A DNA stretch of 64,000 nt, taken from Macrostomum hystrix (Eukaryota > Animalia > Platyhelminthes). Shown here one piece after another: positions 1 to 64,000 of the stretch. The stretch lies in assembly GCA_950097015.1 (NCBI GenBank), contig CATNEN010000025.1:2852001-2916000 (forward strand), given 5' to 3'. The translations under genes were made by a program, and so were the position numbers. The notes beneath the pieces were generated by a model. The model had not been told where the DNA came from and searched no databases. It saw only the letters and a list, made by a program, of their open reading frames with translations. The number at the start of each line of letters is the position of its first letter. The stretch's first letter is position 1.

Positions 1-548
1 CGTGTTCCACGAACACTTCTGCCGAAGCCGCGTCGAGTCCAGACTCCGTAGCCTGATTTATCGAGGTGCACCAGCTCGACGAACGGTGGTAGGTTGACCA
101 ACCATTCAGCGAAATCCTGCCTCTTTGCTTTGTTCTCTTCTGTGTTTCATGCCTCGGGAACGTCACCTTCCCTCGAAGGACACTTCATGGTGAAAAGATG
201 TCCATCCAATGATCGTGATATCGTTGAAAGGTCGACACTCTCCAGGGTACCATGAAACTCAGCCAGCAGGGCAGTGCACAGCTGCTGCAACGTGAGAAAC
301 GGGTTGTCCTCCACCGCAGCTAGCAGAAAGTCATTCATAGGCTCGGTGAGCTTTCGATTCTTGGTTCCACCCCTGGGCAGTGCATGGCGTCTCCCTTCCA
401 AATCAAAGGCGTGGCAGATGTTGTACACGGAGGTTCGCTTGATGTCCAGCATTCGAGAAATTTCGCTCACTGGCTCACCTCTTTGCCAGGCTTGAATAAC
501 GAGGTCTCTTTTTTCTCGAGTTATTTTAGCGTACGCAGGATTCTCCAT
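1..548 (-). pseudogene. IS630/Tc1-mariner family transposase, decayed, runs off the window start
   Basis: ORF 147..548 has the N-terminal HTH pattern (KRDLVIQAWQRGEPVSEISRMLDIKRTSVYNI). Reading through its TGA in frame gives NTEENKAKRQDFAEWLVNLPPFVELVHLDKSGYGVWTRRGFGRSVRGT, which is the first DE(S)G catalytic motif mutated to DKSG. Confidence 0.85.
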
Positions 549-830
549 TCTGAGTCTCTTGATTACGAACAGTAAAATGGTGTCAACATGTTTGCGCAGC
601 CAAATTTAAAAGCCTGTTTGTGTTTCTTGGATATAGCCATAGACAAGTGTTTGAATGTCTAAATTGAAAGCCCGCTTGTCTAATTAAAAAACCCGGGTGT
701 GTCTTTCAGAGTTGGCCATAGACAACAGTCGCTGGTTGGAGCAGCAGACAACTCAGTGTCCAATTTAAAAGCCTGCTGTCCCAACTAGACCGCAAAATGC
801 TATAGTTACCTCAATAGTTACATCTGTCAG

Positions 831-2289
831 TTAGCGTGGTGTAATGTTGAATGTGCAATTCTCAAATTTGCAGTTCTCAAAAACGCTCGCCTGGTTGGCA
901 CCAATCGATACGCCCTGGTTAGCTACAATTGACCCAGGCATGCCCAACGCAGTCGTATTTTGTTGCAGTACGATGCATCCAGCAGTCGAACTTGTTCCCG
1001 CGTTGCTGGCGCTCTGACCAGCCGATTCCAGGGTTTGTTCCGCAGTGCCAGAGAGTCGCCCACTGATTGCTCGGGATAGGTTGACTTTTTTGGAGAACTT
1101 CAATCTCTTGTTGTAATGTTCAACGCTCTCCGTTCGTTTGTGACCGGTCACGGCTTGAATCTCGGAAACGCTGACGCCATCCTCCATCAAGTTGGTTACA
1201 ACGGAGGCGCGTATGCAATGATTGGTGTGCGCACGATTGCTCAGTCCCGCCAGCTCACACAATTTCTTCATGAACTCATTAAGCCAGTGTTTGCCGAGTA
1301 CAAAGCTCTTTTGATACCAGAAACCTTCCATGGAAAACCCTCGTTCCAGCGGTTTAGGCCACAGACAACCGACGTCATCAGGTATTTTTGCCAGGTACAT
1401 CTCCATCGCACGAACCGGATACGTATTCGGATCAGTCGGCGTTTCGGCCAAAATGGTCGACTTTCGTGTGGTTGGGTCGTCCGCCGTTACTGTCTTCTCC
1501 ACGGCATCCTTCACCAAGTCGATATATCGAACTCCATCGCATTCGTCAATGCTCACGTTGGCCTTCGTCAATCCCCTCAGCCACTCACAGCCCCTGAAGC
1601 CGAATCCATACACGATTTTAAACAGAACCTCGAATTGTAGACGCGTCGGTGTCGTACGGTCGAAATACACACGCAGCCGATGGAAGTCAGAGTCATCAAT
1701 TGGACAGTACGTAGACGCATTGGCAATAGACGTTTTCTCCCTCAGAGCCGTCATCAGGCATGCCTTGTACGTCCATTCAAACGAAAAAAATTCGGTGTTA
1801 CCTAATTCGCACGTTCCTTGTCTCCAGCACGTACGGATGAACAGACGCCCTGAAGCACACCAGACTTCGGACAGCGTATGGCACGCCTTCCTGAGTCCTC
1901 AGTGACACAAACCACAGCCGCATAGGCACAAAGATAGCGGATCGGCATTGTTTCGATGTTGTCCGGCAGTTTCTGGTCCACCAGATATTTTTTGAAGCGC
2001 TTCACATGGAGAGCGGTTTGATCCGTGGTCGATTTGCGTTTGGCAGCCTCTTCGACGTCTTGCACAGCAGCTTCCTCTTCTTCCGTCAGTTCCCGCAGAA
2101 GCTCGGCATTATTCAGAATGCTTGGATTGGACAGTTCTGCGTCAATCAACTCCTGCTGTCTTACGGTCAGACCGGTCCACTGACTAACTTCTTCACCAGG
2201 ATCACGGTGTCCAAGTTGCTGCAGAAACGTTATTCATTCATTTCTAAACTGCTAATATCTTTCTCTAGCAGTGATTCCCAGTGAATCAT
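831..2289 (-). pseudogene. Crypton (animal CryptonA-like, KCTD1/QRICH1/ZMYM-related) tyrosine recombinase, about 485 aa when three frameshifts are bridged
   Basis: ORF 831..1754 has the YR catalytic set: FGFRGCE (Arg), NHCIR (HxxR), TGHK (His), EHYN (Tyr), plus a C-terminal FENCKFENCTFNI tail. Upstream frames give ...YLCAY/LRLWFVSLRTQEGVPYAVRSLVCFRASVH, the Crypton N-terminal core-binding region, back to an ATG at 2289. Frame changes fall near 2230, 1921 and about 1800-1830. Confidence 0.85.
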
Positions 2290-2371
2290 AGTCAATTTAA
2301 ATTCCTAAAACTTTTAAAACCTTCCTTTTTCTCACCCACCCACCAACAGAATTTGGCTTCAAATTCTATAC

Positions 2372-2472
2372 GGTTTTCAACCATAAACAGTCTCCGCGGA
2401 CAACGAAACCGTCACGAAGCACATAGCTAAAGGCTTTTCAAACTTAGACAGTTTCCACGGACGTGAAACCGC
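2372..2472. repeat. Imperfect ~40-bp direct repeat pair upstream of the Crypton ATG
   Basis: ggttttcaaccataaacagtctccgcggacaacgaaaccg vs ggcttttcaaacttagacagtttccacggacgtgaaaccg. Confidence 0.6.
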
Positions 2473-2743
2473 GTTGTGCGTTCAGCCTACCCATAACACT
2501 AATATATGGTCTCATCGGTCTAGAAAAACTAGTCCAGACTAGGACTTGGTATGCAGAAACATGAAGCCAGTCGAGTCTACCATAGACAGAACTAGGGTAG
2601 CTCAGTCCTAGCTAGTCGCGTCTTATTTTTGGTATGCATAAAAGTTACAACTAGCTAGTCCGGTCTAGAAAAAAACCTAGACTACTCTGGAGCAGGTAGG
2701 ATACTGGCTTTTTCATTGCCCAAGACAGCAAAGATTTACAGAA

Positions 2744-2953
2744 ATGAATATTTTATTAGCTGTTGATTTAGTTCAACAAGACCTCCGTCGGCAGCGCATT
2801 TTTCGTGATCGGTTGGAACCACTTCAACAATTCTCAGAGGTTGAGATCAAAAGACTTTTCCGGTTTGAACCGCGGTCACTAGTTGCACTGGTGGAACTAG
2901 TCGAGACAGATCTTGAAAGAGCAACCCAGCGAAACAAGAGTCTCACTCCCATG
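2744..2953 (+). pseudogene. Harbinger (HARBI1-like) transposase, 5' part
   Basis: RRQRIFRDRLEPLQQFSEVEIKRLFRFEPRSLVALVELVETDLERATQRNKSLTPM matches the HARBI1 N-terminus. It is cut at the LTR insertion. Confidence 0.8.
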
Positions 2954-3171
2954 TGTCATGCCGTAGTCTAATAGCACTCACGTATCGCTTTGCCGGTCAA
3001 TCTAATATGTACATGCATCACTAACTCTCGCTCACTATGTACATGCCCCCCACGCGCACGTTGATCGTATCGGTTGCACGTTGAGGCAAATATATAAATA
3101 CTGTCTCGCCCTACTTGGAGGGCTCACCTTTTTCTTCGCACCTCACACAGCTTGACTCTTGAGCCATTACA
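2954..3171 (+). repeat. 5' LTR (218 bp)
   Basis: Matches 7264-7481 except A3041/G7351. TATA-like tatataaata at 3091-3100. Confidence 0.97.
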
Positions 3172-3192
3172 TTGGCGTCGCAAGGCCGAACC

Positions 3193-6100
3193 ATGGCCTT
3201 CCTACAACTGCCTCCAACAGCCCACTTTAGCATCAGAAACGACCCTCACTCTGTAAGCAAGCGCTGGCAGGAGTGGTCGACCAACCTTCTGCGGTACCTG
3301 GCGGCAACCGGCATCAAAGATGAGACGCAGAAACGCCAGATCCTTCTGTATACGGCAGGCAAAGAAGTGAGCGACCTGTACAACGAGATCGCCACCCAGT
3401 CGCAGCAACAAGAAGGCGAGCCCGCAGCCGAGCCCACGGTCGACCAGCTGATCGCACAGTTCAGCACGCACTTCCAAGGCCGCGATAACGTCGTCTTCAT
3501 TCGATACCAGTTTCGCCACTGTCTCCAGGAAGAAGGCGAATCCATAGACGCTTGGCACAGCAGACTGTGGAGCGCCTCGGAAGCCTGCAAGTTCGAGGGT
3601 CTCCGCCAGTCGCTCATCAGGGACCAAATCGTGGCCAGCTGTCGCAGCGAGTCACTGAGGAAGCGCCTGCTGAATATCCCCAACATCAGCCTGTCGGACA
3701 CTCTCCAGCTGGCCAGGACGCACGAGGCAGCAGAGAAGCAGGCGGCCATCATGACCAGGACAGCGGCAGCCTCTGAGGAAGTGGCGCAACTGCGCCGCCA
3801 GCGCCACCCGCTGCCGGAACCTTCGCGTGAGTCGCAGCAATTTGCTAAGTGCATCCGGTGCGGCGAGCTGGGCCACAAGAGCTGCAGCAGGGCGCAAGGC
3901 AAGCGATGCAGCAGCTGCGGCAAGGCCAACCATCTGGCCAAGGCCTGCCTCAGCAGCCGCTCGAAGATTAACTCACTGCAGCCCGAGCAGGACCAGTCAG
4001 CCGACCAACCACCCAACGAGGTGTTCTGCACGCTCAGCGGCAAGGACGACAGCGCCAAGTTCGTCATCAGAATCAACGGCAGTCCGGTCCGCACACTGAT
4101 CGACAGCGGAGCGAGCTGCAACGTGTTGGACATGGCGACGTTCCACAGAATCTGCCGGCCCGGCACGCCGCTCTGCCGGTCCAGCACCACAGTCTTTGCG
4201 CTTGGTGCCAGCGAGCCACTGAAGACAGCCGGCCAAACAACGCTCACTGTCAGAGCGAACCACCGCAAATTGCAGGCCAATTTCATCGTCATCAGCAGCA
4301 ACTGCACACCGATTCTCGGAAGATCGTCCAGCACAAAGCTCGGCATGCTGAGAGTCGGACCTGAAGTCAGCACGAACTCTGTGGTGGTGGTCAGCCTAGC
4401 TAAGCCGGCCAGCAGTGAGGACCAGCACCTGCCCAAGCAGCTGCAACTTCAGACAATCCTGGCGGAATTCAGCGACTGCTTTCAAGGCATCGGATGCGTG
4501 AAGGGAGTCAGCGTCACTATCAGGCTCAGGCCGGATGCCACTCCAGTCTGCCAGCCGCCATCCCGAGTGCCCGTTCACCTAAGGAATGCTGTAATCAAGG
4601 AGCTGGAAGATCAACTGGCACTGGGAATCGTCGAACGAGTGCGTGGTCCAACAGCCTGGTGCTCCAGGATGGTCGCAGTTCCAAAGGCCGAGCAGGGCGA
4701 GGTTCGCATCACCCAGGACCTCCGCGAGGTGAACAAGTACGTCATCCCAGAGAAGCAGCCTATACCCACATTCGAAGAGGTGACGGACGAGATGGCGGGC
4801 GCGACGTATTTCTCGGAGCTGGACGTCGCCAAAGCCTTCCACCAAATTGAAGTCGCCGAGGAGTCTAGAGACCTGCTAACGTTCTCCTCACCCATCGGGC
4901 TCCTGCGGCTGCGCCGGCTCTGCATGGGCTTCACATCCGCCTCCGAGATCCTCCAGCGGGTGATGACCTCCGTCCTGAGTGGCCTCCCCGGCGTCCGCTG
5001 GGTGCACGACGACATCCTGGTGTACGCGAAAAACATTGAAGAGCACAACCAGCGCCTGCGAGACTGCCTGGCCCGGTTGAAGGCTAGCAACATCACGTTG
5101 AGCCGCTTCGCTCGACCAGAGGTCGACTTTCTCGCCATGCGGCTCTCTGCATGCGGCATTCACCCAAGCGCCGAGAAAGTAGCGGCCATCAACAACTTTA
5201 AGCGGCCGACCAACGCAACCGAGGTGCGCTCCTTCCTCGGCCTCGTCACCTTCGTGGCGCGCTTCATCAGCAACCTGTCTGACAGGGCCCGGCCACTCCG
5301 CGAGCTGACAAGGCAGACCGCCGAGTGGACGTGGGGCGAAAAGCAAGAGGCCGCATTCAACGACATCAAACAGACGATCGCCAGCAGCCACGCGCTGGCA
5401 TTCTTCAATAGTGAGCTGCAGACTCAGCTGATCGTGGACGCCAGCCCCACGGGTGTCGGCGCCATCCTTGCCCAAGTCCAGCCAGACGGATCGACGCGGC
5501 CGGTGGCATACGCGAGCCGCAGCCTCAGCCCGACCGAGCAGCGCTACTCCCAGACGGAGCGAGAGGCCCTCGCGGTGAAGTACGGCGGCCTGAAGTTCTA
5601 CCACTACCTCAGCGGGGGTGGCAGTTTCAAGGTCATCACCGACCACAAGCCGCTGATATCCCTGTTCAGCACGGGGTCTCGGCCGCCACCCCGCATTGAG
5701 CGCATGGCGCTGCGACTGCAAGACCTTGTCTTTCGGGTCGTGTACCAGCCCGGCGCCGGCAACCCGTCTGACGTCCTGAGCCGCCAGCCGCTGTCAATGC
5801 CACCAAACAACGTCGGCGAGCAGGCGGACGCGATCTACGTGGCCACGGCAGTCCAAGCTGCCACTCCGGTGTCCATCAGCCTGGGCACAATCAAGGCGGC
5901 CTCCGAACGAGACGGCATGGTACAAGCAGCGCTACACGCCATCCGCGGCCACCAATGGGACAAGAGTGACACGTGCCTGCAGGGACTCCATGGCGTATCC
6001 CACGAACTATCCGAGCTGAACGGCCTGCTGCTGCGCGGCAGTCAGCTGTACATGCCGACGACTCTGCGATACCGGTGCATGCAGCTGGCCCACCAGGGAC

Positions 6101-7148
6101 ACCAGGGCGTCAAAAAAACGCTCGACCGCTTGCAAGCGAAGGTCTGGTGGCCAGGCATCCGTGGAGGCGCACGTAGCAGCCTGCACCAGCTGCCTGACCT
6201 GCACCAGCGAGACCTCGCCGAAAGCCGCGCCGCTAAAGCCGACCGAACTGCCGGAGGGCCCCTGGCTCGAGCTGGGGCTCGACTTCCTCGGACCGATAAA
6301 CGCTGCTCGTCTGTACGGACCACTTCTCCAGGTTCCCGCTCGTGGAGGTCATGGCCAGCACCACCGCCTCCGCCGTCATCAACGTGCTACGCCGGTGGTT
6401 TAGCATCTTCGGGCAGCCGACAAAGGTGACCACAGACAATGGCCCACCCTTCGCATCGGCCGAGTTCAGCAGCTTCCTGATGGATCAGGGCGCACGGCAC
6501 CATCGGATCACGCCTCTCTACCCTCAGGCCAACGGCGCAACGGAGCGGTGCAATCAAGGGCTGAACAAGGCTATCCGCGCAGCGATCGTCGAAGGCAGGG
6601 ACTGGACACTGGCCCTGGACGAGTACCTGGCAGCGTACAGACGCACTCAGCACTGCTCCACGGGCGTCGCGCCGGCCAGTCTGTTATTTGGCAGGCAGAT
6701 CAACGATGTGATCCCGAGTCTCCGACACTCGCAGCCCGTCGACGCGACTCGAGCGGCCATTGCCGACAGCGACAGACAGGCCAAGGAGGCTATGAAGCGG
6801 CACGCCGACCGACGCTTCAGAGCCGCCGACCACGGCATTCGCGCCGGCGACCGCGTCCTCAGGCGCCAGCAGTCCCGGCAAAAGACCGACGCCTTCTACG
6901 AGTCGGCGCCGTGGACCGTGGCCGAGGTGCAAGGCGACTCCCTGCTCATGCAGCGCGACGACGTCGTCTGCCGCAGGCACGCCACGCAGGTCAAGCGGCT
7001 GCCCGGGCAGCCTGAGCAGTCCGATCAGCAGCCGCTCGAACCTCCCGACGCCCCTGAGCTCGCGGAGCCAGTCGCAGCCCGGCTCCACCCCCGGCGGGCG
7101 AAGGACCCAGAGAGGAACTACAGAGAACCCGACCTGCGCAGAAGCTGA
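3193..7148 (+). CDS. Gypsy gag-pol polyprotein with two frameshifts in the integrase region (about 6160 and 6310)
   Basis: Two CCHC-type knuckles (CIRCGELGHKSC, CSSCGKANHLAKAC); protease LIDSGA; RT ELDVAKAFHQI and VHDD; RNase H VDASPTGVGA; integrase HQGH...CTSC, LDFLGP, VCTDHFSR, TDNG and GATER spread over three frames. Confidence 0.92.
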
Positions 7149-7263
7149 ATTGCTTGATTGACAGACTAAAGTTACAAGGACTGTTCTAAAAACAATTATA
7201 TTGTTGCCTGCTACTACTTCTTTCATTTTATTCCCTATAATTTTTCATCCACTTGAGGAGGAC

Positions 7264-7481
7264 TGTCATGCCGTAGTCTAATAGCACTCACGTATCGCTT
7301 TGCCGGTCAATCTAATATGTACATGCATCACTAACTCTCGCTCACTATGTGCATGCCCCCCACGCGCACGTTGATCGTATCGGTTGCACGTTGAGGCAAA
7401 TATATAAATACTGTCTCGCCCTACTTGGAGGGCTCACCTTTTTCTTCGCACCTCACACAGCTTGACTCTTGAGCCATTACA
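7264..7481 (+). repeat. 3' LTR (218 bp)
   Basis: 217/218 identical to the 5' LTR. Confidence 0.97.
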
Positions 7482-7486
7482 CCATG

Positions 7487-7545
7487 CTGCAACTGTGCTT
7501 GACACTGTCTTATCTTGGCACTGGCAGCTTTCAGCAGAACTTGTT
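7487..7545 (+). pseudogene. Harbinger transposase, continuation after the LTR insertion, then truncated before the DDE domain
   Basis: Joined in frame across the TSD it reads ...SLTPM|LQLCLTLSYLGTGSFQQN, which is the conserved xGSFQ motif of HARBI1. Confidence 0.75.
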
Positions 7546-8243
7546 TGCTGAAAATTTAGAGCAAGTTCTAGAGGCTCTCTGTTGTCGCTGACATGACGCA
7601 ACAGATCTCTGATCTCCCTCAATACGTCGATCTTCTCACGTTCTAGAGCAAGCTTCTCTTCCTTAAGCTTCAGCTTCTTATGTTCAAACTCTACGAGCTT
7701 CTCGGCGAAGTTACTGTCCACAGCCTTCTTCTTTTGGGGACAGCCGATATACTCCGAACCCGATGAACGTCGAGATGGTTCTTCGAGTACGACGTTGTCC
7801 GACTGTAGATTGTTCGAGCTTGTCTGTGGCATTGATTGATGCCGTCGATCTGCTGATGCCCCAGTCGGTGACGATGGCCTCGAATTGTTCTTCTCCGTCA
7901 GCCCGACGCTCAATCCAGACGAAAGTGGCGTCAGTTGTGGGTTGTCTTCACCAATTATTGCCAGTGCCTTCAAATCATTCGACGACATTTTTGGAGACGG
8001 TCCACCTCCAGTCTTCTTGGCACTTTTCTCCTTGATTCGCTGAACAATGTTCTTCCATCGTTTTTGCACCTTATCAACAGAGTAACTAGTATTGCACTGC
8101 TCGTTGACTCGCGATTTAACATCTTCCCATGCGTTTGCTCGTCGTTTTCGACAGGCAGGCGTTTGACCCTTCGAAAAAATTGCAGTCGAATGCCCTTGGA
8201 GGGCATCAAGAAGAATGTTTTCGTAATCGTTTGCTGGCGACAT
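7545..8243 (-). CDS. Harbinger-associated Myb/SANT (MSANTD/MADF-like) DNA-binding protein
   Basis: ILLDALQGHSTAIFSK...RRANAWEDVKSRVNE...YSVDKVQKRWKNI...KKTGGGP and a C-terminal coiled coil (EHKKLKLKEEKLALEREKIDVLREI). The ORF as called (7434..8288) runs on into antisense transposase and LTR sequence. Confidence 0.85.
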
Positions 8244-8580
8244 TCCAGACGTATGCAAGGCAGATAGAAATATGAATACGATGGCCAATAAAGTAATAAG
8301 CCAGCTAGGCGCTTGAATGTGCCCCGTCTTTCCCCACCCATAGAAGGACCATAGACAACGTGGAATCCGTTAAGGATTTGGCCCTTAAGTTTGGCGCTCG
8401 GTCTAGCCCAGACTGGTCTAGCCTAGACTCATCATGGTAGTCGTGACTAGCTTTTATGCATACCGATTTCAAGACAATAGACCAAACTACCCAGTCCAGA
8501 CTAGCTAGACTGGGCTAGGCTTTCTGCATACGGGCCATAGAAGTCACAACAGTCTGCAACATAAGCATACTCTGAACGCG

Positions 8581-9305
8581 ATGCCGCCTCGTGGTCATTA
8601 CTCGCGCATATCGGCTGTTGACAGACAGAGGCTGATTGCAGCCTACCAGAATGATGCCGACTGGTGACACCTAGCGCGCATGCTTGGCATCAAGCGCCAG
8701 ACAGCAGCCAACATCGTCTGCAATTTTATTGCGCATGACCGAGCAGCCCCACTTCCAAAGGGTGGCGACAAGAGGCGTCGACTGACGGAAGGAATGATTG
8801 AGGAGATCGTCGACTTCCTGGGATCGCGCCCGACAGCGACGCTGAATCAGATGCAGCTGCGCCTACAGCAGAGTTTTCCCGACGTCGCCATTATATCGCA
8901 ATCGGGCATCAGTCGGGGGTTGGATGGTCGTCTCGTCACGCTAAAGTTGGCAAGGGTCAATCCGGTAGAGTGGAACGAGCCCGTGACTAAGGAGGCTCGG
9001 CGCATGCAGAATGGATGCTGACTGAGGGAGTGCAGCAGCATACGATCTGGCTCGACGAGTTCGGCGTCAACTTGTGGACGACACGCAGCCAAGGTTGGGC
9101 GCGGCGCGGACAGCGAGCTGTGTCAGTTGTGAATGGCCAACGCGGTCAGAATCTGACAATCTGCTTGGCAATCTCGTCTGTGCACGGCCTCGTGCACTAC
9201 ACGACAGTTGTCGGCGGCTTCAAGAACGATAAGTGTCGACAGTGGGTGAACCACAGTCTGACCTACATGCAGCGTTGCCTCGAGGCAGCTGACATTTGCG
9301 AGTGA
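8581..9305 (+). pseudogene. IS630/Tc1-mariner transposase, decayed and truncated
   Basis: MPPRGHYSRISAVDRQRLIAAY... with an in-frame TGA at 8665-8667 and a frameshift near 9010. It continues IWLDEFGVNLWTTRSQGWARRGQRA, but the second D and the E are not found. Confidence 0.85.
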
Positions 9306-9770
9306 CGTTTTGACATCATCATGTTGACTCCTTTTCAGTCAGTCTGATTGTTTTACCAAGTTAACATTTTTCCTATTGGTGCTTGCACCTCTTTGTCTGT
9401 TTGTCTGTATGGCTCATGTTCTTCTGCGTTCATATCGTAGCTTTTAAATGGCCGAAATTGCTCGCAAAGGGGCCCAAATTGGTTGCCAAATTCAGAAGCA
9501 AATGCAATCTTTCTCTATGGCACAGAGTGCCTGCTTTCGTCTCGCTCACCACTGCCTGCGCTGCCCAAATGGCTCGCAAGAAAGCCCAAATAGAACGCAA
9601 AAAGGTATATATTCCTAAAGCAGTTCTGCCCGCAAAATCAAGCAGGAATGTATAATTCTTATTAGAGCCATTCTAACCATAGACAAAATTCATATTAAGA
9701 ATAAAGTGTGGAGGGAGGAAAGAGAGAGGGGGTTAAAAATAAATCAAATACATATAAATAAATTGTTTGC

Positions 9771-9932
9771 GTGCAGGAATGGAGAGTGTCATTCCTGCAT
9801 GATGTCCATGTGTAAAACAGTGGAGATTTGGCCATAGATAATTTCATTCCTGCACGATGTCCATGTGTAAAACAGTGGAGATTTGGCCATAGATTATTTC
9901 ATTCCTGCACGACTGCCTTCATTCCCGCACGC
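9771..9932. repeat. 55-bp tandem repeat (2 copies plus a partial) with a recurring CATTCC(T/C)GCA motif
   Basis: The motif occurs at 9790, 9845, 9900 and about 9920, and inverted at about 9772. Confidence 0.75.
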
Positions 9933-10249
9933 TGGCTCAAATAAGAATGAAGTGTCCCGTCCTTCTTCTTCTAGGGTCCTTGATTTGATCGCACTATAGC
10001 ACTATAAGTTGTCGAACACAAGTGCTGTCTATGGCTTAAAGTATGGAGACTTAGCTGCCTTTCGTTTGAAAAAAATATGTTTAGCCACGATTTTTCGGAA
10101 CAACCCTCAGAACGCATAAATCCTAACAGAAGAAGCTGAAGAGCCAAAGAGATTTGTTGACAAAGTTCTGCCCCTCCTTCTGGCTTAGATCGGCTATCTA
10201 TATCGAAGTAGTTGGCGCCGTCAATCACTAAGCAGAAGAAATCTCTGAA

Positions 10250-11879
10250 ATGTCAGTGATCAATAAATATGGCCAAAAGGCACAGTCGGTCGCGTCTGCT
10301 CTGCTCACTAGACCGTGCGCCTTTTTAGCTCTAGTTGCAGCTGTCACCTGTCTGCTGATTTTCAGCATAAACAGCTTGTTCCCATCCAGCAGTACTGAAA
10401 GGTTCAACTGCAAATCTTTGATGCGCAATCAGCAGTCAACGAATGCCAACTCGGCGCCAACAATTTTCCGATAAAACAACGGCATCATAAAGTTGAAGGA
10501 GACTCAACAACTGAAAAAAGCTAATCGGAGCTATCTGACAGGGTGCAGCGCGTCAGAACTCGAGAGCCTTTACGAGGATGTACTGCTGGAGCTGACATCG
10601 GAGTGCTCCACTAATCGCCGACTTGGTCGCACTGACGATGGCGGCTGGAATCTGTGCTTAACTGGACCATATTATCCAAAGGAGCCGTGCTTCAGCTTCT
10701 CCTTCGGAATTAACAACGTCTGGGAGTTCGACGACCAGGTGGCGAATGTGTTTCATTGTAACGTGATCACATTTGATCCGTCCATGCCCAATAGAAGCCA
10801 TGTTCGCAGCCAGCGAGTGCTGTTTCTTCAAGAGGGTCTCCGCGCAGCAAAGGGCACTTACAATTCCTGGCGTGTTGACAGCCTGCTAGGATTTTTGAGA
10901 CGCTTCAAAGCTGAAAACTACGTGATCGACATATTGAAGATTGACATCGACAGCTCTGAGTGGCCGGCCTTGGCCACAGCGGTTCGAGACGGGTCTCTGA
11001 AAAATGTTAAGCAGCTCCTGCTAGAGACGCATGTGGCCAAGATGGCTACTGTGCAGGACTACCTAGGCTACTTTGCCATTTTGGAAGCTCTCCACAGCCT
11101 TGGCTTTCGATTATGGCACTACAACTGGAATACATTCGGCCCGTTTTGTACGGCACGTTTTGTATGAGAGCCGGCACGACAGATCTCAGCGCACCTGCTG
11201 CCATGAGCTCTACTATATCAATGCTAACTTCCTGCAGGCAAACAGCTCCGAACTCGCCGCCAGAAACCCGAAGCAAGGCGACCCTACAATCGACTTGCGG
11301 GCCCTTTTACCTGTCTCCAAGACTGACGACTTCAAGAAGTTGGAGGCTCTTCGCCGAGTGGACCTGCAACACCAGACGGAGGAGCAGCTGGAGGACATGT
11401 ATTTTAAAATTGTCGAGCAGCAGCAAATCGAGTGTCCATTTAGCAAGCGAATCGGGGAAAGAGGTGACGGCGGCTGGGATGTCTGCTTTGCTAGTCCGTT
11501 CGACTTATCTCTGTCGACACCGTGTGTGGCCTTTTCTTTCGGCATCAACGGCATGTGGAACTACGACGATGAATTGGCTGAACGTTATCGCTGCAAAGTG
11601 TACATGTTCGATCCGAGCCTAGAACGGGCCTTCGAGGAAGGCTGCTTGAGCCAGGTGAAACAGCTGCTGTTTAAGTCGCACACTAGCGAGCTGCAGCGCC
11701 GCCACACTACAGACTATACGCGCCTGGTGCGAATCTGGCATGGCCTGTTCAACAGCGGCTTCCGCTCCTGGAAGTGGCGCAAGAACCCGGCATCGATCAG
11801 CTTCAAATCCAGAAGCGGAGCCAATCGAGCGTGCTGTTATGAGCACTACCTGCTGAATGCTAGACTGATCGAACTGTGA
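10250..11879 (+). pseudogene. METTL24-like (Methyltransf_22/FkbM-related) gene with an N-terminal signal anchor and two tandem methyltransferase domains; disrupted
   Basis: Hydrophobic N-terminus (CAFLALVAAVTCLLIFSI). Domain 1: RLGRTDDGGWNLC, FSFGINNVWEFDD, FDPS, IDILKIDIDSSEW, VKQLLLETH. Domain 2: RIGERGDGGWDVC, FSFGINGMWNYDD, FDPS, VKQLLFKSH. There is an in-frame TAA at 10472-10474 and a frameshift near 11140-11165, and domain 2 lacks the DILKID segment. Confidence 0.75.
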
Positions 11880-12180
11880 GACTGAATCAATGAATGCTGC
11901 ATGAGCACTACCTGAATACTAGACTGATCGAACTGTGAGACTGAATCGATGAGTGCTGCATGAGCACTATCTGAATACTAGACTGGTCGAACTGTGAGAC
12001 TGAATCGATGAGTGCTGCATGAGCACTACCTGCTGAATGCTAGACTGATCGAACTGTGAGACTGAATCAGTGAGTGCTGTTATGAGCACTGTGAGACTGA
12101 ATCGATGAGTGCTGCATGAGCACTACCTGCTGAATGCTAGACTGATCCAACTGTGAGACTGAATCGATGAGTCTGAGTCT
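11835..12180 (+). repeat. 59-63-bp tandem repeat derived from the last codons and stop of the methyltransferase gene
   Basis: gagcacta... units start at 11841, 11903, 11962, 12021, 12084 (short) and 12118. Confidence 0.9.
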
Positions 12181-12254
12181 GCAAAATTTAATGTAGTCCG
12201 CAGTATGCTCTATTCGTACATTTTTTGAGAAAATTAAGCATCGGGTTTCATCTC

Positions 12255-12605
12255 GCCCGTATCTCATCTCTTCCTGTCTTATCTCCCCATCTCATCTCTC
12301 CCTTGTCTCATCTCTCCCTAGTCTTATCACTCACGTTTCTTATATCTCTCATCCTCTTTCCAGTCTTATCTCTCGGTGTCTCATCTCTCCCGTGTCTCAT
12401 TCGCGTTTTATGTGTACCGTATCTCATCTCTCCGTTCTCATCTTTTCTATCTCTCATCTCTCTCTTGTCTTCACCTCGACAGGTGTATCATCTTTTCCTT
12501 GTCTTGTCTCTTCCCTCTCTCATCTCCATGTCTCTTCCGTATTTCCTGTCTACCGTATCTCATCTCCCATTTCTCATCTCTCTTGTCTCTCATCTCTCTC
12601 GTTTA
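12255..12605. repeat. Pyrimidine-rich (TCTCA/TCTCT) low-complexity tract
   Basis: Degenerate tctcatctct repeats. Confidence 0.8.
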
Positions 12606-14238
12606 CCAACTCGTCCATCAATCCGGTGCAGTTTATCAATTACCTTTTCTGTCCTCAAGGCACATAATGAGGCCGATCACTGCCTCTTTGATTGTCTAGG
12701 CGTTTTGCTCGTGTCTATATCCATAATTAACGCACTAAGTGCAGTTATAAAGTCCCCGTTTTTATCTTAATGTACGAGTATATTAAACAGTAACAGAGCA
12801 ACAGACAGTGCAAGAAAGAGCAAGCCGAAACATTTAATTGTTAACCATTTTTAGTCAGGAACATCGATCTTACATCAGCTGTATAAATTCAAGAGCTGAT
12901 CTTCGTTAAATGAAAATGTTACGCATTCACTTTATCTTTGCTTTCTTATACTCGTAAATTGGCATGTTTTTACAGTTACGTTGAAATACAATCGCTAGAG
13001 GAAACTCCAAGCTCTAAAGCCCTAGGCAAGCTCTTAATTCTTTTGGTTGAATTTTAGACTGGAGAAGTCAGGCATGCAGTTTGCGCCAGAAAAGAAAATC
13101 GAGAGGAAAAAGCTGGTCCTTCCAGCTTGGGTAGCTTAGCTGTGGGTCGAACTCGAACACCAGCCCCTCTTGCCCATTTCCCGACACACTTTTCTATCCT
13201 CTCAAGCCTTTCCTCTCCAGACAGCCTGTAATTGGCGATGGTTCGGAGCGCTGCCTGCCAAGATGAATGTACCAACAACCAAAACCAACACCAACGTGAA
13301 CCAACACCCTCTGTTAACACGTTTACATGCGTTACTGTCGTCGATTAATTGCGAATCACTTAGCATTGGCAAAATAGACGCAGTTTTGGCAAAATTAGTC
13401 GCTGAAAGTTTAATGTCAATGGGTTTAACTTCGCAGAAGCGAGAGGGAATTTGAGCGGTTTTCCTCTAGTCTGGCAAAATTGATTGCCGTTTTGGCAAAC
13501 TAGGTTGCAAAAAGGGATATTATTTGCACAAAAAAAACAATTCAAAGGAAGTATTACAAATGCAAAAAATAGCAAAAAAATATTTTACCACTACGCAACG
13601 CGAGATGGACAAGCTGGGCACAAGTAGGTGCCCGCTTAGATAAACCCAGCACAAGGCGGTGGGGTGGGTGCCTGGGGTGGGTGTTTACACCCAATCAGCG
13701 AGCGCCAATTGGACACAACTACGAGTAATTTGACATTTGATGATGTCATCAAGGAGATTGAAAGTACATACAGCACTATCTTAAACTAGATTCAGTGAAA
13801 ACTGATAAGGTATTTCAATTCAATCTGACGTCACTAACCACCGAGGATTTATTGATTTATTAATAACGGGATTTATTGAATCCTTTATGTGATAACTTTC
13901 CTACAGAAAAAAAATAGCAGCGTTTAATTCTCATTTGCGAAGCGCTCGTTTTTCCATAGAAATTTAAATCGTTTGTACTTGCAGAGGATTAATGCGCATG
14001 CAAATTTACCTGTTCCTGTAGCAGGACATCATTATTTCAACATTTCGATGTCTTATTCCCTATTTTATAAAAAAAGTCTAATTATTCCGCGATTTGATGT
14101 TTTAATCACGTTTCTTGGAAACTCAAACAGGCTTAATTTCCGGCCAAGGATTTAACCAACTTCGGATATTATTAGCTAACATCAGATTGGATATGTTTAA
14201 CACCAGTCTAAAAACTTCCCTGTCTCCTCCCGCTAAAG

Positions 14239-14823
14239 GCCATCCTGAGGTCGCCAGAGTTCAGCTGCGTCAGCTACAAGATGAACGCCATCCTGACAAC
14301 CGGTCACTTTGTGCTGGTGTGCCTGCTGCCCATCGCTGTGGTGCTGCTCGGCACCTGCCTGTCGGTACTCGGACTCAGGCGCACCAGCTTCGCTGTGAAT
14401 CGCTACGTAAGAGCTCGCAGAATTCTCCTACTTACCTGCGTCACCTTTGTGGCACTGGAGGTGCCCTACGCAGCGGCCGGACTCATCCAGTTGGCAATGC
14501 CGGCCTCCATCGTCGAGGATCCGTTCAGAAGAGACCAGCTGAGCCTGGCCATAGACGCTGGGCAGCTGCTGTGCGGCTTCAACTCCACCGTGATCCTCTG
14601 CCTGTACGCCTTGTCAAATCGGGCCGCCTGGCAGCAGGTGGTTCTGGCGTTACGTCGAGTCTTTCGCTGCTGCAGACGCTTCGATGGCCGCCGTCTAGGC
14701 CTCGGCGGCGGTTTTGGTAGAAGCGGAGGTGTCAAAATCGGCAGCGGAGTCAGCGGCGGCCTGGACGTGTCGATGGCTGAGATTCGACTCGCGCACGTTC
14801 CTGAAACGGCTGTGTCGGTTTGA
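14239..14823 (+). CDS. Probable last exon (TM5-TM7 and C-tail) of a class A GPCR
   Basis: Acceptor ctcccgctaaag| at 14238, phase 0. Three hydrophobic helices: FVLVCLLPIAVVLLG, ILLLTCVTFVALEVP and LLCGFNSTVILCLY followed by a basic helix 8. Upstream exons were not identified. Confidence 0.6.
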   Translation, partial: AILRSPEFSCVSYKMNAILTTGHFVLVCLLPIAVVLLGTCLSVLGLRRTSFAVNRYVRARRILLLTCVTFVALEVPYAAAGLIQLAMPASIVEDPFRRDQLSLAIDAGQLLCGFNSTVILCLYALSNRAAWQQVVLALRRVFRCCRRFDGRRLGLGGGFGRSGGVKIGSGVSGGLDVSMAEIRLAHVPETAVSV

Positions 14824-15378
14824 GCTCAATTTGCAACGGACACAATTTGAGCTCTGCGGCGCGCGGAACCACACCAGACTATTTCGATTTGTTTTTACTC
14901 GATCATCGTAAAATATTTCTGGTTGTGTAATTGGTTCGTTGTCTCCCCGCAACTGTGGTGTATGTCAGGCAAAATACCAAATGCATTCGCAATCATTGCT
15001 AGCCTAACTCATTTTACAATTCTGAATTTCGTATCAATGTCGTATCAAAAAACACTGTTTGTTTTTAAACCTGATAAAAAGTAGCCTTTTGTCAAGATTT
15101 AGCAGTTTAGTGAAATTTATTGTCGCCTCTCTATCAGGGCTATCTCTTTCTTAGAATCGCTGGCTCTATTTGTATCATTTTCCGTGCTCCAGTCACAATT
15201 AATATGCACATATTTGAATGAAATATTATATGCACTATGTTTATGCCTTTACCATCAGCATGCTTTCGATTTTCTCCCTACAATGCTAGGCTTTTTTGTT
15301 GCCTAGTATTTAGCCTAGAATAATAATAATAATAATAATAGCAAGAGGGCTGCAATTCGGTGTCATTATTCGGTGACA

Positions 15379-15455
15379 CTAGATCCGCAGCCAGCGAGGA
15401 GGCAATTCTGCCCTTTTCGCTGACTCCTGAGCACACACGCACACAGAAACTGTAC
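15379..15455 (-). mobile_element. Dispersed repeat, 3' end (CTAG-terminated, Helitron-like)
   Basis: Nearly identical to 32718-32790. On the minus strand it ends gcctcctcgctggctgcggatCTAG|T. Confidence 0.55.
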
Positions 15456-16177
15456 GCAGGCATACACTCACACAGGGTGGCTCACCCTGGAAATGGCTCA
15501 CCTTTTCGAGGAAGTAACTCTTGTCTGTTGCAGAGGTATTTTCAAAGTTTCATAGGGTGTTTTAGGGATTTAGGAAATCCAAAAAATGTTAGGAGGCTTT
15601 CAATTATTCATATTTTACTGTTGTAGGAGTTTACCTTGACCGATGAACTCATTGTCCTAGGAAGAGACTTCACATATTGCACATAAATACTCATATTTTT
15701 AATACTTTTGTACTGCAGGGCACGCCCATGCAATACGAAATGAAATATAACTGTTTATTGAAGTTCTGAGGTCTAAAAGAAGTACCTATGTACTCGTAGT
15801 ACATAAAAAATGACTTACCACTCACAGATTGAATCAAACGATGAGCTAGGAGCTTTAGAGCTGACGTCGGATTTCACGATGATGGAAATATTTTTTACGG
15901 TTGACCAGTTTACATAGATTATTATTCAACTGCTTCTCTGTTCTCAAGCTGTGTGTAAAAATATGTTGTTTCAACATAAAGCAACACGAAAGCCATGAGC
16001 ATTGCACTCGTACGCTACACTATCTAAACAAGAGCCTTGTTTAAAAAATAATTACAGAGAACTGTTATGCGATCATTTGAATTAGCTAGTATTCGTACCT
16101 CTAGAACATTTTCTGACTTATCAGAGTTGCTTTAATCTGAGTCGATTCGGATTAGAACTGGTTCCGCTTGACAACAA

Positions 16178-16241
16178 CCAGCCAAGTGGTTAGAGCTTCA
16201 AACTTCTGACAGAGTGAGGTCGGGAGTTCGTATCTCAGCCC
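16178..16241 (+). other. Degenerate tRNA-derived sequence (SINE head or tRNA pseudogene)
   Basis: A-box-like agccaagtggttagagc and B-box-like gagttcgtatctc. No intact cloverleaf. Confidence 0.5.
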
Positions 16242-16349
16242 AATGAAAACTATTTGTTTTCAAGACTGCAAGAGACTGCACTTAATTTGCTAGTGTTTTA
16301 GTTGACCCAGTTCAGTAAACATGATATAAGACTATCAAGCGGGGTTATG

Positions 16350-16630
16350 GGCCTGTGGCAGAGTGGTTAACGTGTTCGCACCAAGGTCCCTAAGCTCGAT
16401 TCCGCGGCGAGGCCACATTCATTTGGGGCGCAGCCGCGGAGAGAAGGCTTGGGGGCTTGTCGTGCAATTTACGCCCTTGAGAGCCAACCTCCAAGATACA
16501 GTGAAAGTGTGCACTGCATGACGATGAGAAAGTTGGGGCAGATGTACACACCTGTGTGAGCGTGTGCCATGCGTATGGTGTCTGCGTGCGTGCGTGCTCA
16601 GGAGTCAGCAAAATGGGCATGTCAACAAAT
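16350..16630 (+). mobile_element. tRNA-derived head plus body of the same repeat family as 15379 and 32718, 3'-truncated
   Basis: ggcct...aggcca acceptor-stem remnant (16350-16415), A-box-like gagtggttaa, gctcgattcc, then catttggggcg, cagatgtacacacc and gtgctcaggagtca blocks shared with 32718-32915. Confidence 0.6.
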
Positions 16631-18548
16631 GTTCTGCCATTGCCCGCAGTCCTCCTACAATAAAAAATCAGCTGGGGTAGAAAGTAGAAAGAATGAATTT
16701 CCAGTCCATGGACTGAACATCTATACACACAGCTATAGCGCAATAGCTGCGGCTGTATTATTGGCTGTACATCTGGGCTAGACGTACAGATGTATAGACC
16801 CTCGTATATTGACATACTTCTCAGTTCTGCTTATTTACCAGAGCTGTCACCAGAGCTGATTACTGGATTGAGCTTTGCAATTTAAGGTTTCTCTATAACC
16901 TCAATGATAAAGACGAGAGAAAGCACTGGGACACTGTGAGCACATAATATCTAAAGCTAATGCATAAAGAAATGTAGGAAAGCAATCGACTGATAAACTA
17001 ACTATAGGACTAGTAAAAAATGTTTTAGTCCATTTCTTCCAGACGTGCTACTGAAATAACCGTATTTCTCTTTGTAATTTAACATTAGACTTATAAAATA
17101 GGCGAAATTCGACAGTCTCTCATTATTGGGTATATTATATGCAACAGAGCACTAGCTAGCTGCAAGTCTCAATCACTTGTTTCGAATTGTGTAGTTGCTA
17201 GTTGTGTAGTATTGGTTGTTCATTTTAACATAATGTAACGACTATTCGTGTTTGCGTGTTGAGATTCTCGTACCAATGGCATAATTTATTATTTATTCGA
17301 CTAGTAAGAATATTAACAGACATTGAAATCAAAGACATCGCAATCCTCTGCCAAGGTGCAGAGGCGCAGGTAAACCTACTTCTGCGCTGTCAGCAGTTTG
17401 TCTACATCGGTGATCTGGTACCCGACGTCCGCGAAGATCTACGGTGTTGACGCAGGCTTGCCTGGGCAGCTTAAAGAAATGCTGGCAACAACCAGAAGAG
17501 ACAATTAACAGACATCCAACGTGTACATCCAAGGATATCGACTAGTGGACCCATTAGGACTGTGCGCAAGATGTCAAGATCGAGATTTCGCAATCTTTCA
17601 AGCCCTTTACTTCCAAGCAAGACAGACACAGAAGCAAAGCACAGGCTGCTTTACGTGTACAGTTACCGTCTGATGCGTGTAGTGTTCCGATGCATCAGCG
17701 CAGACTTTTTTGGCCAAAAAATTGCTACAACCCGGAGAAGCCGTGCACTTCCTCCTGTAGCGACTGCACGCTTTTAGACTGAATTTCTCCCAGATTTCTC
17801 CCCTGAATTGTTAAGGCAAGTGGAGCAATCTACTTCTTCCTCACTCGATCCATCGCGTGCCGACCCTGCGTGGTCGGAGGCGGAAGGGCTAGCAGGAGTT
17901 TTCTCTAATCCCCAACATTCCTGACGTTTTTTGTCTTACAGGCCCAGCAGCAGTATCAAGGCCAGGAGTTCCGCTGCTGCTCGAATATTGGAACGCTTAC
18001 AAGCCTAAAAGTCCACGACTTACAGCTCGCGAGTCTCATTCAATCGCTATGGCAGCTTGTAGGCATGTTTAGCTCTGATCGCAATTCATCGCATGCTGAA
18101 AAGCTATAGAATTCAGAGCTCAAAGTCAATTATATCCTGCGTAACCTCCGACTAAACTCCCACAGGAGGCCGAACTAGGAAAAAAGCAACAAAAATTATG
18201 AATAGCAGTAGCTGCACAGGTTAAGCTTGGCTATTAATAGAACCTAACCAGCGCCCAATCAATAGCGGATAATCCCATTCTGATCCGGATTGATATGAGA
18301 TCGGACTCCTGATTTTTCTTATCTGGCTTTAAAATGATTGACCCCGTGCAAATCTGCGGATGCTGTTGCTGCGAAAGCCGGATAAAAAATTCTAGACCAT
18401 GTGCTAACATATTGCTGTTAGCTTTCTGAAACAATAAGCAGGCCTCCACTGTTTATAAGGTCGACAATTCTTAAATGTTTTTTTAATATTTTCCACTAGC
18501 GATACTGCATCCAGTACATTTCTGCACGCCAATCAGCATTACTAGACA

Positions 18549-19165
18549 TTAAACGTTTTACCGAGTGTTCAAACATTTTACCGAGTGTTTAAACGTTTAC
18601 CAAGCGCTTAAACATTTTATCGAGTGTTTAAACATTTTACCAAGCGCTTAAGCATTTAACCGAGCGTTCAAACAATTTAGCAAGCGCTTAAGCATTTTAC
18701 CGAGTGTTTAAACATTTTACCGAGTGTTTAAACTTTTACCAAGCGCTTAAACATTTTACCAAGCGTTCAAACATTTTACCAAGCGTTCAAACATTTTACC
18801 AAGCGTTTAAACATTTTACCAAGCGTTTAAACATTTTACCAAGCGTTCAAACAGTTTACCAAGCGTTCAAACAGTTTACCAAGCGTTCAAACAGTTTACC
18901 AAGCGTTCAAACAGTTTACCAAGCGTTCAAACAGTTTACCAAGCGTTCAAACAGTTTACCTAGCGTTCAAGCAGTTTACCTAGCGTTCAAACAGTTTACC
19001 AAGCGTTCAAACAGTTTACCAAGCGTTTAAACAGTTTACCAAGCGTTCAAACAGTTTACCTAGCGTTCAAGCAGTTTACCTAGCGTTCAAACATTTTACC
19101 TAGCGTTCAAACAGTTTACCTAGCGTTTAAACATTTTACCAAGCGTTCAAACATTTTACCAAGCA
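18549..19165. repeat. 20-bp satellite (AAGCGTTCAAACA(T/G)TTTACC), about 31 copies; left flank of the Helitron chain
   Basis: Visible tandem repeat with a sequence gradient. Confidence 0.95.
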
Positions 19166-20084
19166 TCCAACTATACTAAATCTCTAAAGTCTGTCTGTCT
19201 GTCTGTCTGTGGAATTTCGATACACAGGCTAAATGCCTCAACCAAATTTGATCGCGTTTTTTGCTAAACATGCCAAATTTTACTGGCATGAGACCTTGAA
19301 AATTTCGTTAGTCTGCTTCAATGCTAACAATATTAAATATTCGAAAAACGAGTTTTCCTATTGCTTTCAATAGGAGGCCAAACAAGGTTAAATTAGAATA
19401 GGGCCGGACACTGTCAGCTTTATTAGATTGCATCGGTGCTTTTTCTCGCCCGCGCGTGCATTGGTATAGCACTGAACAGGGCCCGATACTCTCAATTGAA
19501 TAGGATTGCGTCACTGCTTTTCGACCCGTACGTACGTTTATAAATTTGTCTCTTGGCTGATCGAGTGATTTGATTTAAATACGCAAACCGTACATAGCAG
19601 ATTTCATGATTGGGCTTTTATGATGCTCAATGCTAGCGAGACCTCTCCTCCTCCTTTCTATCCATAAAACTGCAGCCTTTCTATTGTCAAACCTTGTCTC
19701 GACTTCGATCATTGTGCCGCTTTCTTTTCATCTAGCTCCGAAGTAAAGTACTTTAATGCTATTGTAGAATGCAGGTAGAATTTCAGCATCGGTTTTGTTA
19801 CTGCTTCTTTTTCTTCTAATCTTCTAAACATCAGCAGTTAAAAACGTAAGTTCCTGTTTATTAGTATTTTTTGGGCATTTTTGGGTTCGAGTATAAATAC
19901 GAGTAAGTAAGTAAGCGATTTTGGTTAGCTACTGTCGAAGCAGATATTTGTTAGCTTTATTATTCCTGTACTCGCTTTCAGAAAATAGTATTCGTTTTCG
20001 AGTAAAGCAGCAAGTTTTATTCGATAATAAAACTTAGGAAATATTTTTTGTGCATAGCTGCAGGCGCTATCACAATTGAGCTTA

Positions 20085-20285
20085 AATCATGGCTAAACCA
20101 GAGTCTGAATCATGGCTAAATTTACGTTTGAATCATGGCAAAACCAGAGTTTGAATAATGGCTAAACAAGAGTTTGAATCATGGCTAAACCAGCGTTTGA
20201 ATCATGGCCAACCAGCGTCTGAATCATGGCTAAACCAGAGTTTATATCATGGCTAAACCAGAGTTTGAATCAAAGATAAACCAGA
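20085..20285. repeat. 23-bp satellite (AATCATGGCTAAACCAGAGTYTG), about 9 copies
   Basis: Same monomer as 58257-62748. Confidence 0.9.
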
Positions 20286-20950
20286 ACTGGGGGATAATCG
20301 TCAACTGTGGGATAATTGTAAACTGGGGAATCATCATCAAATGGGGATCATGGTCAACTGGGAGATCATTGTCAACTGGGTGATCATCATCAACTGGGGG
20401 ATCATTGTCAACTAGGGGGTAATAGCCAACTGGGGTAACATTGTCAACTGGGGATCATCATCAATGGGGGATCATAGTCAACTGGGAGATAATTGTCAAC
20501 TGGGTGATCATCATCAACTGGGGGATCATTGTAACCTGGGGGATCAATGTCAACTGGGGGATCATTGTCAACTGGGTGATTATCTTCAACTGGTGGATCA
20601 TTGTCAACTGTGGGATCATTGTCAACTGGGGGATCATTGTCAACTGGTGGATCATTATCAACTGGGGGATCATTGTCAACTGTGGGATCATTGTCAACTT
20701 GGGGAACATTGTCAACTGGGGGATCATCATCAACTGGGGGATCATTGTCAACTGGGGAATCATTGTCGACTGGGGGACCATTGTCAACTGGGGGATCATT
20801 GTCCCAGATCATTGTCAACTGGGGGATCATTGTCAACTGGGGGATCATTGTCAACTGGGGGATCATCATCAACTGGGAATCATTGTCGACTGAGGGACCA
20901 TTGTCAACCGGGGGATCATTATCAACTGGGGGATCATTGTCAACTGATCA
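20286..20950. repeat. 18-bp satellite (ACTGGGGGATCATTGTCA), about 37 copies
   Basis: Tandem repeat; same monomer as 62755-63135. Confidence 0.95.
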
Positions 20951-21048
20951 TTGTAGCGTAAAAAAGGCTAAAAATACAGCTGCTAAAAAGTGTATACTGG
21001 ACGAATTAAAAATATTTCTGCTCCCCGAAGGGGGGCAAAACTTGCTAG

Positions 21049-21071
21049 TCTAATATACTAAAAATGAAAAT

Positions 21072-21104
<33 letters not shown>

Positions 21105-22142
21105 CTTCTATTATATCTTATATACTAAAAATGAAAATCTTGCTTGCTTGCTTGCTTGTTTGCAATCGACTAGCTCCCGAACGGCTCAACCGATTTTCGC
21201 AATTCCTTCGCTAAAAGATCACAATTGGTCCCGAATCGGTACACGTATTTTTATTAAGCTTAATTTCATTGCCAAGGGGATTAAATATTCGAAAAACAGT
21301 TTTAAATAGGCTTTTCTAATGCATTCTTGTTTTCAGCTTGTGCACAGTGAGGCTCCAGTGCCAATTTTAATGATTGCATCAGAGCCAGTTTTGATAACGA
21401 ACTGATAAGAACTCACAGGGAGGCTACCCAGAGGGTAGCGAAGGCAGCTAGTCTAATATACTAAAAATGAAAATCTTGCTTGCTTGTTTGCAATCGACTA
21501 GCTCCCGAACGGCTCAACCGATTTTCACAATTCCTTCACCAAAAGATCACAAATGGGCCGGAATCGGTACACGTATTTTTATTAAGCTTAATTCCATTGC
21601 CAAGGGGATTAAATATTCGAAAAACAGTTTTAAATAGGCTTTTCTAATGCATTCTTGTTTTCAGCTTGTGCACAGTGAGGCTCCAGTGCCAACTTTAATG
21701 ATTGCATCAGAGCCAGTTTTGATAACGAACTGATAAGAACTCCAGTGAGGCTACCCAGAGGGTAGCGAAGGCAGCTAGTCTAATATACTAAAAATGAAAA
21801 TCTTGCTTGTATGTTTGTTTGCAATCGACTAGCTCCCGAACGGCTCAACCGATTTTCAAAATTCCTTCGCCAAAAGATCACAAATGGGCCGGAATCGGTA
21901 CACGTAATTTTATTAAGCTTAATTCCATTGCCAAGGGGATTAAATATTCGAAAAACTGTTTTAAATAGGCTTTTCTAATGCATTCTTGTTTTCAGCTTGT
22001 GCACAGTGAGGCCTCCAGTGCCAATTTTAATGATTGCATCAGAGCCAGTTTTGATAACGCACGCGCGTACTGATAAGAACTCACAGGGAGGCTACCCAGA
22101 GGGTAGCGAAGGCAGCTAGTCTAATATACTAAAAATGAAAAT

Positions 22143-22175
<33 letters not shown>

Positions 22176-22885
22176 CTTCTATTATATCTATCTTCTTTTA
22201 ATATACTAAAAATGAAAATCTTGCTTGTTTGCAATCGACTAGCTCCCGAACGGCTCAACCGATTTTCGCAATTCCTTCGCCAAAAGATCACAATTGGTCC
22301 CGAATCGGTACACGTATTTTTATTAAGCTTAATTTCATTGCTAAGGGGATTAAATATTCGAAAAACTGTTTTAAATAGGCTTTTCTAATGCATTCTTGTT
22401 TTCAGCTTGTGCACAGTGAGGCCTCCAGTGCCAAATTTAATGATTGCATCAGAGCCAGTTTTGATAACGCACGCGCGTACTGATAAGAACTCACAGGGAG
22501 GCTACCCAGAGGGTAGCGAAGGCAGCTAGTCTTCTTATATACTAAAAATGAAAATCTTGCTTGCTTGCTTGCTTGCTTGTATGTTTGCAATCGACTAGCT
22601 CCCGAACGGCTCAACCGATTATCGCAATTCCTTCGCTAAAAGATCACAATTGGTCCCGAATCGGTACACGTATTTTTATTAAGCTTAATTCCATTGCCAA
22701 GGGGATTAAATATTCAAAAAACTGTTTTAAATAGGCTTTTCTAATGCATTCTTGTTTTCAGCTTGTGCACAGTGAGGCCTCCAGTGCCAAATTTAATGAT
22801 TGCATCAGAGCCAGTTTTGATAACGCACGCGCGTACTGATAAGAACTCACAGGGAGGCTACCCAGAGGGTAGCGAAGGCAGCTAG
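21049..22885 (+). mobile_element. Units 2-6: five tandem mini-Helitrons (327-410 bp; 5' type A, 3' type a)
   Basis: Each begins TC(TTC)T(A/T)ATATACTAAAAATGAAAATC, then (TGCT)n and CGGCTCAACCGATT, and ends GCTACCC-AGA-GGGTAGC-gaaggcag-CTAG. Confidence 0.92.
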
Positions 22886-23472
22886 TCTTCTAATATACTA
22901 AAAATGAAAATCTTGCTTGTATGTTTGCAATCGACTAGCTCCCGAACGGCTCAACCGATTTTCAAAATTCCTTCACTAAAAGATCGCAATTGGGCTGGAA
23001 TCGGTACACGTATTTTTATTAAGCTTAATTCCATTGCCAAGGGGATTAAATATTCGAAAAACAGTTTTAAATAGGCTTTTCTAATGCATTCTTGTTTTCA
23101 GCTTGTGCACAGTGAGGCTCCAGTGCCAATTTTAATGATTGCATCAGGGCCAGTTTTGTTAGGCGAGCGTACTGATAAGAAATTTCTCACCCAAATGTGC
23201 ATAGCTGTGTCAACCCCACTGGCAAGATAATTATGCCCAATGTGCACAGGCTGAGCTGGCTTCTGTTAACTGCTGGCAGTGTGATATTTTATTATTTTAT
23301 TTATTTATTTATTGAGTTTTTGCAATCAAATAGCATATTCACATCATACACCAAAAGGCTACAGCTGAGAACTGAATTGATCCAAGTGATCGGCCTTTTT
23401 CTAGCAGAGCGAAGCGAACCGAACCGAATCCCAGGCACAACAATGACACAGCCAAATAGCATAAATACAAAT

Positions 23473-24030
23473 CCAGGCTCAGAATCGATAGATATCTAGG
23501 CTGAGCATTGATAGATATCTAGGCTGAGCATTGATAGATATCTAGGCTGAGCATTGATAGATATCTAGGCTCAGCATTGATAGACATCTAGGCTCAACAT
23601 TTTTATAGATATCTAGGCTCAACATTTTATAGATATCTAGGCTCAGCATTGATAGTTATCTAGGCTCAGTATTGAAAGATATCTAGGCTCAACATTTTTT
23701 ATAGATATCTAGGCTCAACATTTTTATAGATATCTAGGCTCAGCATTGATAGTTATCGAGGCTCAGAATCGATAGAAATCTAGGCTTAGCATTGATAGTT
23801 ATCGAGGCTCAGAATCGATAGAAATCTAGGCTCAGAATCGATACATATCTAAGCTCAGAATCAATTGAAATCAAGGCTCAGAATACACGTATAGATGTCT
23901 AAGCTCAGAATTGAAAGATATCTAAGCCCAGAAGCGATTGAAATCTAGGCTGGGAATCGATGGGTATCTAGGCACAGAATCGATTGAAATCTAGGCTCAG
24001 AAATTAGAATTGATAGATACATAGGCTCCG
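23473..24030. repeat. About 23-bp satellite (CTAGGCTCAG(C/A)AT(T/C)GATAGATAT)
   Basis: About 22 degenerate copies; a decayed trace also occurs at 42630-42720. Confidence 0.9.
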
Positions 24031-24632
24031 AATTTGTAAATATACAATGATATTTATTTAAGACAATAATGACTGATTCGAAAGCACAGCACTGTCAGAT
24101 TTCAAGGCACAACAGTGACATACAAGTTTCATCAAGACTCAAGACTATCATCGTGTGGTAATCGGTCAGTGGACGCATTTTTTCACATCAATTTAGAGTT
24201 GAGAAGTTTATTAGAGACGTGAAAGGCCTTTGAGATAACTTAGACGCTATCATATTGAAATTTGGGCGCACTGGCCTACCCAAGCCAAGTCCTTACCGGC
24301 TATTCTAGGCTGGCGCAGGCAATGTACATTATTTCCCCTCTTGCCCCCAAATGTGCACGCACGGGCTGGAGAGCCCTCACCCCATTCCATCGGTTTTTAA
24401 GATTTCAAGCGGTCAGAGGTCCGTTTTATCGATTTTTACCCTAGGTCTTAAGATAATATCCGATTCAGCCCACTGTGATGATATATAGCTTGCAAATTAG
24501 TGTGGTTTATAAAGGCTCCTTATCTGATTCTTCAGACATCGAAATTCAAATCCAAATTCACAACCTATCTCTCTTTCAAGCCTTTCATTATCTCTCAACT
24601 TATCATTTCATTTCACTTTTCAGTTCTCAATC

Positions 24633-27600
24633 ATGGTTCGACGCGGCGCAAGCAGTTTGAAGAAAAGTCGCGATGCCAAGCGACGGCGACAAGCTGAATC
24701 CGAGGCCGATCGCGAGGTCCGTTTGGAAGAACGACGTCAGCGAATGGCTGAGAAGCGAGCCTCTCAAACTGAGGCAGAGCGAGCTGCCCGACTGGAGGAA
24801 CAGCGGCAGCGGATCGCTGAGCGCAGAGATGTCGAGACTGAGGCAGAGCGAGCTGCCCGACTGGAGGAACAGCGGCAGCGGGATGCTCAGCGCAGAGATG
24901 CTGAGACTGAGGCAGAGCGAGCTGCCCGACTGGAGGAACAGCGGCAGCGGGATGCTCAGCGCAGAGATGCTGAGACTGAGGCAGAGCGAGCTGCCCGACT
25001 GGAAGCCGAGCAGATTCGTCGCCGTGGAGCTTTGGTTTCCAAGTGAGTTTTATGAGGCTCTATAAAATAACGTTACATAACATAATTATGGTTTTATTTA
25101 GTTTTTTTCTAAATCGCCTCATAAGTGTTGATTTTTTTGCTGTAGATTTGAGTAACTTAACCTGCAGTCCAACAATTGGTTTAAAAATTCTGTAAATGCA
25201 GCTGTGCTTTATTTTCACTGCATTGCCAACTTAGGTCGGACACCCAGCAGCAAGGTATGGAAGCTATTGTACCATTTGAGCAGTTGCAGGTAATCCCTAT
25301 TATTGGTGATGGCAATTGCTTCTTTTATGCTGTGTGTGATCAGCTGCGTGGAACCCCGCTAGAAACTGACGCAGCCTCCTTGCGGCAGGATTTGTCTTGC
25401 CGTGTTGCAGAACTCATGCCACAGTTGGTTGCAGATGGCCTCATCGCACCTGAGAGTGCTGATGACATTGTGAGTTCCTCTTTTCAAACAGGCACTTATG
25501 TTTCAGACGAAGTTGCCTCTTTGTTGAGCCGCTGCTTTAATGTGGACCTGGTCATTTACCAGGCCAATGGTAATGTGATGCAGTATTTCAGGGCTAATCT
25601 CTATCCTCCTAATGCGATTGTGCGCGTGCTCTTGCGCCATGAGCATTACGAGTCACTGAGACTTCGAGAGCCTTTGCAAGCCCTTTCAGATGCAGAGTTT
25701 CCAAGCTTGGCAGCAAGCAAAACTCCTGCCAAGAGGGCCAAGAAAGCCAAGGGCCCGAGAGCGATGCCAGCTGACAGCCCCAGCTCATGTGCTGACACTG
25801 GAGCACAGGCTGAGCAGATGTGAGTAACTTGCTTTTGTTATTTTGCATTTATTCGTTTAAATCAGCTTAATCTGCTGACACAAATAAATCACTAGCATGG
25901 AAAGCAATGTCAATCAAATCAATGTACCCTCTTAATAAACTCGGCTCAACCCCTACTCAAACCCTGCTCACAGGCATGCCGAGCCGGTGATGCCAGAAGC
26001 CCCGGCTCACCAATGCGGCCCAATGAACCGCGCCTGCAATGACTGCGGCGCCCTGCTGTGGGCCAAGGAGACGAGCAATTTCTGCTGCGCCAAGGGCAAG
26101 GTGAAGCTGCCCACCCGTTCCATGCCGCAGGTCCTGGCAGATCTGTACACGGGGCAGCACCGCCTCAGTGCAGAGTTCCTGGCTAACATCAGGAGCTACA
26201 ACTCTGTGCTGCACCTGACATCTCTGGGTGCGAGGCTCAGACTGGTGCCTGGCTGGAGTCCCAGCTTCATCATCAGCGGCCAGCTGCATCACAACATGGG
26301 GCCGCTGCTTGCCGACACCTCAGCCGTGCCGCATGGCTGGCAGGTGTACTTCACGGACCGCGAGCTGGAGAGCCGCCTGAGCCTCAGCCAGAAGGTGAAG
26401 CCGGAGCTGCTGGAGCTGCTGCAAACTGTGCTGCACGAGTGCAACGGCTATGTGCAGAGCCTGCGAGCTGCTGCTCAGCGGATCAGTGGCGACCCTGAGC
26501 TGGGAGATGCGCGAATTGTGATTCACCCGGACCGACGACCAGCTGGGGAGCACATTCGGTGAGTGAGCTGTGTTATGGAGCTGCTGGTTGGGATCCTATT
26601 TCGCCTGCACTTATACTGTTCAGTCTGTGCAGTTGATTCTGTGAAGTACCTGCTGTACCAATTCCATTCCTGTTCATTCCCAGGCGTTACAATCTCCCTA
26701 CTGCCAATGAGGTTGGCATCCTGGTTGTCGGTGGTTCCGAGGACGCACCGACAAGCCGTGACGTTGTGATTCGACTGCGCGGAGGCGAAGTCCAGCGCAT
26801 ATCCGAGACCCACCGGTCCTACGACCCTCTGGAGTACGTGCTGCTGTTCCCGAATGGCGAGGACGGCTGGCACCCAGAGCTGCAGATGGCGAATGGGCGG
26901 AAGCTGACGCCCATGAAGTACTACGCCAGCGAAATCATGGTGCGAGCTGGCCAGTTCAACGTGCTGCACCACGGCAGGCGCCTCTTCCAGCAGTACCTGG
27001 TAGACATGGCTGCCAAGATCGAGTCCGAGAGGCTGCTGTACCTGCGCACTCATCAGAACGACCTGCGCAGCGAGACCTACAGCGGCCTGCGAGACGCTCT
27101 GTTCGCTGCTGATGGCAGGAGCACCGAGAGAGACCCCAATGAGATTGGTAAGCCTGCCCATGTGTACCTGTCTTCCAGCTTTGTAGGTGGACCCAGGTAC
27201 CTGATGGAGCGGCTGCAAGATGCAATGGCCTACGTGCACAAGTTCGGCAAGCCGGACCTGTTTGTCACAGCCACGTGCAACCCGAAGTGGCCGGAAATCA
27301 GCGTGCAGCTGCTGCCCGGTCAGCGGGCAGAGGACCGCCCGGACATTGTGACTCGAGTCTTTGAACTGAAGAAAAAGGCTCTGCTTGAAGTGCTCAGGAA
27401 GCGTTTTGGCAAGGAGGCTGCGCATGTGTGCTCCTTGGAGTACCAGAAGCGCGGTGAGTAAAATCAGATTTTCATGCAGACATTGGCAATATTAACAGCC
27501 TGGAATAACGAGTCCGCATGCTTTTATCAACTCGCCTCAGGCCTTCCCCATGTGCACTTCCTGCTCTGGCTGGCGAACGGGAGTCGAGTCACCCCGGATC

Positions 27601-30600
27601 GCTACGATGCCATCGTGTCTGCGGAGATCCCAGACCCACAGCGGCAGCCAGTGCTGCACGAGCTGGTCAAGACCCACATGATCCACGGGCCGTGTGGCGA
27701 GCTGAACCCGGCCTGCCCTTGCATGGAGAACGGCAAGTGCAGCAAGAGCTTCCCGAAGGACTTCCAGCCGGTGACGCTGACGAGCGACAGCGGCTATCCG
27801 TTCTACAGGAGGCGCTCCCCTGAGATGGGAGGCTTTACGGTGGACAAACTGTTCAAGGGTCGCAGCATCCAAATGGACAACAGGTGAGTCAGTAGCTGCG
27901 TGGCCATAGCATTTCTGTGCTCTGCAAGCCGCTGCTTCCCTCCAATCACCAGGTGGGTGGTGCCATACAACCCTGACCTGCTGCTACAGTTCGCGTGCCA
28001 TTTGAACGTAGAGGTTTGTGCCACTGTCAAGTCTGTCAAGTACGTGATCAAGTACTTGATGAAGAATGGCGACATGGCGGTTTTCAAAGTCGCCGCCGCC
28101 GCAGGAGCTGCTGAAGCTCAGCCGAGTGCTCAATCTGAGCAGCCGGAGAAGCCCCGTGATGAAATCTCCGAGTACCTGTCTGCACGCTACATTGGTCCGA
28201 TGGAAGCTGTTAACACCATCTTGGCCTTTGAGGTAATTGCTCTGCTCTGCTTTCATTGCCTGTGCTTTTAGTACTGCATTACGTTTTTTTCAGCAGCTCT
28301 GATGCTCAAAAAATATCCTCACCTTTGCCCAGGTGCACAACAGGTTCCCAGCGGTCATCCGACTCTGTGTGCACAAGTCGGAAGAGCAGCTCGTGTACTT
28401 CAACGAGCAGACCGCGGGCGCCAGAGCAAAGGCGCCACGAGACTCGACACTGACGGCCTTCTTCAAGCTGTGCCGCACTGACGAGTTCGCCCGCCTGCTA
28501 CTCTACACAGAGGTGCCCACCTTCTTCGTGTGGCACCCGAGTGCGAGAGAGTGGCGTCGAGCCAAGCAGGGCGTCGATGTCGAAGGACATCCCGGCGTGA
28601 AGCGCAACACCAACATTGCGCGGATGTACACGGTCAGTCCTAGAGCTGGTGACCTGTTCTACCTGCGGCTGTTGCTGCTGCACGTGCGAGGACCGACCAG
28701 CTTCGAGTCGCTGCAGACCGTGGCCGGCGTGCATTGTGCCAGCGCCAAGGCCGCCTGCATGGCTCTCGGCCTGCTGCAGCGTGATGATCACTGGCATCGC
28801 TGCATGACTGAGGCTGTCCAGAGCCGAATGCCGCGAGCTCTGAGGCACCTGCTGGCTGTCGTTCTCATCTGGGGCGAGCCAGACGACGGCGCTGATCTGT
28901 GGAGCAGGTTTGCAGAGGATCTCTGCGAAGACCTGCGCTTCCACCAACCGGACTTAAGCGCCGAGGAAGTCAGCGACCTGGCTCTGCGGGAGCTGCAGAG
29001 CATGCTGACGTCAATGGGCGGCCGCAGTCTGCAAGAGTACGGACTGCCTGCTGCCTCTGCAATGCCGCAAGTCGGGCCGCTGCAGTTTGACACGGTCGAA
29101 CAGGCGGAGATCACCGAGATGCGGCTGCCAATGCTCACGGCCGAGCAGATGGCCATCTACGAGGCTGTGACTGTGGATCTTGTCGCTGGCTCGGGCGGCC
29201 TGCATTTCATTGACGCTCCGGCAGGCACTGGCAAGACCTTCCTGCTGGAGGTTTTGCTGGCGTTTGTGCGGAGTCGAGGGGAAGTCGCCCTGGCTGTTGC
29301 GTCGTCGGGAATCGCAGCCACCCTGCTGCCAGGCGGGCAGACGGCGCATTCAACGTGCGTTTTTTAATGGAAATCAAATTCACACTTAATGTTCTCCTGC
29401 TCATTCAGTCTCAATCTACATTTTTCGCCAGATTCAAGATCCCAGTGCGGCTGGTTCGCTCTGACAAGGACGTGTGTTCTGTCCGAGCGCAGTCTAAGCT
29501 GGCCGCAGTCTTTCGCACTGTACGGCTGATCGTCTGGGACGAGATCTCCATGACAAACCGGAAGGACCTGGAGGCTGTCGACCGCAGTCTGCGAGACCTG
29601 CGGAAGCAGGACTGCCCGTTCGGCGGAATCGTCGTGGTCTGCGCTGGAGACTTTCGCCAGCTGCTGCCGGTGGTGAAAAATGGCACGCGCGCTAACAACA
29701 TCCTGGCGTGTGTTAGCAAGTCCCCGCTGTGGTCTTTGTTCCGGAGGCACCGCCTATCCAAGAACATCCGGCTGCAGAGCTGTGCTGATGCTGAGCTGTA
29801 CCATCGCTATATGCAGCTGCTCATGCAGGTAAGCTTTGTTCTTGCTGTTTTTAGATAACCTCACAGGCTGCAGTTCTCGTGCATTTACCTGCCAACCCCA
29901 CACAGATCGGCTCTGGGGTAGCCGATCAGTCAGACGACACGGTCTGCCTTCCTGCCAAGATCATCATTCCGACGGAGGCACCGCTGTCCGAGCTGATCCA
30001 GTTCGTGTACCCTTCGTTCGAGGCGTCAGCGGAGCGCGACGGCTACTTTGCCAGCCGAGCCATTCTGGCGCCCTACAACGATGCGGTTGACGCGATCAAC
30101 AACGAGTGCCTGGCCATGTTCCCAGGCCAACTGCGCGAGTATCGCTCAGTGGACAGCGTGGCTGACGAGGAAGCGGCCACGCACTTTCCTCCGGAGCTGC
30201 TGAATCAGCTGGATGCTCCGAACTTCCCTGCTCACCTGCTGAAGCTCAAGGTGGGCATGCCGCTGGTTCTGCTGCGGAATCTGAATCCGCCACGGCTGTG
30301 CAACGGCACCCGGCTGATCATCCTGGAGCTGGGCGAGAATGTGCTGCGCTGCAAAGTCGCTGCCGGCCAGTTCACTGGAGATGAGATCCTGCTGCCGCGG
30401 ATTCCACTGGAGCCCAACAATGCTGACCTGCCAGTCTGCTTCAAGCGGCTGCAGTTCCCAGTCAAGCCGAGCTTCTGCCTGACGATCCACAAGTCGCAGG
30501 GCCAGTCGCTCGACACCGTGGGCATCGACCTAGCTGTCGGCTGCTTCGCCCACGGCCAGCTGTACACGGCGCTGTCCCGGGCCAAGAATGTCGACAGCGT

Positions 30601-30664
30601 GCGCGTCCGGATCTCCGGTGAGCGGACGAGAAATGTCGTGTACCCTGAGGTGCTGAGTGACTGA
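24633..30664 (+). CDS. Helitron Rep/helicase 1: STPR-like repeats, OTU domain, HUH Rep and PIF1 helicase; 9 exons, 1716 aa, apparently intact
   Basis: Exons 24633-25042, 25235-25819, 25974-26558, 26684-27453, 27541-27883, 27953-28232, 28333-29354, 29432-29828 and 29906-30664, all GT-AG and phase-consistent (5151 nt). Motifs: GDGNCFF...HEHY (OTU), FVTATCNPKW, GLPHVHFLLW (HUH), KYVIKYLMK (Y2), DAPAGTGKT, IVWDEISM, GDFRQLLPV, TIHKSQGQS, HGQLYTALSR. Confidence 0.93.
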
Positions 30665-30908
30665 ACCTCGGTATCACAAGTTGAGCCACCTGATATGTAA
30701 ATGGTGTTTAACACCATGGGCCCATGGAAGGCATATCAGTTCAAATCCTGTTACAGTGGCACTAAAAACCTTAAAAACAAGTGCACCACCATAGTTAAAG
30801 CCATTTAGTCAGATTATTACCAGCCAAAATCTGAAGCATATAAAAACTAGCACCTAAAATATAACAATTTTCGTTAAAGACAATTCAGTGCAGATATATT
30901 ATGGCTAA

Positions 30909-31208
30909 AAATAATTGAGCGTTTTATGTGCGAAAATTGCAAGCAAAAGCTTGAAAAAAATTAGACAAATATAGATTAGCTAGAAATAATTGAGCACTTC
31001 ATGTGCGAAAATTGCAAGCAAAAGCTTGAAAAAAATTAGACAAATATAGATTAGCTAGAAATAATTGAGCACTTCATGTGCGAAAATTGCAAGCAAAAGC
31101 TTGAAAAAAATTAGACAAATATAGATTAGCTAGAAATAATTGAGCACTTCATGTGCGAAAATTGCAAGCAAAAGCTTGAAAATAAAATGTAGACAAATAT
31201 AGATTAGC
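30909..31208. repeat. 75-bp tandem repeat, 4 copies
   Basis: ttagacaaat recurs at 30961, 31036 and 31111. Confidence 0.9.
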
Positions 31209-31469
31209 ATTGTAAGGTTTCGTGCCACTGTAGTGAGAGCAGGTTGGCTGCATAGTGTGGGCCCTGAGAAGCAGTTGAAAAGTACATGTTCGCTACTTTC
31301 ATGATCCATACTTTCTTCTGCTTAAACTGGAGAGACTATGCAGCCATGGTCTGAAGTAGCCTTAGCAGACCTGTAGGCTCCTTGTGATGCTTAATTCGAG
31401 AGTAAACAGCTGTTCCCAGCTGCTGAGTGTGCTGAGTGCATTGCTTAGCCCCCATGCATGTCTCCCACG

Positions 31470-32580
31470 ATGCGGAGTTGAAGCCAGCAAGCAGAAAGAC
31501 TGACACCTGAGAATAGATCCATTTGATCAAACTGTGCAGGGTTTCTGGTCTTGCTGGTGGCAAACTCTGCAGAAGCATCTGCCCAACCCCCCACCTCACT
31601 ACTGATTTGAATGTCACTGAAATATGAGAATGAGTTTGCTGTTATTAACTGGCATAAAGTGGATTGATTGCTACATTTCTTATTTTACTATTATTGACCT
31701 CTCAAATTCAATCTTCCATGCGGAGTTGAAGCCAGCAAGCAGAAAGACTGACACCTGAGAATAGATCCATTTGATCAAACTGTGCAGGGTTTCTGGTCTT
31801 GCTGGTGTCAAACTCTGCAGAAGCATCTGCCCAACCCCCCACCTCACTACTGATTTGAATGTCACTGAAATATGAGAATGAGTTTGCTGTTATTAACTGG
31901 CATAAAGTGGATTGATTGCTACATTTCTTATTTTATTATTATTGACTTCTCAAATTCAATCTTCCATGCGGAGTTGAAGCCAGCAAGCAGAAAGACTGAC
32001 ACCTGAGAATAGATCCATTTGATCAAACTGTGCAGGGTTTCTGGTCTTGCTGGTGGCAAACTCTGCAGAAACATCTGCCCAACCCCCCACCTCACTACTG
32101 ATTTGAATGTCACTGAAATATGAGAATGAGTTTGCTGTTATTAACTGGCATAAAGTGGATTGATTGCTACATTTCTTATATTTTACTATTATTGACTTCT
32201 CAAATTCAATCTTCCATGCGGAGTTGAAGCCAGCAAGCAGAAAGACTGACACCTGAGAATAGATCCATTTGATCAAACTGTGCAGGGTTTCTGGTCTTGC
32301 TGGTGTCAAACTCTGCAGAAGCATCTGCCCAACCCCCCACCTCACTACTGATTTGAATGTCACTGAAATATGAGAATGAGTTTGCTGTTATTAACTGGCA
32401 TAAAGTGGATTGATTGCTACATTTCTTATATTTTACTATTATTGACTTCTCAAATTCAATCTTCCATGCGGAGTTGAAGCCAGCAAGCAGAAAGACTGAC
32501 ACCTGAGAATAGATCCATTTGATCAAACTGTGCAGGGTTTCTGGTCTTGCTGGTGTCAAACTCTGCAGAAGCATCTGAAT
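31470..32580. repeat. About 248-bp tandem repeat, 4 full copies plus a partial
   Basis: gcggagttgaagcc recurs about every 248-250 bp. Confidence 0.95.
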
Positions 32581-32717
32581 CAGCACCAAATAAGTCTTTA
32601 TTTGGACAATGAACTCTCTAGCTTTGTATCTCAAATGACAAAAGAGAATAAATTAAAATATTGTCGCAAGCTAATAAATAATATTAATATATTATTATTG
32701 ATCGTTTATTATTAATA

Positions 32718-32915
32718 CTAGACCCGCAGCCAGCGAGGAGGCAATTCTGTCCATTTCGTTGACTCCTGAGCACACGCCCACACCAGGTGTGTACATCTGT
32801 CATGACTTTCTCGTCGACCTTCGGGGCTCCGCCCCAAATAAATGTAGCCTTAGTCGCGGAATCGAGCTCAGGACCTTGATGCTAGAGGCAAATGCATTCA
32901 GCCACTCACCAAACC
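32718..32915 (-). mobile_element. tRNA-derived head plus CTAG-terminated tail, nested in Helitron 1 in opposite orientation
   Basis: Minus strand reads gagtggctgaatgc...gagctcgattccgcg...tttggggcggagcc...gtgctcaggagtca...gcctcctcgctggctgcgggtCTAG|T. Confidence 0.6.
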
Positions 32916-33449
32916 GTTTTTTTCACATCGCAATAGCAGCATATCTTATTACCTATATAGCATATTGCACCTGCTAAATTGCATATTTACAGTTTAGTTT
33001 TTCTGTATTCGCCACTCATCCCATCCGATAAATTGTTCAACAATTGGCGCATCCGAATTGCTGCTTCTCATCGTTCCCATTCTCATTACCTCGCCTGTCA
33101 GTCAACTGAAATGATCAAGTGGGGATAGAATGAGAGTCTTGTAAGGCCTAGCAATTAACAGAATATACACTCTGGTGTTGAAAGTCAAGTGTTTGATGGA
33201 CGTTTAACATGAGCATTTGATAATATTGCTTGCTAGACTCGTATTAGCATTTTTAATTGGCGTTCTACCTGTCTGAGTAGAAATATGCCACTGCTGAAAT
33301 TAACTGCCTCAGTGCAGTACAAAAGTACTTTCTAGGAACTGCATTAGCTCCAGCGATAAACCCGAATTAATAAGTTTTAGCCAAACCAGAGAGAAGAGAG
33401 AAGCTGGCACAGAAAATACAAAAAATGCAAAAACGGACTTTAGGAAAGC

Positions 33450-34310
33450 ACTTTTCGAAATCTTATCTCCATAGAATGGCTGTTTCAAAAGTCTCATCCC
33501 TAGAATAACCGTTTCAAAAATCTTACCAACGAATAGAATGACCATTTAAAAAGTCTCAACCAAACAATGGCTGTTTCAAAATCTCACCCCTAAAGCCGCT
33601 GTCTCAAAATCTCACCCCTATAGCCGCTGTCTCAAAATCTCACCCCTAAAGCCGCTGTCTCAAAATCTCACCCCTAAAGCCGCTGTCTCAAAATCTCACC
33701 CCTAAAGCCGCTGTCTCAAAATCTCACCCCTAAAGCCGCTGTTTCAAAATCTCACCCCTAAAGCCGCTGTCTCAAAATCTCACCCCTATAGCCGCTGTCT
33801 CAAAATCTCACCCCTAAAGCCGCTGTCTCAAAATCTCACCCCTAAAGCCGCTGTCTCAAAATCTCACCCCTAAAGCCGCTGTCTCAAAATCTCACCCCTA
33901 AAGCCGCTGTCTCAAAATCTCACCCCTAAAGCCGCTGTCTCAAAATCTCACCCCTAAAGCCGCTGTCTCAAAATCTCACCCCTATAGCCGCTGTCTCAAA
34001 ATCTCACCCCTAAAGCCGCTGTCTCAAAATCTCACCCCTAAAGCCACTGTCTCGAAATCTCACCCCTAAAGCCGCTGTCTCAAAATCTCACCCCTAAAGA
34101 ATGGCTGCCTCAAAATCTCACCCCTAAAGAATGGCTGCCTCAAAATCTCACCCCTAAAGAATGACTGTCTCAAAATCTATCCCTGTAGAATGGCAGTTTC
34201 AAAATCTCATCAATGTAGAATGGCAGTTTCAAAATCTCATCCCTGTAGAATGGCAGTTTCAAAATCTCATCCCTGTAGAATGGCAGTTTCAAAATCTCAC
34301 CCTGAAAACG
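33450..34310. repeat. 28-bp satellite (CTCAAAATCTCACCCCTAAAGCCGCTGT) with degenerate 30-bp units at the edges
   Basis: Period 28 (33603, 33631, 33659...); about 20 homogeneous copies. Confidence 0.95.
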
Positions 34311-34835
34311 ACCTTACGAAGGAGAATAAAAAGACAACAAAAAAGACAATTACCCAAGAGAGTTCATTAGTTATTTTTCAAGAACAATTGTGAGCTCGGC
34401 ACCACTTAGCTAAAAGCGTTTTTTATTTCAGCACACTCAAAATGACAGGCATAGCGAAGGCGATAAAGTTTTTGTTGCTACATGCATTTTTAAGGGGAGG
34501 AAAGTAAAAAAAAAACATTTTTTCAAGCTAGGTAGGTATTTTCTTAGAAACTTAAGAAAAACACGCGTAGATTTATTAGAAAGGTTTTGCATTAATGCTT
34601 ATTATGATATAAATCCAATTATATTGACGATCAAAAAATTTAATCCTTACAAAGAAATTTCAAATGAATTACTAAGCAAAGCTGATACAGATTTGTTTTA
34701 TATATAAAGATATTTATTATTTTAAAACTTTTGTTTATTAATATTAAAATATTATTAAAATATTAATATTATGAATAAAGTTAGTAAATGGCAGTTTACT
34801 AGGTACTGCTGAACTAGGTACAAATGAAAAAATAG

Positions 34836-34866
34836 GTACTGCTGCTCCTGCTGCTGCTACTGCCGT

Positions 34867-34931
<65 letters not shown>

Positions 34932-34996
34932 CTGCCGCTGCTCAGCCAGCTCCGGGCAACGGCGGACCGGATGCGGCCCGGCACAAAGGTAGCAGG
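34836..34996 (+). repeat. (GCT)n trinucleotide tract, possibly within a poly-Ala exon
   Basis: About 20 uninterrupted GCT units. It is flanked by ag| and |gtaact and reads TAAPAAATAVLAAAA...ASAAAQPAPGNGGPDAARHKGS. Confidence 0.5.
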
Positions 34997-36026
34997 TAAC
35001 TGTTGAGTAAGAGAGAAATAACATGAACAGTTATACCTCAATGCAAATAAGCTTGCGGATCACATAAAACAAAAATCGGCAAAATAAAAAACTTACTATT
35101 TTTCTTCCCCTTTCGCCCTCCACGGCGACGGCGGCGTCCAACGGGGCCTCCAAAAAAGTTATTAATGATTTTCATTTTATTACAGGACTTAGAAATTTTT
35201 ATATGCTTTATGTGAGTCTAGCTGCGGCTGCTCTGTTACGAGCTCTTATATGGGGCACACGAGCGCAGTTTTGGCGGGGTGGGTTGACAATTTTTTTGCT
35301 GTTATAATTGCATAAATTATTCTTTAATGGCTTTGATCTAACAGGTACAGCAATTATTAGGTGTTAAGTTATAAAGGTGAGCTTTGCGGTAATTTATTAC
35401 TGAGCTTTACTGATTGGCTGTAGAATGAGGCGAACTTACCGCAACCGCTAAAGCTGTAGGTCTAAGAGCTGATTATGGTCCAGTAAAAAACGTTTAGCTT
35501 TTCCAACGTAGTTAATTTGTCATCAAATTAGATCGTAAATAATGGCCAGGTAGAACATTTTCGCTTTCTCAACTAATTTATCTGTTATCTGATTAAAAAG
35601 CCATGTTTTGACAGACCATTTTAGCCTCTGCCCCACCTTAGTCCGAACAGTTACAGGTACACGTTGTCCGGGCTCAGCCAATCAAAACTGATAAGTTATT
35701 GCAGGAGAAAAGTTTTTTATTGGACTGATCTCAATAATTAATTAGCTATCAAATTAAAGTAGCTTTCATAATACAAAGATTTAAGCCGCTGCTCCACCGC
35801 AGTGTAATTACAGGTGCAAATTGTCAAGTACAGCAATTAAAACTGATAAGCTTTTACGGCCGTTGAAAACTGTTTTTATAGCTCTGATCTTGTCAAACTG
35901 CAACTAAAACCCACCTTTCTCTCTGTCTAAATCAGCATTCAAGCTAAGTCGTTTTTCAACTGTTCAAACTTTTCATTTCATTTTTTCAACAAATTTTCAT
36001 ACAATTTCTTTGTTCTCTCTTTAGCA

Positions 36027-37481
36027 ATGGCAACCGGCAGCACAACTCCGAAGAAGAGCAAGCTGAGCATCGCGGCTCTCGTGCCCGGCCTGATGGACGG
36101 TGCTGTAATCGGCCTGGTGTCCCGACTGACGGAGCTCAAGGACTACACCAACGCCAAAGGAAACGGCCAGGTATTTTCCTTCGTTTTGGCGGATGACCAG
36201 AAGGAAATTCGCGTGAGTGTTTTCGGTCGCGACTTGAAAAATCACCACGACCTGTGCCAAGACGCAACCGCTGTACGAGTGTCTGGTGGTTGGGTGAAGT
36301 CCGCGAATCCGGCCTACAATTCTGCTGACAACGAGTTCGAGATGACTCTGTCAGTAGACAAGAATGCGACCCTCATGGCGACCCAAGAGAGCGTGGATCG
36401 GCCACCTGCTGTCTACAAAAAAATTGGTGACCTGTCTGCTGTTGCCATGCAAAAGTAAGTGTTTTAGAATATATCAAGTCTTTTATTACTGACGCAGTCT
36501 GCTTAATAGTGCACTTTCGCCCTGCCCAAACAGGAAAGTTGACATCCGAGGTGTGATAAAGAGCACCGAACCGCCAAAGGAGGTCCAAAGAAAGAGAGGG
36601 CCTCCCGTCAACTTGGCCAAAGTAACGCTGGTCGACGACTCCGCGTCCTCCGTATCCTGCACATTCTGGGCAAACAGCTCGGCTCAGGTGAACAACTGGG
36701 CCGTAGGCGACACCTTGGAAATTCAAGGGGCCCAGGTCCAAGCGTATGGCCAAGCGGTTGCGCTGAACTGCTCTAAAGCAGATGTTAGCCACCTCCATGC
36801 CAACGACTCAGATCTGACGGAATGGTTCGAGGAGGCGCTGTCCAGCCAGCGATGTTTCGAGTCGGTCCGTGTCCATGTCCAAGCAACTGAGCATGCGAGC
36901 CAAGCTGCACATGATGAAATTGTGTTGCAGTGCTCCGACCGCATGTTTGCGGGCTACGAGAGCATAAATAAAATACGAGTGCGTTGTGGAGGCAAAGAGG
37001 TATTCCTTTTCTTTCTTATGAACTATGAGCTTATGAGCTTTATGAGTCAAACTCCGCCCGCGGACCAGATGCGGCTCTCAATTCTCCGTCAACTTAATTT
37101 ATCTTGAAGATTGAAAAGGAGCATGTTGCCCCTTCCGACACCTACAGTATATCCTTTCAGCTCTCCCCGGTCTCATCTGTTCCTGTCTTATCTTCCCTAT
37201 CTGTTTCACATCACCCCTATTTCATATTTCTACAGTCAATGTGTAGAAATTGTTTTTTAGATTCTCTCTTTGGCCCGCTAGCGAATAAGTTTGCCTGAAT
37301 AAGTATGAATAAGTATACGTCTAAACTATACAGTCTAAAGTTAAATGATTAAAATTCATCAAATTACCCTTTTCCGCAGATAACCTTCATTCGAGACTGG
37401 CGCGCTGCAGTCTTCACTCAGTCGGGCCTACCAATGTCGACACAAATCACTGACCCGTCACAGATGTCCACAGATGGTTGA
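36027..37481 (+). CDS. RPA70-like ssDNA-binding protein (OB folds A and B), carried by Helitron 1
   Basis: Exon 36027-36454 (NAKGNGQVFSFVLADDQKEIRVSVFG...VKSANPAYNSADNEFEMT, RPA70 DBD-A pattern). Exon from 36534 (VDIRGVI...VTLVDDSASSVSCTFWA...LEIQGAQV, DBD-B pattern). Tentative donor at 37000 and last exon 37380-37481. Confidence 0.85.
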
Positions 37482-37543
37482 GGAGCACATTTAGCGGTAT
37501 GAATTCTTTTTGCATACTTCTGAGGTGCCTGAAGTGAAGCCAG

Positions 37544-40500
37544 CACAAGTTGAGCCACCTGATATGTAAATGGTGTTTAACACCATGGGCCCATGGAAGG
37601 CATATCAGTTCAAATCCTGTTACAGTGGCACTAAAAACCTTAAAAACAAGTGCACCACCATAGTTAAAGCCATTTAGTCAGATTATTACCAGCCAAAATC
37701 TGAAGCATATAAAAACTAGCACCTATAATATAACAATTTTCGTTAAAGACAATTCAGTGCAGATATATTATGGCTAAAAATAATTGAGCGTTTTATGTGC
37801 GAAAATTGCAAGCAAAAGCTTGAAAAAAATTAGACAAATATAGATTAGCTAGAAATAATTGAGCACTTCATGTGCGAAAATTGCAAGCAAAAGCTTGAAA
37901 AAAATTAGACAAATATAGATTAGCTAGAAATAATTGAGCACTTCATGTGCGAAAATTGCAAGCAAAAGCTTGAAAAAAATTAGACAAATATAGATTAGCT
38001 AGAAATAATTGAGCACTTCATGTGCGAAAATTGCAAGCAAAAGCTTGAAAATAAAATGTAGACAAATATAGATTAGCATTGTAAGGTTTCGTGCCACTGT
38101 AGTGAGAGCAGGTTGGCTGCATAGTGTGGGCCCTGAGAAGCAGTTGAAAAGTACATGTTCGCTACTTTCATGATCCATACTTTCTTCTGCTTAAACTGGA
38201 GAGACTATGCAGCCATGGTCTGAAGTAGCCTTAGCAGACCTGTAGGCTCCTTGTGATGCTTAATTCGAGAGTAAACAGCTGTTCCCAGCTGCTGAGTGTG
38301 CTGAGTGCATTGCTTAGCCCCCATGCATGTCTCCCACGATGCGGAGTTGAAGCCAGCAAGCAGAAAGACTGACACCTGAGAATAGATCCATTTGATCAAA
38401 CTGTGCAGGGTTTCTGGTCTTGCTGGTGGCAAACTCTGCAGAAGCATCTGCCCAACCCCCCACCTCACTACTGATTTGAATGTCACTGAAATATGAGAAT
38501 GAGTTTGCTGTTATTAACTGGCATAAAGTGGATTGATTGCTACATTTCTTATTTTACTATTATTGACCTCTCAAATTCAATCTTCCATGCGGAGTTGAAG
38601 CCAGCAAGCAGAAAGACTGACACCTGAGAATAGATCCATTTGATCAAACTGTGCAGGGTTTCTGGTCTTGCTGGTGTCAAACTCTGCAGAAGCATCTGCC
38701 CAACCCCCCACCTCACTACTGATTTGAATGTCACTGAAATATGAGAATGAGTTTGCTGTTATTAACTGGCATAAAGTGGATTGATTGCTACATTTCTTAT
38801 ATTTTACTATTATTGACTTCTCAAATTCAATCTTCCATGCGGAGTTGAAGCCAGCAAGCAGAAAGACTGACACCTGAGAATAGATCCATTTGATCAAACT
38901 GTGCAGGGTTTCTGGTCTTGCTGGTAGCAAACTGCAGAAGCATCTGCCCAACCCCCCACCTCACTACTGATTTGAATGTCACTGAAATATGAGAATGAGT
39001 TTGCTGTTATTAACTGGCATAAAGTGGATTGATTGCTACATTTCTTATTTTATTATTATTGACTTCTCAAATTCAATCTTCCATGCGGAGTTGAAGCCAG
39101 CAAGCAGAAAGACTGACACCTGAGAATAGATCCATTTGATCAAACTGTGCAGGGTTTCTGGTCTTGCTGGTGGCAAACTCTGCAGAAACATCTGCCCAAC
39201 CCCCCACCTCACTACTGATTTGAATGTCACTGAAATATGAGAATGAGTTTGCTGTTATTAACTGGCATAAAGTGGATTGATTGCTACATTTCTTATTTTA
39301 CTATTATTGACTTCTCAAATTCAATCTTCCATGCGGAGTTGAAGCCAGCAAGCAGAAAGACTGACACCTGAGAATAGATCCATTTGATCAAACTGTGCAG
39401 GGTTTCTGGTCTTGCTGGTGTCAAACTCTGCAGAAACATCTGCCCAACCCCCCACCTCACTACTGATTTGAATGTCACTGAAATATGTGAGAATGAGTTT
39501 GCTGTTATTAACTGGCATAAAGTGGATTGATTGCTACATTTCTTATTTTACTATTATTGACTTCTCAAATTCAATCTTCCATGCGGAGTTGAAGCCAGCA
39601 AGCAGAAAGACTGACACCTGAGAATAGATCCATTTGATCAAACTGTGCAGGGTTTCTGGTCTTGCTGGTGTCAAACTCTGCAGAAGCATCTGCCCAACCC
39701 CCCACCTCACTACTGATTTGAATGTCACTGAAATATGAGAATGAGTTTGCTGTTATTAACTGGCATAAAGTGGATTGATTGCTACATTTCTTATTTTACT
39801 ATTATTGACTTCTCAAATTCAATCTTCCATGCGGAGTTGAAGCCAGCAAGCAGAAAGACTGACACCTGAGAATAGATCCATTTGATCAAACTGTGCAGGG
39901 TTTCTGGTCTTGCTGGTGTCAAACTCTGCAGAAGCATCTGCCCAACCCCCCACCTCACTACTGATTTGAATGTCACTGAAATATGTGAGAATGAGTTTGC
40001 TGTTATTAACTGGCATAAAGTGGATTGATTGCTACATTTCTTATTTTACTATTATTGACTTCTCAAATTCAATCTTCCATGCGGAGTTGAAGCCAGCAAG
40101 CAGAAAGACTGACACCTGAGAATAGATCCATTTGATCAAACTGTGCAGGGTTTCTGGTCTTGCTGGTGTCAAACTCTGCAGAAGCATCTGCCCAACCCCC
40201 CACCTCACTACTGATTTGAATGTCACTGAAATATGTGAGAATGAGTTTGCTGTTATTAACTGGCATAAAGTGGATTGATTGCTACATTTCTTATTTTACT
40301 ATTATTGACTTCTCAAATTCAATCTTCCATGCGGAGTTGAAGCCAGCAAGCAGAAAGACTGACACCTGAGAATAGATCCATTTGATCAAACTGTGCAGGG
40401 TTTCTGGTCTTGCTGGTGTCAAACTCTGCAGAAGCATCTGCCCAACCCCCCACCTCACTACTGATTTGAATGTCACTGAAATATGAGAATGAGTTTGCTG

Positions 40501-41040
40501 TTATTAACTGGCATAAAGTGGATTGATTGCTACATTTCTTCTTATTTTACTATTATTGACTTCTCAAATTCAATCTTCCATGCGGAGTTGAAGCCAGCAA
40601 GCAGAAAGACTGACACCTGAGAATAGATCCATTTGATCAAACTGTGCAGGGTTTCTGGTCTTGCTGGTGTCAAACTCTGCAGAAGCATCTGCCCAACCCC
40701 CCACCTCACTACTGATTTGAATGTCACTGAAATATGAGAATGAGTTTGCTGTTATTAACTGGCATAAAGTGGATTGATTGCTACATTTCTTATTTTACTA
40801 TTATTGACTTCTCAAATTCAATCTTCCACTTGCGGAGTTGAAGCCAGCAAGCAGAAAGACTGACACCTGAGAATAGATCCATTTGATCAAACTGTGCAGG
40901 GTTTCTGGTCTTGCTGGTAGCAAACTCTGCAGAAGCATCTGACTCAGCACCAAATAAGTATATATTTAGACAAAGAACTGTCTAGCTTTGTATTGTAAAA
41001 GACAAAAGAGAATAAATTAAAACATTGTTGCAAGTTATTA
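37544..41040 (+). repeat. Second copy of the 30675-32680 segment
   Basis: Contains the 75-bp x4 array (37779-38078) and the larger 248-bp array. Confidence 0.92.
38339..40940. repeat. About 248-bp tandem repeat, 10 full copies plus a partial
   Basis: Eleven unit starts between 38341 and 40832. Confidence 0.95.
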
Positions 41041-41349
41041 AAGATAAAAAAGATTAAACGCAGGATTCATTCTATATTTTCCTAAAGTTTTGTAGAAGCA
41101 ATTCAAACAAGATAAACTTTTTTGAGTTGATCAGGTGTATTTATTTACTATTTGTTTAAAGTAAATAATTTAACACAAAATTTCTTGAATTGAAGAATGA
41201 AAATGGGAGGCTATTGCCATTTAAAAGTGAAATTTAATAAATGACAGTGCTTTTTGGGTGCTTGGAAAGATTTAGGTACTGAATACTGGCTGAGATGAAG
41301 AAGAGTAACCAGTTTTAGTATGTTATATAATATTATATGATTTGATATA

Positions 41350-41734
41350 GGTAGTTGTTATTTGTCCGGTTAACCGGACAAATAATCAAACGGCTATTTG
41401 TCCGGTTAACGTCCTTCACTGGTGACCCAGTTGACTTTGTAGAAGTATTCATTTTACCGGACAAATAGCTGTTTGATTATTTGTCCGGTTAAATTAAAAC
41501 CAAAACTTTTCAGTGTTGACTATATCTCCTGCATCTTGTTCCAAATTATGCATGTCGGAAGAGATCTTCCCTTTAAGCCAAATTGTTTATATCTAACTAA
41601 TGTCTGTTTGATTTGTATTTTTATCCAACTAAAGAGTAGGGCCAAAGCTAAGTTCCTTTGAAGCGTGAAGTTGTAGCGACTCATTCGAATACTTTACATC
41701 CGGAAGGACATTAACCGGACAAATAACAACTGCC
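41350..41734. mobile_element. MITE with 24-bp TIRs and a 9-bp TSD (probably Mutator/MULE class)
   Basis: Left end GGTAGTTGTTATTTGTCCGGTTAA; right end reverse-complement GGCAGTTGTTATTTGTCCGGTTAA. TTTGATATA flanks both sides (41341-41349 and 41735-41743). Confidence 0.88.
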
Positions 41735-42811
41735 TTTGATATATATAATTTATGATACGTTTTATTTCAGAAATAATGAATATCAACATTTGTTGCGAAT
41801 GAAATGGAATAGTTAATATATATAACTTTATAGCCTGACAAAACAAAATAGCTGTTAAAGTAAATAATATATTTTTAGCATTGTTAGGACATTTTTATCT
41901 GTGAAATAATTAAAAAAGGCAATTAATGATTACAAGTTACACATGCGATGCTCATTGAGTTTAAGAACAGGAAAACATGTACCATGATGGTCAGATTATT
42001 GTTAGCATAGAGGGACAGCCGCTGATCAAGCAAATAGCTTTAACAATGATAGAGCAATATTTGCTTTAACTTTGACAATTTTACTTGTCAATCAGGCATA
42101 AGAGCCAACGTAGCAAATTCGTGCACTTCATTGCTTGGCTATTGCACACAGACAAAATTATAATACCTATTAAGCAATCAAATTAAAAAAATAACTAGAG
42201 TTACACGCCGAAATGAAGTGCAGCTGCATATGGTATTACAGTGTATATGTAAATACAGGAACGCGTAAGAGAGATTTCATCGCAAATTATAGAATGTCTT
42301 CAGAATTTCAACTACCATTTAAAAATAAATTAAATACCAGATTTCTAAGAAAGAATTATTATTTAAATGCATATACCTAACAGTTTTAGAAATAATATTG
42401 CAATCATGAAACAACTGATAACAAATCTTTATCTCTAACAATGAATCTTTATCTCTAGCAATGAATTGAAATATTTTATATAGTCGTCAGAAAAAATTAA
42501 AAATTTTCTTGTTTGTTTAAATACTTAAAATCGTTAGCTGCTAAAAATACTTTTGACTCATTAAAAACAGTTTCTAAAAAAATTGCTGGAATCGATACAT
42601 ATTAAGGCTTAACTTTTTTAATAGAAATTTAGGCTCAGCAATAACAGACCTAGGATATTTAGGCTCAAAATCGACAGAACTCTAAGCTGAGAATCGATAT
42701 ACACAGATATCTAAGTTTAGAATTTAATTATAGTTATCTATTGTCCAATTGTCCAACAAAATACTGTTGGCCTTCAAATAGAGGTCCCCAACGGGGGGCA
42801 AAAATTGCTAG

Positions 42812-43829
42812 TCTTCTAATATACTAAAAATGAAAATCTTGCTTGTATGTTTGCAATCGACTAGCTCCCGAACGGCTCAACCGATTTTCACAATTCCTTC
42901 GCCAAAATATCACAAATGGGCCGGAATCGGTACACGTATTTTTATTAAGCTTAATTCCATTGCCAAGGGGATTAAATATTCGAAAAACAGTTTTAAATAG
43001 GCTTTTCTAATGCATTCTTGTTTTCAGCTTGTGCACAGTGAGGCTCCAGTGCCAACTTTAATGATTGCATCAGAGCCAGTTTTGATAACGCACGCGCGTA
43101 CTGATAAGAACTCACAGGGAGGCTACCCAGAGGGTAGCGAAGGCAGCTAGTCTAATATACTAAAAATGAAAATCTTGCTTGCTTGCTTGCTTGCTTGTAT
43201 GTTTGCAATCGACTAGCTCCCGAACGGCTCAACCGATTTTCGCAATTCCTTCGCCAAAAGATCACAAATGGGCCGGAATCGGTACACGTAATTTTATTAA
43301 GCTTAATTCCATTGCCAAGGGGATTAAATATTCGAAAAACAGTTTTAAATAGTCTTTTCTAATGCATTCTTGTTTTCAGCTTGTGCACAGTGAGGCTCCA
43401 GTGCCAATTTTTATGATTGCATCAGAGCCAGTTTTGATAACGAACTGATAAGAACTCCAGTGAGGCTACCCAGAGGGTAGCGAAGGGAGCTAGTATATAC
43501 TAAAAATGAAAATCTTGCTTGCTTGCTTGCTTGTATGTTTGCAATCGACTAGCTCCCGAACGGCTCAACCGATTTTCAAAATTCTTTCACTAAAAGATCA
43601 CAAATGGGCCGGAATCGGTACACGTAATTTTATTAAGCTTAATTCCATTGCCAAGGGGATTAAATATTCGAAAAACTGTTTTAAATAGGCTTTTCTAATG
43701 CATTCTTGTTTTCAGCTTGTGCACAGTGAGGCTCCAGTGCCAACTTTAATGATTGCATCAGAGCCAATTTTGATAAGGCACTGATAAGAACTCAAGGGAG
43801 GCTACCCAGAGGGTAGCGAAGGCAGCTAG
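42812..43829 (+). mobile_element. Units 8-10: three tandem type A mini-Helitrons (339, 343 and 336 bp)
   Basis: Same sequence family and termini as units 2-6. Confidence 0.92.
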
Positions 43830-45331
43830 TTCTCTCTCTCTCTAAATATACTAATTTTCACGTGTTGTTTGTCTGTCTGTGTGTGTGTGTGTGTGTCAGT
43901 TCGACATCTCCTCCTAGAATACTGGCAACTCAGCGTTGAAACTTATATGGGAAAATGGGAAATTTTCCGAGGAAGGCTATAGGCTATTTTAATTCTGAAA
44001 TTTCAAATTCTATGATCCTCAAAAAAGCAGAAAGGCTATTAAGTAGTATATAGTAGGCAAATGTCCTTCCCGCTGTGATGAAATTGGCCTCGGTTAAATG
44101 AGTTGCGTCAACATTTTGTGCCTATCTGTTTAGTGTATTTTCTCTCCAGTGGAGGGTTGGCAGTCGGTTTGAAAAAAATGGGGCGGAGAGGTGGCCGTAC
44201 GCACATTCTAACTGTCCCTGTGTATTGGCGGAGAGAGGGTGCCGTTAGTCAGTTCTATTGAGGGGTCTGATTTGTTCAATATTGAAGTGCGTACAATGGG
44301 CAGGGCAGAGTTGGCTGAGTTAAAATTCAATTTATAAAATTAGCGGGCCTCTCAGTGTAGGCGGAGAAGAATGTGCTTTAGTAATGTACTTACTAAAAAA
44401 ACTGGCTGCCCTTTGCGCTAAAGGCAATGAAATTTCAACTGTGAATTATTATTTTGCTTTTTAAGATTGGTGGATAAAATTTGTACTGCTGAAAAGAACT
44501 GAGGCGATTTGAGATCAGGCGATCGGAGCCGCGATGGGAGATGAGGCGATGGGAGATGAGGCGATGGGAGATCAGGCGATGGGAGATGTGGCGATGGGAG
44601 ATGAGGCGATGGGAGATGAGGCGATGGGAGATGAGGCGATGGGAGATGAGGCGATGGGAGATCAGGCGATGGGAGATGAGGCGATGGGAGTTGAGGGGAT
44701 GGGAGATCAGGCGATGGGAGATGAGGCGATGGGAGATCAGGCGATGGGAGATGAGGCGATGGGAGATCAGGCGATAGGAGTTGAGGCGATGGTAGATGAG
44801 GCGATGGGAGATGAGGCGATGGGAGATAAGGCGATGGTAGATGAGGCTATGGGAGATCAGGCGATGGGAGATCAGGCGATGGGAGATGAGGCGATGGGAG
44901 ATCAGGCGATGGGAGATGTGGCGACGGGAGATGAGGCAATGAGAAATGAGGCGATGGGAGATCAGGCGATAGGAGATGTGGCGACGGAAGATGAGGCGAT
45001 GGGAGATCAGGCGATGGGAGATGAGGCGATGGGAGATGAGGCGATGGGAGATTAGGCGATGGGAGATGAGGGGATGGGAGATCAGGCGACGGGAGATGAG
45101 GCGATGGGAGATGAGGCGATGGGAGATGAGGCGATGGGAGATGAGGCGATGGGAGATCAGGCGATGGGAGATGAGGTGATGGGTGATCAGGTGATGGGAG
45201 ATGAGGCGATGGGAGATGAGGCGATGGGAGATGAAGCGATGGGAGATGAGGCGATGGGAGATCAGGCGATGGGAGATCAGGCGATGGGAGTTCTCTCCCC
45301 TCAACCTCCTCCGGAGGAGGAGTTTAGCTCG
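43830..45331 (+). mobile_element. Unit 11: non-autonomous Helitron, type C
   Basis: 5' (TC)nTAAATATACTAATTTTCACG and (GTCT/GT)n; 3' CCTCCTCCGGAGGAGG palindrome, agtttag, CTCG. Confidence 0.85.
44533..45289. repeat. 15-bp satellite (GATGGGAGAT(G/C)AGGC), about 50 copies
   Basis: Tandem repeat, purine-rich on the + strand. Confidence 0.95.
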
Positions 45332-45354
45332 TAAATATACTAAAATTCACGTGT

Positions 45355-45385
<31 letters not shown>

Positions 45386-47686
45386 TGTTTATCTCCTCCT
45401 AGAATACTGACAAGTCAACTTTGAAACTTATATGGGAAAATGGGAAATTTTCCTGGTCAGGCTATAGGCTATTTTAATTCTGAAATTTCAAATTCTATGA
45501 TCCTCAAAAAAGCAGAAAGGCTATTAAGTAGTATATAGTAGGCAAATGTCCTTCCCGCTGTGATGAAATTGGCCTCGGTTAAATGAGTTGCGTCAACATT
45601 TTGTGCCTATCTGTTCAGTGTATTTTCTCTCCAGTGGAGGGTTGGCAGTCGGTTTGAAAATGGGGCGGAGAGGAGGCCGTACGCACATTCTAACTGTCCC
45701 TGTGTATTGGCGGAGAGAGGGTGCCGTTAGTCAGTTCTATTGAGGGGTCTGATTTGTTCAATATTGAAGTGCGTACAATGGGCAGGGCAGAGTTGGCTGG
45801 GTTAAAATTCAATTGATAAAATTTGCGGGCCTCTCAGTGTAGGCGGAGAAGAATGTGCTTACTAAACTGGCTGCCCTTTGCAGAAATTTCAACTAAGAAT
45901 ATTATTTTGCTTTTTTAGATTTGTGGATAAAATTTGTACTGCTAGAAACAACTTGAAGTTCTAAATCCAGAGATATAAATTTCATTGCTGAATTCCGAAA
46001 ATTGGGGATGACAAGGGCAAATAAAGTTTTTATACTTTTGCAATGCTTTCAGCTGAGTGTACAGTGTCTCGGCGAGATTGCTAAGGAGAGAGAATTCGCC
46101 ACAATACAGTTTCACACATTCCTATTCTCGAAGGCGGGCTGTTGAATTTTATTTATTGAAATTCGCACCTCTGACTGAGCGGGGCCCGGAGAACTGGCTG
46201 TCGTCAATATTAATGGCTCGGACTTCACCTGTTTTAACGGGTGGGGTTTAATTTAAAGTTGATGGAGTTCGCGCGATATGATTTCTAGCCCCTCAATCTT
46301 ATCCGAAAGTTGTCGTCTATTTTAATTCTGAAGATTCTGGGCATGGTAGCTAAAGAAAAATTGGTCAATTTTGAATTGTTTTCAACAGTTTAGTCGGACA
46401 AAAGGCGGTTTACGCACATTGCTACTTTCAGACATCATTGGGTGAGGAGTTTTTGGTTAGATGAGGCGATGGGAGATGTGGCGACGGGAGATGAGGCAAT
46501 GGGAGTTTAGGCGATGAGAGATGAGGCGATGGGAGATGAGGCGATGGGAGATGAGGCGATGGGAGATGAGGCGATGAAAGATGAGGCGATGGGAGATGAG
46601 GCGATGGGACATCAGGCGATAGGAGATGAGGCGATGGGAGATGAGGCGATGGGAGATGAGGCGATGGGAGATGACGGGATGGGAGATCAGGCGATGGGAG
46701 ATGAGGCGATGGGAGATCAGGCGATGGGAGATCAGGCGATGGGAGATGAGGTGATGGGTGATCAGCTGATGGAAGATGAGGCGATGGGAGATGAGGCGAT
46801 GGGAGATCAGGCGATGGGAGATCAGGCGATGGGAGATGAGGCGATGGGAGATGAGGCGATGGGAGATGAGGCGATGGGAGATGAGGTGATGGGAGATCAG
46901 GAGATGGGAGAACATGCGATGGGAGATCACGTGATGGGAGATGAGACGATGGGAGATGAGGCCATGGGAGATGAGGCGATGGGAGATCAGGCGATGGGAG
47001 ATTAGGCGATGGGAGATGAGGCGATGGGAGATTAGGCGATGGGAGATGAGGCGATGGGAGATGTGGCGATGGGAGATCAGGCGATAGGAGATCAGGCGAT
47101 GGGAGATGAGGCGATTTGAGATGAGACGGTGGGAGATCAGGCGGGGGAAGATCAGGCGATTGGAGTTAAGGCGATGGGAGATGAGGCGATGGGAGATGAG
47201 GCGATGGGAGATGAGGCGATGGGAGATGAGGCGATGGGAGATGAGGCGATGGGAGATGAGGCGATGGGAGATGTGGCGATGGGAGATCAGGCGATAGGAG
47301 ATCAGGCGATGGGAGATGAGGCGATTTGAGATGAGACGGTGGGAGATCAGGCGGGGGAAGATCAGGCGATTGGAGTTAAGGCGATGGGAGATGAGGCGAT
47401 GGGAGATGAGGCGATGGGAGATGAGGCGATGGGAGATGAGGCGATGGGAGATGAGGCGATGGGAGATCAGGCGATGGGAGATGAGGCAATGGGAGATTAG
47501 GCGATGGGAGATCAGGCGACGGGAGATGAGGCGATGGGAGATGAGGCGATGGGAGATGAGGCGATGGGAGATGAGGCGATGGGAGATGAGGCGATGGGAG
47601 ATCAGGCGGGGGAAGATCAGGCGATTGGAGATCAGGCGATGGGAGTTCTCTCCCCTCAACCTCCTCCGGAGGAGGAGTTTAGCTCG
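45332..47686 (+). mobile_element. Unit 12: non-autonomous Helitron, type C
   Basis: Same termini as unit 11; the unique part is near-identical to unit 14. Confidence 0.85.
46460..47645. repeat. 15-bp satellite, about 79 copies
   Basis: Tandem repeat. Confidence 0.95.
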
Positions 47687-48894
47687 TAAATATACTAAAA
47701 TTCACGTGTTGTTTGTCCGTCTGTCTGTCTGTTGGTTATCTCCTCCTAGAATACTGACAAGTCAACTTTGAAACTTATATGGGAAAATTGGAAATTTTCC
47801 TGGTCAGGCTATAGGCTATTTTAATTCTGAAATTTCAAATTCTAAGATCCTCAAAAAAGCAGAAAAATGATTTCGTAACCTTCTCTGGACACTTTTTTCT
47901 TTTGAGCTGAGAAAACTGGAGTCGGTAAAAGTGGTTGCGCTATCATTTCGGCCTATCTGTTCAGTGTATTTTCTCTCCAGTGGAGGGTTGGCAATCGGTT
48001 TGAAAACGTGGCGGAGAGGAGGCCGTGCTCACATTCTAACTGCCTCTGTGTATTGGCGGAGTCAGCTGCTATTGAGGGTCTGATTTGTTCAATAAGCAAC
48101 TGCGTACATTTCGCTGAGTTTGGGCAGGCTGGGTTATAAATTTCAATTGAAAAATTGGCGGGCCTCTCAGTGTAGGCGGAGAAGAATGTACTCACTGAGA
48201 TGGCTGATTTTTTCGGACAGGAAAGCATTAAAATTTCAATTGTGAACTGTGCTTTTGTTTTGCAAGATTGGTGGTTGAAACTTATATTGCTGGAAAGAGC
48301 TTGAAACACTGATTTCAGGGATGTGATTTTCTTTTCGAAATTCGAGAAACTGTGAATGCTGCAGGCGGAAAATTTTTTGCCTTTTTAACTGTTTTTAAGC
48401 GAACGTACAGTGTCGCCTAGACTGCAAAGGAGAGAGAGGGCCGCCAATCAGTTTATCGCACATTCTGATTGGCGTAGTGCATTGGGCGGAGGAGGTGGGC
48501 TGGCGGTCGACTGAGATGGGGTCTGATTTATTTAATAAAAATGGGCGCACACTGACTGGGGCAGTAAGGAGGCGGGCTGCTCAATCCTTTTAGAATTTTT
48601 AATTATCGAAAATCGCACCTCTGCCTTGGTGGAGAGAGGAATGTGCTTACAAATAGAGCTGGCCTGGGGCTGCCTCACTGTACTTAAATGGACTATATTC
48701 AATTTAACTGATTCAAAGTTTGCAGAGTTCGCATGCATGTACATTGAGCTGCACTGCAAGCAAGCCCACTACTAAATACATGAGTTTATCTGTTTAGTGG
48801 CTTTTGCATCTCTCGATTTATTTCTTAGCATCGCTCTGTGATTTGTGTGTTTTCTTATTTGCATTCCTTACTTTGCACTGTTATTATCATCTAA

Positions 48895-51800
48895 ATGCCG
48901 AAACGTGGTCGCAGCAATCTTTCACGCTCCACACGCGCTGCATCGGATGCCAAGAGGCGTAGGACATCCGAGACTCACGATGAGCGTGCAAGGCGCCTCC
49001 AGCAAGACCGGCTGCGCACTGCTGAAAGCCGGGAGGCTGAAAGTGGAGCCGATCGTCAGCATCGCCTCCAGCAAGACCGGCTGCGTACTGCTGAAAGCCG
49101 GGAGGCTGAAAGTGGAGCCGATCGTCAGCATCGCCTCCAGCAAGACCGGCTGCGTACTGCTGAAAGCCGGGAGGCTGAAAGTGGAGCCGATCGTCAGCAT
49201 CGCCTCCAGCAAGACCGGCTGCGTACTGCAGAAAGCCGGGAGGCTGAAGGCGTAGGCGAGCGTCAACATCGCCTCGAGCTGGACAGGCTGCGCATTGCCG
49301 AAGCCCGGGAAACTGAATCCGACGCAGCCCGTTTGCATCGCCTGGAGGTGCAGCGGCAGCGGCAGAGTCAGCATCGCGATGACGAGCCAGCTGATGAACG
49401 CGACCGCCGTTTGCATGCTCAGGCAGGGCGGCGCAGAGATAGGTGGGTGTTTTTCGATATTATTTTTTTATCCACTTAACCTATGTGCTTTCGCTTTCAA
49501 AGTGTCAGATTCTGTATGTAGACTTGGACTTGGTGTTGTTGAATGGAACTATTTATTATTTGTTGAGATACTAAGATGTCTTTTAACTTTATTTCCTTGC
49601 CACAGACTGCTGGCGTTAGCACACCAGCCACATTTACTCGGTCGGATGGACATTATTTGTCCTCACTGCAGCGCGCTTCGTTGGAAGGACGAACTAGCTA
49701 GCATTTGCTGCCATTCCGGAAAGGTAGATATTTCTTACTTTAATTTCGTCCTTAATCATTCTTTAAGTATTTTACCTATTTTTTCCAGACGAAATGTGTT
49801 ATGATTGATAATTGTGAACATTGTGCAAGCTGTTTGTTGTTAAGCTACATTTTTTCATAATCAAATTCACAGACCCTTCTGGAGCCGCGCCGCGATCCGC
49901 CCGATGTTCTGAAGCGGCTGCTTACTGGCGAGCATCCGCTCAGCGCACATTTCCTGAAGGATATTAGGAGGTACAACGGCGCGCTCCACATGACGTCGCT
50001 TGGTGCCACGCAGCGTGAGCAGCCCGGCTGGAACCCCAGCTTCATCCTCCATGGTCAGATGCACCATAGGATCGGCAGCCTGTTGCCGAACCCGGGGGAT
50101 GTGGCCAGGTTCTGCCAGGTGTTCTTCGTCGACCAAGAGCTGCAGACGGGACTGCAATTGGCGACCGGCCTGAACGGCAATTTGCTACAGGAGCTGCAAG
50201 CTATTCTGTTTGAATGTAACAGTTACGTTCGTAGCCTAAAGTCGGCAGTGGACTTGCTGCGCAGTGATCCGCAGCTGCAGAGTGCCAAGGTAGTGATAAA
50301 CCCCAGTGCCCGTCCATCTGGGGAGCATGTCCGACGGTTCAACCTGCCTGAGTGCAGTGAGGTCGGCATCCTGACGGACCTAGGCTGAAGCTGATGGCGT
50401 AGTTCAGGCGCAACGGCGGGACGTGATATTGCGTTTGAGAGGTGGTGGTAAGTTTACTATTACTAAAACAGCGCAGTTTCAATTCTAAGTATCCCTTTTT
50501 ATTTTATAACATTCTTGCTAATATTTCCACAAAAGTATGCTGTGAAAATAATATTATTTTTATACCTTTTCCTAAAACAAACAAAGCTGTCATTCCTGAT
50601 TCATCAACCTCAGGCCTCCAAGACATCTTCGAGACCCACCGCTCCTATGATCCGTTGGAGTATGTGCTGCTATTCCCCTTCGGTGAGGACGGTTGGCATA
50701 TTGGACTCAAGGAGGATCGCGGCATCACCACGATGAAGTACTACGCCTTCATAATTCAGGTGCGGCCAGGCCAGTTTAACAGCCTGCTGTACGGTCGCCG
50801 GCTCTTCCAGCAGTACCTGGTGGACCAGGCTGCCAAGATCGAGTCCGAGCGGCTCATGTACATCCGGCTCCACCAGAAGGATCTGCAGTCCGAAAGCCTG
50901 CGGGGTCTGCGAGACGCGCTGCACGAGGACGACGGCAACCCAGAGGAAGTCGGGAAGCATGTCATTCTAACTTCCAGCTACGTGGGAGGTCCCCGATACC
51001 GCCTGGAACGTCAACAGGATGCCATGGCATACGTCCATGCCTTTGGCCGCCCAGACCTGTTTCTGACAATGACTTGCAACCCGAAGTGGCCAGAGATTCT
51101 GGCTGAGCTGCTTCCGGGACAGACTGCCGTCGATCGGCCGGACATCACCGCCCGGGTGTTCGAGCTGAAGAAGAAGGCCTTCCTCAACAGACTGAAGAGT
51201 CTCTTTGGGGACACCCTAGCTCGGGTCTGTTCGCTCGAGTACCAGAAGCGAGGCAAGTGTTTTTTATTAATACTAACGTACATAACAATTGCATTCACCA
51301 TTGCCTACTTAAAGGGGGGTATAATAAGTTGAGATAAGGCCAACGCTTTCCTCATTCACCTGCATCAGGTCTTCCCCATGTGCACGCGCTACTTTGGCTG
51401 ACGATCAAGCTGAAGCCGGACCAGTATGACGCCATTATCAGTGCGGAGATCCCAGACCCTGACGCCGACGCCGACCTGCATCAGCTGGTCGCGGAGAACA
51501 TGCTGCACGGTCCCTGTGGGCAGCAGCTCAACTCCGCCGCATCTTGCATGGAGAACGGCAGGTGCAGCAAGCGCTACCCGAGGGAGTTCCTCGCTGCCAC
51601 TAAGGTGGAGGAAGATGGCTACCCGCGTTACTGTCGCAGATCCGTCGAAATGGGCGGCTTCACGGTGATAAAGCTCGCAAAGCTTCGTGGCGGTCAGAAG
51701 GTGAACTTCACTTTCGACAACCGCTGGGTCGTACCGTTCTGCCCAGCACTGCTGCGCGAGTTCCGTTGTCACCTTAACGTCGAGATCTGCGCAACAGTTC

Positions 51801-54776
51801 GCGCCATCAAGTACGTGGTGAAGTACATCACCAAGGGTAGCGATGTGGCAGCATACCAGATCCGACAAGAGACGGCTGCTGCGAATGCCAGCGCAGATTC
51901 GGCCACTGAAAGACCACCGGCTGCTCCGCAGGCGAGTCGAGACGCCGCCAGTCCGTCCACGCAGGCCGAAATGTCGGCTGGGACTGCTGCAAAGCCTGCA
52001 GCTTCGCGCAAGATGATCGACGAGATCAAGGACTACCTTCTGGGCAGGTACATCGGTCCAATGGAGGCAGTCAATACCATCTTGGGCTTCGAAGTGCACA
52101 GCCGATACCCGCCTGTGATCAGACTCGCCGTCCATCTTAAGGACGAACAGCGGGTCTTTTTCACCAGTGAGACGATTCAAGCTGTTGCTGCTCGGCCCAA
52201 GGCGACGACTCTGACCGCCTTTTTTGATGTAAGTTTGCAAAAATTGTATTTGCTAATAATACGTCTAATTTTGCAAATTAACGCTAGAATGCTCCTGTTT
52301 TTACTCTCCCAGCTCTGTCGACAAGACGAAGTCGCCCGTGGCCTGCTGTACCAGGAGGTGCCCCGGCACTTCACCTGGGACCACAGCGCGCGCCAGTGGC
52401 ATCGCGCAGGTCGCGGCCGAGTTACTGTTGATCAGCCAGCTGGTGTTCTAACGACCGGCAACATTGGCCGCATCTACACGGTGAGCCCTCGGATGGGCGA
52501 CTGCTTCTACTTGCGCCTGCTGCTGGTGAACGTGCGCGGCCCGACGTCGTTCGAGGCGCTGCGCACTGTGGACGGCGTTCTGCTGCCGACCTTCAAGGCC
52601 GCTTGCCAGGCTCGCGGGCTGCTGGAAGACGACAGGCACTGGCAGCTGTGCATGCGCGAAGCTGCGGAGACGCGGTTGCCAGCGGCTCTACGTCGCCTTT
52701 TTGCCGCTATTCTCACCCACGGTGACCCCAGTGACCCGGCAAAGCTGTGGCAGGAATTCTCCAGCGAGATGTCTGGCGATCTGCTGCACCAGGGCTACAG
52801 CCCTGAGGATGCCGAGGCCAATGTACTGCGGGAGCTACAGCACGGGCTGGAGTCCATGGGAGGATCTGAGCTGTCTGTCTACGGCCTCCCTGCACCACAG
52901 GCGCAGCCGGATCAAGTAAGTAAATAGATTACCATAGACAATTTATAGACAGACTGCCAAAGTAGTTTTGTCTGCAAGTTTCAAAAGCTTCCTTTAATTT
53001 GCAGGGTCGACTTCCCTCTGACTGCCTACCGACGCCGCAAGAAGCCGCTGAGCTCCAGTCTGAAGTGGAGGCACTGAGCACATCATTGACTGATGAGCAG
53101 CGATCTGTTTTCGAGGCCGTGCAGTCTAATCTGGCAGCTGGCGGCGGCGGCTTGCACTTTGTGGACGCTCCTGGCGGTACTGGCAAGACGTTTTTGCTCA
53201 CGCTTCTGCTGAAGTCTGTTCGAGCGAGGCGTCAGATCGCTATTGCAGTAGCTTCATCGGGCATCGCGGCCACCATACTTCCTGGGGGACGGACCGCCCA
53301 CTCCATGTGAGTGCTGCTTCTGTTTTAAATATTTATTCTGCGCATACATGTTACGTCCGCAGACTATACCGTCAAGACACGGAAAAAATAAAATAGTTCC
53401 TTTTTAAACCATTCTTTTGTGAAACATTACGTGCGAAATCTTTCTTTCTATGCATTGATCAATCGTTCCGCTACACCCAACCCATGATCTCATCTCAGGT
53501 TCAAGATCCCTGTCTGCGCAGTACGGCAGGACAACGCCTTCTGTTCTATTGGCAAGCGGAGTAAGCTGGCGGAGCTGCTGCGGAATGCGCGGCTGATCGT
53601 TTGGGACGAGGCGCCGATGACGCACCGCAAAGACCTCGAGATCGTCGAGAGGACTCTGCGGGATCTCTTGCACGTCGAGCAGCCTTTCGGAGGGGCGCTG
53701 TTGGTGCTGGCTGGCGACTTTCGCCAGCTGCTGGCTGTTGTGCCCGGAGGGACGCAGGCCAATACGATCGAGGCCTGTTTGAACCGGTCGGTTTTGTGGC
53801 CGCACTTCCGTCAGCACCAGCTAACAAGAAACCTGCGGCTCGAGGGTGGCTCAGCTGCCCAGGGTTACGCAGATTTCCTTATGCAGGTCAGAAATTTTAC
53901 TTTCATGTTCCTTGATTAATGAAAAGAGAATCGTACCTTTTTTTGCAAAAAATTGTACTTTATTACTTGCTTTTTGTCTCATGAATTACTACATTTTGCC
54001 CTCAGGTTGGCAACGGAGAGCTGCTAGAGGACGAAGAGGGCATGGTGTCCTTGCCTAGCGAGATCATCCTGCCCGATGACACAACCACTGAGCAGCTCAT
54101 CCAGCACGTCTACCCGTCCTTTGAGCCGAACGTCGAACGTGATTTGATGTTCGCGGAGCGGAGCATCCTAGCGCCACTCAACAGGACCGTGGACGAGGTC
54201 AACGCCGCCTGCTTGGCGCTCTTCCCCGGTGCGAGTCGGGTCTACCTGTCTGTCGACTCGATTCCGCATGATGATACGGCAGCGACCAACTTTCCACCGG
54301 AGCTGCTAAACCGGCTGGATCCCAATGGCCTGCCATTGCACCGGCTGGAGCTCAAGGTCGGCATGCCGGTGATGATGATGCGCAATCTGGACCCGCCGCT
54401 GCTGTGCAATGGGACCCGGCTGCTGCTGCGCGAACTGCATGACAATGTCCTGCTGGCGGAGGTTGCCACCGGTGTCTACCGCACCCGGCAGGTATTCATC
54501 CCGCGGATCCCACAGGAGCCGAGTCCGAGCGAGCTGCCCTTCACCTTCCGCCGCCTGCAGTTCCCGATCCGGCCGTGCTTCGCCATGACCATCCACAAGA
54601 GCCAGGGCCAGTCGCTGGGCACATACGCTGTCGACCTGACGACAGCTTGCTTTCAGCACGGCCAGCTTTACGTGGCTCTGAGTCGTGCGCGGAGTGCCGA
54701 TGGCGTGAAAGTTCGAGCTCCAGGCGGACGGACGCAGAATATTGTGCTGCGGCAGCTTATCGGCAAGCATAACTGA
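48895..54776 (+). CDS. Helitron Rep/helicase 2 (STPR-like repeats, Rep, PIF1; no OTU); 9 exons, about 1600 aa, one frameshift near 50384
   Basis: Exons 48895-49442, 49606-49723, 49873-50447, 50614-51252 (GC donor), 51369-52228, 52313-52915, 53005-53306, 53499-53886 and 54006-54776. Phases are consistent if 1 bp is removed from exon 3. Motifs: FLTMTCNPKW, GLPHVHALLW, KYVVKYITK, DAPGGTGKT, IVWDEAPM, TIHKSQGQS, HGQLYVALSR. Confidence 0.9.
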
Positions 54777-55269
54777 TTAACTCTATGTTTTGCATGTTCG
54801 ATGTATGCATGGTTAGCTGAAAAAATACTGAACTATTCAGAGCGAATATCTGTGAAAAAACTGCTAAGTGTGCTAGAATTCAATGTGGACCCTCTACTGC
54901 AATTGGCTGCAATTAGCCGTCAATGTAAATCCGATGTAATCCGAGAACCGAAAACTAAAGAGGAGAGAGACAGGCCTCTTTCCTTATTAGAGAAAGTAAA
55001 AGATAATTTTTTGACAACTGAATAAACTGTTAGGGTTGGTGACATAAATTATGAGTGAGGGAAATGACACGGTAAAAATTATAATTAAGGCGTTGACAAG
55101 AATACTAACGACTGAATAAAATACTATATCAATTCTTTGTAAAATCTATGTACAGCTCTCCGCCTGAATTTCTTAGATATATTGAATTATGCCGCTTTAT
55201 ATGACTCACTGTTCTTCACATGTCTGCTGAATTTAGAGCTAAAAATAAATATACCCCATAGTGTACTCA

Positions 55270-55431
55270 GGGTGCGCAGAATACAGAAAAAAGACGCGAT
55301 TCGATAGGAACAAACAGACAAAAATACAAGGACAAAACAGTATATCGAATTTAAAAATTTTTAATAAACTCTTAATTCCCGAATGATTTGCTTAAATCCC
55401 GAATTTGTTTGACTTCGTATTCTGCGCACCC
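55270..55431. repeat. 162-bp segment with perfect 15-bp inverted ends (possible MITE)
   Basis: GGGTGCGCAGAATAC ... GTATTCTGCGCACCC; no clear TSD. Confidence 0.5.
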
Positions 55432-55763
55432 GCAAATGATGTCTTCGATTTCGTTATTTCAATTCAACAGCGGCTAAGGACTCCAACTGCCAGTTCTGTG
55501 TCTGGAATAAACAATATTAAAGGTCGCAGAATTCCACAAGCATTTTTGAGTTTAACGGTATAGTTCAAAAGTGCTAGGAGTTTGATCCCCTCAACTTCAT
55601 CCACTGAGAAGGAATGGAAGGAAAGTGTGAAATTCTGAGGGATTACACAAGTCGAGGGCTCTAAGGGGAAATGTGAAATTCGCATTGTTAGAGTTTGGCA
55701 GATGGAATTCACGCGCAAGGACTTTGATCCCCTCAACCTCCTCCGGAGGAGGAGTTTAGCTCG

Positions 55764-55786
55764 TAAATATACTAAAATTCACGTGT

Positions 55787-55821
<35 letters not shown>

Positions 55822-57662
55822 TGGTTATCTCCTCCTAGAATACTGACAAGTCAACTTTGAAACTTATATGGGAAAATGGGAAATTTTCCTGGTCAGGCTA
55901 TAGGCTATTTTAATTCTGAAATTTCAAATTCTATGATCCTCAAAAAAGCAGAAAGGCTATTAAGTAGTATATAGTAGGCAAATGTCCTTCCCGCTGTGAT
56001 GAAATTGGCCTCGGTTAAATGAGTTGCGTCAACACATTGTGCCTATCTGTTTAGTGTATTTTCTCTCCAGTGGAGGGTTAGCAGTCGGTTTGAAAAAAAA
56101 TGGGGCGGAGAGGTGGCCGTACGCACATTCTAACTGTCCCTGTGTATTGGCAGATAGAGGGTGCCGCGAGTTATTTCTATTGAGGGGTCTGATTTGTTCA
56201 AAATTGAAGTGCGTACAATGGGCAGGGCAGAGTTGGCTGAGTTAAAATTCAATTTATAAAATTTGCGGGCCTCTCAGTGTAGGCGGAGAAGAATGTGCTT
56301 ACTAAACTGGCTGCCCTTTGCAGAAATTTCAACTGAGAATTATTATTTTGCTTTTTTAAGATTTGTGGATAAAATTTGTACTGCTGGAGAGAACTTGAAG
56401 TTCTAAATCCAGAGATATAAATTTCATTGCTGAATTCCGAAAATTGGGGATGCCAAGGGCAAATAAAGTTTTTATACTTTTGCAATGCTTTCAGCTGAGT
56501 GTACAGTGTCTCGGCGAGATTGCTAAGGAGAGAGAATTCGCCACAATACAGTTTCACACATTCCTATTCTCGAAGGCGGGCTGTTGAATTTTATTTATTG
56601 AAATTCGCACCTCTGACTGAGCGGGGCCCGGAGAACTGGCTGTCGTCAATATTAATGGCTCGGACTTCACCTGTTTTAACGGGTGGGGTTTAATTTAAAG
56701 TTGATGGAGTTCGCGCGATATGATTTCTAGCCCCTCAATCTTATCCGAAAGTTGTCGTCTATTTTAATTCTGAAGATTCTGGGCATGGTAGCTAAAGAAA
56801 AATTGGTCAATTTTGAATTGTTTTCAACAGTTTAGTCGGACAAAAGGCGGTTAACGCACATTGCTACTTTCAGACATCATTGGGTGAGGAGTTTTTGGTT
56901 AGATGAGGCGATGGGAGATGTGGCGACGGGAGATAAGGCAATGGGAGTTTAGGCGATGAGAGATGAGGCGATGGGAGATGAGGGGATGGGAGATCAGGCG
57001 ATGGGAGATGTGGCGACGGGAGATGAGGTGATGGGTGATCAGGTGAAGGGAGATGAGGCGATGGGAGATGAGGCGATGGGAGATGAGGCGATGGGAGATC
57101 AGGCGATGGGAGATGAGGCGATGGGAGATGAGGCGATGGGAGATTAGGCGATGGGAGATCAGGCGATAGGAGATGAGGCGATGGGAGATGAGACGATGGG
57201 AGATGATGCGATGAGAGATTAGGCGATGGGAGATGAGGTGATGGGTGATCAGGTGATGGAAGATGAGGCGATGGGAGATGAGGCGATGGGAGATGAAGCG
57301 ATGGGAGATGAGGCGATGGGAGATGAGGCGATGGGAGATCAGGCGATGGGAGATCAGGCGATGGGAGATCAGGCGATGGGAGATGAGGCGATGGGAGATG
57401 AGGCGATGGGAGATTAGGCGATGGGAGATCAGGCGACGGGAGATGAGGCGATGGGAGATCAGGCGATGGGAGATCAGGCGATGGGAGATGAGGCGATGGG
57501 AGATGAGGCAATGAGAGATGAGGCGATGGGAGATGAGGCGATGGGAGATGAGGCGACGGGAGATGAGGCGATGGGAGATCAGGCGATGCGAGATTTGGCG
57601 ACGGGAGATGAGGCAATGGGAGTTCTCTCCCCTAACTTCCTCCGGAGGAGGAATTCCGCTCG
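55764..57662 (+). mobile_element. Unit 14: non-autonomous Helitron, type C
   Basis: Near-copy of unit 12; the 3' end is slightly diverged (cttcctccggaggaggaattccgCTCG). Confidence 0.85.
56901..57621. repeat. 15-bp satellite, about 48 copies
   Basis: Tandem repeat. Confidence 0.95.
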
Positions 57663-58256
57663 TACTATACTAAAAATGAAATGCTTGCTTGGTTGGTTGT
57701 AATTGATTTTCTCCCGAACGGCTCAACCGATTTTCACCATTTCTTCACCAAAAGATGCCAAATATGGGGACAATTATACACGTATTTTTATTAAGCTTAA
57801 CTTTATTGCTAAAGGGATTAAATATTCGAAAAACATGATTTTTCAAAGGTCAAACATCTTGGCCTATTGAGAATTTTACTCACTGCCACTGAATTGAAAT
57901 TGCATCGTCAAATTGCGCAACAACCCCTAGCTGATTGAATTTAAAGCCTGCACTCTGGAGACAAATTGGAAATAAATGTACACAACCAACCGCGACACAA
58001 AGTGTACTCTATTTTCTTACTTCATTGTACAAAGCCAGAACTTTAAGAATTCATTTTATAAGGCTGATTTTTGCACCCACTAACCAACAGTCGGAATAGC
58101 CGATGTGTAGGCACTAGGAATAGGTTAGGCTAGGCTAGGGTTCGATTCTGCACTGCGTCAAATCATTTAGACTAATTTTCAGCCAGTAGTGTTTGAAGAC
58201 TATTTTAATTTATTTTTTTCATTTCGTAAATAAAATATCATAAATCATAGCACACC

Positions 58257-61200
58257 GGCTAAAACAGAGTTTGAATCATGGCTAAACCAGAGTCTGAATC
58301 ATGGCTAAACCAGAGTCTGAATCATGGCTAAACCAGAGTCTGAATCATGGCTAAACCAGAGTCTGAATCATGGCTAAACCAGAGTCTGAATCATGGCTAC
58401 ACCAGAGTCTGAATCATGGCTAAACCAGAGTCTGAATCATGGCTAAACCAGAGTCTGAATCATGGCTAAACCAGAGTCTGAATCAAGGCTAAACCAGAGT
58501 CTGGATCATGGCTAAACCAGAGTCTGAATCATGGCTAAACCAGAGTCTGAATCATGGCTAAACCAGAGTCTGAATCATGGCTACACCAGAGTCTGAATCA
58601 TGGCTAAACCAGAGTTTGAATCATAGCTAAACCAGAGTCTGAATCATGGCTAAACCAGAGTCTGAATCATTGCTACACCAGAGTCTGAATCATGGCTCAT
58701 AGCTAAACCAGAGTCTGAATCATGGCTAAACCAGAGTCTGAATCATGGCTACACCAGAGTCTGAATCATGGCTAAACCAGAGTCTGAATCATGGCTAAAC
58801 CAGAGTCTGAATCATGGCAAAACTGGAGTCTGAATCATGGCTAAACCAGAGTTTGAATCATGCCTAAACCAGAGTCTGAATCATGGCTAAACCAGAGTCT
58901 GAATCATGGCTAAACCAGAATTTGAATCATAGCTAAACCAGCGTCTTAATCATGGCTAAACTAGAGTCTGAATCATGGCTACACCAGAGTCTGAAACATG
59001 GCAAAACCAGAGTTTGAATCATGGCTAAACCAGATCTTGAATCATGGCTAAACCAGATCTTGAATCATGGCTAAACCAGAGTTTGAATCATAGCTAAACC
59101 AGAGTCTGAATCATGGCTAAACCAGAGTCTGAATCATTGCTACACCAGAGTCTGAATCATGGCTCATAGCTAAACCAGAGTCTGAATCATGGCTAAACCA
59201 GAGTCTGAATCATGGCTACACCAGAGTCTGAATCATGGCTAAACCAGAGTCTGAATCATGGCTAAACCAGAGTCTGAATCATGGCAAAACTGGAGTCTGA
59301 ATCATGGCTAAACCAGAGTTTGAATCATGCCTAAACCAGAGTCTGAATCATGGCTAAACCAGAGTCTGAATCATGGCTAAACCAGAATTTGAATCATAGC
59401 TAAACCAGCGTCTTAATCATGGCTAAACTAGAGTCTGAATCATGGCTACACCAGAGTCTGAAACATGGCAAAACCAGAGTTTGAATCATGGCTAAACCAG
59501 ATCTTGAATCATGGCTAAACCAGATCTTGAATCATGGCTAAACCAGAGTCTGAATCATGGCTAAACCAGCGTCTGAATCAAGGCTAAACCAGAGTCTGAA
59601 TCATGGCTAAACCAGAGTCTGAATCATGGCTAAACCAGAGTCTGAATCATTGCTACACCAGAATTTGAATCATAGCTAAACCAGTGTCTTAATCATGGCT
59701 AAACTAGATTCTGAATCATGGCTAAACCAGAGTCTGAATCATGGCTAAACCAGAGTTTGAATCATGGCTAAACCAGAGTCTGAATCATGGCTAAACCAGA
59801 GTCTGAATCATGGCTACACCAGAGTCTGAATCATGGCTAAACCAGAGTCTGAATCAAGGCTAAACCAGAGTCTGAATCATGGCTAAACCAGAGTCTGAAT
59901 CATGGCTAAACCAGAGTCTGAATCATGGCTAAACCAGAGTCTGAATCAAGGCTAAACCAGAGTCTGGATCATGGCTAAACCAGAGTCTGAATCATGGCTT
60001 AACCAGAGTCTGAATCATGGCTAAACCAGAGTCTGAATCATGGCTACACCAGAGTCTGAATCATGGCTAAACCAGAGTTTGAATCATAGCTAAACCAGAG
60101 TCTGAATCATGGCTAAACCAGAGTCTGAATCATTGCTACACCAGAGTCTGAATCATGGCTCATAGCTAAACCAGAGTCTGAATCATGGCTAAACCAGAGT
60201 CTGAATCATGGCTACACCAGAGTCTTAATCATGGCTAAACCAGAGTCTGAATCATGGCTAAACCAGAGTCTGAATCATGGCAAAACTGGAGTCTGAATCA
60301 TGGCTAAACCAGAGTCTGAATCATTGCTACACCAGAGTCTGAATCATGGCTCATAGCTAAACCAGAGTCTGAATCATGGCTAAACCAGAGTCTGAATCAT
60401 GGCTACACCAGAGTCTGAATCATGGCTAAACCAGAGTTTGAATCATAGCTAAACCAGAGTCTGAATCATGGCTAAACCAGAGTCTAAATCATTGCTACAC
60501 CAGAGTCTGAATCATGGCTCATAGCTAAACCAGAGTCTGAATCATGGCTAAACCAGAGTCTGAATCATGGCTACACCAGAGTCTGAATCATGGCTAAACC
60601 AGAGTTTGAATCATAGCTAAACCAGAGTCTGAATCATGGCTAAACCAGAGTCTGAATCATTGCTACACCAGAGTCTGAATCATGGCTAAACCAGAGTCTG
60701 AATCATGGCTAAACCAGAGTCTGAATCATGGCTAAACCAGAGTCTGAATCATGGCAAAACTGGAGTCTGAATCATGGCTAAACCAGAGTTTGAATCATGC
60801 CTAAACCAGAGTCTGAATCATGGCTAAACCAGAGTCTGAATCATGGCTAAACCAGAATTTGAATCATAGCTAAACCAGCGTCTTAATCATGGCTAAACTA
60901 GAGTCTGAATCATGGCTACACCAGAGTCTGAAACATGGCAAAACCAGAGTTTGAATCATGGCTAAACCAGATCTTGAATCATGGCTAAACCAGATCTTGA
61001 ATCATGGCTAAACCAGAGTCTGAATCATGGCTAAACCAGCGTCTGAATCAAGGCTAAACCAGAGTCTGAATCATGGCTAAACCAGAGTCTGAATCATGGC
61101 TAAACCAGAGTTTGAATCATGGCTAAACCATCGTTTTAATCAAGGCAAAACCAGAGTTTGAATCATGGCTAAACCATCGTTTGAATCATGGCTAAACCAT

Positions 61201-62748
61201 CGTTTGAATCATGGCTAAACCATCGTTTAAATCATGGCTAAACCAGAGTTTGAATCATGGCAAAACCAGAGCTTGAATCATGGCTAAACCAGAGTCTGAA
61301 TCATGGCTAAACCAGATCTTGAATCATGGCTAAACAATTGTTTGAATCATGGCTAAACCATCGTTTGAATCATGGCTAAACCATCGTTTGAATCATGGCT
61401 AAACCAGAGTTTGAATCATGGCTAAACCATCGTTTGAATCATGGCTAAACCAGAGTTTGAATCATGGCTAAACCATCGTTTGAATCATGGCAAAACCAGA
61501 GTTTGAATCATGGCTAAACCATCGTTTGAATCATGGCTAAACCATCGTTTGAATCATGGCTAAACCATCGTTTGAAGCATGGCTAAACCATCGTTTGAAT
61601 CATGGCTAAACCATCGTTTAAATCATGGCTAAACCATCGTTTGAATCATGGCTAAACCAGAGTTTGAATCATGGCTAAACCAGAGTCTGAATCATGGCTA
61701 AACCATCGTTTGAATCATGGCTAAACCATCGTTTACATCATGGCTAAACCATCGTTTGAATCATGGCTAAACCATCGTTTGAATCATGGCTAAACCAGAG
61801 TTTGAATCATGGCTAAACCATCGTTTGAATCATGGCTAAACCATCGTTTGAATCATAGCTAAACCATCGTTTACATCATGGCTAAACCATCGTTTGAATC
61901 ATGTCTAAACCAGAGTTTGAATCATGGCTAAACCAGAGTTTGAATCATGGCTAAACCATCGTTTGAATCATGGCTAAACCATCGTTTAAATCATGGCTAA
62001 ACCATCGTTTGAATCATGGCTAAACCAGAGTTTGAATCATGGCTAAACCAGGGTCTGAATCATGGCTAAACCAGATCTTGAATCATGGCTAAACCATCGT
62101 TTGAATCATGGCTAAACCATCGTTTGAATCATGGCTAAACCATCGTTTGAATCATGGCTAAACCATCGTTTACATCATGGCTAAACCATCGTTTGAATCA
62201 TGGCTAAACCAGAGTTTGAATCATGGCTAAACCAGGGTCTGAATCATGGCTAAACCAGATCTTGAATCATGGCTAAACAATTGTTTGAATCATGGCTAAA
62301 CCAGAGTTTGAATCATGGCTAAACCATCGTTTGAATCATAGCTAAACCAGAGTTTGAATCATGGCAAAACCAGAGTTTGAATCATGGCTTAACCATCGTT
62401 TGAATCATGGCTAAACCATAGTTTGAATCATGGCTAAACCAGAGTTTGAATCATGGCAAAACCAGATCTTGAATCATGGCTAAACAATTGTTTGAATCAT
62501 GGCTAAACCATCGTTTGAATCATGGCTAAACCATCGTTTGAATCATGGCTAAACCATCGTTTGAATCATGGCTAAACCAGAGTTTGAATCATGGCTAAAC
62601 CAGAGTTTGAATCATGGCAAAACCATCGTTTGAATCATGGCTAAACCATCGTTTGAATCATGGCTAAACCAGAGTCTGAATCATGGCTAAACCAGCGTTT
62701 GAACCATGGCTAAACCAGAGTTTGAATCTTGGCTAACCCAGCGTTTGA
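58257..62748. repeat. 23-bp satellite (AATCATGGCTAAACCAGAGTCTG / ...CCATCGTTTG), roughly 195 copies
   Basis: 4.5-kb tandem array with internal higher-order duplication. Confidence 0.97.
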
Positions 62749-62754
62749 AAAATC

Positions 62755-63135
62755 AACGTCAACTGGGGAGTCATCATCAAAATGGGGATCATGGTAAACT
62801 GGGGGATAATCGTCAACTGGGGGATCGTGGTAAACTGGGGGATAATTGTCAACTGGGTGATCATTGTCAACTGGGGGGTCATTGTCAACTGGGGGATCAT
62901 TGTCAACTAGGGGGAAATGGTCAACTGGGGGATAATCGTCAACTGGGGGATCATTGTCAACTAGGGGGAAATGGTCAACTGGGGGATAATCGTCAACTGG
63001 GGGATCATGGTAAACTGGGGGATAATTGTCAACTGGGGGATCATTGTCAACTGGGGGATCATCATCAACTAGGGGATCATCATCAACTGGGGGATCATTG
63101 TCAACTGGGGGATCATTGTCAACTGGGGGTTCATT
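62755..63135. repeat. 18-bp satellite, about 21 copies
   Basis: Same monomer as 20286-20950. Confidence 0.93.
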
Positions 63136-63230
63136 GTAGCTATAAAAAGCTGTAAATTCAGCTGCTAAAAAGTATATACTAGACGAATTAAAAGTATTTC
63201 TGCTCCCCGAAGGGGGGCATAACTTGCTAG

Positions 63231-63317
63231 TCAAATGTTCTATTGAGCGTTCACGTGTTTTACAAAGGGTTTAAAAATTTACCAAGCGCTTAACGTTTTA
63301 CCTAGCGTTCAAACTTT
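63231..63317. repeat. Continuation of the 20-bp satellite on the right flank of the Helitron chain (about 4 degenerate units)
   Basis: gagcgttcacgtgttttaca, aagcgcttaacgttttacc and tagcgttcaaacttt match variants seen at 18549-19165. Confidence 0.8.
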
Positions 63318-64000
63318 ATCAGTCTTATCACAATCAGTGCCTTTATGACAAGATTGGAATAGAGAAACATGAGCCGAAGCGAAATCTTCAGACTGTCGAG
63401 GTTTTGACCAGTCAACAAGCGCATTCAGAACACCTTTGAGTCCGGACGCAAGCATATTTCAGTCGATAAATATAATCATTGAGATCTGTTTATAAGAGTG
63501 TCTTTACCACTGCCAGGTTTTACTATAATATGAGTATTAATAGCTCTTTAATAAATTTACTAAATTCATTCGTTGCCTCAAGGGAGTCGACTTTCTTGAC
63601 CAGGCGAAGCGAAAATGTTAATCTGGCACGCGCGATACAGAAACGCCACTACGCCTCAAGAATCGCACATCGATAAAATTGATTCTGAAGCCGCAGTCCA
63701 ATTGATTATTGCTTGGACTGGCACAGCTAGCGGGCTATTCTAGCTGCTGTTTAAAGTGCAAGTGCGCTCCCACAAATTAAAAAATATAAATATAAAAATG
63801 TAAAACAACACACTTCACACTACATTTTTATTGAATATAATGCTTCCCAGATAATCTATTGGCAATAAAATAAGTCTAAGTCGATTATAATTTCTACCGG
63901 AAGCGCATGAATAAAATCACATAATGCCTTCAAGCTACAAAAGTAATAAATAGATAAATGTTACTATATACTTTACAAGGCAACCCGATAATAAGAAAAT

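Follow-up and report, generated by a model that had tools for sequence, protein, structure and literature searches.

The window, by which we mean the whole 64,000-nucleotide stretch of Macrostomum hystrix DNA that was analyzed, contains a 20-bp satellite interrupted by a block of 44,065 bp (19166-63230), with satellite flanking the block on both sides. The left part of the satellite (18551..19165, + strand) is a 20-bp array with the consensus TCAAACATTTTACCAAGCGT, for which Tandem Repeats Finder gave a period of 20 and 30.8 copies over 18551-19164. The array halts at the A at position 19165, the last letter of an ending ...AAGC-A (the flank closes ...ccaagcA) and the target A of the insertion, and from 19166 the sequence continues as TCCAACTATACTAAA, a TC head. 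At the other end, the final hairpin-CTAG closes at 63230 and the right flank opens with Tcaaatgttctatt, where the first base is the target T and belongs to a remnant of that satellite (63231..63320, + strand), about 4.5 units in degenerate form, that gives way to single-copy DNA. From 63273 rightward, contig depth is flat and a single contig covers the sequence. These boundaries reproduce those of the original prediction.

When the right flank (63231-63320) was aligned cyclically to the 20-bp consensus of the left array, it scored 69, compared with -43 +/- 10 (maximum -8) for shuffled controls (n=500) and -17 to -50 for windows of the unique flank, so the case of two unrelated flanking arrays was not borne out. 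In consensus coordinates the left flank stops at index 18 and its right counterpart starts at index 0, so the rejoined unit is 19 bp; the near-normal monomer proposed earlier holds for the satellite and for its phase (within 1) but is one base short. Chance alone would give a phase match within +/-1 with a probability of about 0.15, so that the match by itself lends weak support to a single site. In the block interior, a search of both strands at up to 4 mismatches (<=4) found zero satellite units. With the same satellite on both sides, its phase within 1 bp and none of it inside, the view that one host site holds the whole block is supported. The outer flanking bases are A (19165) and T (63231) and a target duplication is absent, as had been predicted for insertion between A and T; the precise target may be A and T within a 19-bp variant unit or, because the rejoined unit is 1 bp short, T and T with a shared T. 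We also considered the satellite as cargo of a larger Helitron and rejected this reading, the array having no adjoining head or terminus and the DNA right of 63320, the side on which contig depth was examined, being single-copy.

Between its flanks, the block parses into 15 same-strand units, as originally described, with nothing between them except 0-3 bases of ambiguous assignment. All 19 head-motif matches within the block (19/19) lie on the + strand, a convincing head-motif match was not found on the - strand of the block, and the uniform + orientation of the 15 units has a P of about 6e-5 if orientation is random. At least four head/tail types and two RepHel lineages are joined through about eight distinct exact junction types: A to B, B to B, B to autonomous B, autonomous B to B, B to B without TC, B to C, C to C, and C to hybrid.

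Unit 1 (19166-21048, +) is a non-autonomous Helitron of type A that starts with TC, carries a 23-bp array and an 18-bp array, and ends in a hairpin plus CTAG; its 5′ part of about 900 bp is unique in the window. It is followed by five B mini-Helitrons of 327-410 bp (units 2-6, 21049..22885, +, at 21049-21451, 21452-21778, 21779-22119, 22120-22529, and 22530-22885), which have a TC(T) head and end in the hairpin GCTACCCAGAGGGTAGC plus CTAG. Three more B mini-Helitrons (units 8-10, 42812..43829, +, at 42812-43150, 43151-43493, and 43494-43829) lie on the far side of unit 7. The block closes with a hybrid Helitron (unit 15, 57660-63230, +), the B-like head of which matches the B head at about 80% over 175 bp; it also has a 4.5-kb array of the 23-bp repeat, an 18-bp array, and the A-type hairpin plus CTAG that it has in common with unit 1. 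Units 1 and 15 were considered as halves of one split element, and this was rejected since each is complete at both of its own ends and the two have unrelated 5′ parts.

Unit 7 (22886-42811, +) is a predicted autonomous Helitron of 19.9 kb, the first 297 bp or so of which match the B head by alignment and the 3′ end of which is again a hairpin plus CTAG. It has a predicted multi-exon RepHel gene at about 24633-30664 and an RPA-like OB ORF at 36553-37107 (Pfam), bears the block's 23-bp repeat family near both ends, and contains an internal 99% duplication in which 30675-32577 equals 37544-39442 (self-BLAST). Units 11 and 12 (43830-45328 and 45329-47683, +) are non-autonomous Helitrons of type C that carry an array of a 15-bp repeat, AGATGAGGCGATGGG, and have 3′ ends made up of the hairpin CCTCCTCCGGAGGAGG and AGTTTAGC(TCG), the boundary at 45328/45329 being ambiguous by 3 nt. 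A second predicted autonomous Helitron (unit 13, 47684-55760, +) opens with a C-type head, which shares about 80% identity with those of the remaining C units, and has a C-type 3′ end and a predicted RepHel gene at about 48.9-54.8 kb, the protein of which is 56-68% identical to the unit 7 RepHel. Unit 14 (55761-57659, +) is a further non-autonomous C Helitron with a 15-bp array and a 3′ end of hairpin plus AATTCCGC(TCG). Helitron_like_N was matched in both autonomous units (E 3.5e-47 and 5.9e-52; Pfam), as was Pif1_2B, and PIF1 itself scored in unit 7 only, the region concerned having been scanned in that unit alone. A search of the interior of units 7 and 13 for additional heads or strong hairpin-CTRR sites yielded none, so each was kept as a single unit. 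Judged from its sequence, the block is composed of two different, putatively autonomous RepHel elements, each amid its own short derivatives, together with satellite-carrying non-autonomous units.

Canonical Helitrons (HEL1) have a 5′ TC and a 3′ CTRR with a short GC-rich hairpin about 10-13 nt upstream, insert between A and T without target-site duplication, and in autonomous copies encode a Rep (HUH) domain and a PIF1-type helicase. Helentrons (HEL2) use a T-T target and have subterminal inverted repeats, and the autonomous copy carries an endonuclease domain. By their 3′ hairpin and terminus, their A-T site, and their predicted Rep and helicase domains, we assign the elements of the block to the canonical, A-T-inserting Helitrons. 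Membership in the Helentron class was rejected, as the termini are of the TC...CTAG form with a hairpin at the 3′ end only, and an endonuclease domain was not found among the Pfam matches of the ORFs tested; the outer site can be read as T-T, but nothing requires this.

The TC...hairpin-CTRR form, which had been predicted throughout, holds for most ends, the exceptions being four C-type termini and five heads. A hairpin plus CTAG ends 11 of the 15 units, and DNA folds that resolved one stem placed stems of 7-8 bp at a distance of 11-12 nt from the terminus. In the four C-type units the hairpin is also present, followed by a terminus of AGCTCG or CGCTCG (...GCTCG), a variant of CTAG that falls outside CTRR, and the cut point of their four 3′ junctions is ambiguous by 3 nt. 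A clear TC stands right after the preceding terminus in 10 of the 15 heads. Unit 10 has none, its junction at 43493 reading CTAG and then TATATAC, and units 12-15 have TCG or none according to a 3-nt parse choice, where the TC-less reading of the C junctions depends on AGCTCG being aligned to AGCTAG. Three heads carry an extra TCT; the head of unit 11, which follows the CTAG at 43829, reads T(TC)6TAAATATAC; and units 2 and 5 contain a head-only extra fragment of about 70-80 bp. All of these head irregularities (a missing TC, T(TC)6, an added TCT, or a repeated piece of the head) lie on the 5′ side of the junctions, and the 3′ ends are constant. We considered a rule of "TC conservation," in which spare TCs would equal TC-less heads, and set it aside: with 18 TCs per 15 units, 6 of them in the five-unit C run, the counts fit landing just behind the resident's TC only loosely and so are unusable as proof of it.

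Same-family neighbors make up 11 of the 14 adjacencies versus 5.6 expected (P about 1e-4), a clustering that weighs against end-directed stacking in that local duplication or concatemers explain it without homing. A single-family rolling-circle concatemer was also considered; with at least four families and two RepHel lineages present, it applies to no more than the B run and the C run, although all joints are exact. In a broader version, there would have been few Helitron insertions, and most units would derive from rolling-circle concatemers at integration and from later unequal crossing-over or gene conversion. Besides the clustering, this history is favored by the three C-to-C junctions, which are identical 32-mers and so count as one event, by the resemblance of units 2-4 to units 5-7 head as a higher-order repeat (self-BLAST), and by the 99% duplication inside unit 7. 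However, local amplification cannot make the exact heterologous joints of A to B, B to C, C to hybrid, and autonomous to B. Moreover, the closest B pairs (98.2-98.3%) straddle the 20-kb unit 7, no pair exceeds 98.3%, and the B subgroups are interleaved, so that nearest relatives are not neighbors, which argues against simple local duplication for all B units. On balance, we regard a history made up mostly of local amplification as improbable.

Alleles were examined at the right outer junction in assembled contigs (Logan) of the public runs X1 (the probable source sample), X2, and X4. In X1, the filled junction has a depth of 47.3 and a second (+A) allele has a depth of 27.1, while X2 and X4 have the +A allele only, their contigs leaving the window exactly at 63231. 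The +A allele contig starts 25 letters left of 63231, which is the overhang expected if satellite ...AAGCGT lies directly against TCAAAT; this empty-site prediction (satellite ...ACCAAGCGT left of 63231) was compared with the alternative allele by overhang length alone. The flanks of the two haplotypes show 7 differences in 541 bp, or 1.3%. From these contigs, the block appears to be hemizygous in the probable source sample and appears to be missing from the two other samples, which points to a segregating insertion. A presence/absence polymorphism of the block is probable, and the earlier claim that it is present or absent as a unit agrees at the right junction with the break at 63231 in X2, X4, and the minor X1 allele and with a start that fits satellite.

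A 99-letter X1 contig spans 63230/63231 with 0 differences, although just 27 of its letters lie on the Helitron side. This contig, together with the agreement of the flanks in satellite family and phase, which is unlike a random mis-join, stands against the 44-kb structure being partly an assembly artefact in which repeat-rich Helitron pieces of several loci were chained by the assembler. The repeats do have a very high copy number, with a summed contig depth for the A-type 3′ end thousands of times the flank depth; unit 7 contains its 99% duplication; and independent support comes from the right outer junction alone. Even so, we hold such an artefact to be very improbable. The A-type 3′ terminus is real: among the matches listed, its copies in contigs are all followed by T, and they diverge after CTAG plus T into unrelated DNA.

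Several of these A-type copies run into B-type heads (contig loose ends at 63231-63236), so that A-tail/B-head joints recur in the genome, as expected of composites moving together. Such recurrence favors a history in which the train, or most of it, was built elsewhere and entered the satellite once. RepHel would then have begun copying from the head of unit 1, ignored the 14 terminators within the train, and halted at the final A-type 3′ end or, equivalently, a mixed episomal concatemer would have integrated once. The one host site and the clean outer ends at A and T fit a single entry, and end bypass is an established property of Helitrons (PMC5148889). Filled and probably empty alleles also coexist, and the internal B units differ by 2-6% versus 1.3% between the haplotype flanks, which suggests that the units diverged before arrival; this argument is weak, however, since old copies that had inserted one by one would look no different. 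Furthermore, 44 kb with 14 bypassed terminators would be extreme, a donor copy is not known, and the train would still need building elsewhere by another process, and we consider a single entry unlikely. The original prediction that the whole block grew at one site stands for the single site, by satellite and phase; for growth itself, ready-made arrival or a mix of insertion and duplication fits equally.

The reading that we put forward, with about an even chance of being correct, is that the block is a mixed-family, polarized train at one site near the right edge of the satellite, formed by end-directed integration together with same-family additions, and that it is segregating. End-directed integration is the most likely route because different families join exactly, in one orientation and at one host site. 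RepHel would cut where a resident Helitron begins, at its 5′ junction or a few bases inward; this junction would always present a host A next to T(C), and an incoming single-stranded copy would presumably be ligated there by RepHel, so that the stack would lengthen without new host DNA. Some of the same-family runs probably arose from rolling-circle concatemers or unequal exchange. More tentatively, RepHel may prefer the 5′ junction of a resident Helitron, those of other families included; mixed trains would then stack at one host site fast enough for a 44-kb, 15-unit block to form on one haplotype with the empty allele still in circulation, and slightly offset cleavage would have left the heads without TC and the pile-ups of TC as scars.

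Helitron trains are usually ascribed to rolling-circle replication of one element, from which a train of mixed families cannot come; the primary papers on tandem Helitrons are said to be Pritham & Feschotte 2007 and Xiong et al. 2016. Head-to-tail Helitron arrays are already published, and the M. hystrix block is a clean mixed-family example. In the portions of the literature that we draw on, tandem arrays are described from Myotis lucifugus, Drosophila, rice, maize, Arabidopsis centromeres, and fungi (PMC5876387, PMC9248874, PMC5148889, PMC11934779, PMC12001565), and the block resembles them in that its 3′-to-5′ joints are exact, its units all point one way, short truncated derivatives occur in runs, and the autonomous copies keep the register. 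As described in those portions, the published arrays are mostly single-family and are explained by rolling-circle replication, whereas the block joins at least four families with RepHels 56-68% identical and, unlike those arrays, has a satellite ruler at its host site and evidence for a block-free allele.

In Fusarium and Metarhizium, Helitron copies are inserted at or a few bp from another's 5′ end with the first 70 nt or so repeated, and three copies occur in tandem, an arrangement discussed as 5′-end insertion or rolling-circle replication (PMC5148889). The block shares with these self-insertions its 5′-end-adjoining copies, repeated head pieces, and tandem copies, but the fungal examples are few, small cases of non-canonical elements and the M. 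hystrix block is a 44-kb canonical TC...CTAG stack (PMC5148889). Satellite-carrying non-autonomous Helitrons are known as Mothra in rice (PMC4683698) and Heli2Xen in Xenopus (PMC12001565). As in these, the non-autonomous units here have the same termini as a relative that is autonomous or encodes RPA, and blocks of tandem repeats fill their interiors; the RPA-like OB ORF of unit 7 recalls the RPA-encoding relatives; Mothra and Heli2Xen, however, are dispersed single copies, and the block is a mixed train at one site.

The phenomenon itself being published, the advance is incremental. The locus is nonetheless suited to asking whether one Helitron stacks on the 5′ end of another or whether whole composites move together. 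This question is made testable here by a base-pair satellite ruler, two apparently coding RepHel elements, and an allele, found in the same population, that is probably empty, and it matters for understanding the origin of Helitron-rich, satellite-like regions in animal genomes.

The 20-bp satellite of the left flank (18551–19164, 30.8 copies, 89% matches) ends as ...ccaagcA at 19165 and is followed directly by TCCAACTATACTAAA, and at the other end of the block a hairpin-CTAG terminus ends at 63230, followed by Tcaaatgttctatt. The satellite edge, the Helitron start next to it, and the hairpin-CTAG end were thus all reproduced as originally described. In a wrap-around alignment to the satellite consensus, the right flank (63231–63320) scores 69, against −43 ± 10 (maximum −8) for 500 shuffles and −17 to −50 for adjoining unique DNA, and it is part of the same satellite. 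In consensus coordinates the left flank stops at index 18 and the right one begins at 0, which gives a rejoined unit of 19 bp; the "near-normal monomer" noted earlier holds for satellite identity and for phase to within one base, while being one base short. Chance alone would give so close a phase match with a probability of ~0.15; taken by itself, the match is weak evidence. More weight for one host site, and for the single insertion site proposed for the block, comes from a common satellite in the two flanks and from the absence of any of its units (≤4 mismatches) across the 44 kb between them.

Junction scans, direct reading, a head-motif scan, and a hairpin-CTRR scan together returned the expected 15 units, all on the + strand, and folding placed 7–8-bp subterminal hairpins in all terminus types. 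Unit 1 (19166–21048) is a non-autonomous, satellite-carrying element with 23-bp and 18-bp arrays and an A-type tail. Units 2–6 (to 22885) and 8–10 (to 43829) are type B mini-elements of 327–410 bp. Between them lies unit 7 (22886–42811), an autonomous element of 19.9 kb whose first ~297 bp are a B head; its reading as a single unit is supported by one 23-bp repeat family near both its ends. Units 11, 12 (boundary 45328/45329, to 47683), and 14 (to 57659) are type C elements with a 15-bp array, and the second autonomous element is unit 13 (47684–55760), of type C at both head and tail. In unit 15 (57660–63230), a B-like head (~80% identity) is followed by the tail found in unit 1, here with a 23-bp array that spans 4.5 kb.

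Both long units carry Helitron_like_N and Pif1_2B domains (Pfam); the PIF1 domain itself was scored in unit 7, the unit whose ORFs for that stretch the scan covered. Their Rep/helicase (RepHel) proteins are 56–68% identical, so the two units represent different RepHel lineages. Unit 7 also contains an ORF (36553–37107, +) that matches the OB domain of Replication protein A (REPA_OB_2, E 1e-06); plant Helitrons are the best-known carriers of RPA-like genes. A segment of unit 7 with 75-bp and 248–250-bp repeats is present twice at ~99% identity (30675–32678, 4.4 repeat units; 37544–41042, 10.5), reflecting either recent internal duplication or assembly expansion.

Left of the block, the window holds a Gypsy-type LTR retrotransposon pol (3172–7148, +; protease, RT, RNase H, and integrase, in an open frame of 1085 aa together with an integrase-core ORF), a 307-aa ORF with a tyrosine recombinase (Phage_integrase) domain (831–1754, −), possibly part of a Crypton or DIRS-like element, and two overlapping-frame ORFs with Methyltransf_22 domains (10493–11879, +, and 11823–12172), after which come tandem repeats of 59/121 bp and an array of 16-bp units (12248–12526).

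The CTRR ends originally described do not extend to type C, where four 3′ ends have AGTTTAGCTCG or AATTCCGCTCG after the hairpin. Aligned to the B end (...AGCTAG), the natural C terminus is CTCG, 11 nt past the hairpin, which leaves the following heads, TAAATATAC and TACTATAC, without TC; if these joints are cut 3 nt earlier, the heads begin TCG, so the parse is ambiguous by 3 nt. The unit 10 joint, CTAG/TATATAC, also lacks TC, unit 11 starts with T(TC)6, units 6, 7, and 8 start with TCT+TC, and units 2 and 5 have an extra head-only fragment before a stuttered second head. These fragments (21049–21115 and 22120–22196), each a TC head with (CTTG)8, resemble the "multiple 5′ termini" of fungal Helitrons. 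Thus, the irregularities are confined to the 5′ side of each joint, and the 3′ ends are constant. TC-less joints and a TC pile-up occur together here, but 18 TCs for 15 units match such a pairing only loosely.

For the right junction of the block, we compared Logan contigs, assemblies of public runs that can show presence, not absence; the right flank is present in four runs (X1–X4) from one study and one organism. In X1, probably the source sample (96% of words), a 99-letter contig covers 63204–63302 with 0 differences at depth 47.3 and reaches 27 letters past the outer junction into the Helitron. A second X1 allele has an extra A behind 63272 (depth 27.1 of 74.4), and this is the only allele in X2 and X4, whose contigs, of 567 and 207 letters, agree with the window rightwards from exactly 63231, after 25 letters that do not fit the Helitron terminus. 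When we simulated a 31-mer graph with the window's own satellite, ...AAGCGT directly before TCAAAT gave a break exactly 25 letters left of 63231, and ...AAGCA/TCAAAT gave no such break. In the alternative allele, therefore, satellite likely lies directly against the right flank. This would be an empty site: the block would be hemizygous in X1, and X2 and X4 would lack it. At the right junction, these contigs lend indirect support to the proposal that the block is present or absent as a unit. Filled and empty alleles would then differ at the left edge (A/GT), a difference compatible with a variant 19-bp target unit or with a T common to host and element. Other contig copies of the A-type 3′ terminus split into unrelated DNA right after CTAG+T, supporting the 63230 terminus as real, and since several continue into B-type heads, joints of this kind are found repeatedly in the genome. 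An X3 contig matches only from 63488 onward, after 22 unmatched letters, and may reflect a further structural difference in the flank of that sample. Separately, the 18-bp repeat GTCAACTGGGGGATCATT (20285–20946 and 62758–63137) has a summed X1 contig depth tens of thousands of times that of the single-copy flank, and is probably among the most abundant short repeats of the genome, carried by the A-type Helitron.

Same-family neighbors make up 11 of the 14 adjacencies, versus 5.6 expected (P ~1e-4), the three C/C joints are identical 32-mers, and unit 7 holds its internal ~99% duplication. Rolling-circle concatemers together with unequal exchange can explain these same-family runs, but cannot explain exact joints between different families. 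The B units (94–98% identity) form two interleaved subgroups whose closest pairs are separated by the 20-kb unit 7, and are thus unlike simple neighbor copies; the single orientation has P ~6e-5. The simplest process that would yield exact heterologous joints, one orientation, and one host site is, we infer, integration of a new Helitron where the 5′ end of a resident one meets its host, since a host-A/T would always be on offer there; this is one of two explanations already proposed for tandem Helitrons in fungi (PMC5148889). Its chief rival, entry of a ready-made train in a single event through terminator bypass, is favored both by the presence/absence polymorphism and by B units that differ by 2–6%, more than the flanks of the two haplotypes (7 differences in 541 bp).

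Helitrons joined head to tail or arrayed in tandem have been described in bats, Drosophila, rice, maize, Arabidopsis centromeres, and fungi (PMC5876387, PMC9248874, PMC5148889, PMC11934779, PMC12001565), and non-autonomous Helitrons that are filled with satellite and have autonomous or RPA-encoding relatives are also on record (PMC4683698, PMC12001565); tandem trains as such are an already known kind. What this locus adds is a mixed composition with two RepHel lineages, a satellite ruler pointing to one host site, and read-based evidence of an allele without the block.

Follow-up and report, generated by a model that had tools for sequence, protein, structure and literature searches.

How do Helitrons of different families come to lie tail to head, joined precisely to the base, in one place in a genome? 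The question is raised by a 64-kb window of Macrostomum hystrix DNA (by the window we mean the whole stretch that was analysed), where 17 Helitron units, every one of them on the plus strand, are chained from 19166 to 63230 over about 44 kb, with 16 joints that follow one another along the chain and a single insertion site. Helitron target choice, end swapping and sequence capture are still poorly understood. If resident ends serve as acceptors, then Helitron-derived satellites, autonomous elements hidden in derivative arrays and modular head/tail shuffling would all follow from one enzymatic property; should end targeting prove wrong, the locus would simply be a big instance of Helitron arrangements, tandem and abutting, that are already known. 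Our main reading, to which we give a probability of about one half from the sequence, is that the train was built stepwise by RepHel transposases joining incoming DNA to resident ends.

Anatomy of the Helitron chain

The chain fills one A|T site within a 20-bp minisatellite, which is found on both sides of it with its phase kept to within 1 nt. The left host flank (18551-19165) contains about 30 copies, identified with TRF, and has the target A as its last base, and the right host flank (63231-63320) begins with T and continues with about four degenerate copies. The outer left boundary therefore reads A19165|TC and the outer right boundary, where the last unit stops, CTAG63230|T63231. Host A|T insertion without target-site duplication is seen at these outer ends only, and the internal joints are all G|T; none of the 17 units sits at an A|T site inside the chain.

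Within the chain, each unit begins with a T immediately 3' of CTAG, CTCG or a CTTG pseudo-end. The start of a unit consists of a short T-rich leader followed by the motif TATACTAA, which occurs 17 times on the plus strand and 0 times on the minus strand, against a chance expectation of 0.82; none of 100 shuffles reached 17. The minus strand carries neither a tail nor a head. The 3' end of each complete unit is a hairpin and then CTAG or CTCG. The initial annotation had described each next unit as starting with T straight after CTAG or CTCG in constant orientation, and this is borne out by the 17/17 plus-strand units, the CTTG pseudo-ends being additional.

All the units named here are on the plus strand. 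The chain opens with B1 (19166-21048), a non-autonomous Helitron with a divergent head (TCCAAC followed by TATACTAA), minisatellites of 23 bp and 18 bp, and a b tail made of a hairpin and CTAG. It is followed by a first truncated A head of 67 bp (21049-21115), which ends in a (CTTG)7 pseudo-tail with a new head directly after it, and by A1-A3 (21116-22119), three mini-Helitrons of 327-341 bp with an A head, an a tail and joints of the form CTAG|TCTAA. A second truncated A head of 74 bp (22120-22193), also ending in (CTTG)n, lies within a 1.07-kb higher-order duplicate that matches 21044-22079 at 91%. The mini-Helitrons A4-A5 (22194-22885) precede the autonomous Helitron H1 (22886-42811), and three more mini-Helitrons, A7-A9 (42812-43829), follow it with the leaders TCTTCTAA, TCTAA and TA. 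Next are C1 and C2 (43830-47686), non-autonomous partners of H2 with a C head, a 15-bp minisatellite and the c tail CTCG, then H2 itself (47687-55763), the second autonomous Helitron, and C3 (55764-57662), which ends in a variant c' tail. The chain closes with B2 (57663-63230), which has an A-like head, a 23-bp minisatellite in 194 copies, an 18-bp one in 21 copies, and a b tail.

There are thus about four types of head (A, A-like, B1 and C) and five types of tail for two transposase families. The TATACTAA core is common to all heads, and the tails vary in hairpin and terminus. Head starts are TC in 12/17 units and T only (TA or TT) in the other 5/17, and over 175 bp the A-like head of B2 is about 82% identical to A. 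The terminus is CTAG in tails a, b and b' and CTCG in tails c and c', and CTCG differs from the canonical CTRR; in the 6/6 tails folded, the subterminal hairpin has a stem of 4-8 bp and ends 9-12 nt before the terminus. No terminal inverted repeats were seen at the unit ends.

Two autonomous elements and their partners

As expected of canonical Helitrons (HLE1), H1 and H2 both encode HUH Rep and PIF1 helicase domains, distributed over several exons with small introns. The two RepHel proteins match Helitron_like_N with E values of 3.5e-47 and 5.9e-52, both elements have PIF1, Pif1_2B and UvrD_C domains, and all blocks were found in order by tblastn. The proteins of H1 and H2 share about 52% amino acid identity with each other, and their nearest relatives are from Macrostomum lignano (65-84% identity). 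There is no record of the ORFs in the window as called genes. Both transposase genes are apparently intact, and having the two of them in one window would help to make a practical test system.

H1 begins with an A-type head (22886-23181), of which about 296 bp are common with the A units, followed by a 23-bp minisatellite and the RepHel exons at about 24.6-30.7 kb. Downstream of these lie an internal duplicate of 1.9 kb (30675-32577 equals 37544-39442 at 99%), RPA-like OB-fold ORFs (36027-37107), a 250-bp satellite, a MITE (41349-41735) and the b' tail at 42811, the first proper one to follow. A CTCG at 32813 was considered as a tail and discarded: the RPA-like ORFs are 56-59% identical to ORFs directly after the helicase in an 88-93% identical H1-like relative, which is known from Logan contigs spanning coding parts only, and because these homologues lie further downstream, H1 extends past 32813. 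An H1-like element of M. lignano terminates in the same b'-type hairpin and CTAG, and a run contig links the b' region to a 23-bp satellite resembling that of the 5' part of H1.

H2, whose RepHel exons lie at about 48.9-54.8 kb, has a C-type head and the c tail CTCG, and C1-C3 are thus its non-autonomous partners. From these ends, RepHel1 belongs with heads A and A-like, more distantly with B1, and with tails a, b and b', and RepHel2 with head C and tail c.

Joints within and between families

The initial annotation had reported four joints between different families, and on reading the sequence all four were found at their bases: b|A (CTAG21048|T, then an A head), b'|A (CTAG42811|T, then an A head), a|C (CTAG43829|T, then a C head led by (TC)6) and c'|A-like (CTCG57662|T, then the A-like head of B2). 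Two further joints, at 21115/6 and 22193/4, each follow one of the truncated heads (67 and 74 bp) ending in (CTTG)n, and CTTG-3' has been described as an alternative 3' end for Helitrons (PMC4778049).

The joints had been taken to stitch unrelated families together, and this stands for two of them. Since H1 combines an A head with a b' tail, and the b'-type tail is conserved in the H1-like element of M. lignano, the partners at b|A and at b'|A are different elements of one and the same transposase family; only a|C and c'|A-like cross transposase families. If the C run entered an a|B2 joint once, both of these are accounted for. All family-2 units of the 17-unit chain stand together in one block, an outcome of 14/2380 orderings (p about 0.006), and the chain is therefore not a freely mixed cassette array. 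Cross-family joining is rare at this chain, and mixing is rarer than random. The likening of the chain to an array of integron cassettes is not supported: the order is clustered rather than arbitrary and no entry site is identifiable.

Neighbouring units are not sisters

The anatomy of the chain, the family assignments and the heterogeneity of neighbours are shown here, and the last of these bears on whether a single circle was simply copied over and over. In an identity matrix the A units are 94-99% alike, their nearest relatives are non-adjacent and their shared variants are distributed as a mosaic. Same-family neighbours differ by 2-10% plus indels; C1, C2 and C3 are 90-95% alike with indels, and after roughly the first 190 nt the H2 head is only about 80% like the C heads. 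A two-headed A unit is present twice, at 91-93% identity. Comparison of the A units found no in-register higher-order repeat between the three A blocks. H1 and H2 are each embedded in register among diverged mini-derivatives, and the M. lignano locus L001 has the same in-register arrangement, with c|C three times and then c|RepHel.

Neighbours are thus not closest relatives, as they should be in a simple rolling-circle concatemer. With neighbours non-sister and autonomous elements in register, over-replication of one circle alone fails, as the initial annotation had argued, and some end-directed joining is needed. Local duplication acted too, as indicated by the 1.07-kb repeat (91%) and the 1.9-kb repeat (99%).

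Proposed joining to resident ends and its alternatives

If the chain was built in this way, incoming Helitron DNA would have arrived as single units or short multimers, with tail|head circles as their probable source, and the RepHel transposases would have attached it, strand-specifically and base-precisely, to the ends of copies already in place. The cleavage and strand-transfer chemistry would be that of normal integration, except that a resident boundary (N|T-head) would be cut in place of an ordinary A|T. The majority of the joints connect units of a single transposase family; the C run would have entered a family-1 joint once, and the chain would later have been reshaped by local duplication, premature CTTG ends and recombination. 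Related activities have been described: the Helraiser transposase precisely cleaves plus-strand tail|head junctions (PMC5876387), and abutting Helitron insertions have been seen in bats (PMC4778049). Support for end joining comes from the co-orientation of 17/17 units, the exact tail|T joints and the absence of units at internal A|T sites. The non-sister neighbours, the in-register position of H1 and H2, with the like arrangement at M. lignano L001, the combination of a common TATACTAA head core with divergent tails, and the additional multi-headed variants found in run contigs at about single-copy depth also speak for it.

That the transposase selects the resident end is what we infer from these features, and we lean to the start of the head as the side recognised. 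The initial annotation had proposed a resident CT(A/C)G|T end as the acceptor. Precise joining to resident ends is indeed needed, but the resident head is indicated at least as strongly, by the leader lengths, the (TC)6, the multi-headed units and the motif common to all heads, and its start, rather than a tail, may be what serves as acceptor. The leaders in 42812-43829 measure 8+5+2 nt, the sum of three canonical 5-nt leaders; two units would seem to have gone in behind the TCT of a resident, a weak hint from a single case. The leader of C1 is T(TC)6, C2 starts with TAAA, and the next three C-type joints are without TC; the pile-up ahead of three TC-less joints hints weakly at entry at the start of a resident head, and it could instead be microsatellite growth.

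Homology could in principle do much of this without transposase targeting. In a Campbell-type scheme, double-stranded Helitron circles would integrate by homologous recombination into related residents, unequal crossing-over would add to the array, and heterologous joints would be rare accidents. Such integration yields in-register tandem units with exact circle junctions, and double-stranded circles whose tail|head joint is exact do occur as intermediates (PMC5876387). Heads are common to A, H1 and B2, and both heads and tails to C and H2; the A units are mosaics of shared variants, and the higher-order and 99% duplications reveal local recombination at the chain. The joints themselves speak against this scheme, which we regard as improbable. 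After the b tail of B1 the head is A-type from its first base, a joint (b|A) that homologous exchange cannot produce; nor can it yield a|C and c'|B2, with only about 14 nt in common, and the leader at c'|B2 is not C-type, contrary to a crossover in the shared motif. The shifted TCT and the TC pile-up are also left unexplained. Somewhat less probable again is an origin elsewhere for the chain, or for much of it, which would have reached this site as a copied composite with its joints inherited, either through end bypass, in which an outer head is read through as far as a distal tail, or through segmental duplication. Read-through has been documented, as have chimeric or multi-termini Helitrons (PMC4778049, PMC5148889), the outer B-type head and b tail would delimit one giant element in one A|T site, and the two-headed A unit does occur twice. 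This would relocate the origin of the mixed joints without explaining them, the A units of the three blocks are not in-register copies of one another, and the 3' interior of H1, at roughly 2-5 haploid equivalents in run contigs by a rough estimate, gives no sign of many copies of that part of the chain. An assembly artefact, in which repeats were wrongly chained, would suit a region as repetitive as this one, where no listed contig bridges b'|A. We consider it very unlikely indeed, as the units differ at many positions, the joint leaders are distinct, an independent M. lignano assembly has the same architecture and the flanking satellite keeps its phase from one side of the chain to the other.

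Joining to resident ends is not obligatory, because solo A|T insertions of A exist. These were found in the Logan contigs of sequencing runs, short contigs that provided copy-number estimates (roughly 10^3 copies of A), a few solo flanks and the multi-headed variants; an exact-pattern scan of metagenome contigs gave no match to the A head. Counting against our main reading are that it concerns one locus at which just one cross-family event is required, and that the mosaic variants among A units would be compatible with recombination. End-directed joining is a reasonable idea, still unproven. More tentatively, and at somewhat less than even odds, RepHel in this lineage may prefer a resident Helitron boundary as acceptor across families, most likely the TATACTAA head start; Helitrons would then self-assemble into polarised multi-family trains and breed new head/tail chimeras.

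Comparison with known systems

Tandem Helitron arrays in bats, plants and Drosophila have been ascribed to rolling-circle concatemers (PMC5876387, PMC5148889, PMC11934779). They share with this chain a single orientation and an exact tail|head joint equal to the circle junction, but here the units are heterogeneous and non-sister, two transposase families are involved and autonomous elements are embedded in register. In Myotis, abutting insertions and de novo 3' ends have been described (Grabundzija 2016, PMC4778049), and their alternative CTTG-3' end resembles that of the two truncated heads; those cases are scattered, single and invoked for new 3' ends, whereas here 16 consecutive joints extend over 44 kb at one site. 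The multi-termini and composite FoHeli Helitrons (PMC5148889) have duplicated short 5' termini of 31-85 bp, comparable to the 67-74 bp here, insertions at or beside the 5' end of another element, and chimeras formed via read-through. These fungal elements are non-canonical, and long multi-family trains are not reported among them.

Integron cassette arrays are alike by analogy only, being ordered, in one orientation and growing at defined recombination sites; the chain is without a dedicated attI, integrase or promoter logic, gives no sign of a single entry point, and has its families clustered. In IS91/ISCR one-ended transposition, and with HUH Rep proteins generally, a 3'-OH at one cognate site is joined to a 5'-phosphotyrosine at another, and tandem multimers arise. 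Those systems are bacterial or viral. IS91 is cited in the Myotis study (PMC4778049). Tandem arrays and tail|head cleavage (PMC5876387), abutting Helitrons and CTTG ends (PMC4778049) and multi-termini composites (PMC5148889) are already known. The published tandem and abutting Helitrons weaken the case for novelty that the initial annotation had thought worth testing, for an ordered multi-family chain with two coding members and their dependants.

Helitron relatives in other loci and nested repeats

The autonomous Helitron H1 (22886-42811, forward strand) has relatives outside the window. Five runs belonging to a single series yielded Logan contigs (L003-L007) with an H1-like element that shares 88-93% DNA identity with it, and the ORFs of this element follow the same order as in H1, namely Rep, helicase and two OB-fold ORFs. 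This shared order implies that RepHel and RPA-like genes are conserved as a pair. A further H1-like element, from Macrostomum lignano (L008), ends in a b'-type tail, whose CTAG (13212/13213) is followed by TCTAGATAAC, which may be either another Helitron head or host flank.

The mini-Helitron A units and the C units, non-autonomous partners of the second autonomous Helitron H2, were matched by contigs of organism B from the same study (runs X4 versus X1; entry at 42812-43829), 156 of them at 99% identity or more. Such matches might stem from activity shared very recently, from horizontal transfer or from cross-contamination between samples.

Both RepHel genes contain 69-bp in-frame tandem repeats in the 5' part of the coding sequence, with 3.5 copies in H1 (24763-25003) and 4.7 in H2 (48994-49317). 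The 3' part of H1 also houses a MITE-like element (41349-41735) with internal palindromes and terminal inverted repeats of 25 nt that are 96% complementary. Elsewhere in the window, a Gypsy-type LTR retrotransposon (2954-7481) is bounded by LTRs of 218 bp with 99.5% identity to each other, and its single ORF, of 1085 aa, contains protease, RT, RNase H and integrase zinc-binding domains.

In H1 the helicase is separated from the RPA-like OB-fold ORFs (36027-37107) by 5.3 kb (within 30675-37543), whereas this spacing is about 390 bp in a relative; among the added DNA are a 99% duplicate of H1's own 3' satellite region, 28-bp repeats and CTG repeats.
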